Of a stretch of 64,000 nucleotides of DNA, positions 1 through 64,000 are shown piece after piece; the first letter of the stretch is position 1, and each line of letters starts with the position of its first letter. Below the pieces are notes generated by a model. It saw only the letters and a list, made by a program, of their open reading frames with translations, did no database searches and was not told where the DNA came from. The stretch comes from Amoebophrya sp. A120 (lineage: Eukaryota; Protista; Dinoflagellata), in assembly GCA_905178155.1 (NCBI GenBank), contig CAJINV010000001.1, positions 13,429,712-13,493,711 of the forward strand. Reading direction: 5' to 3'. The position numbers were made by a program, and so were the translations under genes.

Positions 1-102
1 GAAAAATGGCGAAGCTGGTGAAGCTGGTGAAGCTGATGAAGTCGTGAAATTTGGCAAATCCGGAAAAATGGCGAAGCTGGTGAAGCTGGTGAAGCTGATG
101 AA
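1..102. repeat. Tandem repeat with 62-bp period and internal 9-bp unit (gaagctggt), truncated by the window edge
   Basis: gaaaaatggcgaagctggtgaagctggtgaagctgatgaa occurs at 1-40 and again at 63-102. Confidence 0.85.
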
Positions 103-364
103 TTTGCCCAATTTTGAAAATTCTGCAACGATGGCACGACCAGCCCAACATGACCAACCCCACTGGCCGGGTTGTTCTGTATTTCTATGTATATATTTAG
201 GGAGGGGAAATTCGGATGCTCTCTTATCTTAATTTTTTTCTTATCCGACAAAAAAAAATACGCAATTGGCGAGGCCCCACGGAAGAGCATGCTGCGTCGA
301 AGGTGCAGCAATAGCAAACAGTCAGATTAATTATAATGACAGCAAGAGCCACAATCAAAGTAAA

Positions 365-2918
365 TCAATCTGCATCCCCAACCCCATTACTCACAACTAC
401 AGCAATCAAAGCAATTAATACCGTAAGCGATGCTGGTCGTTTTTCCTGCGTCTTCTGCCCACCTTGTTGCGCAGCCACTAAGTGCCGAGCATCGACGGTT
501 TCCCTTCCTGCCTCAGCTTGCTGTAGCTGAAACGCTGTGCTCGATTGCGCTTTAACATCACGACCAGTCTCGCCTTGCTTGTCGCTGTCGCGAGCTCCCG
601 CCGGGGTAAAGCCGCTCTCTTGTTGCGCGGGTGCCGCCGGCTGCAGTGCCGCCGACAGCTCCTGTTCGGTTTTGGCACCCCTTTTTTCCATCCGGGACTT
701 TAACTTCGCGTCCTCCTCGGCCTGGGCCTGCCGCAGTTGCATTGCAGAGGAATCCGTAGCGATTTGCTCGGCTCTCGACCCGTTGTCACCCAGCACGCTC
801 TCCTCCTCCTTCTCGCTTAGGTCCTCTGACGTAGTCCGCGGTGAGCGAGCAGGGTCTAGCACTTCACCTTGGTATGGCTTCGCGGGGTCCCGTGGAAAAA
901 AGATTTCAGCGTCTGCGAGCTGCGCTGCGCTGATTGTAGGCTTACCCCCTCGCGCACCGTGCAGCACTTGATTGGTGTTGGTGACAGCACTCGTCGTGGC
1001 ACTGGGTGACTGCGCAGCCCCTTCTTGCGTCGAAAAAGTGCTGGTCGTGCCTGTCGCGGTCGACCCCTATTCGAAAGAAAAGAAAACTTCATGATGAGAA
1101 CTCGTCGCTTCTCGACACAACAGCTCAGTGGCAGGGCGTCTTCTACTTATGCGGCTGGGGGAAATTCAAATTGATCACATCCACATTGTCAGATTGCAGA
1201 AATACAAAATGAAACGAACGAAGTTTGCAATTGCACGTAAAAAGTATGCACGTCCATGGTACGATTACCGTATCGAGCGATGGCTTCTCCTGTGTCTCTG
1301 TTCCTTCTTGCTTTTGTCTCCGAGCCCCGCTTTTCGTTTCTTCCGCGACTTGCCGTGGCTTGATTTCTGACGAACTGTGTAGCAAATCGCTCGCAGTTTC
1401 CTTCGCCGTGCCTGCCACTGTGACGGGCGAGACGCCGCTCCGTTGCGCAGCTACCGCCGGCAGCGCCGACGACAGCTCCTGTTCGGTTTTGGCACCCCTT
1501 GCTTCCATCCGGGACTTCAACTTCGCGTCCTCTTCGGCCCGGGCCTGCCGCAGTTGGATTGCAGAGGAATCCGCAGCGGTTTGCTCTGCCCTCGACGCGT
1601 GCTCACCCTGCGTGCTTGCCTCCTCTGTCTTGCTCGGGTCCTCTGACGTAGTCCGCGGTGAGCGAGCAGCGTTTGGTACTTCATCTTGGTCTTGCACTTG
1701 CATCGAGGTGTCCCGTAAAGTAAAAATTTCAGTGTCTGCAATCTGCGCTGCGCGGTCCATTGGCTTACCCTCCTGCGCACCGTGAGCAACTTCATTTGTG
1801 TTCTTGACAGCACTCGCCGTGACCCTGGATGACTGCGCGGCCCGTTCTTGTATCGAAAGAGTGCTGGTCGCGCCCGTCGCACCCTGTGCGAAACCAATAG
1901 AAGGTTCATGATAAGATGAACTTGTGCACTTTTACAGATGTCGATCGCTACGTCTCGACACAACAGCTACAGCTCCGGAGGAGAGTAAGTACTATCTTTT
2001 TGGTCGACAATCAGATCATAAACACAAAAACAGGATAGAGAAAAGAAACTTCCATGCCCGGCAACAAAACAAACACAGGCATAAGAATACCGCTTCAACA
2101 AATGAAGGCGCCTTATTTTGTGTCTCTCTTCCGCCAGGTGATTGTCTCCGAGTTTCAGCCTTCGTTTCTTCGGCGGCTTGCCGTAGCTGCACTGCTGATT
2201 TGCTTGATGGCACCCCGCCACCTGTCTCGCCCTGCTTTCCACTGTCACGCGTACTTGTGGAGGTGGCGCCGCCCCCTGGCGGATATGTCCCACCCACTAC
2301 TTCTGCGGTTTGGACGCCCCTTGCTTCCAACGAAGGCTTCGACTGCGCGTGCTCCGCGGTTTGGGCCTGCTTTTCCTGTAGCTGGATAAAAGACGGCATG
2401 GTATCTTCGGGGCGTTGCTCATCCTGAGCGCTTTCCACAGCCGCGGCTTCTTGGGGAACTTTTACCTAGATCGCGGTTCGGTTTTGGGTTAATCTTTCTG
2501 AAATCCCCGATGAAATTTCCATAACATTACAAACTACATGTACATACGAAGAGCCCCACCTTGTTCAATACAATGACGCATTGTTCAGCTCGACTTCAGA
2601 AGGCAGTTCGTTGCGAAAGAGTTGTCATAGAGTAGAACATCATGATACGTCTTTTTCTGCATTTTTAACCACTTCCTCCGTCGCCGTGGTACCGTCAGCC
2701 GAAAACCAGGAAAAGAGCGTAGACCACAAACCACCGCTGTTCGCAGTGCCCGTCTGCGCCACTTCTTCGGTATCTGCGTCCGGCTCGATCCTTTTCCGCG
2801 GCTCCCTCTTTAACATCCTTCTCCTCGCAGCCACGAAGTAAACTGTGCCTTTTTGTATGTCCGTAAAGCAGCTGTGATACGCTGCCAGCGCGAGGACATT
2901 GCTCCTGCGCGACCGCAT
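365..2918 (-). CDS. Low-complexity repetitive protein, possibly secreted; exons 2918-2649, 2465-2091, 1883-1269, 1066-422 or reading on to the stop at 365; 3' end uncertain
   Basis: Three phase-0 GT..AG introns (2466-2648, 1884-2090, 1067-1268) join ORFs 2640-2987, 2016-2438, 1143-1760 and 365-967 in frame. N-terminus MRSRRSNVLALAAYHS is weakly signal-peptide-like. Confidence 0.6.
422..2090 (-). repeat. Tandemly duplicated exon+intron unit (~820-850 bp), with a partial third copy at 2091-2465
   Basis: Near-identical peptides (ARSPRTTSED, QLRQA.AEEDAKLKSRME.RGAKTEQELS) and shared intronic sequence (gctgttgtgtcgaga on the minus strand) in both copies. Confidence 0.85.
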
Positions 2919-3850
2919 GGCGGTGATCCGCTCTGGATTCTCCTGGAGGCTCGTTGGGTGAATAGCTGTAGTTCTTGGAATCTTCACGTGTCAGTGCGCA
3001 GGTGCGTGTGGTCTTCCGGTTTCATTTTCATTGATCACATTTTTTACAAGAAACAAAGAGAAACATGAGGAGAGGGTGCATTATACACGTAAATGAAATC
3101 ATACAAAAGAAGAGTTCGAGCTCATTAGATTTTTCACAGAAGCCACTGCGATGCGTCTGCACGACAGTGACATCCTGCACCTACGAAGTGAGTGTTTTAC
3201 AATGGATTCAAACAGCCCGATGAATCGAAAAAGCCACACATCGCTATAAGCGCGACCACTTAAACGGAATCCTACCTCAAAGTTTGTACTTCGACACTGC
3301 TCTCCCATTTGGACACGCACACGGCTCGCCCGCAGATCCCACAACATAATACACCCGAGTTCATGGTCAGCCCGATCGATGATGCATCCGTGCAAAAACT
3401 CATGAGCCACTCTTATTACTAAGCCAGACTCTGCATATGCATTCGCAACATGTTGCCTGCTGTGATGCTGTAGTGACTTCCATGTCTATTTCTCTTTTTA
3501 TATCTACCTGTTTTGGACCTCTATTTGACCGGCGATTTTCGACCATGACTTCAACTACCGCGAGTTAGCGTCGCTCCTGCACCAACTCGGACCGAGCCTC
3601 TTATTTCCCTTCTCAGATGCTCCTCTCGTCCGTGTGAAAAAGTAGAGCGCGAGAAAAACAAGTGAACCTGAATCTGAGCATAAAGAAATCTTCAATACTC
3701 AGGTCCTGAACTTTGCGTCTAGTTTGTTTGCACGAAACGCAATTTTTCCGCCTGCACCATCATCTTTGAAGATGCACAGTCGGTGAGGCGAATGAACACG
3801 AAACGTGCAGCGCACCAGAAATCATACATTCATATTTGTTTTCCGTCTCT

Positions 3851-6800
3851 TCACGATGCTCCTCCCGGACGACAGAAGGTTTTCGACAAATCGAAGAGCC
3901 GGAAGAACTCCACATAGTTCAGAAAATTGTCTTGGTCCGCGTCGCACTCGCGCCAGAGGTCGCCGAGGTCGCGCTCGCTGAGCCGCGGGTTCCACCGGTT
4001 TACCAGCACGTACCACCGCAGCTGGTCGATCCCGAACTCCTCAAACTCCGGCCGAACCAACGCTCGGAACACGTCGTAGCAGGTGTTTTCGCTCGTGTTT
4101 CGGAGGAAGTTGCTGAAATTCAGTGTCAAGCCACTAGAACCGCGACTTGTCGGACTGATCGTTTGGTTCAGCATGTGCTGCCGCACCGAGCTCGGACTCT
4201 TCGCCGCGGTTGCGGGGAAGCTGGAGAAGACCCCCCTTATCGTGTTGAATACGGCCTGTTCCTTCCAGTCGACCGGTTGGCGGCTCCCGTGCACCAAATC
4301 TGCGTGCTCGCAGTACTGTATGTCGTAGACGTATTTTTCGAATTCCGCGAAGGAGACCGCAAATTTCTTCCGGTCGGCCAAGGCCAGCTGGTTCGCGGTC
4401 TGCTTCAACAAAGTCCCGGTCTGCGCCGCCTTGGTCTGGTCTTCCTTCGCATACGAAAACGGGTTCCGCGGGTCGTCAAAATCATCTGTCGCAGGCGGCT
4501 TCTCCTCCACATCATTTTCCTGATCCTGTCCTGCAGCGCTGGAAGAGGACGCACTGCTCGACGCGCTGCTCTCCGCTTCGGACGAGGACCCCGCGCTGCT
4601 GCTGGACGCGGAGGAGGAAGACGAGGGTTGCTGTGCGCGCAGCTTGCGGAGCCGCTCCTCCTCCTCCAGCAGCTTTTTCCGCTGCGTCGGACTCAGCACC
4701 GCGGGCGCGGACTTACGCTGCTTAACGGGCTTCTTCCCCTTGCCGATGGAGTTTAAAAGTTTCTCTTTCGCCAGCTGCATTTTGCGCTCCATCTCCGCTT
4801 TGCGGCGCGCGTTGGCCCGGTCCTGGCCGAAGCGCGTGCTGATCTTTTCCAGGTCCGACTCGAACCTCTCGCGAAACTCGTCCCCGAAGGGAGCGTCGGG
4901 GTGCACCAGACCGCGAAACCAGACCAGCTGCGAGTCGGGGTCCACACGGAGGATGCTGACGTAGGTTCCGAACTCCAGGTTGTACGGGTTTTCCGGAACA
5001 AACGTAGCGCACATCAAATGCTGCATCGCCACGAGCCGCCCGAGGTATTCGAGAACGTTGCGACTCGTCAGGCAGTTGGCGGCCGGCTCGGAGTACCTGT
5101 GGTTAGAGTTTCGTTGCGTTTGTTTTGTGTTAGTTCCCCGGCATGACCATGAGAAAAATCCGTCGTATTATAGCACACGACTGAGATTATTGATGATCTT
5201 TTTTAAGCAACGAACAGTACCTGTAGCTCGCGAGATCCCTCGTGAACGTGCCCTCGCCCCAGAGGACGAGACTCGAGCTTCCGGTGTCCGGCAATTCGCC
5301 GTACACAACCCGTTGCGGGCGCCACGTGTACAGAACGCGAAACGGTGGCGCTTCGAGGTCTTCAAACTGCAGGCCAGCAAGCATATTCCACAACAACGGG
5401 ATGCCTGGAAAGTAAAGATATGCACATGATGTCAGGGTTAGCATATGAAAATTAGCAAATGCAAAAAACAATCCTGCCTCGTCACGCAAGTCAAGAGCGC
5501 ACGCAAGCACGGTAGGCCAATCAGATGAAACACGATGCTGAAATACCAACGCCGTTGAGATTGTGGTATCCCCCAAGCATTTTCGCGACTGCTTTTTCCA
5601 GCAGGAAGCTCCAAAGCTCGCCGCCGCGGTTGGTGGAGAAAACGGGGTAGCCGTTGATGCAGGGCACCAAGTCGTTCAGCACAACCTCCTCACGGCAGTA
5701 GTTCTTCTGTGGGTGAAACAGGTACACCACGTAGGGACCGTTCGCGCCCGCATGGCTGTCCCGCTGCGCGCCGAATGCGCGGAGTATCAGCTCCGGACAA
5801 CGCTCGCAGATCACCCGCACGGCCTGCACGAAGCTGCTGTCCCCGAGGCCCTGCTCAAGGTCCGAGGGTTGCAGCGCCGAAAAGAGCCGCGGCGGCACGA
5901 CGAAGGACAGAGACGCGAGCGAATTCGCGATCATCTGTGGCAGCGGCGGTGCGGCCGAGGGCACTGTCTGGCCCACGCAATACGACTGCGGATCCACGTT
6001 TGGCGGTCGCGGAGCGTATTGGTACTCATCGGACATGGCCACTGCGGCCGGGAGACCGCTTGATGATGCCTCCTGTGCGGCCACTGGCGGCCCGAAAATG
6101 CTTCCCGGTGAGGCGGAAGGATCCGCGCCACCGTCTTCCGCCGCCTGCGCAGATGACTGTTGCGGTGGATCTTCGGCTGCAGCGCTCGCATCCGCTCCCA
6201 CGTCCTGCTGATCCGCTGCGCCGAGCTGATTGCAGGCACCGATCCCGGGGTCCATGCCGTCCAACTTCGGGCCAGCACTAGTCGACACAGGCCGCTGCTC
6301 GAGACCCTGCCTATTGGGAGCAATCGTGGCGCTCAGTGCACCATTTGGATCTTGCACCGATTCCTGCACGTAGTAGGACGAAGCCGCCAGGGGATTCAGC
6401 ACCGGTTGCGGCATCGGAACGAGTCCAAATGCCGGGACTTGGTACTTGTCCGCGAGGATGATCTCGGTCGCGCTCCGCCAGTGTACACGATGCTTCGACA
6501 AAGTGACTCCGCAGGCGGTGGTCGTGTTTGCAAAGTGGTCTTCGAAATGCGCCACCGCCGGCTCGTACACAGACGGCGGCACCCAGCGCTGCGTCCGGGG
6601 GCTCGGCACCGTGTTGCGCAGAAAGCTGGTATTCGGACTGCCATCATCCTCCTCAACATTTGTTCCGCCGGCGCCGGAATACGAGCCGCGTAACCGCAGC
6701 CGCAGCGGTTCGTATTGGTACTGGTCGCTGGCAGTATCGTTTCTCCCGGGCGTGCGACCGTACATGTTCGGGTTTGTCGAACCGGTCGACGACAGAAACT

Positions 6801-8945
6801 GCGCCTGTGCCGCGGCATTCGTCGTCGTCCCGGCGCTGGATGCGCATATTTTTCGCATTTTGCGCAGACGCACAAAGTCGTCTATGCGCTGCTCGGACAC
6901 TGGTTCGTCGACGCAAACCGCCTCAGTGTAGACGGTCGTGTTTTCTATGACCTCCACACTGCGGAAGAACCGCTCGCACAAGCGCCAGTCCGTGGCATCC
7001 TGGAGCAGCAAGTCCTCAACTTCGCGATTCGAGGCGAGAAACGGCTCTGCGGGGATATCCCCTGCGAGCGCGGCGGGCACCGACGCCGGGCCCGATTTCC
7101 GGAACTGCGACCCGGGCGTCAAGGTTTGGTCGCTGCTCTTTCTTCGAGCAGTCTCCCCCGAGGGGGAACGCCCGAAACCCGGTTCCTGTGACGGCCGGGA
7201 GCCCCCTCCCGAAGCGGCCGACATGGCCTGCTGCGCCACACCGAATACCCCGCTGCTGAACATGGTTTTTGGAAATAACTCCTTGTCTTTGTCCTTGTCT
7301 TTATTTTTTGGGCTGTTCGTCATGATCAAGTTCTGGGGCTGGCGTGCGCTGGGAACGGCCTGCGTTTCCGCATCCGCAGTCTTCGGTTCCTCGCTGAAAC
7401 TGTGCTGCCGCTGCAGCAGCGGACTCGGCGTCAACTGGCCGTCGGTCTCGAGATTTTCCAACTCGATCGCGGGCGGTGTCTCCGATGGGGGCTCCGGCTT
7501 CGCCTCCTCATCCTTCTTCGGCACCTCTGCTAGTGGCTCCGGCTTCTTGTCCGGCACAGGCTCCAGCTTCTTCTCCTCCAACTTGTTCTGCTCTGTACCG
7601 CTGCCCGCCTGCTTTTCCGCATCTACCGCTGCGCTGTCGTCTGGTGGTGTCGGCGTCGCTTCCTTGTCTCCCCCGTCCTCTCTTGAATCCGATGCGGCTT
7701 CTTTGCTCTCGTCCTTGGCGTCTTCGTCGGCGTCGGACTTCTTTCCACCGGACTGCTCGTCATCGCCGCCGCCCCCATCCTCCGCTGCGTCTTCCTTCTT
7801 CGTTTCCTCGTCGGGCGGCGGATCGGGAGCGATCACCGATTCGCTCTGGATCGGCGCGGCGTCCTCCAGAACTACACTTGTATCGATCTCGACTTCTTTG
7901 TCCGCAGTGTCCGCGTCCTTGTCCCCGTCGCTTGCCTTTGCCTTAGAGCTGCTCGCAGCTCCTGCTTCCTTCCGCGCACCGCCCGCCTCAGGTTCCTCTA
8001 CTGGCGGCTTTGTGGGCGCGGCCTCGCGCTTGCGCCGCGAGGACGTGCGAGAGGTGTCTCGCAGCCACTCCGTGTAGGGGATCACACCGTCCTTGGTGCT
8101 CGCCGCCGCCTTTTTCAACAGCCCGAGACTGGCGCTGTCGTTCAGGTTCAGCTCCGTCAGAATTTCCAGCAGCTCGGTCACGCCGATTTGCCCGCTGAGA
8201 TTCTCGTCCTTCGTGAGAAACAGGCTGCCGACGTCGGGGACCGATCGCTCGAGCAAATCGAGCAACTGGGCCACATCCTGTCGCGACTCCTTCGCCTTGA
8301 CCCGCTCGAGCGGAGACCCCGCCTCCTGGTCAGCGGTGGCACGACTACGGCCACGAGCGGGGGTGGTTGGAGCACTGGTGCCGACACCTGTAGTACGGCG
8401 AACATGCCCTTATTGAAGACGGGGTCGTCGAGCGCTTTAATCCAAAGAGAATTACACGGAAAGCGAAAGGATCGAACAAGCACGACACAGCACAAGCACT
8501 GCAGAAAAGATAAGAAAATGTATGCAATAAATCAACATACCGCCAATCGATGGTGAGGAGTTGAGCAGGCTTTGATTCTCAGCTAGCCACCTGCTCACGT
8601 CTAGGCTCGTGTCCAAGCCTCGTGGCGGTAATCGCTTCAGCAGCGCTCCCAGAAAGTTTGGCTGCACGGGCGCAAGTCCCTCGTCTGCCAAGGCTGCTTG
8701 GAGTTCGTTCGCGTAGATAGGCTGACCTGAAAAGAAATTTTTTTATCTGTGCTGACTCCTGCCAACTGCAACACCATACCAGCACGTTAGTTCAAATTCT
8801 TACTCTTAGGTAATGAATACGAGTAGCATCAAACAAGATTACAAACTAATCAAACAATACGTCCAGGCTGTTTGAGCGGGTGAGAAGGCGGCAGTTCCTG
8901 CAGTTGCGCAAGTAACTCTGATTCTAAACGTGTAAGCAAATCCAT
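3851..8945 (-). CDS. Calpain-like protein, catalytically degenerate, with EF-hands, ~1513 aa; exons 8945-8861, 8726-8541, 8387-5547, 5404-5221, 5096-3851
   Basis: CysPc motifs QGLGDSSF, VVLNDLVP, ELWSFLLEKAVAKMLGGY. EF-hand loops DENLSGQIGVTEL and DADQDNFLNYVEF. Four GT..AG introns give an open 4542-nt CDS. Confidence 0.8.
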
Positions 8946-9543
8946 TTTCGCTATGTATTGTAATGGCTTACGCACACCCAAACTTTTTATCTCGATGTGA
9001 GAAGTACTGTGTGAAAGGGAAGGAAAGGTAGAAAAACTTACCAATCATTCAAAATGACTGAACCGCGAGGTGAATACCTTGCTTCGTATTTCCATGCTCT
9101 CCGGAACATGCGAAAGAAAACTCGACAGAAAAAAGCGAAAAAGTAAAAAAAAGCCAATTGCTCTCTTACGCTCGGGACAAAAGAGAAACGCCGTCTTGCC
9201 ACAAAAAAGCGACGAAACCCTCAAAAACGACAAGATTTGAAAGTGCACTCACGGTCATACACTATTTTTCGATACCTCAGCAGCTCTCTCAACACGACGA
9301 AAGGGAGAGCGAAGCGAATGACCTTTTGCGCGGAAACGAAACCATTATCGATGTGTTGCCGACGGCACTGCTGTAACGAATTGGGGCACCCACACATCCA
9401 TCAAGAAGATTCATTGCGTCAGCGTCGCGTTTCTATCTACTACCAAAAACATCGATCGATCAAATGAACTCAAGCGTCGGTATGTACAATCCCTCGATCT
9501 GCGTGACTAATATGTGTTTGTGCGGGCGCAAGTACACAACTTT

Positions 9544-12500
9544 CTAAAGATCTAGATCGTTTTCCAGACAGTATTCCAGATCAAACTCCACATCTCCTCC
9601 AGGATCTCGAAGCAGCTGCACATCGTCTAAAGGGACATCCTCTTTGTTATCTTTCTCTGCTTTGTCGCCTGAGCCAACAACGTCTGCTTTCAGCATCATG
9701 TCTCCAGAAGCGGACGCTGTGCTTTCTCGATTTCCGTCCTCGGTCTTCTCGATGCCCGCGCCCCCGGCTGCGCCCTGTTCGACAGCTGCCACAGTCGCTG
9801 TCTCTCCTTCCTGGTTTGGTTGTTGGACCTGGTTCGAACCTCCTGCTCCTGAACCCTTTTTCACCTCCGCCGATGAAGTGGTAGTAGCTTTATTTGCTGC
9901 TTCATCACCGTCAGCTGACGCGGTTTTTAACAACTTCATGAAAATGGCATCACTTGCGGACGGCGTTTCCCGAGTCGGCGCTACGGTGTTCCCAGGGCCC
10001 TGGATGTTCGGTTCCTTGTCCGGCAGAGCTATGACCTGCTCTGGCTTTGCCTGCGCAACTGCAGCATCGTCGCTGCTCGTTTCTGCGGAATTCCTAGTGA
10101 CCCGATCTGCGGTGCCAGCGGCACGATTATGGGCCTGTTGATTTATTGGGGTGCGTGTGAAATAAAGCAATGAAGGCCGCGTCGATTTGGGTAGTAAACA
10201 AAGCGCCGCGAGACGTCAGTAGACAAACCAAGTGGCACACGGTCGTATGGAACTACAAGGCGAGCATGAAAATTCCGCTCGGTCATTGTAAACAAGAAGC
10301 AATCAAAAGTACCTCCGCACTTGACGCCGAAATCTTCGACGAGCCTGCTTTTTTTTCGGTGCTGCGCAGCACAGAACTCAACCGGCGCAGGGGTCGACGC
10401 GTCGTCTTGTCTCCTATGAGCGCATTTGCCGACGTGGCCTCTGGTTTATTCGTAGCTTTGTTCTCTGCTGCAACATTGATCCCATTCAGCACCGCAGAAG
10501 TTGTTGTACTCGTCGGCGCAGCTTGTTTGTTTCCTTCGTCGGGAAAGACTTCGACGAGGTTGCCTGCACAGCCCCAGCGGTTTGCCCCGGACGTCACCCA
10601 GCCTCTTACTGGCCGGGAGCCCTGACGCGCGACTTCCATGCGCAGAACGTTGCCTGCGGTGACGGGGCCCGTGACCAGTTCCACCCGTTCTGCGCGGGTC
10701 AAGTAGCCCAAAGCGCCGCTCCCAATCTCGAAACTTTCATTCAGCACCAGTTTCGAGCACGTAACCTCGAAAATGCGACGCGACGGCAGAGCCTTGTTTC
10801 TCATGCAACTGAGGAGCACGGTTTGAGCTGGTATTTTCTCCGCCTCTGCATCACCGTGTTTGACTACCATCTTCGGTTTGTTCCCCTCTTCAACACAACC
10901 CGCGCGCTGCTTGATGGATGATGATGATATGAACGACTCCTGGTCGACTTCCTGCAGCTTCTGCTGTGAAAAAGGAGGAGCAGCAGGTGGCTCATTTCTC
11001 AACATCTCATCTTTCCCACTGGCGGAGGTAATTGACGACGACTTTCCGATCGGCAAGGCACTGAGTACTTGCTTAGCTTTGCTGCTATGCACCACTTCCG
11101 CCGAGAGCGACAGCGTCGATTTCGTTCCCAACGGCGGTCGAGGCAAAGGGCATGGGCCGCACTTGGCAATATCTTCATCGGCTTTATTTACCGGTTCATC
11201 TATTTTCATAGCGGCAAAACTTGTTCGTCTTCGGTCTTTCCGAAATTCGCTGGACGCACAACGTTCTTTCGGTCCTCCTGCTGGACAGTCAGATTTCGCT
11301 CGCTGATCCGGAGGCAAAACGACGACATTGGTACTTGTATCCTGTGCACTCTCAGCGTGTTTAGAATCGTCGGCGGGCTTAGCTGCCTCCTGGTCAACTA
11401 CAGGTCCAGGATCGTCTTGTTCACCCTTCTGTCGCACACCATTAGCAGACGTATCTAGCCGACTGCCGAGCATAGCGAACGTAACAGGTTGAGGGCCTAC
11501 AGGACGGTGTTGCAGCACAGGAGCGTTTGCCTTGATAGAGGAACCTTTCGGTACACACGGCGGCAGGGCTGCAGGCACAGGGACTCCTAACACAGCGGGC
11601 TCCACCTCTTGCAGAACTGCGATCAACTTGTCCCGATACTGCGAAGAGGTAATCACCACTTCCTTCTTGCAGAGCCCTTCCAGCAGCCACAACACAAGAC
11701 CGTTAGCGTCCGTGGGCTTCTTTTGTCGTGGTTCGGCGTGGTCAGGGTCACACTGCGTTCCTACATGAGTTTGTTGTAGTATTTGTTCAGCTGGCGCTTT
11801 CGTTGCACAAGCAGCAGCAGCAGAAGCTGGATTACTTGTTCCCACCACGCCCGCCGTTTTTATTTCAGTCTCCACATGATCAGCAGCTCCAGCTTCAGCT
11901 TTATCCACTGTCCGCCCCTTTTCGGCAGGAGTACTACTAGCAGCGTCCAAACCAGTGTCAACGACACGTGCCCGACTTCGGGAACGGGAACGCAGTCTCG
12001 CCCTCTGCGCACGACTCTCCTCCAGTACCTTACTTCTCTCGGGCGTGTAATTCTTGCCTCGTTTCTCCTCGGCGAGCCGCCTTGCGGTGCTCGTCCGTGG
12101 TGGCCGGCGCGGTTTTATCGTGATCGGCTGAGAACAAGCCCTGCGATAATCGTCCGGCTCAGATTCAGACTCACATTCGAACGCCCGCAGCCGCATCCGA
12201 TAGTTCGGCGGGGATTTCTTCGTGCCGGCGCGGTACTCGTCCAACGGACGCTCCAAAGCATCCAGTACATTGCGTGCGCGCGCTCGCATCTCCCGGCTGG
12301 TCGTGTCTAGTACTTCGTCCATCCTCAGTTTGGTCTCTCCCTTCAAAGGCTTGTTGCTTTCGTCTGCCTCACGACGTTGTTTTCGCTCTCCGCTCCGTCT
12401 CCGACCGCGATCTTCTTGGTGTCTCTCCTTCTTGGGAGAATGATTATCCTCTGACACCCGGTCGTCCCGTTTGCTCGTGGTCTTTTTTTTCGTGTCCACT

Positions 12501-13003
12501 TCCTCTTGCGTGCCTTTCTTCTTCGCAGATCCTGAACGCCTGTTCCTTTTCCTACCGCTATCATTTCGCCGACCATCATCGCTTGAATCGGGAAGATCAT
12601 ACTTTTCTACCTTCTTGATCTTGTGCTTATCCCCGAACTTCGTGCTTGCGAGCTTGGGGGACTCCTCCGCCTCCGCTCCTCCTTTCGTCTGGCGGCGGGC
12701 ACGCGTCGTTAAGGGCACACTGCGCAAGAAGTCGTCCATTTCGCCCTCTTTTCCCGCGGCCCGACGTTTTTTTCGGTCTGTGGACACGGAGCTACGCCTC
12801 GTTTCGGGAGAGCTGCGGCTGCGCCGTCGCTTTTTGCCTTCTTTTTTGGATTTTTCCTTGGGCTCCTTTTCTACTTTCAGATGCTCTTTGGCCTCCTTGT
12901 CTTTGTCGCGCTCCCCGCGATCCTTGTGCCTCCTCTCGGATTTTTTCTTTTTGTGGTCTCTCGAACGCGACGTGCTGCGACGCGCACGGGAGTTCCGCCC
13001 CAT
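9544..13003 (-). CDS. Arg/Ser/Lys-rich low-complexity protein with an SH3-like beta domain; exons 13003-10313, 10134-9544
   Basis: ORF 10283-13075 joins ORF 9544-10170 through phase-0 intron 10135-10312 (gtactt..cag). RS-rich N-terminus; segment LGYLTRAERVELVTGPV..VLRMEV..VRGWVT. Confidence 0.7.
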
Positions 13004-14024
13004 CTCCGCCGTGTGATCGTGTTCACTTTCTAAATCTTTCTGAAGATAAACCGAAAACCCGAAAAAGCTTGCCACTAATGCTTGTTATTCATAATCTATT
13101 TATGGTATGATCGCACAAAAAATCACTGCTGCGCGTTGCGCGTGGAACAAACCAAAAGCAAAACCTCTGCGTCTGCCGACACCGACTGGTCTTCCGAAAA
13201 TAAGTAAAAGCTTTTGTCGTAGTCGGTCAAGACTTGATGACTTTCTATTTCAGGCATGCGCGCCACGAATGTTGTACGAGTAAAATGCGAAAATGATTCT
13301 TTTTATAGCAATCCTGTTGGCTACAAAGTATCAACCAGTCCGACCCTCCGATCGCTGCAAAACCCAAGGATCATCTTTTTCCAACAACCTTCGACAAGAT
13401 CTCGCTCGCTATCGCTATGGACCTCTTGGTCAATATGTCTTGGATCTTATCGTCCTGTTGGATCTTTCTTATCTGCGCCCTCAAAGACAAGCAACAAAGT
13501 TCGATACGCGACAGCTTAGCCGGCAGTTTGACTTTTCGCAAAAGCGGAATGTGATTAGTATCGAGAAACTGGATTGCGTGCCGGTTTTGAAACTCTTCTC
13601 TTTGTTCGTGTATCCTGCCGATGAAACGTTTTCCCGGTAGTGTTCTTGAGGACCAAAAATAATGTACACGCTGTTACTCAAAAGTTATGCCAGGCTTGGC
13701 TGAAACTGCATGACAATTAACAATCGGAGATTAATGATCTCGCAAAAAAAGTAGAATAGAACGCATATGTGGGTTTTCAGTACCCATGACAGTAAATTTC
13801 TAGATGAAAACTGGGTTGAAGAGATTCTACATCAGCGCAAGAGCAAGGGTTTCGATTTGCGTTTAGGTGGGGGCATCAGAAGGAAAACAAAAAGGGGGTA
13901 CCATATCATAAATAAGACAAAAGGAAGCGAATGTCAAATCGGTACGGAACTCAGTATAGCAACAGTTCTCCGCGCTATTCTCGGTGACAGAAAACGCGAA
14001 CTGCTATGTTTTCCCCGACTTGTT

Positions 14025-15402
14025 CTAGACCGGGCAGCTTCGCTCCCGAATGGGCTTCGCGCGGTTGTAGCCCCGCTTGTCGGAAATGAGCCGGTACGCG
14101 TGCTGGTCGAACTGCGGCTGCGCAGGGTTGTTTTTGCGCGGCGGTTTCACCTCCAGAAAGGGCACTCGGTGCTTCCATTCGGACTGGTGGATGCGGGGGT
14201 TCGGCACGGGGTAGTACCGCACCTCCTCGTCGCCAAACAACCCCTTCTCGCGAAAGACCGACCGGCCGTCAGGCCAGAGGCACTCCTTGCGCCGTTCGCC
14301 CCGAAACCACTCCACGCGCTTCATGTGCTGGTTCTTCGCTCCCGCGGCGTCCTTCCACCAGAATTCGCCCCGCATCTGCAAGTGCAACTGCTGCCCCGGG
14401 CTCGGCGGCATGTCGTGGGGATGCATCGTGGGCTGGTACACATCCACGCGGGCCAACTCCTTCACGGTAGGAGCGTCCCGCAACCCCGCCAAAGACTCGT
14501 GCGTGCTGCGCTTCACCTGTCAGGCAAGAGGATTATCATCAGATTAGGATTGCAACCTCAATTAAACAAGAGAAACTTGCTCATGCAACAACGAACTGAA
14601 AAAACTACTTAACCTCGCGGACTCAAAATGACTGCAGTTACAACTGCTGCCGCCTTTTCACAAAGGTACTACCAGTGCGCATTTATTTTCATCTTGTACT
14701 ATGTTTATGATATCGACATGAACAAGCAGAAAAACTTCCGAATTCGGTTGTACCGTGTGCAACTTGAGAGGGGTAATTCCAGCGTTTCCGTATTCAAATT
14801 GCGGTGCGATCGTGTCTTTCAACAATGTCGGTCGCAGCATTTCGGGGTCTACCGGCGGCTGCGAAACACTCGAAGGGGATGTTGAGCGGTGACCTGATAT
14901 TTTTCAAATTTTGGCATTCAGAATTCAATCATTGCAGTCCGGCGCTTGAGTTAGCCGGACCAGAAAAGATGCGCCTGTCCATGCAAACGACGGACCAAAG
15001 ACCATCTGTGTCAGTCAAGACAGAGCAGCAAAACTCAACCCTATGATCTTTAGTTGGTAGACAAACTTCTTACAATTCGTGAAAAGCAAGTATACGCTCA
15101 GCCCGCTGCTCCCAGGAGGTGTGGGGTTCTACCAGCAGGGTGCTTTGCACTGCGAGCTGATCGTTCATGAATTTGTGCTCGGAAACGTAGGAATTCGGAC
15201 GTTGGTCATCGAAGCGCTTCAAGCCCACTTGCTTATGCGGCTCGGTCACAGCTCCCTCTATGTACGCTCGCTCCGGGAGTTTCCGCACGCTATTGGGCCC
15301 GTGAGTCTGCAGCCTCTCCGCATTCCAGGTGGGTCGTGCGGAAGCCTTTTCTTTTCGCTCCGTATGAGCGTCAATGCGTGGGGGTACACGCGGTGGAGGC
15401 AT
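14025..15402 (-). CDS. Hypothetical protein, ~312 aa; exons 15402-15096, 14893-14754, 14516-14025
   Basis: Two GTAY..AG introns join ORFs 15070-15402, 14658-14840 and 14025-14516 into a 939-nt open frame. Confidence 0.65.
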
Positions 15403-16360
15403 TTTCTAAGTGAGTACTCAACACAGGAATGGAAAAAAGTGAATTAGAAATTTTCAATCCAACTCCAAGCTAATGAGACTATAAAAGAGTGTGCAATGAA
15501 AATAATGCAAAAACACAAAGCGAAAACCTGGGCTTTGCTCTTCCGGTCAGGGGTCACGATCAATCTCTAAAAACATCACTGTGAAAAAAAAAAACAACAA
15601 ACTCGAGCTTTGAATTTCTTCAGTACGAGAGACAAACGACGTCAACCCCGACAAATGGATATGCCCTGGCTTGGCAGAAGATGCACGAAAAGAACAACCG
15701 AAGTCGGAAGTGCACGCAACGCAGCCAGTGAACAGCGAAAAAAAATTTTGCACGACGAAAAAACCTTCTGCGAGAGAGAAACAATTCAAAATAAGCCAAG
15801 AGGACGATTGATGTGAACGAAAAAACAACGCGTGACGATGCTTTCTTTGAAACTACACGATAATCAAGTTCAGGTCTACAAAGGACACGACGATTGCTCA
15901 ATGTCAATACCTACAGAAGCGACAGAGCCCTTGTGCTGCCCGATGCAAAAGACGATAATGCGCGTCGCATTGTGATTGTGAACATCAACTCGCGGGCCCA
16001 TTGCTACTTACCTTGCTTTCACTTATTTTCTGAACGGAGCAAATCATTTTAGAGGGGCATTCGGAATTATCGGAATTGTTCTTCGTGCTCGCGATGAAAG
16101 TGATCTTTGCGCTTCTAAAAGTAAAATTGCTTCTTGTTGTCCTTATTTCTATATTTCATGACCTCACGACTACCTATCATCCATTATGGAAGAGGAGCAA
16201 TTGATGCTAGTAATATCGCTATAAACTTCGCGCATTGCGCGCGTTTCAGTTCAAAAAAAAACCTTTGCGGCTGGAATGTTTCTGGATGTAGTCAAGGAAC
16301 CCATCCCAATTCCTAAATAAACCCAAACCAACCCAATAAGCGCCTCTGTCCATCAACCTC

Positions 16361-16424
16361 GAGAACCTTTCGACAGATCCCGCATTCGTCGAGGTTTCGT
16401 CGCTGGGCCGACAAATCGAGACTC
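16361..16424 (-). repeat. Diverged copy of the 3' end of the neighbouring basic-protein gene
   Basis: Encodes ESRFVGPATKPRRMRDLSKGS versus EFRFVGPTSKLPKTRDMSKGF at 16829-16892. Confidence 0.65.
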
Positions 16425-16817
16425 AGGAGGCTGAGAGGCGCAAAGTCCACTAACGTCGTGCACGCTTTTCAAGAATATCTCATCACTTTCGCAGACTTAG
16501 TGGACGTATCGCTGACCGAGAGTCTAATAGTTGTACTTAGTTCTAAGTACGGCGGCATAATAAAGAAACATCCTTTAGTAGAGCTAAATTCAGCACTCTA
16601 TTTTCCTAAAAAACATTTCGGCGCGTTCTTTGCCGTCGAACTCGACACTTGTTCTTGTCTCTTGTTGAAAAACTGCGTAAATACCGCAGCACCTCCCTGC
16701 GACTTGTAGAAATTTCGGACAGTTAACGTTGTGCATACAGCAGCGTGAATCTGAAGTGCGAGGGCTTCCTGGAGAAGTAGTGTCAGAAAATGAAACTACA
16801 GCTACTATCTGAAGATT

Positions 16818-17428
16818 TCAGGGGCGTCGGAACCCCTTCGACATGTCCCGCGTCTTCGGGAGTTTGCTTGTTGGTCCAACGAATCGGAACTCACGTGGAT
16901 CCATGGTGGGCTGGTGCGCTGGTCGGACATGCGGCACAGACCCAGCTGCAACCTCCGCCTTCCTGCGGGTGGAAGAACTCGGCACGAACAGCTCCGACTT
17001 CTTGGTAGCCATTGCTGCGCGCCGGGGCTTCAACAGCTTCTTCGCCACTTTGCGAAAGTTGAACAACGTCTTTCCCTGTGCCAGGACTTTCTTCCGGAGC
17101 GGATCCGTCGTGGTCTTCTTGAGATTGCGTTGGAATCGTATCGGGGCAGCCGGGTGGTCGACGCGCGCGAGTTTCGCTTTGCGCCAGGCCGACATAAGCT
17201 GATATTCGCAAAAAGAGAACTCAAATACACTTTCCAAAATGCTGCTGCATATGTGCAGCAATGTGGGCCTCGACCTTTGCATCATGCTCCCGCAATTGCA
17301 GATGTTGCAGTACGTGTGAAAAATATCCCAAGAGAAACAATGCGTACCTGAATTAGGCCGGATTTACGCGCTCTGCTCAAACATCGGCGTTGCTTTGTCC
17401 AGCTTTTCTTGGGTTGCTTAGCCTTCAT
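16818..17428 (-). CDS. Small, very basic Lys/Arg-rich hypothetical protein; exons 17428-17348, 17198-16818; start uncertain
   Basis: Phase-0 intron 17199-17347 (gtacgc..cag) joins ORFs 17282-17671 and 16818-17285. Confidence 0.45.
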
Positions 17429-18393
17429 GTTCACTTTGTACCTTTGCAGTATGGTCTTGTTCGAACGCGCAAAATTTCCTCGTATAGCGCCTCTTTCAGC
17501 CTTCTTTTTCAATTTGGCCGACAGCTGGGAAACCCCGAGCACGCCGGTGTTGGATTTGTTAGTTGCCTGCCTTGGAATCCCCGGCTGGATCGCCCCCGCA
17601 ACGTTGAGGGACAACCGCCGAAAAACTGTGGTGTACAAATTTGTCCGAAAATGTAGTTGAACACAATGCAATAGTGCTGTTCTACACGTTTATAGCAGCA
17701 GCAATGCAATAGTCCCGCCGTTTACTTCTGTAGCTTCGGCATGACCTCTTACCTTTCATTGGCTTTCAATTTCATTCGCGTCCGCATGACAGCACCACAC
17801 TTTATTCGATGAGCAAGAGCATCAATTAGTCACATGCATGACAATGACAGGCTCTTTCTCCAGCACATGATCATCGGACAACCACTGTAGAACAAATACG
17901 CTTTGCGTCCTCCAAAGCAGCTGCTTTTGCGTCGCGCCGGGTCGGTGCTGGAAGTCCCTTTGCCGAAGCTTCAGCGCGAAGCTTCCGGAACTTTGGCGCG
18001 ACGAAAAAAAACCTTTTGTTTTCATTTCCTCTAGCTCTATCTTGCTTCATGAGCATGTATTCTTGGGAAAAAGGGCTAAACATTCATCAAGCGCACACTT
18101 CGATCATGTCCCGGCACCCGAGAAAGTGCATGCAGATATGCGACGTGATGATTTAAATCTTCTCGGCGTTCAGCCTTAGATTGTCCTTATATCGACCCCT
18201 GTTCTTTTTCTCCCCTGTAATCTCATTAGTTGCTGGATGGGAATTTGTTCATTCTCAAAAGACGCTGCGGAAGAAGTGCTATCCTCTCCGTTTTGTTTTG
18301 CTGTTCCGGTTGCTGCTCCTTTTGTGATCTGTCGCCAAAGATTTCGGCCGAGGCAGTCAGCAACAGTCGCGCGCTTTTTTGCCATGTCGACTT

Positions 18394-18792
18394 TTACTTC
18401 TGCTTGCCATGTCCACTTTTGCTTCTGCAGATATGCGACGTAAATCAGACTATAATTTTTCTTTTTGTTTTTCCTATTCATATTTCATACCGCTTCATCC
18501 TCCGCGTTGTCTTCTTTCCCACTTCCCTGTGCTTGAACTGCACACGCCAGCAATCGTATTCCGTCGGATCTTTTGGTGGTACTGGGACTTTGCGCGAGCC
18601 AAATATCTTCTTCTTCAAAACGTAGACATTATCTTGGTCCTCGTAGCTTACCAACCCTCCTTGTGCGTGTTCATCGTGAAGCTTATCCCCCGAGCTCGCC
18701 TTCTCCAGCAAGAACAACTTCATGTACTTCCAGCCGGGAACGTAAGTGATTCCCTGATCGATGCAGTGTAATATTGGTTTCATTTTTGCCAT
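18394..18792 (-). CDS. Small hypothetical protein (MAKMKPILHC...), possible 66-nt intron 18425-18490
   Basis: Protein-like ORF 18478-18894 plus a GT..AG intron; no family recognised. Confidence 0.3.
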
Positions 18793-19576
18793 GCGAAATT
18801 TGGCAGAGAATAAGAACTTCAAAAAGGCAATAAATGTGGAAACAATCAAAGAGCGAAGTAGCTGATCAAACCTAGTGAAGTAAGCATGACTCAAACTCCT
18901 TCAACACATCTACCTCTACGGCAAAAGCAAAACGCCCAAAATACCGGCATATCCGGACGGATGTGTGTGCCGCGACTGCGAAGGTTCGAAGTAGCATGGG
19001 GCAGGGGTCGGGGCATTGGCATGCTCGGCGACCACGCGACATCGCTTTTCGAGGATGGAGACGAGTCATTACCACTGTCCGCACTGGAGGTCGGTGGAGA
19101 ATCTGGTGATTCGAAAAATTCATGGACATTGTCCAATCTAGTAAATTACGTCCTGTTGTCAGACATGTCAACACAAAGAAATTTGGCAAAGACATGCTCA
19201 GCGATTCCCTGGATGGAAGAGCACCTCATTTACCGGATGAGCACTCCCTGCTCCGAGCGTACCGTTTTCCCAAGTCCTTCTCGAACGCTCTCCGTAGAGC
19301 GCCAAGAGTTGGCGGGAAGGTCGCTCCAGCTCCGCAACCAATAGTATGGAAGTTGAAAAATATCCTACCGCACTCGGCATCGCGTCGCAAATTGTCAACA
19401 AGTGCCTATATTTAATCTGTCTTCGCGGCACTAGGCATTACAACAGCAGCTCACGCAGAAATGAGAATGCCACGATCCTTCCAAGTGCATCTTGTTCTAT
19501 CCACATGATGTGCACTGACAATACGGGCAGTTCTCTCGCGGAACGGTTGTTGACACTGGCAACGGCAAAACGCGGA

Positions 19577-20516
19577 TCATTTTCGGTCTGGATAAGGCAA
19601 GAAGGCTGGTTCGAGCTTGAAAGGCACTGGAAACCCTTTGCTACTTGTTGTCGAGCAGTCATTAGTGTTGCTGGAGTCGGCCAGTAAAAGCACACCGCTT
19701 TGCCGTTCACCAACCAGGTGCTGCTCGTACTCCAATCTCGCCAAATACTGCTGATAAACTGATAGTTTGTTAGAGTAGATTTGTAGATTTGTAGACAGGT
19801 TTCGCCCGATCATCGGTTCCGCACTTCTGATGCTGCAGCACTGCTTCTCCCGTTCACCCCCTACGCCGCCGCTCTGAAGCTGCATTCTCCTGTACTCGGC
19901 GTCCAGAAAGTTCTCAGCAGCCTCCACCTCTTCCACATCCAAGAAACTGTGGCAGTGCATACCCTGGGGCACCTTTCCGGAATTTCCGAAGCAGGCACGG
20001 TGCAGATAGCCATGCGCCTCAGTTTTCGCACTCCTGCTCCGAAAGAATGCGCAGCAGAGGCAGCAGGAAGCGCCTGTTGTTACTGCCGGCTTAGCGCGAT
20101 GAAAACGCTTCTGGTACGCGTCTTCGAAAAATCTGCGGCAGCAGGCACCTGGTGATAATCAGATAAGCACTTCCGTCCAAATTTGTGAACGACGCGCAAG
20201 CCCTTCTCCTATTGCTATTACCATTATCAAATCACAAGCACCAAAAAAACCAAATAAAACACACGTAAGTACCTTGTTTCTGCAGAAACGCGGACAACAG
20301 TCCCATCGGCATGCCGAGCTCTTGATCCGCAGTCGCCAGGGGAATTTCCTCCTCTCCTTGCTGTCCCGGAGTGATGCCATTCGCGTTGGCCTGATCAAAA
20401 AGGCGAAACGTTGAAATCTCGAGACAAGTGGGAAACGAAACGTCCACGACACACGGGTAGCTGTCGGCAACTACGGTGTCATCCTCATTGAACTTGATCG
20501 TCCAAGTCCATGCCAT
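19577..20516 (-). CDS. Hypothetical protein; exons 20516-20273, 20148-19577; 3' end may be interrupted by a degenerate element
   Basis: Phase-1 intron 20149-20272 (gtactt..cag) gives an 816-nt open frame. Confidence 0.4.
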
Positions 20517-20632
20517 GGTAACAAGATCAGCCGGCGACACAGACCCGGCCCGCGCGTTACAGCTGCCCTCTAGATTATCCAGAAGACAAACCAAAATATT
20601 CAAAAACGATAATGATAGATACACATACAGCT

Positions 20633-22726
20633 TTAGAAGCTTGCATGACCTTCTTTCGGTCGCCTCCCCTGAATACACAATTGCTGTGCGCGGGGGCGCG
20701 CAACTCTTGGCGACGGTGCTGACATTTTTTGTGATTGTCTGCATGCTTGTTCTGGTGATCTTTCAACTTCTTGAACAAAAGGTCGGTCCTGTCTCTTTGG
20801 ATACAGCGTTTTCGTGCCGAGTGGCCCACAAATTCCCCACTGAACCAGGTCCACTCCGGCTACGTCGTCTCGTCCGGTTTTCGTTGCACCCAGCGTGAAA
20901 ACCGGCTTGCCAGTGGCAAGATCCGATTCGTACATCGGGTAGATTTCGCCTCCGACCTGCGTCACGGTATGCGTCAAGGAATACCATCCGCTAACGTCCG
21001 GATAGCTTTCGCTTTGCAGCAACACCTTAGCCGGTGGGTGTTTAGTGTCTTGGATGCACGAGGTGAGCCGCTGTTCGGCTTGTTTTTCCTGGGCCTTATC
21101 TGCTACCGCGAAAGAGTTGCGAGCTCTTGGCTCAGCCATGTTGCTCAGCTGACGGCAAGCCATGATCTTTCTCCCTTGTATTACCTTCGCTGGAAGAAAA
21201 GTTGAAGCGTCACGATCGCTGTTGGCATCTTCGCGCTCGGTTTCCGGTGTACGTTCACGCTTACCTGCGGTCGCGCAGGAGGGAAGCGACGAGCCTGATT
21301 GTTCTTTTTTGCTTTTCTCGTCACCACGCAAATGCCCGCCTCCGTTTTGTTGTGTTTCACATGTCGCTTTGTTTGCAGACCTACTGACGAGAACGGGTGC
21401 TGCACTCTCCTCCTTCACTCGTCGCAGTGGACGACCAAGAAAGCCGATACTTTCTGCCTGCGTGTTAGTTGAGGCGGCTGGTAAATGACTCAAAAGAGCA
21501 GGCGATTGCTGCTCCTTTTTGATGCGCACTGTTCCTGCCTTCTCGGAAGTGTTGTGGAAGATGAGATTTTCGTTGACGCAAAAGCGTGGTGATTCCGGCG
21601 GTGTTGGTGAAGTGAGTTCTTGCTTAATGCGCATAGGACCGCATCTGCTCGTGTACTCAGGCTCGCAAATGACGCGGCTGCGGTGGCGACCAGCGGCCCC
21701 CGGTAAAGTGGGCTCGTACTTGATTCGTCTCGTGTGAGCGCAGTTCTCGCGCTCTCTGGCCGAACTCGTTGCGATCAGTTCTGGTTCCCGCTTGATGGAT
21801 CTTCCACGCGTCACGTATTCAGGGGGAGACGCTTCTGCCTTGATTTGTACGTCGGGAGAACCAGGAGAGTCAGCTTTGAACACACGAGCTGCGCCAACGA
21901 CGGGTGACTCTGACGAAGTTTCCTCTTGCTTGATGCCGGTTTTTCCGCTTCTATCAAAATCCGGACCAGAAGACGCTGCTGAATGATGCTGGCTGGACGC
22001 GGCCTGGCTGGACAGGAGCGCCGATGCGTCGTCACCGCGTTGGCGCTCCTGTTCGCTCTTGATCTTTGAACGGTCGTCTACTACTCGCGTCGAATCCGGC
22101 TCTTGTTGCTGCTTTACTTGTACAACTCCTGCCCCTGCTGCTGGTGTCGATTCGGCAGCGGAGGCAACTTGTGCATTGTTGTGATGGTTGCTTCTGGTAC
22201 TTCCAGTCCTGCCGCCGATTTCCGAATCCAGACGTTGCTCCAGCATCGTCACACGGGCTGCGCGTTGCTTCTCCAACCGCTCTGCTACTTTTTCGCCCAG
22301 CAGACGCATTGCATGATCGTTCTTCGGCAGTGTCCTTGCCCTAGCGATTGTCCACTGATTTGCATTCGCGTTATCCGCAGCAGCGCCACTCTTCCTGACG
22401 CTGCCCCGCTCTGCATCCCGAATTCGTCGCAACAACCACACCAGGACGGCCCGCTCTTTGAAATAGGTAAAAATCTCGTTGAACAAAATATCGGCGCGCG
22501 ATAGTTCGCTCTCCTCTGAATTCGTACGGGCAGCCGTAGCAAGTAGGTCTCGTTCTCGATCAAAGTAGTTGCGTATCTCGGAAAAACTTCTGCACAACCA
22601 TGGCGATTCTGGCTGGTTGTGTGCTGTTTTATGAAAAGGAACAACATTCGTACGTATCGGTATCGTAGGTCGAAATGTTTTTCGCGGTCGTAGATGGGGT
22701 CCGAGAAATTCATACAGATACATCAT
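20633..22726 (-). CDS. Hypothetical protein, probably nuclear, with an array of psi-K-x-E SUMO-consensus motifs
   Basis: 697-aa ORF containing IKSE, IKQE (x2), IKAE, IKRE, IKYE, IKKE and VKEE. Confidence 0.6.
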   Translation of the reverse strand: MMYLYEFLGPHLRPRKTFRPTIPIRTNVVPFHKTAHNQPESPWLCRSFSEIRNYFDRERDLLATAARTNSEESELSRADILFNEIFTYFKERAVLVWLLRRIRDAERGSVRKSGAAADNANANQWTIARARTLPKNDHAMRLLGEKVAERLEKQRAARVTMLEQRLDSEIGGRTGSTRSNHHNNAQVASAAESTPAAGAGVVQVKQQQEPDSTRVVDDRSKIKSEQERQRGDDASALLSSQAASSQHHSAASSGPDFDRSGKTGIKQEETSSESPVVGAARVFKADSPGSPDVQIKAEASPPEYVTRGRSIKREPELIATSSARERENCAHTRRIKYEPTLPGAAGRHRSRVICEPEYTSRCGPMRIKQELTSPTPPESPRFCVNENLIFHNTSEKAGTVRIKKEQQSPALLSHLPAASTNTQAESIGFLGRPLRRVKEESAAPVLVSRSANKATCETQQNGGGHLRGDEKSKKEQSGSSLPSCATAGKRERTPETEREDANSDRDASTFLPAKVIQGRKIMACRQLSNMAEPRARNSFAVADKAQEKQAEQRLTSCIQDTKHPPAKVLLQSESYPDVSGWYSLTHTVTQVGGEIYPMYESDLATGKPVFTLGATKTGRDDVAGVDLVQWGICGPLGTKTLYPKRQDRPFVQEVERSPEQACRQSQKMSAPSPRVARPRAQQLCIQGRRPKEGHASF

Positions 22727-23141
22727 TGAATATTCGGGTGTGCCGCGCTTTATTCTCCTACAACAGCATGATCAACGATCAAAAAAAGTCCTCTCAAAAA
22801 GCAAGACACACGAAAGTGATACCCGATGGATTGCAGACGTTCGCGAATGTCTGTGTCGCACTGTGACTGCCTCTGTACCATTTCAACGTTTTCAGCAACC
22901 CCTTGTGGGACCTGTGCGGCTTGTGAAGTTTCGCGACGAATTCAGGAGGCAAGAGGTGGGTTTCTAGATCGATGTCTTGACTCACTCATCCCTGTGCAGT
23001 TGTTTTCTTTCCGTGGTCGGCTTGTTCTTTTATACCTATGTATAGGCGCCATGCCCGCACTAGAGCGCTGCCATGCATACAAGTCAATACAAACGGAAAT
23101 GGTATCCAAAACCAAATCCGATCTCGGAAGAGCAAATGAAA

Positions 23142-24083
23142 CTAGGTACTAGACATAATGCATGCCAGATTCACATTCCTCTCGGTTGAGTATAGTGGCA
23201 GCAGGTGTGGCGAGGAAAGAAAATTTTTGACACGCCATACTATTTCGATGAGCTCGATGCAGTGAACGTCATCCGGGATGTCGTTGCCCGTGGGTGTTGG
23301 CACGTTCGCCGGCAGCACAAGACCTTCCGCCGAGGGAGCCGCGTGTGGTATCGTTTTTGCTGCAAGTTGGGCGCAAGCAGCAGATGACTTCAACCCGTCC
23401 TCGATCGCCCACAGCGGTGGCTTTTCGCCGCTTGGTGTTTTTGCCGAGAAGGCCGAAGAAGAAAATGTCGACGAGTCGGCTCCGTCTTCACGGGTGTGGG
23501 AATGGGCAGGGACTTGCAGGGGTCGCCTACTCGTCGACGATGAGGAAAAGGAAGATGCAGACGACGACGATGATGATGCGGAAGCCCTGCAATTCTGCAA
23601 CTGCAGCTGGTGCTGATACTTTTCTGCCTTCGCAGCTAGTTCTCTCCGCTCCCGAGTGTTTTCGGCATGGAGGTGGTTCCGAAGTAGGTTTCCTCTTTCC
23701 GCAACTTTTGGCACAGCGAGCGGCGCTGTGTGGCGCGAATCAGTGGCAACGAGGCCTCCACATGTTCCAGTCCCCCTCCTTTCCTCAATCTGCAGCGTTT
23801 TCGGCGGCATCCTATACCGCACCCTCTTCTTGTTTCCGTCCTTAGTAACCCTACGCTGTCGAGAGTAGCCATACCAAGGGTGTCTGGTATCCTTCAAAGC
23901 ACCGACGGCAACCCATTTGCTAGGGGAAAGAAGGCGCGCGGTGTTGTCTGATGGCCGAGGCGGCCCCGGGGGGCCGTCGTTATTCGTCTCCGCCATCACT
24001 TTTTCCTCCCAGAACGGACTATTTTTCGCAGAAAAGGTAGGCGAAGGCGCGGCGCTCTTTGGCGCCGCGCCTTGCTTGCTCAT
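23142..24083 (-). CDS. Hypothetical Ser-rich protein; 3' end uncertain
   Basis: 313-aa ATG-initiated ORF with a cag 4 nt upstream of the ATG; co-oriented with its neighbours. Confidence 0.5.
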   Translation of the reverse strand: MSKQGAAPKSAAPSPTFSAKNSPFWEEKVMAETNNDGPPGPPRPSDNTARLLSPSKWVAVGALKDTRHPWYGYSRQRRVTKDGNKKRVRYRMPPKTLQIEERRGTGTCGGLVATDSRHTAPLAVPKVAERGNLLRNHLHAENTRERRELAAKAEKYQHQLQLQNCRASASSSSSSASSFSSSSTSRRPLQVPAHSHTREDGADSSTFSSSAFSAKTPSGEKPPLWAIEDGLKSSAACAQLAAKTIPHAAPSAEGLVLPANVPTPTGNDIPDDVHCIELIEIVWRVKNFLSSPHLLPLYSTERNVNLACIMSST

Positions 24084-24987
24084 TCCGCTGTCTGAGAGAG
24101 CCCTGGTCTGAGAACAGAAATTTCGGATGCCAACACTATGACTAATGACGGATCAAGACCTCGCAAACCTATCGCCTCTACTTGACGCTTGAAAATATTT
24201 TGACATTAGGGTAGACGTTGAGGCGTGCTGTCTCAACGCTGAGACAAATTGGCGCAGTTCAGACTCCGGCTTGTCAACCAAATGCTTTCATCTTGTTGTT
24301 GTTCACGACCACGACCCTCGTGCATTTAGCCCTCTTTACAGATGACAAAACAAGGCCCGGTAGAGCACTTTCTGCCTAGAAACAACATTAATGCGTCAGC
24401 ACGGTCTCCTCCTCAACAAAAGAAATTACCAGGTCTGATTTGTGCATACTCTCAAGGACAGGTAGAAAGACTCTCAGGTCCCAACGGGAAATGAAAATGC
24501 GGAGTGACACGTTTACATTCTACTGAGTCGGAACAGCCCAGTACAAAATCACGTCACTTGATTTGAATTCGTGCCTTTACCTATCTCCTCTATCTTACTT
24601 GCTGGGCCGGAGTTGTGTGGATGACTAGAGGAGCACCACGATCGGTGTCGCCATTCTTAAACCCTCGCACCTCAGCCGCAACCGAGCCTTCATTCCATGC
24701 TCTGATACAAACGTAGAAAACGTCGAGACGCAGACCCCCGTTTACCAGGGGGTCAATAAGCATCCTGTATTCTGTCTAGATAAAATGATGTGCGAAAAGC
24801 TGCAGTGGTGATGGTACGACTTTATTTTGCATCTGCCTGAATAAAAATATGTGCGCTTGACTAGCTGTACTCTTATAAAAAATTTTGATTCAAAAAGCTG
24901 CGACTCCTACTCTTACTCGCGTGTAATAGCTGGCTCTTCTGCGACCGGGGATCTAAGAGTCAGAAGATGAAGATGATGCCTTTCGGT

Positions 24988-28166
<3,179 letters not shown>

Positions 28167-29053
28167 GCTGGCGATCTTTGCGTGAAGGAAGTCTGGGTCG
28201 CTTCACGTCGACAGAAAAGCAATACTTATGTTTCTTCCCGGGGTCCTCCCCTTCAGATGCGGTTCAACCGCTTGTCGTTATGTTCAACAACGACCCCGAA
28301 ACGGTTCTGCTTCCGGGCCGCTGCTAAAAACGTGTCTGGTGTGCTGGTCCGAGCGGGAAGGCAAACGACTGCGCTTCCTCCTCCCGCGACCTTGCCGCGC
28401 ATGGGCAAATCGTGCCCTCTCGGCGGCACGGAGACCTGCTGTCCGCGCTACTTCTTTCGCGCTGCTTCAAAAATCAAACCGAGCCATGAAAAACATACCG
28501 CGCAAAAGCAAAACAGTTGCGTTAAAGGGCGGAAAGAAAAGTTTTCACGCGGGTCGTGGAAACCAACATTTTGAAAAAAAAAAAGATCATCTTTGCCTTT
28601 GGATACTCTCATTAAAAAACCGAAAAATCGGATCCTTCGTTCGTACTTCCTCCTCATCTACTTCATCTCTCACACTGAAAACAAATCCCATCCTCAATAT
28701 CTCACTGTCATGTATTCCCCCCCTCGGTCTGGATCTTCTTCAAAAATTAGCAAATACTATTTCAACACATGGAAAAAAAAGCCGTAGGAAAGAGTCGCAG
28801 AAGCGAATCTCATACTCAGCTCCCTTCGCCAAACAAGTGATATTGTTGAGTAGCACTAGCAGTGCCAGTAGAAAAATGCGCGATTAAAAATGTTTTCGGA
28901 TTTTTCACGATCAAGGTGGGATAAACCAAGTACAGAGGAGCTCGGTCACTTATCGTGCGGGAAAAGAAAATAGTTCTCTTCTGATCTACCCCGGGTACTT
29001 TCTTCCCCTTCTTTCATCCGCGAGCACCCCGAGCTCCACCTGAGTACAATTTA

Positions 29054-32000
29054 TCATGGGTCGGGACCACTACTGGACGCCTCGCGTTCCTCCAGGGATG
29101 TCCGGAAGTTGGCACTAATTTTGTACGTGGCTTGGCTTGCGTTTGCCTTTGCCGTGGCTCGTCCTGTCTCTTCCGAATTACCTGACGCCCCCCCTCGTTC
29201 CGGCACCGGATCTCCTATGCTCAACATGGAGCCGGAGGCCCGTATGCTGCGCACGCCGCCCTGCAGGGGCCGCATTAGCCGCCCTTTATTCCCTGCGCCC
29301 ACGGCCAAGCTGCCCTTCTCCCGGGAACTCATCATGTCCATGGCCGCGGTCAGGTTGGCGCACTGTGTCAGAAGCTTTTCGTACTTCGATTTCGCGTCGC
29401 GAAGTGAATTTTCCAGTGCCGCGATGCGCTGGTCCTTTCGCACGACCTTCTTCTCGTTCACCTGGCACTCGACCTTCAGCCCGCTGTTCTGGGAAACCAG
29501 TTTATGGTACATCACCGTCAGCTGCTCCAAATTCTTATCCAACTGGCTAACTTTGCGCTTCAAAGGCCGGTCACCGTCCTTCAGCTTGTCATGTAGGTCC
29601 GCAGCGCGCTCCCGCTCGCTCGCAAGCTCCATCTGAATTTATCGGTTTTTCATGATTCAGGCACAAGAAATGATAAACCACATGAACGCTCTCGGTCTTT
29701 TCTCTAGAAAATGCAAATGAAAAACGCCCGATGCTCAAACAAAAACGGCCAGCTAGTACCTCGAGCTTCGTGACGGCGGCTTCTCGCTCGCGCAAGAGCG
29801 AGTGCATTTCGCCCTCTCTGTCTTGTTGTGCGAGTTCGTTTTCGCGCGAGAGGCGGATGTTGCCCTCTGCCAGGTCTTTCATCACGGACAGCACGACCTT
29901 GCAGCTCGCGTCGACAATGTCGTCGTCGGCAAGCAGTTCGCGGGAACAGATTTGCAGGATGTTCGCTGGAGCCGTTGCTCTCTCGTCCTGCAGCTTTCCG
30001 GCGATGACCTGCATGCCTTTCACCTTTTGCTGTTCGCACTGCTCCTTGGCCTCCGCTACCTCGGCCTTCAGGTTCTTCTTCTCTAGCTTCAGCGACTCGT
30101 TTTCGGCTTTTTGTGTAGCTAGGTCCGCCTGCAGGCGCGCCAGTTGCGACTGCAGCTCGTCGCGCTCGTACGAGACCGCTTGCAGTTCCGTCTGGGTTTC
30201 CTGCAGCTTCTGCTGGGACGCGAAGGCCGCCTTTTCTGCCTGCTCGACGTCGGCGCGCAGCTCGACGTTTTCCCGCTGCAGCTCCGCAAGCTCCTCTTGC
30301 TGCTGCTCGCTCAGCGCTTGCGCGCCACTACCTGGCTCCCCGACGTCCCCTTCCGTGCCGGACTCGACCTGCGCCCCGTCGCTGGAGCCGTCCGGGATGG
30401 GGATGCCATTGGTGCTCAACAGGCCCTCCAGCGCCTTGACGCGGTTCTTGGACCGGGCAACAATCTCGCGAAGCTGCACCACCTTCGCGTTCAAAGCCTC
30501 CACGCCTGTTGTAGTCGGAGATAAAGAAGTTCGTGACAATAAAATGGCTTGTACGGTCATAAACGACACCATGCGCAAAGATTGCAACAGCCTTGTTACG
30601 TACGTCGTACTGGCAAAATAAATGAGGAGCGCAAACGAAAACAAAGAAAAATATACTGAGATCCTCATTAACGACGGCTCGGTTCTTGATCATCTTTGCG
30701 CGCTGCCCAAATCGTAACGTGCTCAGCGTTTCTGCGTCGTTGGCGGAGGAAGGCGAGACCGTGATTATTAGTGTCGTTTTTGCGTTACCTAGTATATTTT
30801 TTTCCGAGCAGTCGTGAAGCAAAACTCAATTCAGGTGCTGTCCGGGGATCTACTTTTCGTCCTGCAAAGAGCATATTCTACTACCTGCTCAGAAACACCA
30901 TGCACCAGACTCAGTCTAACTATCAAAAGGCCGCGAAGCCAGCAGTATGCAAAATATACCTCCTAAACTCTCGGACAGCAAGCGCGTGAGCTTGCTGTCC
31001 CTGTACGGCACGTGGCTCTTCCCGGGCTCGGTCAGCGCGTTGATCACGTTTCCCAGGGCGGACAAGCTCTTGTTGATCATTTTTGCCTCCTCCAGTCGAC
31101 TCCCGGTGGCCCCGGTCCGCTGGATCTTCTCCGAACCGGCCAAGTCGACCAAAAAGAGTTTTCCGCGCTTCACGGCGTTTTTCACAGTATCCTTATTCTC
31201 CACGGTGAGTTGGAAAATCATGTGCGACCGCGAACTCACCGCATTCATATTTGTGGCGCTGTCGTGGACGTGATTTTCATTTAATTTTCGGGGAAATCAA
31301 GAAGCATGGGACTCACGATTGAGTTTCTAATGATTTTGATCGCAGTGCGGGAATGAATAAAACGCAAGCAAAGGACCGTTCTTTTCAAAAACCAAATATA
31401 CCCGACGGTCCGGTTGTACTGCGCTTGTGATAGCGCGTCGAAGATCTCGTTTTCGCTTTGCACGTAACTCTCGGTGGCACCGTCTATGTACACGCCCTTG
31501 TCGGGGCGCTCCTTAATCTTCAAATTATCCTTTCCGGCTCCCCCGGCGGCGGTACCGGAAGGGTCTAGCAGACACCGAATTTTTTCCATGTACAGTTCGA
31601 CCATAGAGACCTTCACGAGAAACTCTTGTGTGGGCGGCGCGGAATAGATGGCGTCGAATATCGTCCATACCATGCGCGGAATCACGCCCTGCAGGTTCTC
31701 GTCAATCATGTCCGGGCCCTGCATCGTGTACCTGTGTCAGAAACAGATTCAAAATTTACAAAGGTGACTTACTTTCTAGGCTGAGGCCCAGCCCAGAAAT
31801 CCAACAACTGAGCGTGTCCACCCGTTGAATAAGGACGACACCACGGCATGTTTATTATTGCAACGAGAGCAAGAATCAATTTTATTTTTGAATTTGCACA
31901 TCATTTCGCAGCATACGAAGTACGTTTTTCCGCTGGCTGTTTGTCCGTAAGCAAATACGGTTCCGTTAAATCCCTCCATGACGGACTTGACGGTCGGCAG

Positions 32001-32255
32001 GGCCGCGTACTCGTACACTTTTTTCTGCGGTGAGTTCGTCGGAAACACACGGTCAAAGTGGAAACTGTACTGGTTCGAAGCCGTACTGTCCTTGTTCACT
32101 CCGGTCACAGCACCGAGGCGACAACTGATGAAGCCCTCATCGGTTTCCTTCGTGTCCACGCAAAACCCCTTGAGTTCCTTCTCGCTCAGGGGACGCACGC
32201 GGCAGCACACCCGCACGTTGTCCGAGCTACTGCTCCCACCGATTTCCAACGACAT
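29054..32255 (-). CDS. KHC: Kinesin-1 heavy chain, ~805 aa; exons 32255-31924, 31731-31402, 31258-30960, 30788-30657, 30505-29760, 29632-29054
   Basis: Motor motifs [47 protein letters not shown]; conserved tail coil [19 protein letters not shown]; IAK-like RLMRPLQGG. Five GT..AG introns give a 2418-nt open CDS. Confidence 0.92.
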
Positions 32256-33845
32256 CTTCGTTTTATTCGGGCAGACTCGGCAGACAGGAAGGAGTCCGGG
32301 TGTTTTATTTCCTTGCGATATCTGGAAGGGAAATGTCAATGTGTACGCACCACGACAGCAGGATCGCTGTACTGACGACTGCTGCTCCAACCTATTGCTG
32401 CTGAGGTACTTACTGTTCCGTCGCACTTTTCAATGGCGATTTTCCTTTCTTCACCAAGTGCCGTCGGAGCCTCCGGGGCCGTGTTTTTTCAAAGCCGAAT
32501 CGTACTGTAGAGCAACCTCGCTGGTGTCAGTTGATGCAGCACCTCCGCGGCGCGATCTGCTAGCTTGGGTTACGTTACCACGCAAGCAAAAAATGACTCG
32601 GAAAACGATCCTGGAGTAACTATCCGGAGGAGGTTACAATTGGCGCTGATGTCGTCGACATGCTGGAGGGCTGAGGCTAGGCCACGATTATGCCAACTGG
32701 CCGTTCGCTTTTGCTTCTTTTGTAATCTGTAAGAGCAGGACAAAACAAGAAGTTCTGTATAAAAATGTCAAGTACGCGCACTGACAGGGTTCAAGTGGTC
32801 GCTCTCAGCCTGTAGCTACTATGAACGGCATCCTTCTAAGCAGAAGAAGGCTTCATCCCTCGAACTACCTGTAGTCTAGTTCGCTCTGGTGCGTGTGGTC
32901 TTCCCCTGGTGAAAGCCCTTTGAAAGTTTCAAAAAAACGAAAATAACACAAAGAAATCAAAACGCCAGAGGGAATATTGCGTAGGGCTTTCGACGTTGTC
33001 GTGCTCTTGTGTAGTTACAACGCGAGCGCTTGGCTTAACGTCAGAGAGGAAAAATTATCTGCATGGTACCAATACGTTCTGACCAGGGTAGACTATGATT
33101 GAGTGTGAGTCCTGTGTAAATCTGACGAAGGGTCCATGAGCAGAGCAAAACGAAACAAACAGAGCAGTCAGTGTCCTGTCGCGAAAGACATTTCTTCCGT
33201 ACGGCTTGACGAAACAAGCACAACTGACAATGAACGACAGGGAACAGAAACAACGCACGAAGCTAGCAGGCTATCATGTGTACGACAAAGCAATTTTATT
33301 TTCAAAATGTATGCACGTGACCGACACCTAGAAGCGCACGAGAGTCACCGAGGATAGGACACGAATCCTGCAAGGAAGTGCACCTGGCAGGGCAAACCGA
33401 CTACTTCATCCTGGCTGTACCGAGTAGCTCTTACAAAACCGAGACAGAGACGAATTCCGCTACATGGAGGACATTCATTTGCACGACGAGTTCTTCGATA
33501 TCCTAGCCACGAACACCAGAACTTTCGCACAGAGCCAGAACCGAGTACGTCCTCTCGATCGATTACATCAATTGTCATCCCACACGGAGTGCGGTTCCCG
33601 TTTGCGAAATATTCTGGTACAAGAAGCGGCAGCAGTTCTTCTTTCCAATACTTTATTGTGACAGGTACTCCTTTCAAACAATTTCCATCAATACAGCACA
33701 ATGGGACGCTGCAGTCGTGTCACAAAGTGTTCTATTGCTGGTCTACTTTCTTATCACCTCTTACTTTGCGCAGTCTGGATTTCAAAAAAATCCGCCAGGA
33801 CCACACAGACAAACTGCACCACCCGCACCAGCATGACGACAAGCC

Positions 33846-35672
33846 TTATCCGCTCTGCTTCTTATTCGACCCCGGTGGCGGCAGGGGGCTGTTCCGAGTC
33901 GTGGTGGGAGTTGCAGCGGACGCGGAGGACGTCGCCGAGCCACTTTTTCTCTTCGGACTGGGACTGCTTGCGGGTTTTTTCTTGTAGGTGCGTGGTTTCT
34001 GCTGCATGGTGTCCCTCCACTCGTGGAAAGCGTCCCACAGGGAGGCCGAGTAACTGCCCATGCGCAGGGAGTTCATCACTTTGAACTCCTCCCGGAATTG
34101 AAAGTTCTCTTCAAACCCAATTTGCAGCGTGAACTCCGCGCGGTTCAGAGGCGACTGGGCGGGTGGGGACTTGGGCTCTACCTCCTTCAAGTTCGGAAAC
34201 GGTTCCGGCTTTTCCGGAATCGCAGGCCATCCTGTGGAAAACAAAACCTGCTTTGTGCAATGAAAGCAACTCTCTGTACAAAGAATGGGCTCTACTACAC
34301 AGCGGCGCATCAAGGCGGCACCTCGAACCCAACTCCAAGTCAGTAAGTCGCGATAGCAAAATTCACTTCTGCTGCCCCGAGACAACATTTCATGTTCGTT
34401 TTCGCATACTCACTTGAAGGATAATTATCTGTGTAGATATTCATTCAGCTGCCTGGGAATTGACCAAAACGAGCATGCTAGTAGTTGCTTTCCGTGGCAA
34501 ACCCATTGAAATACGAGGGCTTGAAGCAGCTGCAGCTGAACATGCAAGACTTGTTGCATTGAAATCTAGTACTTTCGCACAACTTCAGGTTAATGTCACA
34601 CAGGATACGAGCAGGGGCTTCGCTACCGGAAGGCGCTCCAGTACATCTACATCGAGGGCGTCCTCCGGCCGCTTTTGTTCCTATCAGGTGGTACAACATC
34701 CCCTCCCTCCAGACGAAGAAATACTGCCCGGACAACTCACAGTCATGCTTCTGCAAAAAAAAAGAGCGTCGCCATGTATTCTAGCATAAAGCTGCACTTA
34801 TCGGACCACGACAAATGACGGAGGAGGGGAGTTGTAGTATATGATATTTGCCGCACGGCGACCGGCAGTGGAGGGCTGCAAGAAAGTGCGAGTTGTAATA
34901 AGTTGGAGTTGGGACAAACGGAATACTTATCTTTCTTTTCCCAAACATGTTCGCCCCTCCAACTTTGGAGCAAGAAGACTGAAATTGTTCATTATGCATC
35001 GCATCATAAAAGAGGCACCCTTTTTGAATGTAAACAAATAATGCATGGTACTCTGGCTGAAATTTTCTGTCGTATTTTTCTTCCATTTTCTCCTGCTTGT
35101 GCGAAGCCAGTGTGCGCTCGAGGTTCTGGATCTTTCGCACCAGCTGCTTCTTCTCTTTCTGCCACTGCGCACGCTCCAATTCGTGTCGCTGGATCGGTAT
35201 TTTCGGTTGCATTTCACTATCTTTCTAAAACAAAAGCGAAAACTTGCATGTCTTGAATACTAGCGCGCAACTACGATTTGTTTCTATGCGCGTTGCGTGA
35301 CGACTCAACCTGTTTGTTGAATAAAATAGATGTCATGATATACCTTTTTCTCTTGTGCTTCATCCTGCGCTTGTCGGTACTGCTCCACACTCCGCTGCTT
35401 GACGATCGTATCCCAGGAAAAAAGTGTTACAATTACACATTTGTAGTCAATTCAGCAACGCAAATTTCTCTGCATGAGAGAGAAAACTTGCAATACAGAT
35501 ATCCTAGGGGAAAACATCTATGAAACGAGGCTTCTATGCGTATCCGGCATGACAGAGCTGGTCTGTCTTGCTTGGCCTGCAACACAATGTGTAACTGTAT
35601 CACTTTTGCCTTGCGATAGATCGGCGGAGTCGGAGGTGGCTCCGTGACCGACTCCAGCACGGGTGGCCACAT
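33846..35672 (-). CDS. Probable multi-exon hypothetical coiled-coil protein; exon structure only partly resolved
   Basis: Removing element 35409-35618 plus a GT..AG intron can link ...PTPPIVKQRSVEQYRQ... to the coiled-coil ORF 34781-35212. Protein-like terminal exon at 34231-33846; the middle exons are unresolved. Confidence 0.35.
35409..35618. mobile_element. IR-DR introner/MITE-like element (family C), 210 bp, 5-bp TSD GATCG
   Basis: Left end tatcccaggaaaaaagtgttacaattacacatt; reverse complement of right end tatcgcaaggcaaaagtgatacagttacacatt. GATCG at 35404-35408 and 35619-35623. Confidence 0.85.
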
Positions 35673-37523
35673 TCGCGGCACAAGCAGTCGCTTCTTGTTT
35701 TCTCTTTATCCTCTGCGTCTATTGCTCTTTAAAAAAAACACACGGGTACAATCATCGTCATTACCTGCAATGAAGTTGCTTGGATTTGAGATACTAATGA
35801 ATGTGATACAGTGCTGAAGAAGTAAATGAACTTCGTAGAATAGAAGACTATCCACAACTGCGCTGACAGACAAGTGACCCAATTTAGGTGCACCGAGCCG
35901 CGAACGATCTTTTCTTTTAGTCTTCATCCAGCGATGGAAAGAACAAGACGAATCCACGTTGATACGACCCACGATTTTCATTTTCAAAGGTGCTGCTGAA
36001 GAGACTGTACAACTAACAAACACAGTTCACGACCCGGATACTTGATGAGAAAATTGCACGTAACGAACCGCGACAAGAATCTAGGCACGTGAGCAGAATT
36101 TTTCTCTTTGCACAAATACAGACGACAAGAAAACTACACACACAACCGAAAGAGATGCAGTTGATTTTTCTGTGAACTTGACAACTAAAATGACATGGCG
36201 CAGCCCGGTCGCACCACACTTTTGCACACAATCCGTTGTGTACGGAAAGCACCGATAAAAAACACCGACTCACTCCATCAGGATTTTTCAAGCGCCGAGT
36301 GTAGGTAGAACGCTCGCGATATGACCAGAGACTTCTCCCGTTGCTACTGGCGTTGAATGTTGTTTTTTGCCTTTGCAGCTTATCTTGCGCATTGCGAAAT
36401 GCCAGAGCGAGAGTTTTTTATTCAGTACAGCTAAAGACATAGAATCTTTTCAAACGTAGCATCCGCTCTGTGAAATATCTGTTCCTCGCAAAACCGCCGC
36501 ATCAAGCACGAGTGAATCACGCTCGGTTGTCTTGCTCGTACGGACACGGAGAGCCTCCGGGAAAGAAACAAGAGTCCTGCTTCGCCCTCGACGGGTCCAA
36601 GTTCAGTGGACGGCAAACCGATCGCCTCGCACGGGCCGCTCTCTGTGCTGCGAGGCACTGAGGAGGAGGACCACTCCTGCCGTCGCCCCCGAATTTTGTT
36701 ATGATTTGGAGCCGACTGCCATTTCTCTCCGTCCGTGGTGGGTGCGTCGGGTCGATCGTCTCGTCTTGTGCGGTCGCATGTATTTTCCTGCCTGCAGAGG
36801 AGCACTTTCTTGCTGGTCGCAAGTAGGCGGACTCGCTTTATTCATCCCCTGTGGCGGCGTTGTCGTATGAATTTGCCATTTACTTCTGCTCGGTCGTCCG
36901 CGCGAACCTGCGCTTCAACTCGTCCGCCTACTGCGTGCCGACTCGCTCCTTGGGTGTCGCGTGATCGTGGCCGTCCCATGGCTGCGAAGTAAGTAGTCCC
37001 ATCATTTCCAAGAACCCGAACACTAGCTACTTCATACGTCGAACTCTGTTTCCTAGTAGCTGGTAAACACCACACATGAAACACCACGATGAGCAAACCG
37101 GCCAGGTCCGTCCGCGGTCGTTCCCTTAGTGGCCAAGGCGACCTGCCGAACGAGGTTGATCGGAAATGCAGACCAGTTGCAAAAGCGCCGACCACGAAGA
37201 GCTGCAAGGGGACCGCCTCTAGGGGAAGAAGTGCTGTTCTTTAGGACGCTTGTTCATTCGGTTTCTTGTCGTTGTCTCGATTTGCCTGCAAGCCGCGTTC
37301 GTAGATCTTCTCTTTCACGCAAACACCGACCAGCGGTATCGTGTTCAAAAAGTGCACCACTTCGCGAAAAATCCGAGGCCAAGGTCGGTTTTGCCACTCG
37401 TCGATGATGAGCGGCCTAAAGAAGGATTTCGTAGGAAGGCAGTTGAGTGATTTTTGCGTCAAAGTACATAATTTTTGTGTAGTTGAGGACAGACTGTAGT
37501 TGACGCACACTCCGTTCGACCGA

Positions 37524-39105
37524 TCAGACATGACAGCTGCGGAGACAGTTGAAAAACATATCCCGTACGCCAGGACACATTGGCGGGGCACCTGAGGTAC
37601 GACAAGTCCAAAATTGGATCGAGTAGAACTACTAGCTACGGAAGCCATTTCGTTTCGTGTGTATCGGTTGCACACCTCAAAAAGTAGTACAGTTTCACCA
37701 CTAACCCGAATCATATTGATGTATTTGTACCTTGTCCGTAGGGGCGCATGGCTCCGCCGGCCATCGGGATTTTCGCAAGCCTCACACCGTGGATATCCGG
37801 CGTATCCAGCGAAATCTCACCCGTAGAAACCAATTGCGCAATTTCACGCCCGATCTCGCGAAAAAAGGGCTCCACGTTTGCACCTGGAAAGTTTCGATTT
37901 TCGGATAGGTGAAGATTTTCATAAAACGAAATGGCTTGGCCCTCCAAACCGGACAAAGGTCAAACTCTGTTAAATCATCCTTCACTCAGAAACATTTACA
38001 TTTCTGAAAATTTTCAAGGAAAATAAATACCGCTATAGGCGCTGGTCTCGACGTACTTCATATTGGCAGCCGATGCGTAGTCCCTGGCTTCGGATTCTGA
38101 CACTTGTCGGCCGGGGGTGTGCGACACGATCGAGTCCGAGTTAGCCAGGTCCACCTTGTTTCCGACTAGCACTTGGATCAGCATCCGGTTCTGCCTGCCA
38201 CAGGTCTCATGGATCTCCCGCAGCCAACTAGAAAGCCGCGTGAAGGAGCCTCGGTCACAGAGGTCGAAGGCGAAAATAACGGCGGTCGCTTATGGAAACG
38301 AAAAACTCCCTCGTCCCAATATTCTTTTCTTCAAAAGGGCGCTCTTTCAAAAATCCGACACAGCGCGTCTGTTGCTGAATTAGCGTACACGACAATAAAT
38401 CAGCTTTGGCTTGCTGCAAGAGCAGAGTGGAGGCATTTTCTGTGCCTGTTTAGCTCTCCTGCAGAGGACCTCTTTGCACAAGAAGAAACAAACCTTCGCG
38501 GATGCAAAATGGTCTTCGTTTTCCCTGTTTGCAATTTGTGGTCGCAAAGCAACATCACAAGTTTCGCTTTTGGCTACGGGGAGGGAGTGTTTTTCCTCAA
38601 GATATCGCCCCCTTGAACAATTCCTTCTGCAACGCACGCATCGAGGGCCCACCGCCGACGTCGGTCAGAACCATGTGTATCTGCAAGAATTATTTATGCG
38701 CAATCGGTTACTTTTTGAGTGTTTACTATGGTTATGAATGAGCGACGTACATGATCGGCTTCATGTGTTATCTGGTGCCTACAACCACCCACTCGCTCCC
38801 ACAACAGATCGAACTGCGGTTGCAATGAATCATGACCTCTGCGAACGGAGGAAGAATTACTGGTGAAGAAAACGAAAAAAACACGTATTTGCGTAAAAAG
38901 TTTTTACCCTTCTTTTCCTGCCGAACTCGGAGTCCACATCGAAGTGCCAGACATTCGTTTGATGCCCGATCGTGATGTCCTGCGTCCCTGCGCTTTTGTG
39001 AATCAATCTTGATACCAGCGAACTTTTGCCCACGCCCGCCTCCCCGACCACGAGCACCCGCACCTCAATCGGCGCTGCATCAGACAAAGATGCGGAGGCA
39101 GCCAT
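37524..39105 (-). CDS. Divergent Rab-family small GTPase, ~249 aa; exons 39105-38908, 38680-38608, 38288-38031, 37883-37731, 37591-37524
   Basis: G1 GEAGVGKSS, switch I TIG, G3 DVGGG, G4 GNKVD, G5 ETSA, RQVSESEA. Intron 2 is non-canonical; the last exon is tentative. Confidence 0.85.
38291..38604. mobile_element. IR-DR introner (family B) forming non-canonical Rab intron 2, 314 bp, TSD TCGCT/TCGCC
   Basis: Ends tatggaaacgaaaaactccctc and gagggagtgtttttcctcaagata. Removing 319 nt restores ELFKGATAVIFAFD. Confidence 0.85.
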
Positions 39106-39721
39106 GTTTTACGAAGTTTCTGCTTCTTGATGTTCCAGGTATGGTAAAAAACTACGTGAAAACAAGTCCAAATCGCACTCGCTCTCCGAAAAAAAAAACT
39201 ACCCACTCGACGTCAATTGTCTCCTGCGCAGGTGTGTGAGAGGAAAGGTTTACGATCTGGGATCGACGGCTATATCCCTTTGGGTCCTTGATGGTTGTTT
39301 GGAGAAAAAACGAGGACGTAGAGGACGTGCTAACAGGTAAAGGACGACCGTATCTGTAAGTCTTGTTGGAATGGCAACCTCTAAGTGATTACGGACGATT
39401 GGTGCAATCTCTCAGATTCAACGCAGAAATGAAAATACCGAGAAAGAGGTATACAAATCTTTCCTACTTTGCAGCATGCACGACTCCCGGACGTACGACT
39501 TGTTAAACGAACACATATGTCTGTTTGGAAAAAACGTTTCTGCGCTTTGGGGTCAGTCGGAAAAATTTATGATGGTGTACGCTATCTGTCCAAACACGTC
39601 TTCTAGACGCTGGCGAGTGCCGAACGACAACACGATGTTAGATCTGCGCACAGCGCAGGGAACAGAGACGAGTAGAGTGGCGCGTCGCCGCTCATATTTC
39701 ACAGCATCAGCCGTTATCTCC

Positions 39722-42517
39722 TTATTCAAAAATTCGTCCGTGAAGAGCTACCCGCGCGAACAAGGTCATCCAGAGTACGTAGAGCGCGCCAAAGAGGAAC
39801 ATGTGCGGGCCTTTGATGACGATAGTACCATCCGGCCTGGAGGCTAGCACGACCGTGACGATGTAAAACACAAACACGTTAAGGAGCTGCGACTTGGCCG
39901 CCAAACGCACCAGGTAGTCGTGTCGCCCGATCTCCACGGGCTCGCCGCCGACGAGCACGGCCACCAGCCAGGAGCAGCCGAGTCCCAGACAAATGTTGGC
40001 GATCTGCGACCCAACGCAGGCGGAAACCGCCATGGACCCGAGTCCGCGCTTCGCCACCGTCACCGAATTAATGGTGTCCGGAATCTCCGCGCCGACTGCC
40101 ACCAGACAGAGGCCGAAAAACGCCATCAAGCTGGGGACCTGCAACGCGTCCACCCAGTCACAAGAAACGTCGGTGACAATGTAGGAGAAAAAACTGATCC
40201 AAGAGAAGGACACAAAGAACGTCACGGCGTAATACCGTTCGTGCACCTCTCCGGCGCGGCAGTCCGGACAGGTCACCCGCAGACCGAATTCCACGGGAAG
40301 CAGGCACAGGTGCAAGCCCTTCCGAATCCTGCTGGCGGCGGTCGACGGGGGCGCACCCGGACCTAAGCAACACACTCCTTTCCAACACCGACTGCTGGCC
40401 ACGTAGTTGCGCCACCTCCTCACACAACACCGGCGCGTTCGTCTGAAACCTCTGACGCATCTCCTCGACAGAACAAGCACGCATGTCCGTAACCTCCGCG
40501 TGGGGGCACTGTAGTTGACGTCTTCTGCATTTATTTCTTCGTAATTGTAGAAAAGGTCGCTGTCGACGTCATCAATTAGGTCCTCTTCTTCTGCGTCGTC
40601 GAATCGCAAAATGGCAGCTTCACGAGCACTTCCAGTCGACCCGGTGTGCTGACTTTCGGGCGAAAGCGGGCTGGCCTGTGCCGCTGGTGCGCCACAAACC
40701 GGGCGATCGTAGATGGCGGCATACTTATCGTCTACCATGAGGCTATAGTCCGTCGCATTTCTCGTACCGCTGGGAGCCGTCGCCTTTTGCGACCGAGGGG
40801 GTGTTGACCCCGAACCTGTTCCGTCGGTCGAAGCTGGAGCGGGTAACTGCCGCGTCGTGCTAGGCGAAATAAGCGCTTCGGTCACGGACGCGGTGGTCGA
40901 AGAATCCGAGCCAATGGAGAGAAACGAACTCAGCACCTCGGGGACAGACGCAGAGTACGATGAAGAAGCAGGTGCACCAACATCCGCACTACTTCTTGTG
41001 AACGTGCTGTCAACCACCTGAATATGATCTTGATGCTGAGCAGAGCCGCCGGGATCTAAGCCGGGTCTGCTACTGCTCGCGAGCTGGCTGAGCTCCGTCT
41101 CCTCCACACTGATAAAACCCACCTGCCGTGGCTCCGAACTGGTACCCGTGTCGTCCTCGCCGCGCAGGAACTGACGCCGCGCCCGCACCAGCATACCGAG
41201 GTAGGACACGTACAGGAGCAAGAGCGACACGGCGGAAAAACACGAGGCTTCGCGCTCATGTAGGGCGTAGTTCAACACAAGCAAAGCGGCCGCGTAAAAA
41301 AACACGTCGCGCCGCAGTACCCCGCGCTTTAGGAACAGGGCCCGTGGTGCGTTCGCCTCCCGCTTCGGGGCGAACCACACGCAAAGCGTCGGAATGAGCA
41401 GAAACGCAATGAACCCCGACCCCAGAATGCCACCAACGCCGAGGTCGGCCGGGGACGCAATGTCCTCGCCGAAGGCCGATTCCTTCGTGAGTGCGCGTGT
41501 TGTTCTCGGTAGACTCAGATATGTCACATCGTTACTTCGTTGATGCTCCGTCTGGTCCTGTGCGCTTCGATAGGTGGAGATTGCGTTCACGGTAATTTCC
41601 GGGATTGCGGAGCCAAACGCCATGAAGCTGGCCCCGGCGACATCCTCCGGGACCTTGTTCCGCGTGCACAGCGTTTCCATCGAGTTGCACAAGTGGTCCG
41701 CGGCTAGAGCCAGGCCCACGAAAGCGTAGGCGAAAAACACCAGCTGCAGGGAACGCCGGAAAAAGATCGCTCCGGTTTCGTTCGAGAGCCACTGGGATGG
41801 GTGAAAGACGCCGCTTTCTGTTGCGGAGGCTGCTTCCACGTGCACCGCCGGGGCAGCAGAACTCGAGGATGCAGGGGAATCATTGGGTTCCCGAGTACCA
41901 GAACTTCCTTCGACATCTTCCTCATGCGTCTTTACTTCAGCACCCGTTGGTGGAGCCGTGTCAGACGGGGGCTGTTCGTCTGTTCTCGTGCCTGTTGACA
42001 GTAACGCAGGTGGTCTCAGTGTGGTCGTGGCTTGTTCTTCAGTCTTCGGAGCAGGTCCGCCTGTGGTTGCTCCACTGACGGCGGGATCTTCCACGACCTC
42101 CTTGTTACCACCCTCCCTTCTGGAGGTGAGAGCATGCGTTTTCGGTATGCTGGTTGTTTCATCCCTCTCGTCCCGATCATCGTCCTGCGACAGGGACGGC
42201 AGATCCTGCGCGGAAACGCCTGCGGAGTTGGCGGACTGCCAATGCTCACTAGGCTCCTCGGATTGACCACTGGTCGAGGCAGATTCAACACGACCGGACG
42301 AGCTCGTTGTTCCATTTTGATATTGATTTTCAAAAGTCGTATTGTTCAACTTCTGCAGCGGAAAAAGAGATGGCAATAACGCTGTCGCAGCCGTCGCTTC
42401 AGAAGAGAAAGACTTAGAACTTCTTATCCGATCTGCGGAACTTTTTATGGGTACTAGCGCAAGTCGGAAGAAGATTAGGACTACTGCTCTACAGGAAGCC
42501 AATCTCGATAAAGTCAT
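39722..42517 (-). CDS. Ca2+/cation antiporter, NCKX/SLC24-like, 931 aa, intronless
   Basis: Alpha-1 repeat DVAGASFMAFGSAIPE; alpha-2 repeat GLCLVAVGAEIPDTINSVTVAKRGLGSMAVSACVGSQIANICLGLG; signal-like N-terminus; two TM clusters separated by a large loop. Confidence 0.9.
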   Translation of the reverse strand: MTLSRLASCRAVVLIFFRLALVPIKSSADRIRSSKSFSSEATAATALLPSLFPLQKLNNTTFENQYQNGTTSSSGRVESASTSGQSEEPSEHWQSANSAGVSAQDLPSLSQDDDRDERDETTSIPKTHALTSRREGGNKEVVEDPAVSGATTGGPAPKTEEQATTTLRPPALLSTGTRTDEQPPSDTAPPTGAEVKTHEEDVEGSSGTREPNDSPASSSSAAPAVHVEAASATESGVFHPSQWLSNETGAIFFRRSLQLVFFAYAFVGLALAADHLCNSMETLCTRNKVPEDVAGASFMAFGSAIPEITVNAISTYRSAQDQTEHQRSNDVTYLSLPRTTRALTKESAFGEDIASPADLGVGGILGSGFIAFLLIPTLCVWFAPKREANAPRALFLKRGVLRRDVFFYAAALLVLNYALHEREASCFSAVSLLLLYVSYLGMLVRARRQFLRGEDDTGTSSEPRQVGFISVEETELSQLASSSRPGLDPGGSAQHQDHIQVVDSTFTRSSADVGAPASSSYSASVPEVLSSFLSIGSDSSTTASVTEALISPSTTRQLPAPASTDGTGSGSTPPRSQKATAPSGTRNATDYSLMVDDKYAAIYDRPVCGAPAAQASPLSPESQHTGSTGSAREAAILRFDDAEEEDLIDDVDSDLFYNYEEINAEDVNYSAPTRRLRTCVLVLSRRCVRGFRRTRRCCVRRWRNYVASSRCWKGVCCLGPGAPPSTAASRIRKGLHLCLLPVEFGLRVTCPDCRAGEVHERYYAVTFFVSFSWISFFSYIVTDVSCDWVDALQVPSLMAFFGLCLVAVGAEIPDTINSVTVAKRGLGSMAVSACVGSQIANICLGLGCSWLVAVLVGGEPVEIGRHDYLVRLAAKSQLLNVFVFYIVTVVLASRPDGTIVIKGPHMFLFGALYVLWMTLFARVALHGRIFE

Positions 42518-43148
42518 CCTTTCCTATTCTCCGACAGCTACAGCTGCATCTTTTCATCTACTTACATCAAAGCACCAGCCTGCAGCTACCCCGCACTATC
42601 ATTTTAAGCGAAACGCACATGGATCGCGTCACTACCATCAGGCAGAAAGTTCAGAAAGGGACTGTTCGACAAGGAAACTTTGTAATCGACCGAGAGAGAC
42701 TCTTATTGGTTCCTGCGAAAAATGATTGTCAAGAAAAAAATTTTTCCGACCTGAGAACACGCTTCTCGAAGGTCTACTTGAACATCTTCCTGCTTTGTGT
42801 TTTTTTTTCCGAACCTTCCATTTCTATCAAAATTTTAGCGCAAATCACTCGATGTCCGCCATCCTGGTCGCTACCACTCAGGGTCCCGACCCGCGTATCA
42901 TGGTCAGTTTCAACACAAAAATTTTCGGTACTGTAGCCCGCGCCTCATGCGACAGGCCATGCGCATCGGATAGTACGGATGTTGCTCGTGTTCCTGTGCA
43001 AATAAAACTGCGGTGACTGCAAGCATCCTCTCGCTAATGCGACGACCTGCGCGCCCTTGGACCGAAAACTCATGCTTTTGTGGCCATCGCTCGCAGAGGC
43101 TCTGCGGCGCCACGTTTTCGCAGTAGCGTTTCCCGGGACTATGTCTTG

Positions 43149-44346
43149 CTATGCGAAGTTCAACTGCGCCTGAAGTTCTGCTAGCTGGGCCTCCTCGTCT
43201 GCAGCAAGATTTGCACTGGCGGCGGGCTGATTTGAAGAAAGACGGACGCTTGTACATCAAACAGACATGAAAAGAAAACACGTTTGCAACCTGCTGTAGA
43301 GAGCGCTGCGGTAGTTAGTAAATTGTACCTTTGCTGATGCGGGTGCTGCGGTTGCCGCTGCTGGTTGCGAGGATGAAGGTATCGTTTTCGCGTTTAAGAG
43401 GTCTTCTTCGAGTAGCTGGGCGGATAGCTGGTCCAGCTCCTCGTCTAGGTCCATATCGCCCCCAATTTGGTCCGCATCTGAGCAATGATAGAGATACAAG
43501 CTGGGGAACAAGGTCATTTTCACGTTAGAACCAAACGCAAACGACAACACAGCAGTTACCACACTTTTCTCATGCAGGAAAAAAATCACTATACTCTGCG
43601 CAAACAGGTCCGACACTTCGTTGCTGAAATCGTTCTGCTCTGCAAGATCGTCGAAAAGCTGCTCCACCTGAGTTTGAGATAAACAATAACAACAAAAATC
43701 CCAGTCTTCTGGTGAATTACGTCCCATGCTATGGAATTCCGGCGCGCCTGCAGAAATATCGAAATGTCTTCAACTGCGTGAATCATAAGCGACAACGCAG
43801 AGTACCTTGTCGGCATTCATATCTTGCGCTATCTTTTTCTGCATCGCAAGCCCTTGTTCCATGGCTCGCACTGCCGTCATATTGGTTGTCGCGTTTTCTA
43901 GCTGCCTGTGATAGAAATTTTTTGAGAGATGGATGCAAAAAAGAAAAAGAACTTTTTTTACAAAACTGCTTGATCTGGTCGTCGTCGATACAAAGTCGAT
44001 ACATGTTCTCCCGGAAAAACACTGATTGTGAAGGGTAAAAGTGATGAAGAAAAGAGTACAGGCATTGATTTTCCAGGGTGAGTATCTGGTTGTCAATCTG
44101 CTGTGCGTTTTTGGTCAACGCCTGCTTGCGCAGCAGGGCCATTTTGGCCCCGTTTTTGTCCTTTTTTCTGACCTTGTCCCGTACACTCTCTTCAAGCTCC
44201 GCTACTTGTGCGTCCATGTATTTTCTCCTCTTCTCGAGCGCTTCGATATCCCCCCGCAATCTCTTGATCGTGTCTGCTGCCTCGGCCCCCAAGCTCTTTG
44301 CCGGCTTCTCCTCCTTTTTCTTCTTGCTTCCGAAGAACAGATTCAT
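43149..44346 (-). CDS. SNF7: ESCRT-III subunit Snf7/Vps32/CHMP4, ~228 aa; exons 44346-44060, 43905-43806, 43667-43595, 43477-43329, 43226-43149
   Basis: MNLFFGSKKK, IKRLRGDIEALEKRRKY, AKMALLRKQ, TLENQ.LQLENA, LDEELDQL and C-terminal DEEAQLAELQAQL. Four GT..AG introns give a 687-nt CDS. Confidence 0.88.
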
Positions 44347-45569
44347 GGTGTGTTCGTCTTTGTTCCTGCGAAAAGTAACAAAGACCACGCGGATGTCTAT
44401 TTCCGATAAAGCAGAGGCTGAATCGGATCTCGATTCCTCTTTCAATCAGCAACAGCCTGGCCCGCTATCCCTGAAATGCTCGAATCCTTTTTATGCTTTT
44501 CTAGACAGAGCTTCTACCTGGTGTGCGAGGTTCTACTCGGATCTTCGTAAGGTCTTTCCGGCGTGAGAAGTGACTGATTTTTGGACGCGTACGCAACCTG
44601 CAGCTGCTACAAATTCCGCGTGCCGCTCAATTTGAGGTGGTGGTGGATGTCAAAGGGGTAGAAAGGTCGGACGGGTCGTCCGCAATCGCGCAGCGCTTTG
44701 TACCGCAAGTGGGAGTTGTATCAAATTGCTGCCACGGTCAACGACCAAGAAAGGCTTTCCGTTGCTCGCGATCTCGTGAAGGCGTGTCTTCCTTAGGGCG
44801 CACCAAAGGTAGGTCCTCAACGTAGCACGCTAGCGGCGTTCAGGAGGAAGGCCTGGCACGAAAATCCTCACAGTATGAACGCCATCGCGGTCAACCTTCT
44901 CCTGCGAGCCGCATCACAGATTTACCAGCGTGTAGACAAACATTGAGATGAAATAGGCCTTGTAACAGGCGTGACAAAACAAAAAGCAGCTTTCTTTACA
45001 ACTTTCTTCACACACGATAAAGCGCACGGGAAACCAATCCAACAGCTCTTAAGCACAAAAATTTTCTAAAGTCCTACTGCTGCCGGAGTCTTGGGCGAGA
45101 ATGACTAAAAAAAGAAAAACACCGCAATCTTCTACTTCCAGAGCGAATCAACATATGCAGAACCTGTGGCACGGTGTCTCGACTATCTATCTGATTTTGT
45201 TCGATTTTGATACAAGTGACCCACGTGCCAACTTTGCACGAATCTAATGGAACGGTGAAGCTGAACTATTTCAGCAATTGTGCACCAAAGTCTATGGTGC
45301 AGGCTTTCCTGAAATAAAAGCGCGACCCTGCCGCTGAACACTTGCAAATTACAGTACTGGAGGCAGTAGTGGTTTTGATGTTCGCACTTCATTATGTGAT
45401 TGTCGCTTGCTGTAAATGTCGTTCGGATTCCTTTTTCAGAAAGGGCGAGTCAGCCTGTCGTCCTCGCTTTATCGTTTTGATGGATAAGTACTTAACAGTA
45501 CAATCACAATGTCGCACGAGCAATCATACCACACAGTTTACGCACCCAGCGCACGCCTTCAAGAAATGA

Positions 45570-48500
45570 TCAAGCGCCACCAGCAGCACCACACGCTGTA
45601 GCGTCTGCTACCCTCTGCGTAGTTTTTGCTTGTTTCTCAGTCGCGTCGCAGCTATTCGGCACTATTTCTACGATGATTTTCAGCTTCTCCATACCCCGCC
45701 CGGCGACCACGACACTTGTCGTGCCAGCATCGTCTCTTCTTGATTCTAGAATACACAGCGCCTGAATTTCCGTCACAGACGTGCGGGACGAGGCCACAAG
45801 GGTTAGCGGCTTCACCGAAGACGATCTGTTGTGCGCTTTCCCGACCGTTGCGGAAGATGATGAGCACCTGTAAGATTGGAGCATCTCCCTGCAGCAATAC
45901 ACCCGGACTACGCGATCCCATCCCGCGGTGACCAACAGTTGTCGTGGTTCATCATAAGCGACACACTTCAAGGCGCACGCGGAAATATGGCCCCTTGTGT
46001 TTGCGATTTCGACCGCCGGCTGTTCTGGCCATGCAGCTTTATTGGTGGCATGCGCAAACACGTCGCCATCCTGTTTCTCGAAGAAAGGGCGCAGGATGTA
46101 GCACATCCCATCGTCGCAGGCAGCCGCGATCAGTGGCGTTTGATTTTCTGTAGAATTTTCCGGTGCTTCTGCTTTCATAATTGTGACCGCACATACCGCA
46201 TTTACCGAACCGGGCAGGAACTTGAACGAGTCGCGGTCCCATTTATTCATTCTCCCATCGAAAAGGTATACACCGCCGTCGGTACAGCCGACCGCGAAGC
46301 TCGCCGCTGGCTGTCCTGCCTCATGTAGTTCTACTTGGGGCTCAACACGACGAGCAGTCTGGTGCATCTTGACGATCCCCCCATCTTCATCCATGTTCTT
46401 TCGCATCGTTGGTTGCCTTAGCAACGCAACTGCCATTCCTACCCCAGTTCCCGGAATTTCGAGCCGAGAAAGGCGACCGAGGCGGGCGGTCGTTCCAGTG
46501 AGAAACAGTGTCCCGAACAGGACCACACCACTGGAGGTGGTGGTTGCGAAGCGCAGCAGGTTTTCTCCGTCCACTCTGGCGTCGATGGCCAGCAGGCGGT
46601 CCTGTGCGAGAACCTTGTGAAACTTCAGGGTGTACGGAGCTGCCGTTGCGTCGAAAACTTTCAGTTCGCCGTGCGCGCTACCGGTCACGAGAAAAGAACG
46701 ACGACCACCGTTCGAAGAACTTTCTGTTTGTTGTTGTTCTGCGCAACACATGCATTTCACAGCGGAGGCCTGTCGGTGAAAAATTTCCGTGTCGCATGAC
46801 GAAAAAGACATCGGCTTCACGCTGTTCTGCTCGCTGTGAAAAACATGTTCTTCTCGCTGCTCTGCCCCATAATCACTCTCACCGCTTTCCCGAAACGTGT
46901 GTACTGCAAGCACGTTCTCTTCCCCTCCGGAAAATAAAACATCTTCCTCACTAGGGTTGCTGTTCTGTGACGTCGCTGACGATGATCTTGCGATCATGCT
47001 TCTTCGCGGACAAGCCAGCGCCAAAACTTCCTTCCCGACACCGGCGTTGAGCAGCTTCTGCGAGAAGGTGTTGACTTTTGGGATCTTTTTGACATACACA
47101 GCATCCTGTTGAGTGTAAACGAATTCCTCGCTCGAGATGCAGAAGGCCCGTCGCGCGCCGCCACAGTTCACCTTGACCAGCTCGTCGCCCTGGTAGCCGC
47201 TCACCATGACAAAATCCCCCGCTGTGAAGCCCGCCAGAAGGGGTTCTTTTTGTTCTTGCTCACCTTCTACACATGATCCACCGGCGGCATCATGGAAGTA
47301 AAGATGCGAAATCTGCGAGGATTTATACCAAAACACCTTTTCCAAAGAGAAAACCGGGTTTCTTTTCCCATCAGCACTGCTGCTTGACGCAGTTGTAGAT
47401 GAGTCTGACACGATAAATTCGTTGCGACAGCTCACGCGCCACTGTGCCACCGTCGAGTCCGCGCCAAGGGAGTAGAACGAGCCTGCGCGGCTTTTGTCTC
47501 TGTGTAACGATAAAATCTTGCCCGCGTGCGCATTTCCTTGCTCGAAAAGCTGGGCACCCGTTGAATATTCGAAGAACCGCATACGTCCCTGGTCATCGCC
47601 GAAAACAAAGACTAAGGCAGGTTTGCCTTGACTTTCGACGTTCACACACTCGACAAGACAACAGGCCTGCACTTTCAATTGTGGCTGCTGCCACAAAAGC
47701 GACAAAGTGGAAGGGTCGCCGCCTGGATTGCTGACACTTGGCTCTCCGTCTCCAACCCTTATTTCGTACACTGCAATAGCACTGGCGGCGGCAGCAACGA
47801 GAAAGTGTTTGATTTCACCGCCTGTCTCGTCACAGCCAGTCGCTGCGAGCGGGCGGCTGAATGGCCAGAGATTGACTACGCGTCCCTTCTGCGGGAAAGG
47901 GCACGCTGCGACTTGCATTGTGCGAGCAGAATCGACTTCAGAGAAGGGCCGCTTTTCGATGTTCATTTCTACACCTGCTGGTGAATTGAAACTACAAATT
48001 CGACCGCAGGCAGTGCCGGCAAAGACGACAAACTGATCACCGTCGTTGCCGCACGACGCTGCTGGTATCCGCATGTCACAAATTTTGGTGCACTGCATCC
48101 TTGGTCGAGGTCCTTCCTCCGGATGCTGTACCTCAGTACCGTCTCTCGCAGTTCCAGCGGACGGGTCAAATTGTTGCACTTTCCCGCCGTCGGTGCTGGC
48201 ACTTCTATCCTCCGGTTGCTTGTTCAACGACGACGCTAAGTGCGGAAGGTTCAACATTTCGTACGCATCGGACGGATTGTCTTCTCTTGTCTCGGCCCCG
48301 GTCGATAGTGATCTGCTACACACGGTAGGTGATCTGTTCACACAAAAAAGTCGCCCGTAGTTTGTCGCAACCAGATACGCACTGGTATCGCCGAGTCGCA
48401 CAATGTCGCGGACCCAATCCTTTTGTTTTGTGCAAGTCCTCGAAGCATCTTGCGTTCGTGTGCAATCATCTGGAATGCTAAAAAGCAAGTCAGTGCAGGG

Positions 48501-50105
48501 CTCAGCTCGTTCTCCAAGTATTTCCGGAGCGCCATCTCCAGTAAGCGTGCCTTCTTGCGTTGTCGACACGCCAGGGTAGCTGCAGCTGAATGTGAATTTG
48601 TGAAAACCACCGTCACAGCCCACGTAGAGCTCCAAAGAAGAGGCTTCATTTGCGGCGCGCTCCAAAAAGCAGAAGCGGCCCGGTGCGGTCAAACTGAAAG
48701 TCCGCAGGCACGTACAACCCCTCCAGACCTTCACGGTCTGGTCTTCGGAAGCAGTTACCGTCAGAAAATCATCCTGGAAGATTGCAGCAAAGCGGCGGTC
48801 GCTCTTGGAACCATCGTTGTTCATCTTTGCCCTACTTCTACTTCCACCGATGTCAAACGTCCGGACGCATGTCACTCTGCCACCGTGGCCGGTCAGCTGC
48901 CCGAGCAGCCGCCAACGGCTCCTCGTCACATCAGTCGCTGTTGTAGCGTCATTTCCCTCCTCCGTAAGTTTTATTCCCGTTGAATCTTCATCAGAGTCTT
49001 CCCCCCAAATGCGCACACTGCGGTCGTCGGACGCCGACAAAACCACCCTGCCGTCCAGCTCCGGAACCGCGTGAACGTCCAAAATCGCCGCGTTCGGGTG
49101 GCTCCCGACCTCTGCTGGGCGCGCGTTTCCGCTTCGTCGACACACCGTGAATATCTTGCCAAACGGGCCGCCGCAGAAAGGCTTCGGATTTTTCTTGCCG
49201 GAAGTAGAGAATCCTCCTGTACTTTTGACCATTGCTCCTCCGCCTCTTTCAGCAGTGCTGGTCTCTGGCACAAACACGACGTCCGCGGCATAGGAGACCG
49301 AGTGAGAAACGACGTCTGCGGCCTCGTGACGCGGGGACGCTTCATCTTTCCGGAACCGCCATGACCCACGAGAGGCTTCGCACACGGATTGTTGTACTTC
49401 AGGGACGACTTCCACAATGAACTTTTTTATCGAGCCCAATGCGGTGATGACGATAAGTCGAAACAGGTCGCTGCCGCCAGGACGACTTCTACCGCTGCTG
49501 CTGCATAAGTCGAGTTCACAATGCAGAATCCATTCTTCCTTCCCCAAAACGTGCAATGCGCTTCGATGCGCATCCACGTCGACGTGACCACATCTGGTGG
49601 AAAGCAGAGTCGCTGCACCGCTCGAGGACGAGGAAGATGAGGGCGTCTTCGCGCTAGGCGCTGATGCTGATGTACGATAACTCAAGAGAGAGTTACTTCG
49701 CATCGCCTCGTCACTTCGAAGTGTCACACCCTTGAGTGCAATCCGGTCCTCACCCCAAGAAAGCAACACAGTCCGTTGATGAGCCCCTTCTTGCGCATCC
49801 TGTTTCTCTGTGGAGCTGTTGACACCAGCTCCGTACGAAAAAAGCTGCACCCCATGGGCAATTGTTCCTGTCGATGGCTCCTGCCGGTCGCACTCGAAGG
49901 TGCAGCCGTCTTTCGTTTCACTAGCGTTGCCGAGTACTTGCGGCGCAACGCCCAGAAAGCTCCCCGTGTCCTTTTCAAAGAAGTGCACGTCTGGGCCCAT
50001 GGAAACACACTGCACTTTCCTTCCGGAGACGCATCCGGACGCGCCGGCAAGGCAAGGGCCACGGAAACCCTGACTCACGAGGCTAACCCGCTCAGCCTGG
50101 GCCAT
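45570..50105 (-). CDS. WD40-repeat protein, WDR6/Trm734-like (tRNA 2'-O-methyltransferase partner), 1511 aa, intronless
   Basis: WD repeats SASDDRSVRIW, GHGGRVTCV, TASEDQTVKVW, TAGWDRVVRVY; WDR6-like AGFTAGDFV..VNCGGARRAF motif. Confidence 0.7.
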   Translation of the reverse strand: MAQAERVSLVSQGFRGPCLAGASGCVSGRKVQCVSMGPDVHFFEKDTGSFLGVAPQVLGNASETKDGCTFECDRQEPSTGTIAHGVQLFSYGAGVNSSTEKQDAQEGAHQRTVLLSWGEDRIALKGVTLRSDEAMRSNSLLSYRTSASAPSAKTPSSSSSSSGAATLLSTRCGHVDVDAHRSALHVLGKEEWILHCELDLCSSSGRSRPGGSDLFRLIVITALGSIKKFIVEVVPEVQQSVCEASRGSWRFRKDEASPRHEAADVVSHSVSYAADVVFVPETSTAERGGGAMVKSTGGFSTSGKKNPKPFCGGPFGKIFTVCRRSGNARPAEVGSHPNAAILDVHAVPELDGRVVLSASDDRSVRIWGEDSDEDSTGIKLTEEGNDATTATDVTRSRWRLLGQLTGHGGRVTCVRTFDIGGSRSRAKMNNDGSKSDRRFAAIFQDDFLTVTASEDQTVKVWRGCTCLRTFSLTAPGRFCFLERAANEASSLELYVGCDGGFHKFTFSCSYPGVSTTQEGTLTGDGAPEILGERAEPCTDLLFSIPDDCTRTQDASRTCTKQKDWVRDIVRLGDTSAYLVATNYGRLFCVNRSPTVCSRSLSTGAETREDNPSDAYEMLNLPHLASSLNKQPEDRSASTDGGKVQQFDPSAGTARDGTEVQHPEEGPRPRMQCTKICDMRIPAASCGNDGDQFVVFAGTACGRICSFNSPAGVEMNIEKRPFSEVDSARTMQVAACPFPQKGRVVNLWPFSRPLAATGCDETGGEIKHFLVAAAASAIAVYEIRVGDGEPSVSNPGGDPSTLSLLWQQPQLKVQACCLVECVNVESQGKPALVFVFGDDQGRMRFFEYSTGAQLFEQGNAHAGKILSLHRDKSRAGSFYSLGADSTVAQWRVSCRNEFIVSDSSTTASSSSADGKRNPVFSLEKVFWYKSSQISHLYFHDAAGGSCVEGEQEQKEPLLAGFTAGDFVMVSGYQGDELVKVNCGGARRAFCISSEEFVYTQQDAVYVKKIPKVNTFSQKLLNAGVGKEVLALACPRRSMIARSSSATSQNSNPSEEDVLFSGGEENVLAVHTFRESGESDYGAEQREEHVFHSEQNSVKPMSFSSCDTEIFHRQASAVKCMCCAEQQQTESSSNGGRRSFLVTGSAHGELKVFDATAAPYTLKFHKVLAQDRLLAIDARVDGENLLRFATTTSSGVVLFGTLFLTGTTARLGRLSRLEIPGTGVGMAVALLRQPTMRKNMDEDGGIVKMHQTARRVEPQVELHEAGQPAASFAVGCTDGGVYLFDGRMNKWDRDSFKFLPGSVNAVCAVTIMKAEAPENSTENQTPLIAAACDDGMCYILRPFFEKQDGDVFAHATNKAAWPEQPAVEIANTRGHISACALKCVAYDEPRQLLVTAGWDRVVRVYCCREMLQSYRCSSSSATVGKAHNRSSSVKPLTLVASSRTSVTEIQALCILESRRDDAGTTSVVVAGRGMEKLKIIVEIVPNSCDATEKQAKTTQRVADATACGAAGGA

Positions 50106-51248
50106 TTTGGTGACGGAACTACAGGGCTATCACCACACACCGCGAACAAGCTTCGATCGAGTAACAAGGCAGAACTAAGTAGGCGATATCTAGCACATGG
50201 TTCTCTACTGCGATGGAATAGGAGAATAGCCGTAGTACTAGATTATTATGGACAAGCAGCAAGTACAACACCGGAGAAGCATTAGAAATAGGTGTAAGTG
50301 CTTCTCGAGAAGCCGCACAACAGCCATCCACCTCGGCCGCGTACTGGTATATGTCGCTGTATTTTTCGACTTCTATCAATCATGCAGTTCTTCGGATCAC
50401 AAGACTTAGATCGTGGCCTCCGCTTGTGACCTTGTTTTTGCATGATCTTGTTGAGGATCGGACTTTTAGCGCTGTCGGTGCACCGAGCCTTTCCTGGATC
50501 TCAAAGAGCCTTTTTCAGGAGCTACATTTCTATTTCTTGGAATTGGATCACAGCAGATGCCCGATCATTGAGAACCTCTAACCATTTCCTTGCACCACAT
50601 TCTGTTCCTCCTCTGCAAATGCGAACCACAAAATTGCGCATACTTAAGATGGCAGCTACTTTCCCGGGTTAAAGCTTGACAGAATGAAAGGGAAACTTAA
50701 ACTTTTCCTTTTGTGAAAACCAACTTTGGAATACTGAAAAACATGCATGCAATGGTTTTACGATTTGCACTTGATGTCCAGCAAGTTGTCTGCAGAGCCA
50801 AGAACTAAGGTACAATCATTTTCTGAAATTCGCCGCAGTCGCGTTATTCTCAAAGTAATGCTATCAATTTAGGAAAAATTGGGTTTGCTGTTTTGCAGTG
50901 ATGAAAGAGGTTATATTGTAAAAGTCTTGGAGCACGCGCGAACCTCCAAAGGATTGCAGGCCTCATATTTCAACATGGACATGGGTATGCATTTTTTGAG
51001 CTGGTGAATGGTGTTCGATGCTACCTTTTTTATCTGAAAACTTCTTACTCGCCTCGTTCTTATTGATTCCTAAAGTTCTCAATGAATTCTGCGAACAAGC
51101 TCTTTGTTCTCAAATTGAAATTGACTTCGAATTTTACATTTGTTGAGAGGCGAGAATTTGAATTTCCGATGGTATCCAGGGTCGCGCAGAGCATGGCCGG
51201 AGCATCCAATCTTTGTTTGGCTTTGGCGCGGCATCTGCACTGCGTCAA

Positions 51249-54200
51249 TTACTCGGCTTTTTTCTTTTCTCCGCGAAGCCCGAAAATTTTTGGCGTTCCA
51301 GCGGGCGTGACTTGCAGGGCCTGCAGTGCCTTCATCAACGGACTCAGGAGGCCGTCCGTGTTCTCTTTGTTTTGCTCATCTTGATCGTTATCCTCCTCGG
51401 CATAGAGGCTTTCCGGGCTGTCTAGCGTGTTTGCAATCACAGGGTCGCAAGAAGATTGCGTACAGCCCTCGGTCTGGTCCGCGGCAGAAGAAATATCGCT
51501 CCCCAAACTCGCTGGCCTGGTCGTTCGCGAGGTCGTTCCCTCACCGATGAAGGCGCAGCGGCCACTCGGCGTGCCGTCCAAAGACGACGGCGCTAGCGAG
51601 TCCGTCCCAACGGGGCTTGGATTTGTTCCGAGGATTGCGGAAAGCCCGGCTGATGCCCACTCCGTAGTTCGAAGATCCACGTACTCCTGCTGGGTTCCCA
51701 TCTGGGATCGATAGTACCCACACGACGATGTTGACCCCACCCCGGCGTTTACATTTTCTACAGGCACTAAGAGGCGCACACCGGACAGCGCAAACTTGTA
51801 CCGTTCCGTTGCTTCGTCCCAATACAAATCGAACACAGCGGAACCGAGGTTCTCGTGCATCGATTTCTTCCGCGCGGCCTGCTCGGATTCTTCCGTCCTC
51901 AACGTCCACTCATCGGAGGTACAGCAATCCTTATCCTGATCAGCGTGTTGCCGCCCGTTACTATCAGGATTGCAATTAGATGCTGTTCCGTCCCACGAAA
52001 CGCCTCCGGCATCTTCCTCTTCGCCACCCACCGATTCTGCATGCATCGTGGCGAACTGGGAGCAAATTCTCGGAAGTTGCTTCTCTCTGGACGATGTGTC
52101 TGAGGTCGTCCACAAGAATCCCGTCCTGCTTCCCCGGCCGCACGCACAGCATCGCCTTCGCAACCGCTGCAATGCGGAAGCCGATGCTGTTTGATCATCT
52201 CCGACTGTCGTCGAAAATCTCATTCCAAAGCCGGGTCCTCGCACTAAACGATCTTCACCTTCGTCTTCGTCGACCATCACGCTGAGCTCTTGCATCTTCA
52301 ACAGCCCGGCGTTCTCGGGGATAGTCATGCTGTTTGGTGTAGAAGTACCCCCACCAGCCGAGCCTATCAAAATGGAAAATCCCCCCACCCCATATCAAAA
52401 CGGAAATTTGTGATGCTGATTTGGGGCCACAAATCAACTTTGTATTGCAGAGAGGCATTGCGGCCAGATCCCCAGGCTAGGTAGAGGCGCATGTGTCTAG
52501 CTGTTCAGCATGGCAAACGACTCCCCTTCAGGCCCACCAGCATGGCAAATCGCTTCCATAATGGGGCGGAAGCTTCTGCGCTTGTCTTCTTGCAAGACAG
52601 ATGTGATTTGTGACCTCAAATCCGCAACACAAATCTTTGGAAGCATACTTTTTCAATATGGGGAGGGGGGATTTTTCCTCTCAATAGAGCCGCCTTGCTT
52701 GCCACTTCCGTACAATTTGTTCCCCGACCGCGCATATCAAAAGTAAAAATGTCTGGGTCTGGAAGAATGCGCGATTTATCATGCAGCTTTTCCATGACCC
52801 ATGAGGTCCGGAATACAGGACCTAGCATGACAGATTCTGTGCGATCTTTCTCATGCCTATCCTGCATGAGAAACTGCCTCCCGACTCGGTCAAAACTGGG
52901 CGACTTTTGGTAATCATGCAACACAGATTTTTGCATGCTTCAGACTTAGCATGACAAGTTGCATTCTTCCAGACCCAGACATTTTTACATTTGATAGCCC
53001 AAGCGGTGAGAGCAAAATTTGCTTCGACGCGTCGGACAGCATCTCGTCGGAAGAAGAGGACTCGTCGTCATCCTGGGCGTAAAACAAGTCCGCGTGGTTG
53101 TTTGTTCTGCCCGCCGCGTAGTAAAAATGCATCCCGATCGCAACATGCAGTTCTTGCGAGGCACTTGATCTTCGGCCTGAAGATGACACAACAGCAACTC
53201 TGCTGTCGGCACCAAACACGAAAGGGCCCGCTGAAATGGTTGAGCTGGCGCTGGAGCTCTGTCGTTCGAATTGGCCAGCAAGAGGAGTAGAATCGTGGTC
53301 TCTACGATTGGAGGACCCTTGTTGGCTCGGACTGCCGTCGGGCGACGTCGTCCGACTGGCTGTAAACACCGTTGTTGGGTTAATGTCTGCTTTTTTATCC
53401 GTCGACGACTTTGCAGAAGATGTGGTTTCGTCAGAAGTAGAGCGTCGATTATATTTCGCTAGGTCCAGAACGACCAAATCCTCAGCCGCAAAGACGACAA
53501 GGTCGCTGACGGCACCACGAGAGAAATCAAACCTGTGTGCCTGCAGGGTCGGCTCTTGGATCAGTTCTCCCTCACGCTGCAGCATCGTGTCCCAAAGAAA
53601 AGCACTAACGTCATCTTTGGACGCGACTTGGAGCTTCGACCCGGCAACGATTGTCAGGCTCTTCGCGGGCCCGCGCGAGGAGCAGATATTTCTTCTTCTC
53701 GGCGAGGACCCTCGATGAGAGCTAGCCCGGCTGTGCGCTGGATTGTGCTTTGTGCCGGAATTGGTGCAACCCCGTGCTGTATTTATTTTACCGTGCTTTG
53801 ATTGGTTATTTCGGTGCTGCGCACCATCAGCAGATCCCGAGATATACTGAACAACGCTCTGCCACGGAGAACCAAAGACCGAGGAAGAAGAGGTTGAAGA
53901 CCCGTGCCGTACCTCCGCCTCGCACCTACTATTGTCGGATAGTTTTTTTCCACTTGCAGACGCAGATTCGGACACCAGCACACGACCATCCCTATTCAAT
54001 TCCAGTGCAGTTGTGTCTACCCCGACACAGTACGCAGAAGTAAGCAGCAGCGACGGGCCCACGATGACCCCGGTACATTCGTGACTCCGCGAGTAGAACC
54101 GCTGTCCCTGTACGAGCACCACCGATTTGGCCATGTCACCCACCAGCTGCTTCGTCGGGTCCGGACCCATCATGTGCAGTGACCCCATTTTGAAACGAAA

Positions 54201-54326
54201 CTCATCAACGGTTTTTGCAGCAGAGGCAAAAATCTGGGTGCGATCGTCGGGGAAGAGCAGCTGGTGTGGGCCGGCGAGACCTGCAACCCAGCGGAGCAGC
54301 AGTCCGGTGAGCGAAAAGAACTTCAT
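51249..54326 (-). CDS. Secreted trypsin-fold (S1) pseudoprotease, ~827 aa; exons 54326-52997, 52729-52691, 52363-51249
   Basis: Signal-like MKFFSLTGLLLRWVAGLAG; HECTGVIVGPSLLLTSAYCV, DLVVLDL, NLGSAVF, FALSGV, CGY..YVDLR..W. The frame is restored by removing two introners (2484-nt CDS). Confidence 0.65.
52365..52686. mobile_element. IR-DR introner (family B), 322 bp, 5-bp TSD GAGCC; can be read as a GC..AG intron 52364-52690
   Basis: Left end tatcaaaatggaaaatccccccaccccatatcaaaa; reverse complement of right end tattgagaggaaaaatcccccctccccatattgaaaa. Confidence 0.88.
52735..52996. mobile_element. IR-DR introner (family A), 262 bp, 36-bp TIR with one mismatch, TSD GCGCA/GCCCA
   Basis: tatcaaa(a/t)gtaaaaatgtctgggtctggaagaatgc at both ends in inverted orientation; central hairpin tttctcatgc..gcatgagaaa. 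Confidence 0.92.
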
Positions 54327-55806
54327 CCTGTTCGCACAAAGGAGAAGCGGTGCAGTTGTTTGTGGCAACAAGCTTCACATGCAGCCTCCAATCGGCTTTA
54401 TCAGTTCCTGTGAGTTGTGCCACTGCACTTAGTACTTATTTTCGCGAGGACTGGCTCCTTGTGGTTGTATTCTCTAAGATTGTTCGCGACAAAAAAATTG
54501 AACGGAGCCTGTTCCCGAAATTGAAAAGCGAACGGCAAGAATTTTCGCAGCACAGTAAACGCCACCTCAATGCAAGTTATCGCCGGTCCGTTGGATCAAC
54601 ATCGCCCGATTTCGAATTTCAAAGAACTACTTCGCCTCGCTGACCTGGGCTCGCGACCACTTGGAGGCAGCAAGCTGGATTCGACTCTTTTGCAGAGGGA
54701 ACGAAAGCTCGGATCCTTGTGACGATCACAGCTGCGTGCCAGGAACAAAGCGCCGCTGCATCCTAGAAAACCAAAACTGTCGAAGAAGAAAACATTAGAC
54801 AGGGTTTTCGTTTTCTGTTTGGGTTTTTCAAATTTTTTGCTAGCGAGGATCTTCCGCTAAAACGACACAGGTGATTTTTGCAAGCTCTCTCTGTTGCGAA
54901 GGGCTTCCTTTGAAGCCCCTTTCCGCAGCAAATTCTTCGTACTGTCAAAATAACGCAGCACTTCCTTCCTATTCATCCCAAAACCATGGTACATTTCTCT
55001 AGCCCTGGACGAGGCTCGTGGTGCTGCAATTTCAGTACTAAAAGGTGCTTCCTTGAGTTCATCGTTTAGTACTGAATCAAATTCGGAAAAGAAAACGGGA
55101 AAGGCTAATTAATACTTGCTTGGAAACAATTTGCTTGTGTCGGCAAAACACAACACCTCAAATTTCTTTGTCGCAGAAATTCTGCCGTTGGCGGTGAAAA
55201 GTCAAGATGCACAGTGAAGTTACTTTTGCAAGTAATCGTGTATTTGATGATGTAGTGAAACCATAAATGATCGATAGATCTTCTGTATCAAGTACTAGCA
55301 GCAACCGTCTATGGTTATACGGCGCACTGGGTGCTTAGTGCATATTAATGCTACGATAGGAGGCTGCCTCGATTGCTGTTGTTGAAAAAAAGTTTTCATC
55401 TAGTTCCAAAATTTATCAGCTCTTCCCCGTTGTGGTGGTACAGCGTAGAGTTTAAGTTCCGCAGATAATTTGGCTTGCTTTGAAACCAAACGACAAGCGA
55501 GAACTTATCACTTACTTTCTCGATCAAACGATACGAAGATCGTATAGAAAATACAACTTTTGAAGTAGTCAAAAACTATTCTCCGACTTTCTTGATGCAA
55601 CTCTTTTAATGCTTTCTTCCAAACTATCATAGGTATAGGAGCTCGTCTGATATTACAACTACTTTAATTAGTTTTTCCTTTTGCTAAGACTCCTGCTCCG
55701 TACGTCGGCATCGAAACTTCATGGTACGATGAACAAAATCACAGCGACAAACAATAGCGAAATTTTCAGATGACCTTCCCAATTCCGTCGCTAATACCTA
55801 GCCCAT

Positions 55807-58800
55807 TTACTCGTGGAACTCTTCCGCCTCCAGGAACTCTTCCTCCTCGCGCGCGGTCTCGGTGTGCTCCATCGGAATCTGTTCCATCTGCAAAAAGTTG
55901 TTGTACAGCTCCTGACTGCTCGTGGGCTCACTAATATCCTCGCTCTCCTCCTCGGCCTTGTCCGCACAACTGGCCGCGCCCCCGCCAGCCCCCGCACTTT
56001 GGGTCGTCGACGTTGGTTCCTCTGCAGACAATCGTGTACAACTACCCTGTTCCCGTTCAGCGTCGTGGGCCGCCTGCTCCGCGAGCGGCACCCGCTCGAT
56101 CCAGTACCCTTTGTTCAGCTTCACGATCCGGCACACCTTCTGCAGATCCGGGCGCCGCATCAGATCGAGCAGCTTCGTCTCGTGGAACACGGTTTCGGAC
56201 AGAATCTTCTGGAAGACCGACCGAATCTTGATTTTCACCACGGACAAGTTGAATCCGGTCGGCGACGCCTCGAGCAGGACGCTGATGTACCGCTGCAGCT
56301 CGGCCATGGTTTGCACGTACATGTCCGGGTTCTCGCAATGCGCGGCACCGGCGGCGCCCGCAAGCGTGCCGTCGGCGTTCGAAACATCACCACCTCCCTC
56401 GGCCCCCGCATGGTCCCCGCCACCGAGAAGCGGCCCGGGGTAGGAGATCGCGTTGGGCGCCCCGACGAGGGCGTTCTTGAAGGAGCAGCAGGCGGACACC
56501 GGAAGCAGCATCGAGTTCTCGTACGCCAGCACCTTGCGCTGGATGGCGCGCTCGACGATGTGGCAGGTTTCGCCGATGGTGTACCCCTGAAGAAAGTCCA
56601 GAGTGCGGTTCTGCAGCTCCTGCGCCATGCCGTAGCGGCCGCGGTGGAAACAGATGTCGCCCGGCATTTCCTTCAAGCGCTTCTCCAGGTACTCGGTCAG
56701 CGCCGGCCACAGCTCGTCCGGGTACGACTCCTCGGGAGAGTTGGGGTCGATCCAGCCCCGGAACCCCAGCGACACGCGGGTAAACTGCACGTTGGGGCAC
56801 TCGTCGACGTTGTAGTAGTCGGGCTTCTCCGCACTGTCGTCCTCCTCGGTCTCGTCCTTCTCCCACTGCACGATGTACCCCGGCATGGCGTCGTAAAACG
56901 TCAAGAACTGGCCCAGCAGCATCTCGCGCGCCCCATACTGCTGCAGGCGGGCCTTCAGCACCTTTTCCCCCGGGAAAATCCGGTCGTCGTACAGACTCTG
57001 CAGCGCGTCCGACATGATCGAAATCTCGTCGCGCGTGAGGATGTACACCGTCGTGTCCGGCTCATCGGTCGTCGTCAACTGGGTCGACATCCGCGGGTCG
57101 CGCTCCGGAGGGGGAGCAGTCGTGCTGGTTGCACTACCAGCAGCTGCGGTTATCGTTTCGTCCGTGCTTTTTGTCGGTCCCAGAGCTCCTGCAGAAGTGC
57201 TTCCCCCCTTCGGCAGCGCCGGCGCAGTGGTGACGCAGAAGCACAGCAGCCCGGAGTTGAGCTGCTTGCCCGCGAGCGACGGCTGGCGCGGGTTGGCGGT
57301 GGGCTTTCCGTCCTTGCCCCACTTGCCCCGGCCCTTCGCGCCGCTGGTCTGGTCCCGGTAGGCCGCGCGGACGCGCGCGGACTTGATGCCGGTCCACCAG
57401 TTCTTGCTCTGCTGGCCGTTCTGGCTCTGCATTTGCTGGAAGTGCCCGAAGTTCTCCAGCGTCAGTTTCGCGTTCGTCTTCGTGCCCGAGTAGGTGCGGA
57501 GCAGGTCGCCGAGCAGACTTTCCATCTTCGAATCCTTCCCCATCTTCCCGCCGGCTGTCCGTTCGCTCGGGGTGGGGGGCGCCGGCGGCCGCAGGGACGA
57601 GGACCCCCGGGCGGTGTAGTCGGGCGAGTGGTCGTCGCGAATGTGCCCCGAGCTGTCCCATTCCGGGACGTTTTCCGATCCCCCTTCCAGCTGAGACTCG
57701 TCGTCCGGCGACCGTGCGTACGCCGCCGATCCGTAGTTGATTTGCGGGTCGTAGGGGTCCAAATACGCTTGTTTCCCGTACCTCGGCTGATCCGCACCGG
57801 TGTAGATATCCGCTCCCTTGTAGTACTGGTGCTGGTGGACGGCAGCCCCCTTCTTTCCGTGTTTGCTGCTCCCGTAGTGATCGAAATTCTGTTGGTCCTG
57901 CATCAGATCGCCTTTGCCGCTGTCCTTGCTGTAGCTCCAGTCCTGGTGGTAATAATGCCCACCACCGGCGCCCTTGTACACGCCGCTATTTTTGTCCTTG
58001 TACGATCCTTTTGGAGGAAAAGCTCCTTTCATGCCGCCCTTGTAATGACCACCTGGAGGTGCAGCTCCGCCATACTCTTCTTCGTACTGGAACGCGCCCT
58101 TCTTGTTCATCGACTGCTTCCCTCCTCCGGGATATTGTTGATAGGGCACCGCACTATTGCCGCCCTTCCCGGGATTGATCAAGCTGCCCGCCTTTTTGTA
58201 CTTACCATACTTTCCTTGACGAATCACACCGCCCTTGTACGTCGAGCCGTGGTGCGGCGGGCCGTAGTACGGCGGAGGCGCGCCCCCTTTCATCGGCGGC
58301 GCGTGCTCCGGGCCGGACAGGATGGAAAAGTCTTGGAAGTTGTCCTGGTTGTCAAACATTTCCAAGTGGTCCCGGCTGGTGTCGTGGATCGCGGAAACAT
58401 CCGCGCTCATCACGTGATACCCGCTGTTCTGCATGTTGTGAAACGAGTTCTGCTCGTGCCCGTAGTTGTCCGGATGGTGGGGATCCAGATTACCGTGCGG
58501 GTGCGCCGTGGGGTGTTCCACCTGCTGGTAGTAGTAATTGTCAGCCGGAGGAGGTGGACCACCCTGAGGACCACGATGATGCTGCGCCGGGTCCTGATGT
58601 GCTGGTCCGACATGATGACTGTTTGTCCCCGGCGGAACACCACTACCCGGGTGCGGCACGCCGGCCGGACCCGCGCCCCCGGGCGCCCAGGTGCCCGCAA
58701 AACTGGTCGCGCCGGTGGTCACCGAACCGCCGTTGGAGGTGCTGAACGTCCGCCCGGATGCCGCGGTCGAGGGCGGGCCTGGATGGCTGTGACTGGCGTG

Positions 58801-59283
58801 GTTCAGCATCCCATGGTGGGTTCCCGCGGGCTTGTCGACAAACATGCCATGATCGGAGGAAGTCGGAGGCCCCTGCTCGCTCGGCAGACCGAAATCCATG
58901 TGGCTAGCGGCATTGATCGCGTCGAAAAAACTGCTCGTATGGATTGTAAAAACGATCTGGGTCTGGGTCTGGAAGGTTGGAACTTGTAATGCTAGCTTTC
59001 CATACCTAGAAAATCTGTATTGCATAACCAACAAAAGTCGCAGTCCTTTTTGTCATGCAAAAACGCAGTTTCTCATGCGGATTGCCTATGAGAAAGCGTT
59101 TTGGGAAGTTGTCATGCCGGACTGCATTCAGAAAGTCTTCATCATGCACATTTTAGCATCACAAGTTTCCAGACCCAGACATTTTTGCATTTCATAGCTC
59201 GGAATGGCGTCCAACTCGTTGTCCTCGCCGGAAAGGGCCGAGCTCTCCTCCACATCCAGCTCGGGCACGGCCACCGTCGTCAT
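55807..59283 (-). CDS. OST-HTH-associated (OHA) plus LOTUS/OST-HTH domain protein with a His/Gly/Pro/Tyr-rich disordered N-terminus, ~1070 aa; exons 59283-59197, 58932-55807
   Basis: Motifs LQSLYDDRIFP, GWIDPNSPEESYPDELW, RGRYGMAQEL, GETCHIVERAI, LSETVFHETKLLDLM are typical of myzozoan OHA/LOTUS proteins. Exon 1 joins in frame after introner removal. Confidence 0.78.
58938..59196. mobile_element. IR-DR introner (family A), 259 bp, perfect 5-bp TSD GCTCG
   Basis: Ends tatggattgtaaaaacgatctgggtctgggtctggaa and ttccagacccagacatttttgcatttcata. Removing 264 nt gives DAIPS|SFFDAIN in frame. Confidence 0.92.
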
Positions 59284-60310
59284 GGCTGCTCGTCCTACGG
59301 AAATTTCTCCCGAAGATGCCGCAATAAAACGACAGGTTTTTTCAAACTGGTGGCAGAGTCAGTCGTGCGCTGTCAGCCGCAAAAAGCAGACAGAGCCCGA
59401 CACACAAAGACAGCCACGACGACCAAACGGTCGAAGATGAAACAAGTTTTTTCCTTCGAATTGCAGTTGTATTGTTTTGCAAGAACTCTCTCACACGCAG
59501 ACGTCGTATTGCTTGGCAACCTTTCTTTGAAACGCACAAGAAATATTCTACCGGAAGAAGCACAGAAGAGTGGAGGAAGCGTAAGTTATTTGTGTCACAG
59601 AACAAAGCCTCATAGTGAAGGGTACAGAGGGCGTTCGTCGCACCCTGGCCTCATCAAAGCGCCTACCTCGGAAACTACCAACACGTCGAGCCGGCTTGGA
59701 CTGCTTCGACGTGTACCGCAAACAAATTCTTTCCCAACTCAACAACCAACAACGCAGTCGCCGACCTACACACAAAAAGGCAAACGCACAACTCGACACA
59801 CCATAGGAACAGAAATAAAAGTAAGCGTCAGCATTGACCACCAGTAGCTTTCCTACTTTCGGCTGTGTTTGTAAAATTTTCCATCAGGAAACTTTAACAG
59901 TACGCAAAACCCTCCGTGCAGACACATCAAGTAGCTCTGAAGAAACAAACGTATGAACGCATCATCGATTGAATATTTTGCATTTTTTTCTTACACGACA
60001 ATTTCTAGGCAAGTTGTAACCACTTCATGGAAACCAAAACATCATCTGGCCAAAAATCTGTGCATGCACGATGTATGTATGACAAGAGCGAGCACGTCGA
60101 CAAAAGCAAAGTACTTAAGTGGATGTATGTGATGATGGAAATGAACGTACAAATGTTCAAACCGTTTTTTTCAAAACTGAAAATCACTCCGCGGCAGCTT
60201 TTCACCTTTAATACAAAGAAACCAGCGTACGTTGTAAATTATCGGCAGCAAAAACTCTGTCTAGTACTTTGATGGCCCTCCTGGCACTATGCCGAGATCG
60301 AACAAGGTCG

Positions 60311-63280
60311 TCACACGGACTCCCCACTGTCAGACCTGGAGATCAGCAACGGCATGAGTTCCTCTACAAAAACGTGATCTGAGTAGCGTTCCCGGACCGT
60401 GGGACTGACTTGCACCAGCGCCGCGGTAACCAAATACATGCACCTTTTCTTCAATTGCACGTCGGCGTTTTCGTTGGTCCGCAGGCACAGCCCGATTTCT
60501 CGCAACAAGAAGAATTGCCACCCGAGCAGTGTGTCCGCCGGTGATTTCGCCGGCGGGTGGCCCGTCAAAAACGCAAATTCGCTATTGCGGAGCTCCATCT
60601 GCTCCTCGGGGGAAAAGTTCTGATGCCACATCGTCCGCAGAGCGCCGTACAGTTTTTTCAGTTCGGACACGGAAAACCGCAAAAACACGTTCTCGTCCAG
60701 ATCCACGGTTGCGTCGGTGAAAAAAGAACGAAAAACGTCCTTTGCCAAGTCCTGGATCTTCGTGCCGGTATCGTCTCTGCGAATGTCCGCGTAGGTGTAG
60801 TCCCAGGGCGCCTTTTCGTCCGAGGGCTGGAGCAGGTCCTCGGCGACTAAAGCGTCCACGAGTGTTTTCATGCTGGCTAGCACGTGCTCTGGCACCGCCT
60901 TCTTGCTGACCGGATGCACCAACTGCTGATTTAGCTGCAAGACCCGCTGCACGGTCTCCGCCGCGAACCCGCGGCAGACGCTTTTTTCTGGAACACGTTT
61001 GTTCTCAACACGATCGACCTCCGATGGTGGATCAGCATCTTCGTAGTAGGAAATTAGAAACTTCACCTCCACTGGCTTGGGAACCCGCCGGCTCTTGCCG
61101 TCCGCGTCTTCCTGCCAAATTTGCAGTTGCGAAATGGTGTCCATCGCATCGTCGCACTTCGTGTGGTCAAAGAAGGCAGGACCCACGAGGCCGCGGCAGC
61201 AAACGTATACCGGAAACAAGGGATGGGTCTGCAAATCGGCTGGCAGAAAAGACGCCGGGACGGAGAGCGGATGCGTTTTGTCGAATTTTGCCTCTTCTTG
61301 CTTGTAGCGGGTCAGGAAATCATTTTTATCCAGCCTAGTCGTACTCTCCTTCGTCCTGACCAGAACCACCCGGTCGTCCGCGGTGCCAAACCCGCGCCCA
61401 CGCCGCCGCAATGCTTCGTCGAAATCCCGTTGCTCAATCACGAGAGGAGTGCTGCCGCGATCTCCTCGACTAGCGGACTTCGGCCTGCGTTCTTGCGGCG
61501 GCGCCCGCACTGGCGCTGGAGCGAAGTTCCGAAAAACATGCGGAGACAACGGACGAGGCCGCGGGCGCGGGGGGCGCTGCTGCACGATGGAGGGCCGCAC
61601 CGGTTTGCGACTGGTCGCCGGCGACCGTGCTCCAAGTTCCGCCGCGGTCCGCGAGCTGGCTCGCGGAGTCATAACGGTGAGAAGGGGCACAAGTCTCGCG
61701 GTCGGCTCCCGGCTGCCCACGCTGTACAAACTCGGCGCCGAGGTGGCAGCTGCGGGATTCCTCTTTGATCTGCCAGTTGTGAAAGACCCACTCTGCTCGT
61801 CTTGCAGAAGGCCGACCTGCCCAAGCTCTCCCGAGTCAAGGAATGTAGTCTGCGCGGAGCTGCGCGGTGCAGCAAACGTGAACAACGGAGTGACAACGGT
61901 CTTGGGAGCGGCTGTGCCCTCCTGCTTCGGGGTACTACTAGTGACAGCTACCTCCACACTGCGTTCTGGCCGCGTCAGGACCTCGTCGTCCTCAACAGCC
62001 GCAGGCTCTTTCGTTTGTTCCCGCGTCGACAAGTCGGGTGGACTTCGAGCTGGTGCAATAGCCTGATCATTGCTCCCAATATTATGTGCAGGTGCAGTAT
62101 TATTTCCTGTCGTAACCACGATTTGATGTTCGAAGTCGGAGTACTGACGCGGAGATAGCGTTGCGACCGAGCCTTGTTCCAGTTCCGTGATGAAGTCCTG
62201 GTCGGTCGGTGAGGGCGGAGGGACCACGACGGGGTGGAACTTAGTTCCATCAGTTTCATCATCATTGTCAGGATGAAGCCCCTTCCTGCTACTCTCCGTG
62301 TTCTTGACCGAGGTGGAAATTGGTGTTTTCGTTGGCAATGGTGGCGTGTCCTGGACCGCAGCCCGTAAGTCTGGGGCGCTTTGCTTCGTCAGTGTTGATG
62401 TCCCTGGATGTTCGACCGGCGCTGCCGCGGTTTTTCCAGGTGAATCCTCGTTGGTCGCTTCCTCTTTCGGCCCGGGTCCCGACAGCAGCGAGAACTGTGT
62501 GGAGTTTCTGCCGGTTATGTCGTGGAACAGCAACCCCCTTGGCAACTTCGGATCCGGCGGTGGCGCCCATCCAATCCGGCGGTCCGGCAAAAACCGGGTT
62601 GGCACGGGTCGCGCACGCGCGTAAACCTGCCGCAGCTCTGGCGGTGGAAAGGACCGGTCCGCAGACATCGTCCGGCTGCCCGAGGGTGGCAGCGGCCTGT
62701 GCAGTGCCGGCTGGTGCGCCAAGCGTTCGCGACCGCGGCTCGAAACACCGCTCATGCTGCTATTTCTGGCCGCTCCAGCAGTACCCGCCGGAGTAGACGT
62801 AATCGCTAGCGGAGTGATGTTCCGAGGGGTTATCGGCGGTCGCGCTTGGCCTGGCCTCGGGGTCAGGTTTCGCAACACCGCTCGCGACTGCGCAACCCGG
62901 GACTCGACGAAGCCACGCGCAGTCAGCGGCCGTCGACGGTCCTGCGGGGTAACCGCCGAAGCCGCCCGACGCCGCGCCCGCGGGGTGGACTGCTCGGGAG
63001 AAGGTGGCCCATACGATGAAGTTACACTGGTTGTGCCTCCATAAACATAATGATCCTCTCCGAAGCTCGAAACATTCGTGAAACTCGCGGCAGAAGTGAG
63101 CTGGATCTTTATGCGGTTCAACGACGGATGCACCCGCGGGTTTTCGATGCTGTGCAAGGCGTAGTCTGTGCGGATGCGAATCGCGGGTACTGGCAGCAGC
63201 TTCGGGTCCACCGCTTGACTCTGCTCGGCGGCCGTCGTGGTCTCTTTATCCGCTCCGAACAGTTGCTCGAAAAAACTCAT
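60311..63280 (-). CDS. 989-aa intronless protein: disordered N-terminus plus a ~300-aa C-terminal domain resembling a conserved giant-virus (NCLDV) hypothetical family
   Basis: Long ATG ORF with RGLVGPAFFDHTKCDDAMDTIS, LISYYE, HPVSKKAVP, AKDVFRSF, LKKLYGALRTMW and MYLVTAALVQVS. The family assignment is from memory. Confidence 0.7.
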   Translation of the reverse strand: MSFFEQLFGADKETTTAAEQSQAVDPKLLPVPAIRIRTDYALHSIENPRVHPSLNRIKIQLTSAASFTNVSSFGEDHYVYGGTTSVTSSYGPPSPEQSTPRARRRAASAVTPQDRRRPLTARGFVESRVAQSRAVLRNLTPRPGQARPPITPRNITPLAITSTPAGTAGAARNSSMSGVSSRGRERLAHQPALHRPLPPSGSRTMSADRSFPPPELRQVYARARPVPTRFLPDRRIGWAPPPDPKLPRGLLFHDITGRNSTQFSLLSGPGPKEEATNEDSPGKTAAAPVEHPGTSTLTKQSAPDLRAAVQDTPPLPTKTPISTSVKNTESSRKGLHPDNDDETDGTKFHPVVVPPPSPTDQDFITELEQGSVATLSPRQYSDFEHQIVVTTGNNTAPAHNIGSNDQAIAPARSPPDLSTREQTKEPAAVEDDEVLTRPERSVEVAVTSSTPKQEGTAAPKTVVTPLFTFAAPRSSAQTTFLDSGELGQVGLLQDEQSGSFTTGRSKRNPAAATSAPSLYSVGSREPTARLVPLLTVMTPRASSRTAAELGARSPATSRKPVRPSIVQQRPPRPRPRPLSPHVFRNFAPAPVRAPPQERRPKSASRGDRGSTPLVIEQRDFDEALRRRGRGFGTADDRVVLVRTKESTTRLDKNDFLTRYKQEEAKFDKTHPLSVPASFLPADLQTHPLFPVYVCCRGLVGPAFFDHTKCDDAMDTISQLQIWQEDADGKSRRVPKPVEVKFLISYYEDADPPSEVDRVENKRVPEKSVCRGFAAETVQRVLQLNQQLVHPVSKKAVPEHVLASMKTLVDALVAEDLLQPSDEKAPWDYTYADIRRDDTGTKIQDLAKDVFRSFFTDATVDLDENVFLRFSVSELKKLYGALRTMWHQNFSPEEQMELRNSEFAFLTGHPPAKSPADTLLGWQFFLLREIGLCLRTNENADVQLKKRCMYLVTAALVQVSPTVRERYSDHVFVEELMPLLISRSDSGESV

Positions 63281-64000
63281 GTCTATTTCCGCAAAGGATA
63301 AGGAAAACTAGCAGGATGAAAATGTTGAAATTGAAAGAGAGGTACGAATAAACGTCGCAGATATTGCACTCAGAACCGTGAACAGAAAAGACAAATTCCT
63401 CACAAGGCCGTCTACTCAATACAGAAAAAACATACAGAGCCCAAACGTCAAGAAGGTAACACTTACGTTAAGGACTATGTGATTGAATATCTTCTTCTTT
63501 CTACTACACAATGCTAATTACACATTCTACACGAAAAATGCGTACCGAAATGCGGGCACGGGGAAGCCCCCCGCGAATGGAGTCCTGCAATAGCAACAGA
63601 ATTAGAGCGCTGTTCACGACGAGAACTTCTTTCTCTTTTCTGACCGAATCTACTATTGGCATGTTCTCGAGTGGCCGTGCATAGCCATGTCGCAGCACTG
63701 CGTTGTAACAACCGAACAAAAACCGAGCATCTTCTTTTTTCCTTCGAGTTCGATTCGATCACTGATGCAGCGAAGCTAAATCAAAGTACCGATTTCTGAC
63801 AGAGAAAAATTAACATCTTGATCTTTCCGCACGGTCCGTCCATGCAACATAACCTATCGAACACGATCCGGCAACGAACGTCTCAGAAACTTCCTGTTCG
63901 CTGCCTCGAGCTGTCTCAGATACAAATTACAAGAAGTAGTTTTGGCAGATAAAATCAAATGCAATCCGCCTCGGGTTCGGCATACGAGCTCGGCTGCTCA

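Follow-up and report, generated by a model that had tools for sequence, protein, structure and literature searches.

The closest described system is that of the introners of Amoebophrya sp. A120, in which Farhat 2021 (PMC7789003) counted 29,850 repeated introns. In the available text of that paper, these repeats begin with TAT, after which come seven nucleotides of lower conservation and then at least three A residues, and they are bordered by direct repeats of 3 to 5 nt, given as 5 bp in the legend to Fig. S19. The same text reports that U1 snRNA was undetected in A120 and that no transposase was found there, and it argues against a general transposase-mediated mobilization. Gozashti 2025 (PMC12130899), in the portions consulted, assigns most A120 families (58 A120 rows) to TIR DNA elements without a superfamily. 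Row 580 of its supplement file 8 lists A120 family 38 as "Ginger, 5-bp TSD, TA/TA termini," and its passages on this family state that it lacks Ginger homology, termini, and TSDs. No later papers on the mechanism of A120 introners were found in the literature searched, subscription papers lying outside it.

Here we analyze a 64,000-nt stretch of A120 DNA, referred to as the window, which contains short elements of this kind. They have the same TAT-7-AAA inverted ends, direct repeats, non-canonical splicing, and repeated families as the A120 introners in the published text (PMC7789003), from which they differ in nothing of kind. Family 38 shares the TA/TA termini, 5-bp TSD, and TIRs, as judged from the table description and not from sequence, but is about 810 bp long and has Copia/Gypsy-like ORFs, whereas the window elements are 210 to 380 bp and non-coding. 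Among other DNA transposons, as far as the descriptions at hand go, IS3EU/GingerRoot elements share the TA..TA termini and have an integrase-related DDE enzyme and a target without nucleotide preference, but their TSDs are 6 bp and their TIRs 100 to 150 bp, compared with 5 bp and about 30 bp in the window. Within Ginger2/TDD, TDD-4/5 likewise make 5-bp TSDs, but Ginger ends read TGTNR; IS481EU shares its TNT..AYA ends with the window elements but has TSDs of about 4, 15, or 25 bp. The nonconventional introns of euglenids also have TIR-paired ends, TSD-like repeats, and non-canonical junctions, but they belong to another lineage and are described as having a CAG/CTG end motif and a circular excised form, so that the likeness is one of behavior only.

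Results

Anatomy of the window elements. An initial annotation had described five elements with a shared terminal code, TAT at positions 1 to 3 and AAAA at positions 12 to 15 counted inward, together with a flanking 5-bp duplication. All ten ends and the 5-bp repeats were confirmed, the mismatched pairs being those of E2 and E4. E1 (35409 to 35618; 210 nt, TAT...ATA) is flanked by GATCG at 35404 to 35408 and 35619 to 35623 and has a strict copy of the internal motif TGT(C/G/A)ATGC, discussed below, at 35547. E2 (38291 to 38604; 314 nt; 5-mers TCGCT and TCGCC) is an intron in a minus-strand gene and contains a single loose copy of the motif. E3 (52365 to 52686; 322 nt; GAGCC on both sides; strict motif at 52409) lies 48 nt from E4 (52735 to 52996; 262 nt; GCGCA and GCCCA; strict motif at 52825 and 52949), and both interrupt a minus-strand reading frame (51249 to 54374) for which no Pfam match was found. 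E5 (58938 to 59196; 259 nt; GCTCG on both sides; strict motif at 58985, 59051, 59110, and 59156) is related to E4 and inverted relative to it. Its host is a minus-strand gene (55807 to 59283, start approximate) for a 1070-aa DUF7602/OHA protein, which was 100% identical to the public Amoebophrya sp. A120 protein P0001 over residues 560 to 900, the region searched. A sixth element, E6 (34228 to 34607; 380 nt), overlooked by the initial annotation and found via an RNA joint, is spliced and degenerate, with CAT at its left end, no AAAA at its right end, flanking 5-mers CAGGC and CGAGC, and no internal motif.

The pairing of these ends exceeds chance. TAT-N8-AAAA matched 17 times in the left-type and 10 times in the right-type orientation in the window, forming five pairs with a 5-bp direct repeat, and no paired motif with a 5-mer repeat (at most one mismatch) arose in 300 block-wise dinucleotide shuffles. 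The unpaired matches, 12 left-type and 5 right-type versus about 3.5 and 3.0 in shuffles, had no blastn matches to the element library.

In the window elements the inverted match runs on beyond the A-run, with positions 16 to 30 consisting of family-specific sequence. No LTR-like direct repeats were found at the ends of the five elements, and no poly(A) tail. Being short, with TIRs, a fixed-length TSD, and no coding capacity, they have the features of MITEs, or non-autonomous TIR transposons. E1 and an element in locus L002 share 89.5% identity over 210 nt, and E4 is 94% identical to one in L020. The 10 ends of E1 to E5 all show TAT, 7 nt, and at least three A residues, and the border repeat, the repetition in an A120-type host, and the non-canonical removal from RNA (E2 to E6 in one sample, E1 from depth) complete the set of published A120 features. 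The identification as TAT-initiated Amoebophrya introners is thus upheld, and since the TAT-7-AAA motif is published, the terminal code as first flagged is not new. Ends in strain A25, by comparison, begin with TTA. Relative to the available text of Farhat 2021 (PMC7789003), the internal word, families without an A-run, and a co-variation test are added here.

Removal from RNA. Contig runs X1, X2, and X4 come from one sample of putative RNA type; their behavior is that of RNA, since the contigs skip GT-AG introns and those of X4 show loose ends of poly(T). At E2, an RNA joint at 38285/38605 (X1, X2, and X4) omits 319 nt, which is the 314-nt element plus 5 nt. An X1 contig connects 59197 to 58932 at E5, omitting 264 nt (259 + 5), and P0001 continues across the same junction. 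Over E3 and E4, an X1 contig measures 3104 nt, which equals 3698 - 327 - 267, or the genomic length minus each element and 5 nt; 43 nt of this contig are unplaced between 52997 and 52359, and excision of both elements with 5 nt each yields an open frame of 843 codons. The joint at E6, 34222/34608 (X1 and X4), omits 385 nt (380 + 5) and has a short side of just 29 nt. Exactly the element plus 5 nt is consequently missing from RNA-type contigs at four of the elements E1 to E5 and at E6. E1 also appears to be excised, as contig depth falls to zero at 35418 between flanks of equal depth; its skip joint was not among the 15 of 25 joints listed. The raw RNA reads of X8 and X9 left the host genes uncovered.

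Wherever the two 5-mers differ (E2, E4, and E6), the RNA retains the transcript-upstream copy. This fits a cut 0 to 1 nt before TAT, which is only suggestive with three junctions and an estimated chance probability of about 0.14. A codon-score test for the exonic repeat copy gave 12 versus 18 and did not discriminate. For family 2, the annotated dinucleotides in the Gozashti 2025 tables consulted (PMC12130899; sums made here) are NT at 6681/9716 donors and AN at 6598/9716 acceptors; they show both this register and its mirror and hence do not settle the cut register.

Ends and 5-mers in a larger sample. Scanning another assembly, a public one, for the end word of E4/E5 yielded 149 loci (L001 to L149; about 578 kb unique), a sample biased to the E4/E5 family in which other families are present as bystanders. 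Repetition in the genome was also evident from run X5, where 115 contigs run from 52996 into different flanks; summed contig depth in this run, which is not copy number, was 38,000 to 371,000 over elements and about 45 elsewhere. Elements with TAT..ATA ends that also had a repeat at 16 to 35 and a perfect 5-mer numbered 251, compared with 0 to 2 in offset controls, and family analyses used the 242 remaining after removal of nine of >345 nt. Length peaks were seen at about 109, 150, 210, 252, 262, 279, 306 to 311, and 321 nt, near the A120 family lengths in the published material consulted.

When ends were anchored on positions 16 to 28 alone, TAT was present in 314/344 and TGT in 2/344, with the reservation that the seed needed TAT at one end per locus. 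An exact 5-bp repeat flanked 127 of the 146 TAT/TAT elements anchored in this way, and repeats of 6 to 8 bp flanked none. A TAT-blind search likewise returned TAT with 5 bp as the largest class (233; runner-up, 37). AAAA at 12 to 15 was less constant, occurring in 204/344 anchored ends and in 281/484 ends of the 242 elements; a run of at least three A residues within positions 10 to 15 was present in 440/484, and one family of six members lacks it altogether (0/12 ends). TAT and AAAA had been called invariant, which holds for the 10 ends of E1 to E5 but not for the degenerate E6 or the larger sample, and it was in part circular because the five elements had been chosen by that motif.

The 242 elements carry 182 distinct 5-mers without base bias. 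The GC richness of the 5-mers, noted in the initial annotation, reflects exon composition (57%, versus 55% in the flanks). A G at 5-mer position 2, present in five of the six window elements, failed as a rule in 156 elements. That the 5-mer is arbitrary and varies between copies within a family speaks against its being a recombinase core, a proposal that is largely disfavored. No empty-site allele was encountered; from RNA and reading frames we infer that the 5-mer is target DNA duplicated at insertion, which points to an enzyme making a staggered cut.

Outside this sample, four end patterns gave 0 matches each in viral contigs, and a lone end-word match in a bacterial genome bin (L150:385-412) is probably due to chance.

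Spacer, pairing, and orientation. At positions 4 to 11, the two ends of a window element (E1 to E5) agreed at 22/40 sites. The spacer is accordingly variable, as had been proposed, but it is not free: in the main family (132 elements), positions 6, 8, and 9, together with 11 to 13, are fixed at 97 to 99%. Its variants occur as multi-base blocks of linked positions (G4 with T7, p = 2e-30), of which a part recurs between families, and the variable end positions barely follow interior ancestry. Spacer variants turn over faster than interiors, and exchange of ends between copies is possible.

The co-variation test suggested in the initial annotation showed little co-variation of spacers between the two ends. 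Own-end identity at positions 4 to 10 in the main family was 0.734, versus 0.723 in permutations (p = 0.21), and spacers were identical at both ends in just 28/251 elements. With oriented ends, positions 10 and 14 co-varied weakly in the 262-nt class (n = 77; p = 0.03 over six variable positions), and no co-variation was seen in the 252-nt class (n = 39; p = 0.68). G-U and A-C mismatches were balanced (88 versus 96), revealing no strand bias. These spacer and mismatch figures favor a protein-read site over base pairing, as had been argued, but farther inside the element the ends are predicted to pair: this holds for positions 16 to 28 in 89 of the 90 elements folded, a set chosen for its repeat at those positions, and for positions 1 to 3 in 78/90. 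With such pairing, a hairpin may still serve splicing, and setting protein recognition in place of base pairing, as the initial annotation did, overstates the case.

In 156 exonic-looking elements, the 5' and 3' end logos were alike and GT/AG was absent, and the 262-nt class lay both ways (25:22). Orientation was called by a codon model that was consistent within 33/34 loci; in four window checks, it miscalled E2 and left E6 undecided.

An internal motif common to all families examined. TGT(C/G/A)ATGC, on either strand, was present within 238 of the 242 elements (785 copies) and in all seven groups, compared with about 8 elements in shuffles. Interiors within one class have a median identity of 66%, and between most pairs of families blastn finds no match, though they have this motif in common. 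Of the 14 strict copies in the window, 8 fall in the 1747 element bases, with none in E2 or E6. Copies cluster about 40, 49, 70, 80, and 91 nt from the element end. Helical phasing across families was not significant (best period, 10.3 to 10.4; p = 0.063), one family being out of phase. Paired motif arms do not co-vary, as the variable base agrees in just 9/25. The word TGTCATGC is absent from the supplement text of Farhat 2021 that was available (PMC7789003). Among the papers listed by a full-text search, one concerns Amoebophrya, a different strain, with a single occurrence. The motif is not described in the Amoebophrya introner literature searched, in which figures and subscription papers were not covered, and as we found it in no paper searched, we consider it new. 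Since E2 and E6 are spliced without a strict copy, the motif more likely serves mobility than splicing, a suggestion resting on two elements.

Search for a mobilizing enzyme. As had been stated, the window appears to encode no mobilizing enzyme: no Pfam transposase, integrase, or recombinase match was found in the 96 ORFs scanned out of 164 of at least 120 aa. The same was true of 275 ORFs from the loci (about 578 kb), comprising 125/303 coding-like ORFs and one further frame from L017 (126 together) and 149/607 other ORFs. Long copies encoding a DDE transposase or tyrosine recombinase, which the initial annotation suggested looking for, did not emerge from nine candidates of >340 nt. L017:506-1608 was rejected as an autonomous copy; this TAT element of 1104 nt contains a repetitive, GC-rich insert, whose 238-aa frame has no Pfam match. 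The remaining candidates look like neighboring or nested copies.

Discussion

The elements share a defined anatomy, exist in many related copies, are removed exactly from RNA, lie in genes in both orientations, and have no GT/AG signal. On this evidence, the shared code is TAT, a 5-bp stagger, and the internal 8-mer rather than TAT-N8-AAAA, and the idea of recognition by a protein gains support. What is added here is the 5-mer as a target duplication, the near independence of the ends, and the common internal 8-mer.

Arbitrary target DNA duplicated at a fixed length is a hallmark of a staggered DDE cut. We favor, with moderate confidence, the explanation that A120-type introners of Amoebophrya, a marine parasite, are non-autonomous TIR elements whose movement depends in trans on a DDE enzyme of the integrase type, cutting with a 5-bp stagger. 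Such a transposase would make the staggered cut, with TAT likely marking the end at which the DNA is cleaved. The family-specific repeat at 16 to 30 and the internal TGT(C/G/A)ATGC copies would be bound by this enzyme or by a helper; the A-run and spacer would be variation that is tolerated and not a fixed code. Splicing would probably be guided by end-to-end pairing, possibly with a cut 0 to 1 nt before TAT, so that one duplicate leaves with the element, and it seems to be independent of the internal motif, as removal is exact both for E6, which lacks it, and for E2, where a single loose copy is present. Against this explanation stand the lack of a transposase or integrase Pfam match in the 96 window ORFs and 275 locus ORFs scanned, the case made by Farhat 2021 (PMC7789003) against general transposase-mediated mobilization, the statement of Gozashti 2025 (PMC12130899) that family 38 lacks Ginger features, and the weak own-end co-variation in the 262-nt class. 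The comparison with named superfamilies sets the limits of this proposal. The elements have the TA..TA termini of IS3EU/GingerRoot but not its 6-bp TSD (5 bp in 127/146; 6 bp in 0), and their nearly uniform TAT is not the TGTNR of Ginger1/Ginger2. Since Ginger fails on termini and GingerRoot on TSD length, the claim is that the elements work like these transposons, not that they belong to them. A bolder version, in which one Amoebophrya protein reads helically phased motif arrays and TAT ends and mobilizes all A120 introner families, with splicing by a ruler from the terminal hairpin in either orientation and without GT/AG, strikes us as rather doubtful. If true, the elements would constitute a new group of integrase-related transposons, with TAT ends and a 5-bp stagger. 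The internal 8-mer, being present in all families examined, offers a defined bait, with a mutant control, for finding the protein.

The 5-bp duplication could also arise by an RNA route, with reverse transcription of the excised intron and its insertion by a resident LTR retrotransposon's integrase. Duplications of 5 bp are found in most LTR elements, whose ends the TA..TA termini resemble. Copia/Gypsy-like ORFs are present in A120 family 38 according to the material consulted from Gozashti 2025 (PMC12130899), and a transposase is unreported in A120 in the available text of Farhat 2021 (PMC7789003). However, the window elements have neither LTR-like direct repeats nor a poly(A) tail, positions 4 to 15 show no G-U bias, and the excised intron would carry 5 nt of host DNA, which new copies do not inherit, as the diversity of their 5-mers indicates; we regard this route as unlikely. 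Conservation for splicing rather than mobility, with the terminal and internal words acting as RNA-level signals (a hairpin and a splicing-factor site), would account for the predicted pairing at 16 to 28 and 1 to 3 and for the slight tendency of positions 10 and 14 to co-vary, and it would suit a genome in which, in the text consulted, U1 snRNA was undetected (PMC7789003). Yet E6, whose ends are degenerate and which has no motif, is still removed; exonic-looking, putatively spliced elements include non-TAT ends on either side (6 at the 5' end and 3 at the 3' end); most of the 25 strongest co-varying column pairs are not Watson-Crick; and the paired motif arms disagree at their variable base more often than not, all of which makes this reading improbable.

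Tyrosine recombinase sites generally consist of inverted arms around a short core, a layout that the elements match if the 5-mer is taken as the crossover core. In the tables consulted, one A120 family is auto-labeled CryptonC and another has a Crypton-ends match, but Cryptons are described there as lacking TSDs (PMC12130899). The 5-mer here is arbitrary and differs within a family, yet it is duplicated exactly in 127/146 elements, and no recombinase Pfam match was obtained in the scanned ORFs (96 in the window and 275 in the loci), so we give movement by a tyrosine recombinase very little credence. Our preferred explanation remains mobilization by a DDE enzyme of the integrase type acting in trans.

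Several other features of the window were noted. Nine-nucleotide tandem units arranged in two 62-nt blocks occupy positions 1 to 133, and three diverged tandem copies with a spacing of about 820 nt lie at 637 to 2370, where overlapping scanned ORFs gave no Pfam match. Two adjacent kinesin motor genes were recognized at 27444 to 32429, and the Pfam-matched ORFs of the window (among the 96 of 164 scanned) are all on the minus strand.

What the first reader, a model, noticed from the sequence alone, without database searches (positions are those of the whole stretch)
38291..52686. A second, independent introner family also present in both orientations (Rab intron 2 and pseudoprotease intron 2)
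Seen: the left end of 52365-52686 (cccatatcaaaacggaaatttgtgatgctgatttggggccacaaat) matches the reverse complement of the right end of 38291-38604 (cccgtagccaaaagcgaaacttgtgatgttgctttgcgaccacaaat). The opposite ends also match (aatat.ggga.g.ggg..ttttc). One copy interrupts a Rab with otherwise intact GTPase motifs, so precise removal is very likely needed. This repeats the orientation-independence result in a second family.
Basis: partly seen in the sequence, partly recalled or inferred. Interest (0 to 1): 0.8.

Follow-up and report, generated by a model that had tools for sequence, protein, structure and literature searches.

The report
Amoebophrya introns spliced in either orientation
Two related transposon-like inserts in genes of a marine parasite (Amoebophrya) point in opposite directions yet are both missing, to the base, from RNA assemblies; they belong to an already described kind of non-canonical intron that is likely cut out by way of its paired ends rather than the usual splice signals.

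Summary
38291-38604 (A, Rab intron 2) and 52365-52686 (B, intron 2 of a trypsin-like gene) are TAT...ATA elements with terminal inverted repeats and 5-nt direct repeats. They match end to end in reverse complement: 78% over 63 nt, with the opposite orientation preferred in 95 of 96 scoring schemes. Both host genes are on the minus strand. RNA contigs skip A (3 of 3 covering runs) and B (1 of 1) exactly; a DNA-like run keeps A intact. The host proteins are Amoebophrya sp. A120 records that already lack both inserts, so these are the A120 introners of Farhat et al. 2021. Two-orientation introners are reported in Polarella and Aureococcus; I found no such statement for Amoebophrya. 'Independent family' is overstated: A/B share the TAT-N7-AAAA end and a 13-nt subterminal motif with the other family, A-B homology is confined to the ends, and there is only one pair. 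Useful extra: at both imperfect duplications the RNA keeps the upstream copy, which constrains the cut geometry. The scan has noted similar hairpin-bounded introns on other DNA. Known kind; modest interest.

The parts
38291..38604 (-). Element A: non-canonical introner, TAT...ATA, degenerate terminal inverted repeat; Rab intron 2 (319 nt removed with one repeat copy)
38605..38609 (-). Upstream (transcript) copy of A's 5-nt direct repeat, GGCGA; its letter is the one kept in the RNA
38286..38290 (-). Downstream copy of A's direct repeat, AGCGA (one mismatch)
52365..52686 (-). Element B: non-canonical introner with long terminal inverted repeats, opposite in orientation to A; intron 2 of the P0002 gene (327 nt removed)
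52687..52691 (-). Upstream copy of B's perfect 5-nt direct repeat (GGCTC)
52360..52364 (-). Downstream copy of B's direct repeat
38908..39105 (-). Rab exon 1 (P-loop)
38681..38907 (-). Rab intron 1, canonical GT-AG, removed on the same RNA contig as A
38605..38680 (-). Rab exon 2
38029..38285 (-). Rab exon 3 (Pfam Ras E 2.2e-14; 100% identical to A120 record P0001)
51252..54326 (-). Gene for P0002 (827 aa, Amoebophrya sp. A120), trypsin-like by a language-model lead only; carries elements C and B
52735..52996 (-). Element C (other family): imperfect direct repeat TGGGC/TGCGC; RNA keeps the upstream copy; 267 nt removed
58938..59196 (-). Element D (C's relative, opposite orientation to C); removal inferred from the reading frame only, no RNA laid there
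35409..35618 (-). Element E: third TAT...ATA element with 5-nt direct repeat; 215 nt removed in RNA; minus strand inferred from neighbouring CT..AC introns

Best explanation
A and B are non-canonical introner elements of Amoebophrya sp. A120 that sit in opposite orientations in two minus-strand genes and are absent to the base from RNA contigs, likely because the cell recognises their paired TAT...ATA ends, which read alike either way round. Inferred origin: non-autonomous DNA-transposon-like (MITE-like) insertions that made a 5-nt target duplication; a DNA-level insertion has no strand preference, hence both orientations. Inferred removal: the terminal inverted repeats fold into a closing stem that brings the exons together; the cut takes the element plus one repeat's length, which restores the pre-insertion sequence whatever the element's length. 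Shown: the joins, lack of any GT-AG register, end pairing predicted in both directions, and retention of the upstream repeat letter at both imperfect repeats. At C this puts the 5' cut 0-2 nt before TAT and the 3' cut 3-5 nt after ATA. Not shown: the enzyme (modified U2-type spliceosome or another activity), the transposase, or whether A and B use C's register.
For: RNA contigs join 38285 to 38605 in X4, X1 and X5, and 52359 to 52687 in X4; X4 also removes 10 canonical introns in the stretch, two of them on the Rab contig, so it behaves as spliced RNA. Bin depths match fully spliced contigs (X1 33 vs 32.4 expected; X4 9.52 vs 9.51). DNA-like run X7 has one 16,817-nt contig, 0 differences, across A and into B's left end, with depth 0 for the A joint. 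Splicing by these joints reproduces record P0002 exactly (827 aa) and the first 231 residues of P0001, restoring a Rab (PDB Rab39B E 4e-20). Terminal duplexes are -23 to -53 kcal/mol in both directions for 5 of 5 elements against -1 to -14 for 10 of 10 canonical introns. Whole-element folds: A z -2.7, B z -4.8. Opposite orientation wins 95 of 96 scoring schemes; simulated same-orientation copies never reached the observed margin (0 of 2000; 0 of 2400 with randomised core). The ends fit the A120 motif in PMC7789003.
Against: Only one pair (plus C/D), and A-B similarity is confined to the ends. In the outermost 30 nt the same orientation scores slightly higher (44 vs 40). A's inverted repeat is weak (self local score z 0) yet it is removed cleanly, so a strong stem is not required. 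B alone has a GC..AG register. All informative RNA data are assembled contigs from cDNA; the three raw-read runs did not cover these genes.
Confidence: 0.8

Rival explanations
1. A relaxed but ordinary U2-type spliceosome removes each element using whatever near-canonical dinucleotides the duplication supplies (GC..AG for B, CG..AG for A), as in Polarella introners that work in either orientation.
For: B has a GC..AG register and A an ..AG register. Most spliceosome proteins and U2, U4, U5, U6 are present in A120 (PMC7789003 section 10). Polarella classes recruit sites from the duplication in both orientations (bioRxiv 2020.10.14.339549).
Against: C's allowed registers (GC..GC, CT..CG, TA..GC) have no AG; no register of D or E has a GT or GC start with an AG end; B's GC..AG register is one that C's junction excludes. 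U1 was not detected in A120.
Confidence: 0.25
2. The joins are reverse-transcriptase template switches across a hairpin flanked by direct repeats, not splicing.
For: Hairpin plus short direct repeats is the anatomy of such artefacts (PMC8240250, search listing only), and all RNA evidence here is cDNA-based.
Against: Retention truncates the Rab at residue 93 and P0002 at 468. No retained contig adds depth over A in X1 or X4. A's stem is weak. My inference: a polymerase stalled at the stem would have copied the downstream repeat, but at C the RNA has the upstream letter (G, not A, at that residue).
Confidence: 0.05
3. The apparent opposite polarity is a by-product of exchange between the arms or between family members; A and B were inserted the same way round, or are only TIR-sharing strangers.
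For: Cores are not significantly alike after trimming 90 nt; the outer 30 nt lean to the same orientation; my simulations do not model recombination or gene conversion.
Against: Both ends agree on the opposite orientation from 60 to 130 nt inward (69-79 vs 35-49); C/D give the same answer in 89 of 96 schemes.
Confidence: 0.12
4. The RNA comes from cells whose DNA lacks the elements (empty alleles or DNA-level excision).
For: Cannot be excluded for the environmental run X5, whose contig differs at 7 of 238 letters.
Against: Listed X1 and X4 exon pieces have 0 differences from the window; the DNA-like runs X7 and X9 show depth 0 for the A joint and X7 runs unbroken through it.
Confidence: 0.04

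Closest known systems
Introner elements among the non-canonical introns of Amoebophrya sp. A120 (Farhat et al. 2021, PMC7789003; passages, sections 10 and 16, supplement search)
   Same: Same organism by the protein records; TAT start then about 7 nt and a run of A; 3-5 nt direct repeats; terminal inverted repeats and hairpin; about 240 nt mean length; published proteins already lack A, B and C.
   Different: In what I read the paper does not discuss orientation relative to transcription, and leaves the border position unknown; here one pair is shown reversed and an imperfect repeat narrows the register.
Polarella glacialis introner-like classes and Aureococcus anophagefferens introners (bioRxiv 10.1101/2020.10.14.339549, passages)
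   Same: [quoted passage not shown]
   Different: Those use ordinary-type splice sites (GT/GC/GA..AG) carried by the element or recruited from the duplication; A, C, D and E have no such register.
Euglenid nonconventional introns (PMC11282704 and PMC12501133, passages)
   Same: Non-canonical ends, inverted repeats that bring the ends together, TSD-like repeats, suspected MITE origin.
   Different: Different end code (CAG/CTG pairing, not TAT...ATA), unrelated lineage; excision as circles is reported there and untested here.

Membership tests
Amoebophrya A120 introner element | RNA-supported intron with non-GT-AG ends | tested here: met
   Joins; no GT..AG register for A or B; B has one possible GC..AG register
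Amoebophrya A120 introner element | Terminal inverted repeat starting TAT, about 7 variable nt, then 3 or more A | tested here: met
   All four ends of A and B; motif from PMC7789003
Amoebophrya A120 introner element | 3-5 nt direct repeat at the borders | tested here: met
   B perfect 5 nt; A 5 nt with one mismatch, 4 nt perfect
Amoebophrya A120 introner element | Repeated elsewhere in the genome | tested here: inconclusive
   B: met, very many related contigs in the DNA-like run (summed bin depth 81,458 vs about 45); A: single-copy depth 48.9 at 85% likeness
Amoebophrya A120 introner element | Predicted hairpin joining the exon ends | tested here: met
   strong for B, modest for A
One family in Farhat's sense (A with B) | Identical inverted repeats and at least 30% intron identity | tested here: not met
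   Ends differ: 77.8% over the best 63 nt (definition). They are relatives, not members of one such family
Family independent of C/D | No shared ancestry or signals with the other family | tested here: not met
   Shared terminus and 13-nt subterminal motif; B vs C global z 4.8-4.9. Local scores are low, so they are distinct subfamilies
MITE (non-autonomous TIR DNA transposon) | TIR, TSD, short, no coding capacity | tested here: met
   (3-4 stops in every transcript-sense frame of A and B)
MITE (non-autonomous TIR DNA transposon) | Cognate transposase mobilises it | not testable with these tools
   No genome held; PMC7789003 found none in A120; PMC12130899 attributes A120 introners to diverse transposons
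U2-type spliceosomal intron | GT/GC..AG ends and lariat branch | tested here: inconclusive
   Ends: not met for A, possible for B; branch not testable

The most novel reading that the evidence does not exclude
Amoebophrya A120 runs a second, orientation-blind splicing route that reads only a paired TAT...ATA stem and cuts it in a fixed staggered register (at or just before TAT, and 3-5 nt past ATA), so any insertion of this transposon superfamily, either way round and even after its repeats decay, is removed perfectly without U1 or GT-AG; imperfect target duplications map that register genome-wide from existing data.
Probability: 0.4. Interest if true: 0.7.

Novelty: already known. Interest (0 to 1): 0.32.

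Why it matters
How Amoebophrya removes tens of thousands of introns without GT-AG ends, and apparently without U1 snRNA, is an open question (PMC7789003). Removal in both orientations argues for DNA-level spread and for a symmetric, structure-based signal. Imperfect duplications give a cheap way to locate the true cut sites that the paper left undefined. The elements themselves and these splices are already annotated, so the gain is a constraint on mechanism, not a new system.

Tried and rejected
Whole-genome counting of orientations was not possible: no genome is held. Raw-read RNA runs X11-X13 gave 128, 3 and 1 partial reads, all on repeats, none on these genes, so there are no read-level splice ratios or strand. 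X1 did not cover the P0002 gene, so B and C have no second RNA run. DNA contigs linking ends of different elements (tables 5 and 5c) give no transcription strand, and C's ends are too alike to orient; not used. The X4 contig joining an E-like part to a B-like end (35467/52648, 21-nt side) is too short to count as a mosaic. Rfam found 0 families in 35000-60000. P0002 has no Pfam hit and its first 459-residue frame no PDB hit; 'pseudoprotease' rests on trypsin-like Atlas neighbours (score 0.93, about 108 of 256 features) and a TSAYC motif where trypsins have TAAHC (motif recalled), so it is a lead. No ortholog without the inserts was found (1 hit each). The Huff et al. 2016 paper was not available; the Aureococcus statement is taken second-hand from the Polarella preprint. 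Figures of PMC7789003 and datasets of PMC12130899 were not visible and may bear on orientation.

Full report
Observation. A scan of the window for TAT/TTA...ATA/TAA segments with a flanking direct repeat and paired ends gave 9 rows: five clear elements (A listed twice; E 35409-35618, A 38291-38604, B 52365-52686, C 52735-52996, D 58938-59196) and three weak rows. All five have a 5-nt direct repeat, perfect in B, D and E and with one mismatch in A and C.

Host genes. A interrupts a minus-strand Rab between the residues LFKGA and TAVIF; keeping it stops the protein at residue 93. Exon 3 is 100% identical to record GSA120T00018907001, whose sequence already reads across the site and matches Rab structures. 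B and C interrupt a minus-strand gene whose spliced product equals an 'unnamed protein product [Amoebophrya sp. A120]' letter for letter, 827 aa. The window is therefore A120 DNA or nearly identical to it, and both splices are in the published gene models. The 'pseudoprotease' label is only a lead.

Removal. Contigs of run X4 show 15 joints in 34800-53600: 10 canonical, 4 that remove E, A, B and C with exactly one repeat length, and 1 stray. X1 and the environmental run X5 repeat the A joint. Bin depths leave no room for retained contigs over A in X1 or X4, though contigs drop rare forms. The DNA-like run X7 has flat depth of 43-49 outside the repeats, a single 16,817-nt contig with no differences through A and into B, and no A joint. 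The joint table of that call showed 15 of 125 rows, so for B the DNA control is the unbroken contig only. The three raw-read runs did not cover these genes.

Orientation. Because B's arms are 70.6% alike over 85 nt, the same orientation also aligns above chance, so I tested the call. Opposite wins 95 of 96 scoring schemes for A/B and 89 of 96 for C/D. Mutated same-orientation copies of B were miscalled 2 of 2000 times, and 12 of 2400 with the core randomised, never with the observed margin. Against: the outer 30 nt lean slightly to the same orientation (44 vs 40), the cores are not significantly alike after trimming 90 nt, and recombination was not modelled. D's removal is inferred from its reading frame. 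Two reversed pairs are enough to reject a strict single orientation, if the calls are right, but say nothing about bias.

Independence. A/B and C/D differ beyond the first 16 or so bases, but share TAT-N7-AAAA ends and a subterminal motif: an exact 13-nt match between the 5' ends of A and D, the longest among 32 cross-family end pairs, against a maximum of 11 in 300 shuffles. A looser form of the motif, defined after seeing these elements, has 7 of 11 window hits inside the 2.1% of the window they occupy. B, C and E have very many relatives in the DNA-like run; A has none at 85% likeness. So A is a diverged orphan related to B, and the two 'families' look like branches of one superfamily, probably sharing mobilising and splicing machinery (inference).

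Mechanism. No register of A gives GT or GC with AG; B has one GC..AG register; C's three allowed registers and all registers of D and E have none. The end 35-mers pair in either direction (-23 to -53 kcal/mol) while 10 canonical introns do not (-1 to -14). At both imperfect repeats the RNA keeps the upstream copy's letter. At C this confines the 5' cut to 0-2 nt before TAT and the 3' cut to 3-5 nt after ATA; if the geometry is shared, B's GC..AG reading is not used. It is also the opposite of what I would expect from a reverse transcriptase stalling at the stem (inference). I therefore favour removal guided by the paired, symmetric ends; the catalyst is unknown.

Comparison with print. Farhat et al. 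2021 (PMC7789003; passages, sections 10 and 16, outline, supplement word search) describe these elements: 29,850 repeated introns in 1954 families in A120, TAT-start inverted repeats, 3-5 nt direct repeats, no U1 detected, borders undefined. Their uses of 'orientation' that I saw concern gene order. Passages of PMC12130899 and PMC9860276 list A120 introners or allow opposite-orientation matches as a method, without stating the result for A120. The Polarella preprint (passages) reports several classes that make introns in either orientation, as in Aureococcus, with ordinary splice sites. Euglenid parallels are from passages; PMC12005148 passages say these elements are confined to part of the genus. 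Six literature searches on introners turned up no statement on orientation for Amoebophrya; figures, datasets and subscription papers were not seen. The scan's own notes hold four similar cases from other genomes, unchecked by me, and nothing near this place.

Verdict. Real, correctly located and correctly read as precisely removed introners in opposite orientations; an already described class, at loci already annotated. The orientation and register observations are small, testable additions. Interest 0.32.

Noticed in passing
window 37300-37729: With the main RNA joint (37589/37729) the Rab is 249 aa and ends ...NCLRSCHV, a plausible prenylation tail; an alternative acceptor (37414) gives 250 aa ending ...KWCTF. 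The public record P0001 (341 aa) departs after residue 231, probably a gene-model error.
   Followed up: partly
window 18950-19594: Weak candidate element: TAT...ATA ends, 5-nt repeat with one mismatch, 645 nt, with a second TAT-N7-AAAA start at 19345, possibly nested; no RNA laid.
   Followed up: no
window 622-1057 and 1442-1880: Direct repeat, 81.7% over 443 nt, with further partial copies to 2370, inside minus-strand reading frames; looks like a tandem internal duplication.
   Followed up: no
window 52687-52734: Only 43 exon bases separate elements B and C; DNA contigs show many other places where two elements lie 16-40 nt apart (table 5c).
   Followed up: no
window 55810-59052: Host gene of D has Pfam DUF7602 and OST-HTH-associated (OHA) domains; the opposite strand also has a stop-free frame of 1064 codons.
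   Followed up: no
window 46710 / 39813: A joint between these places with 3 letters between appears in X1, X4 and the DNA-like X7, so it is probably a short similarity or a related locus, not splicing.
   Followed up: no
window 38114-38670: An environmental oligo-dT run (X5) holds a 97%-identical contig with the same Rab junction: a wild relative either splices A or lacks it.
   Followed up: partly
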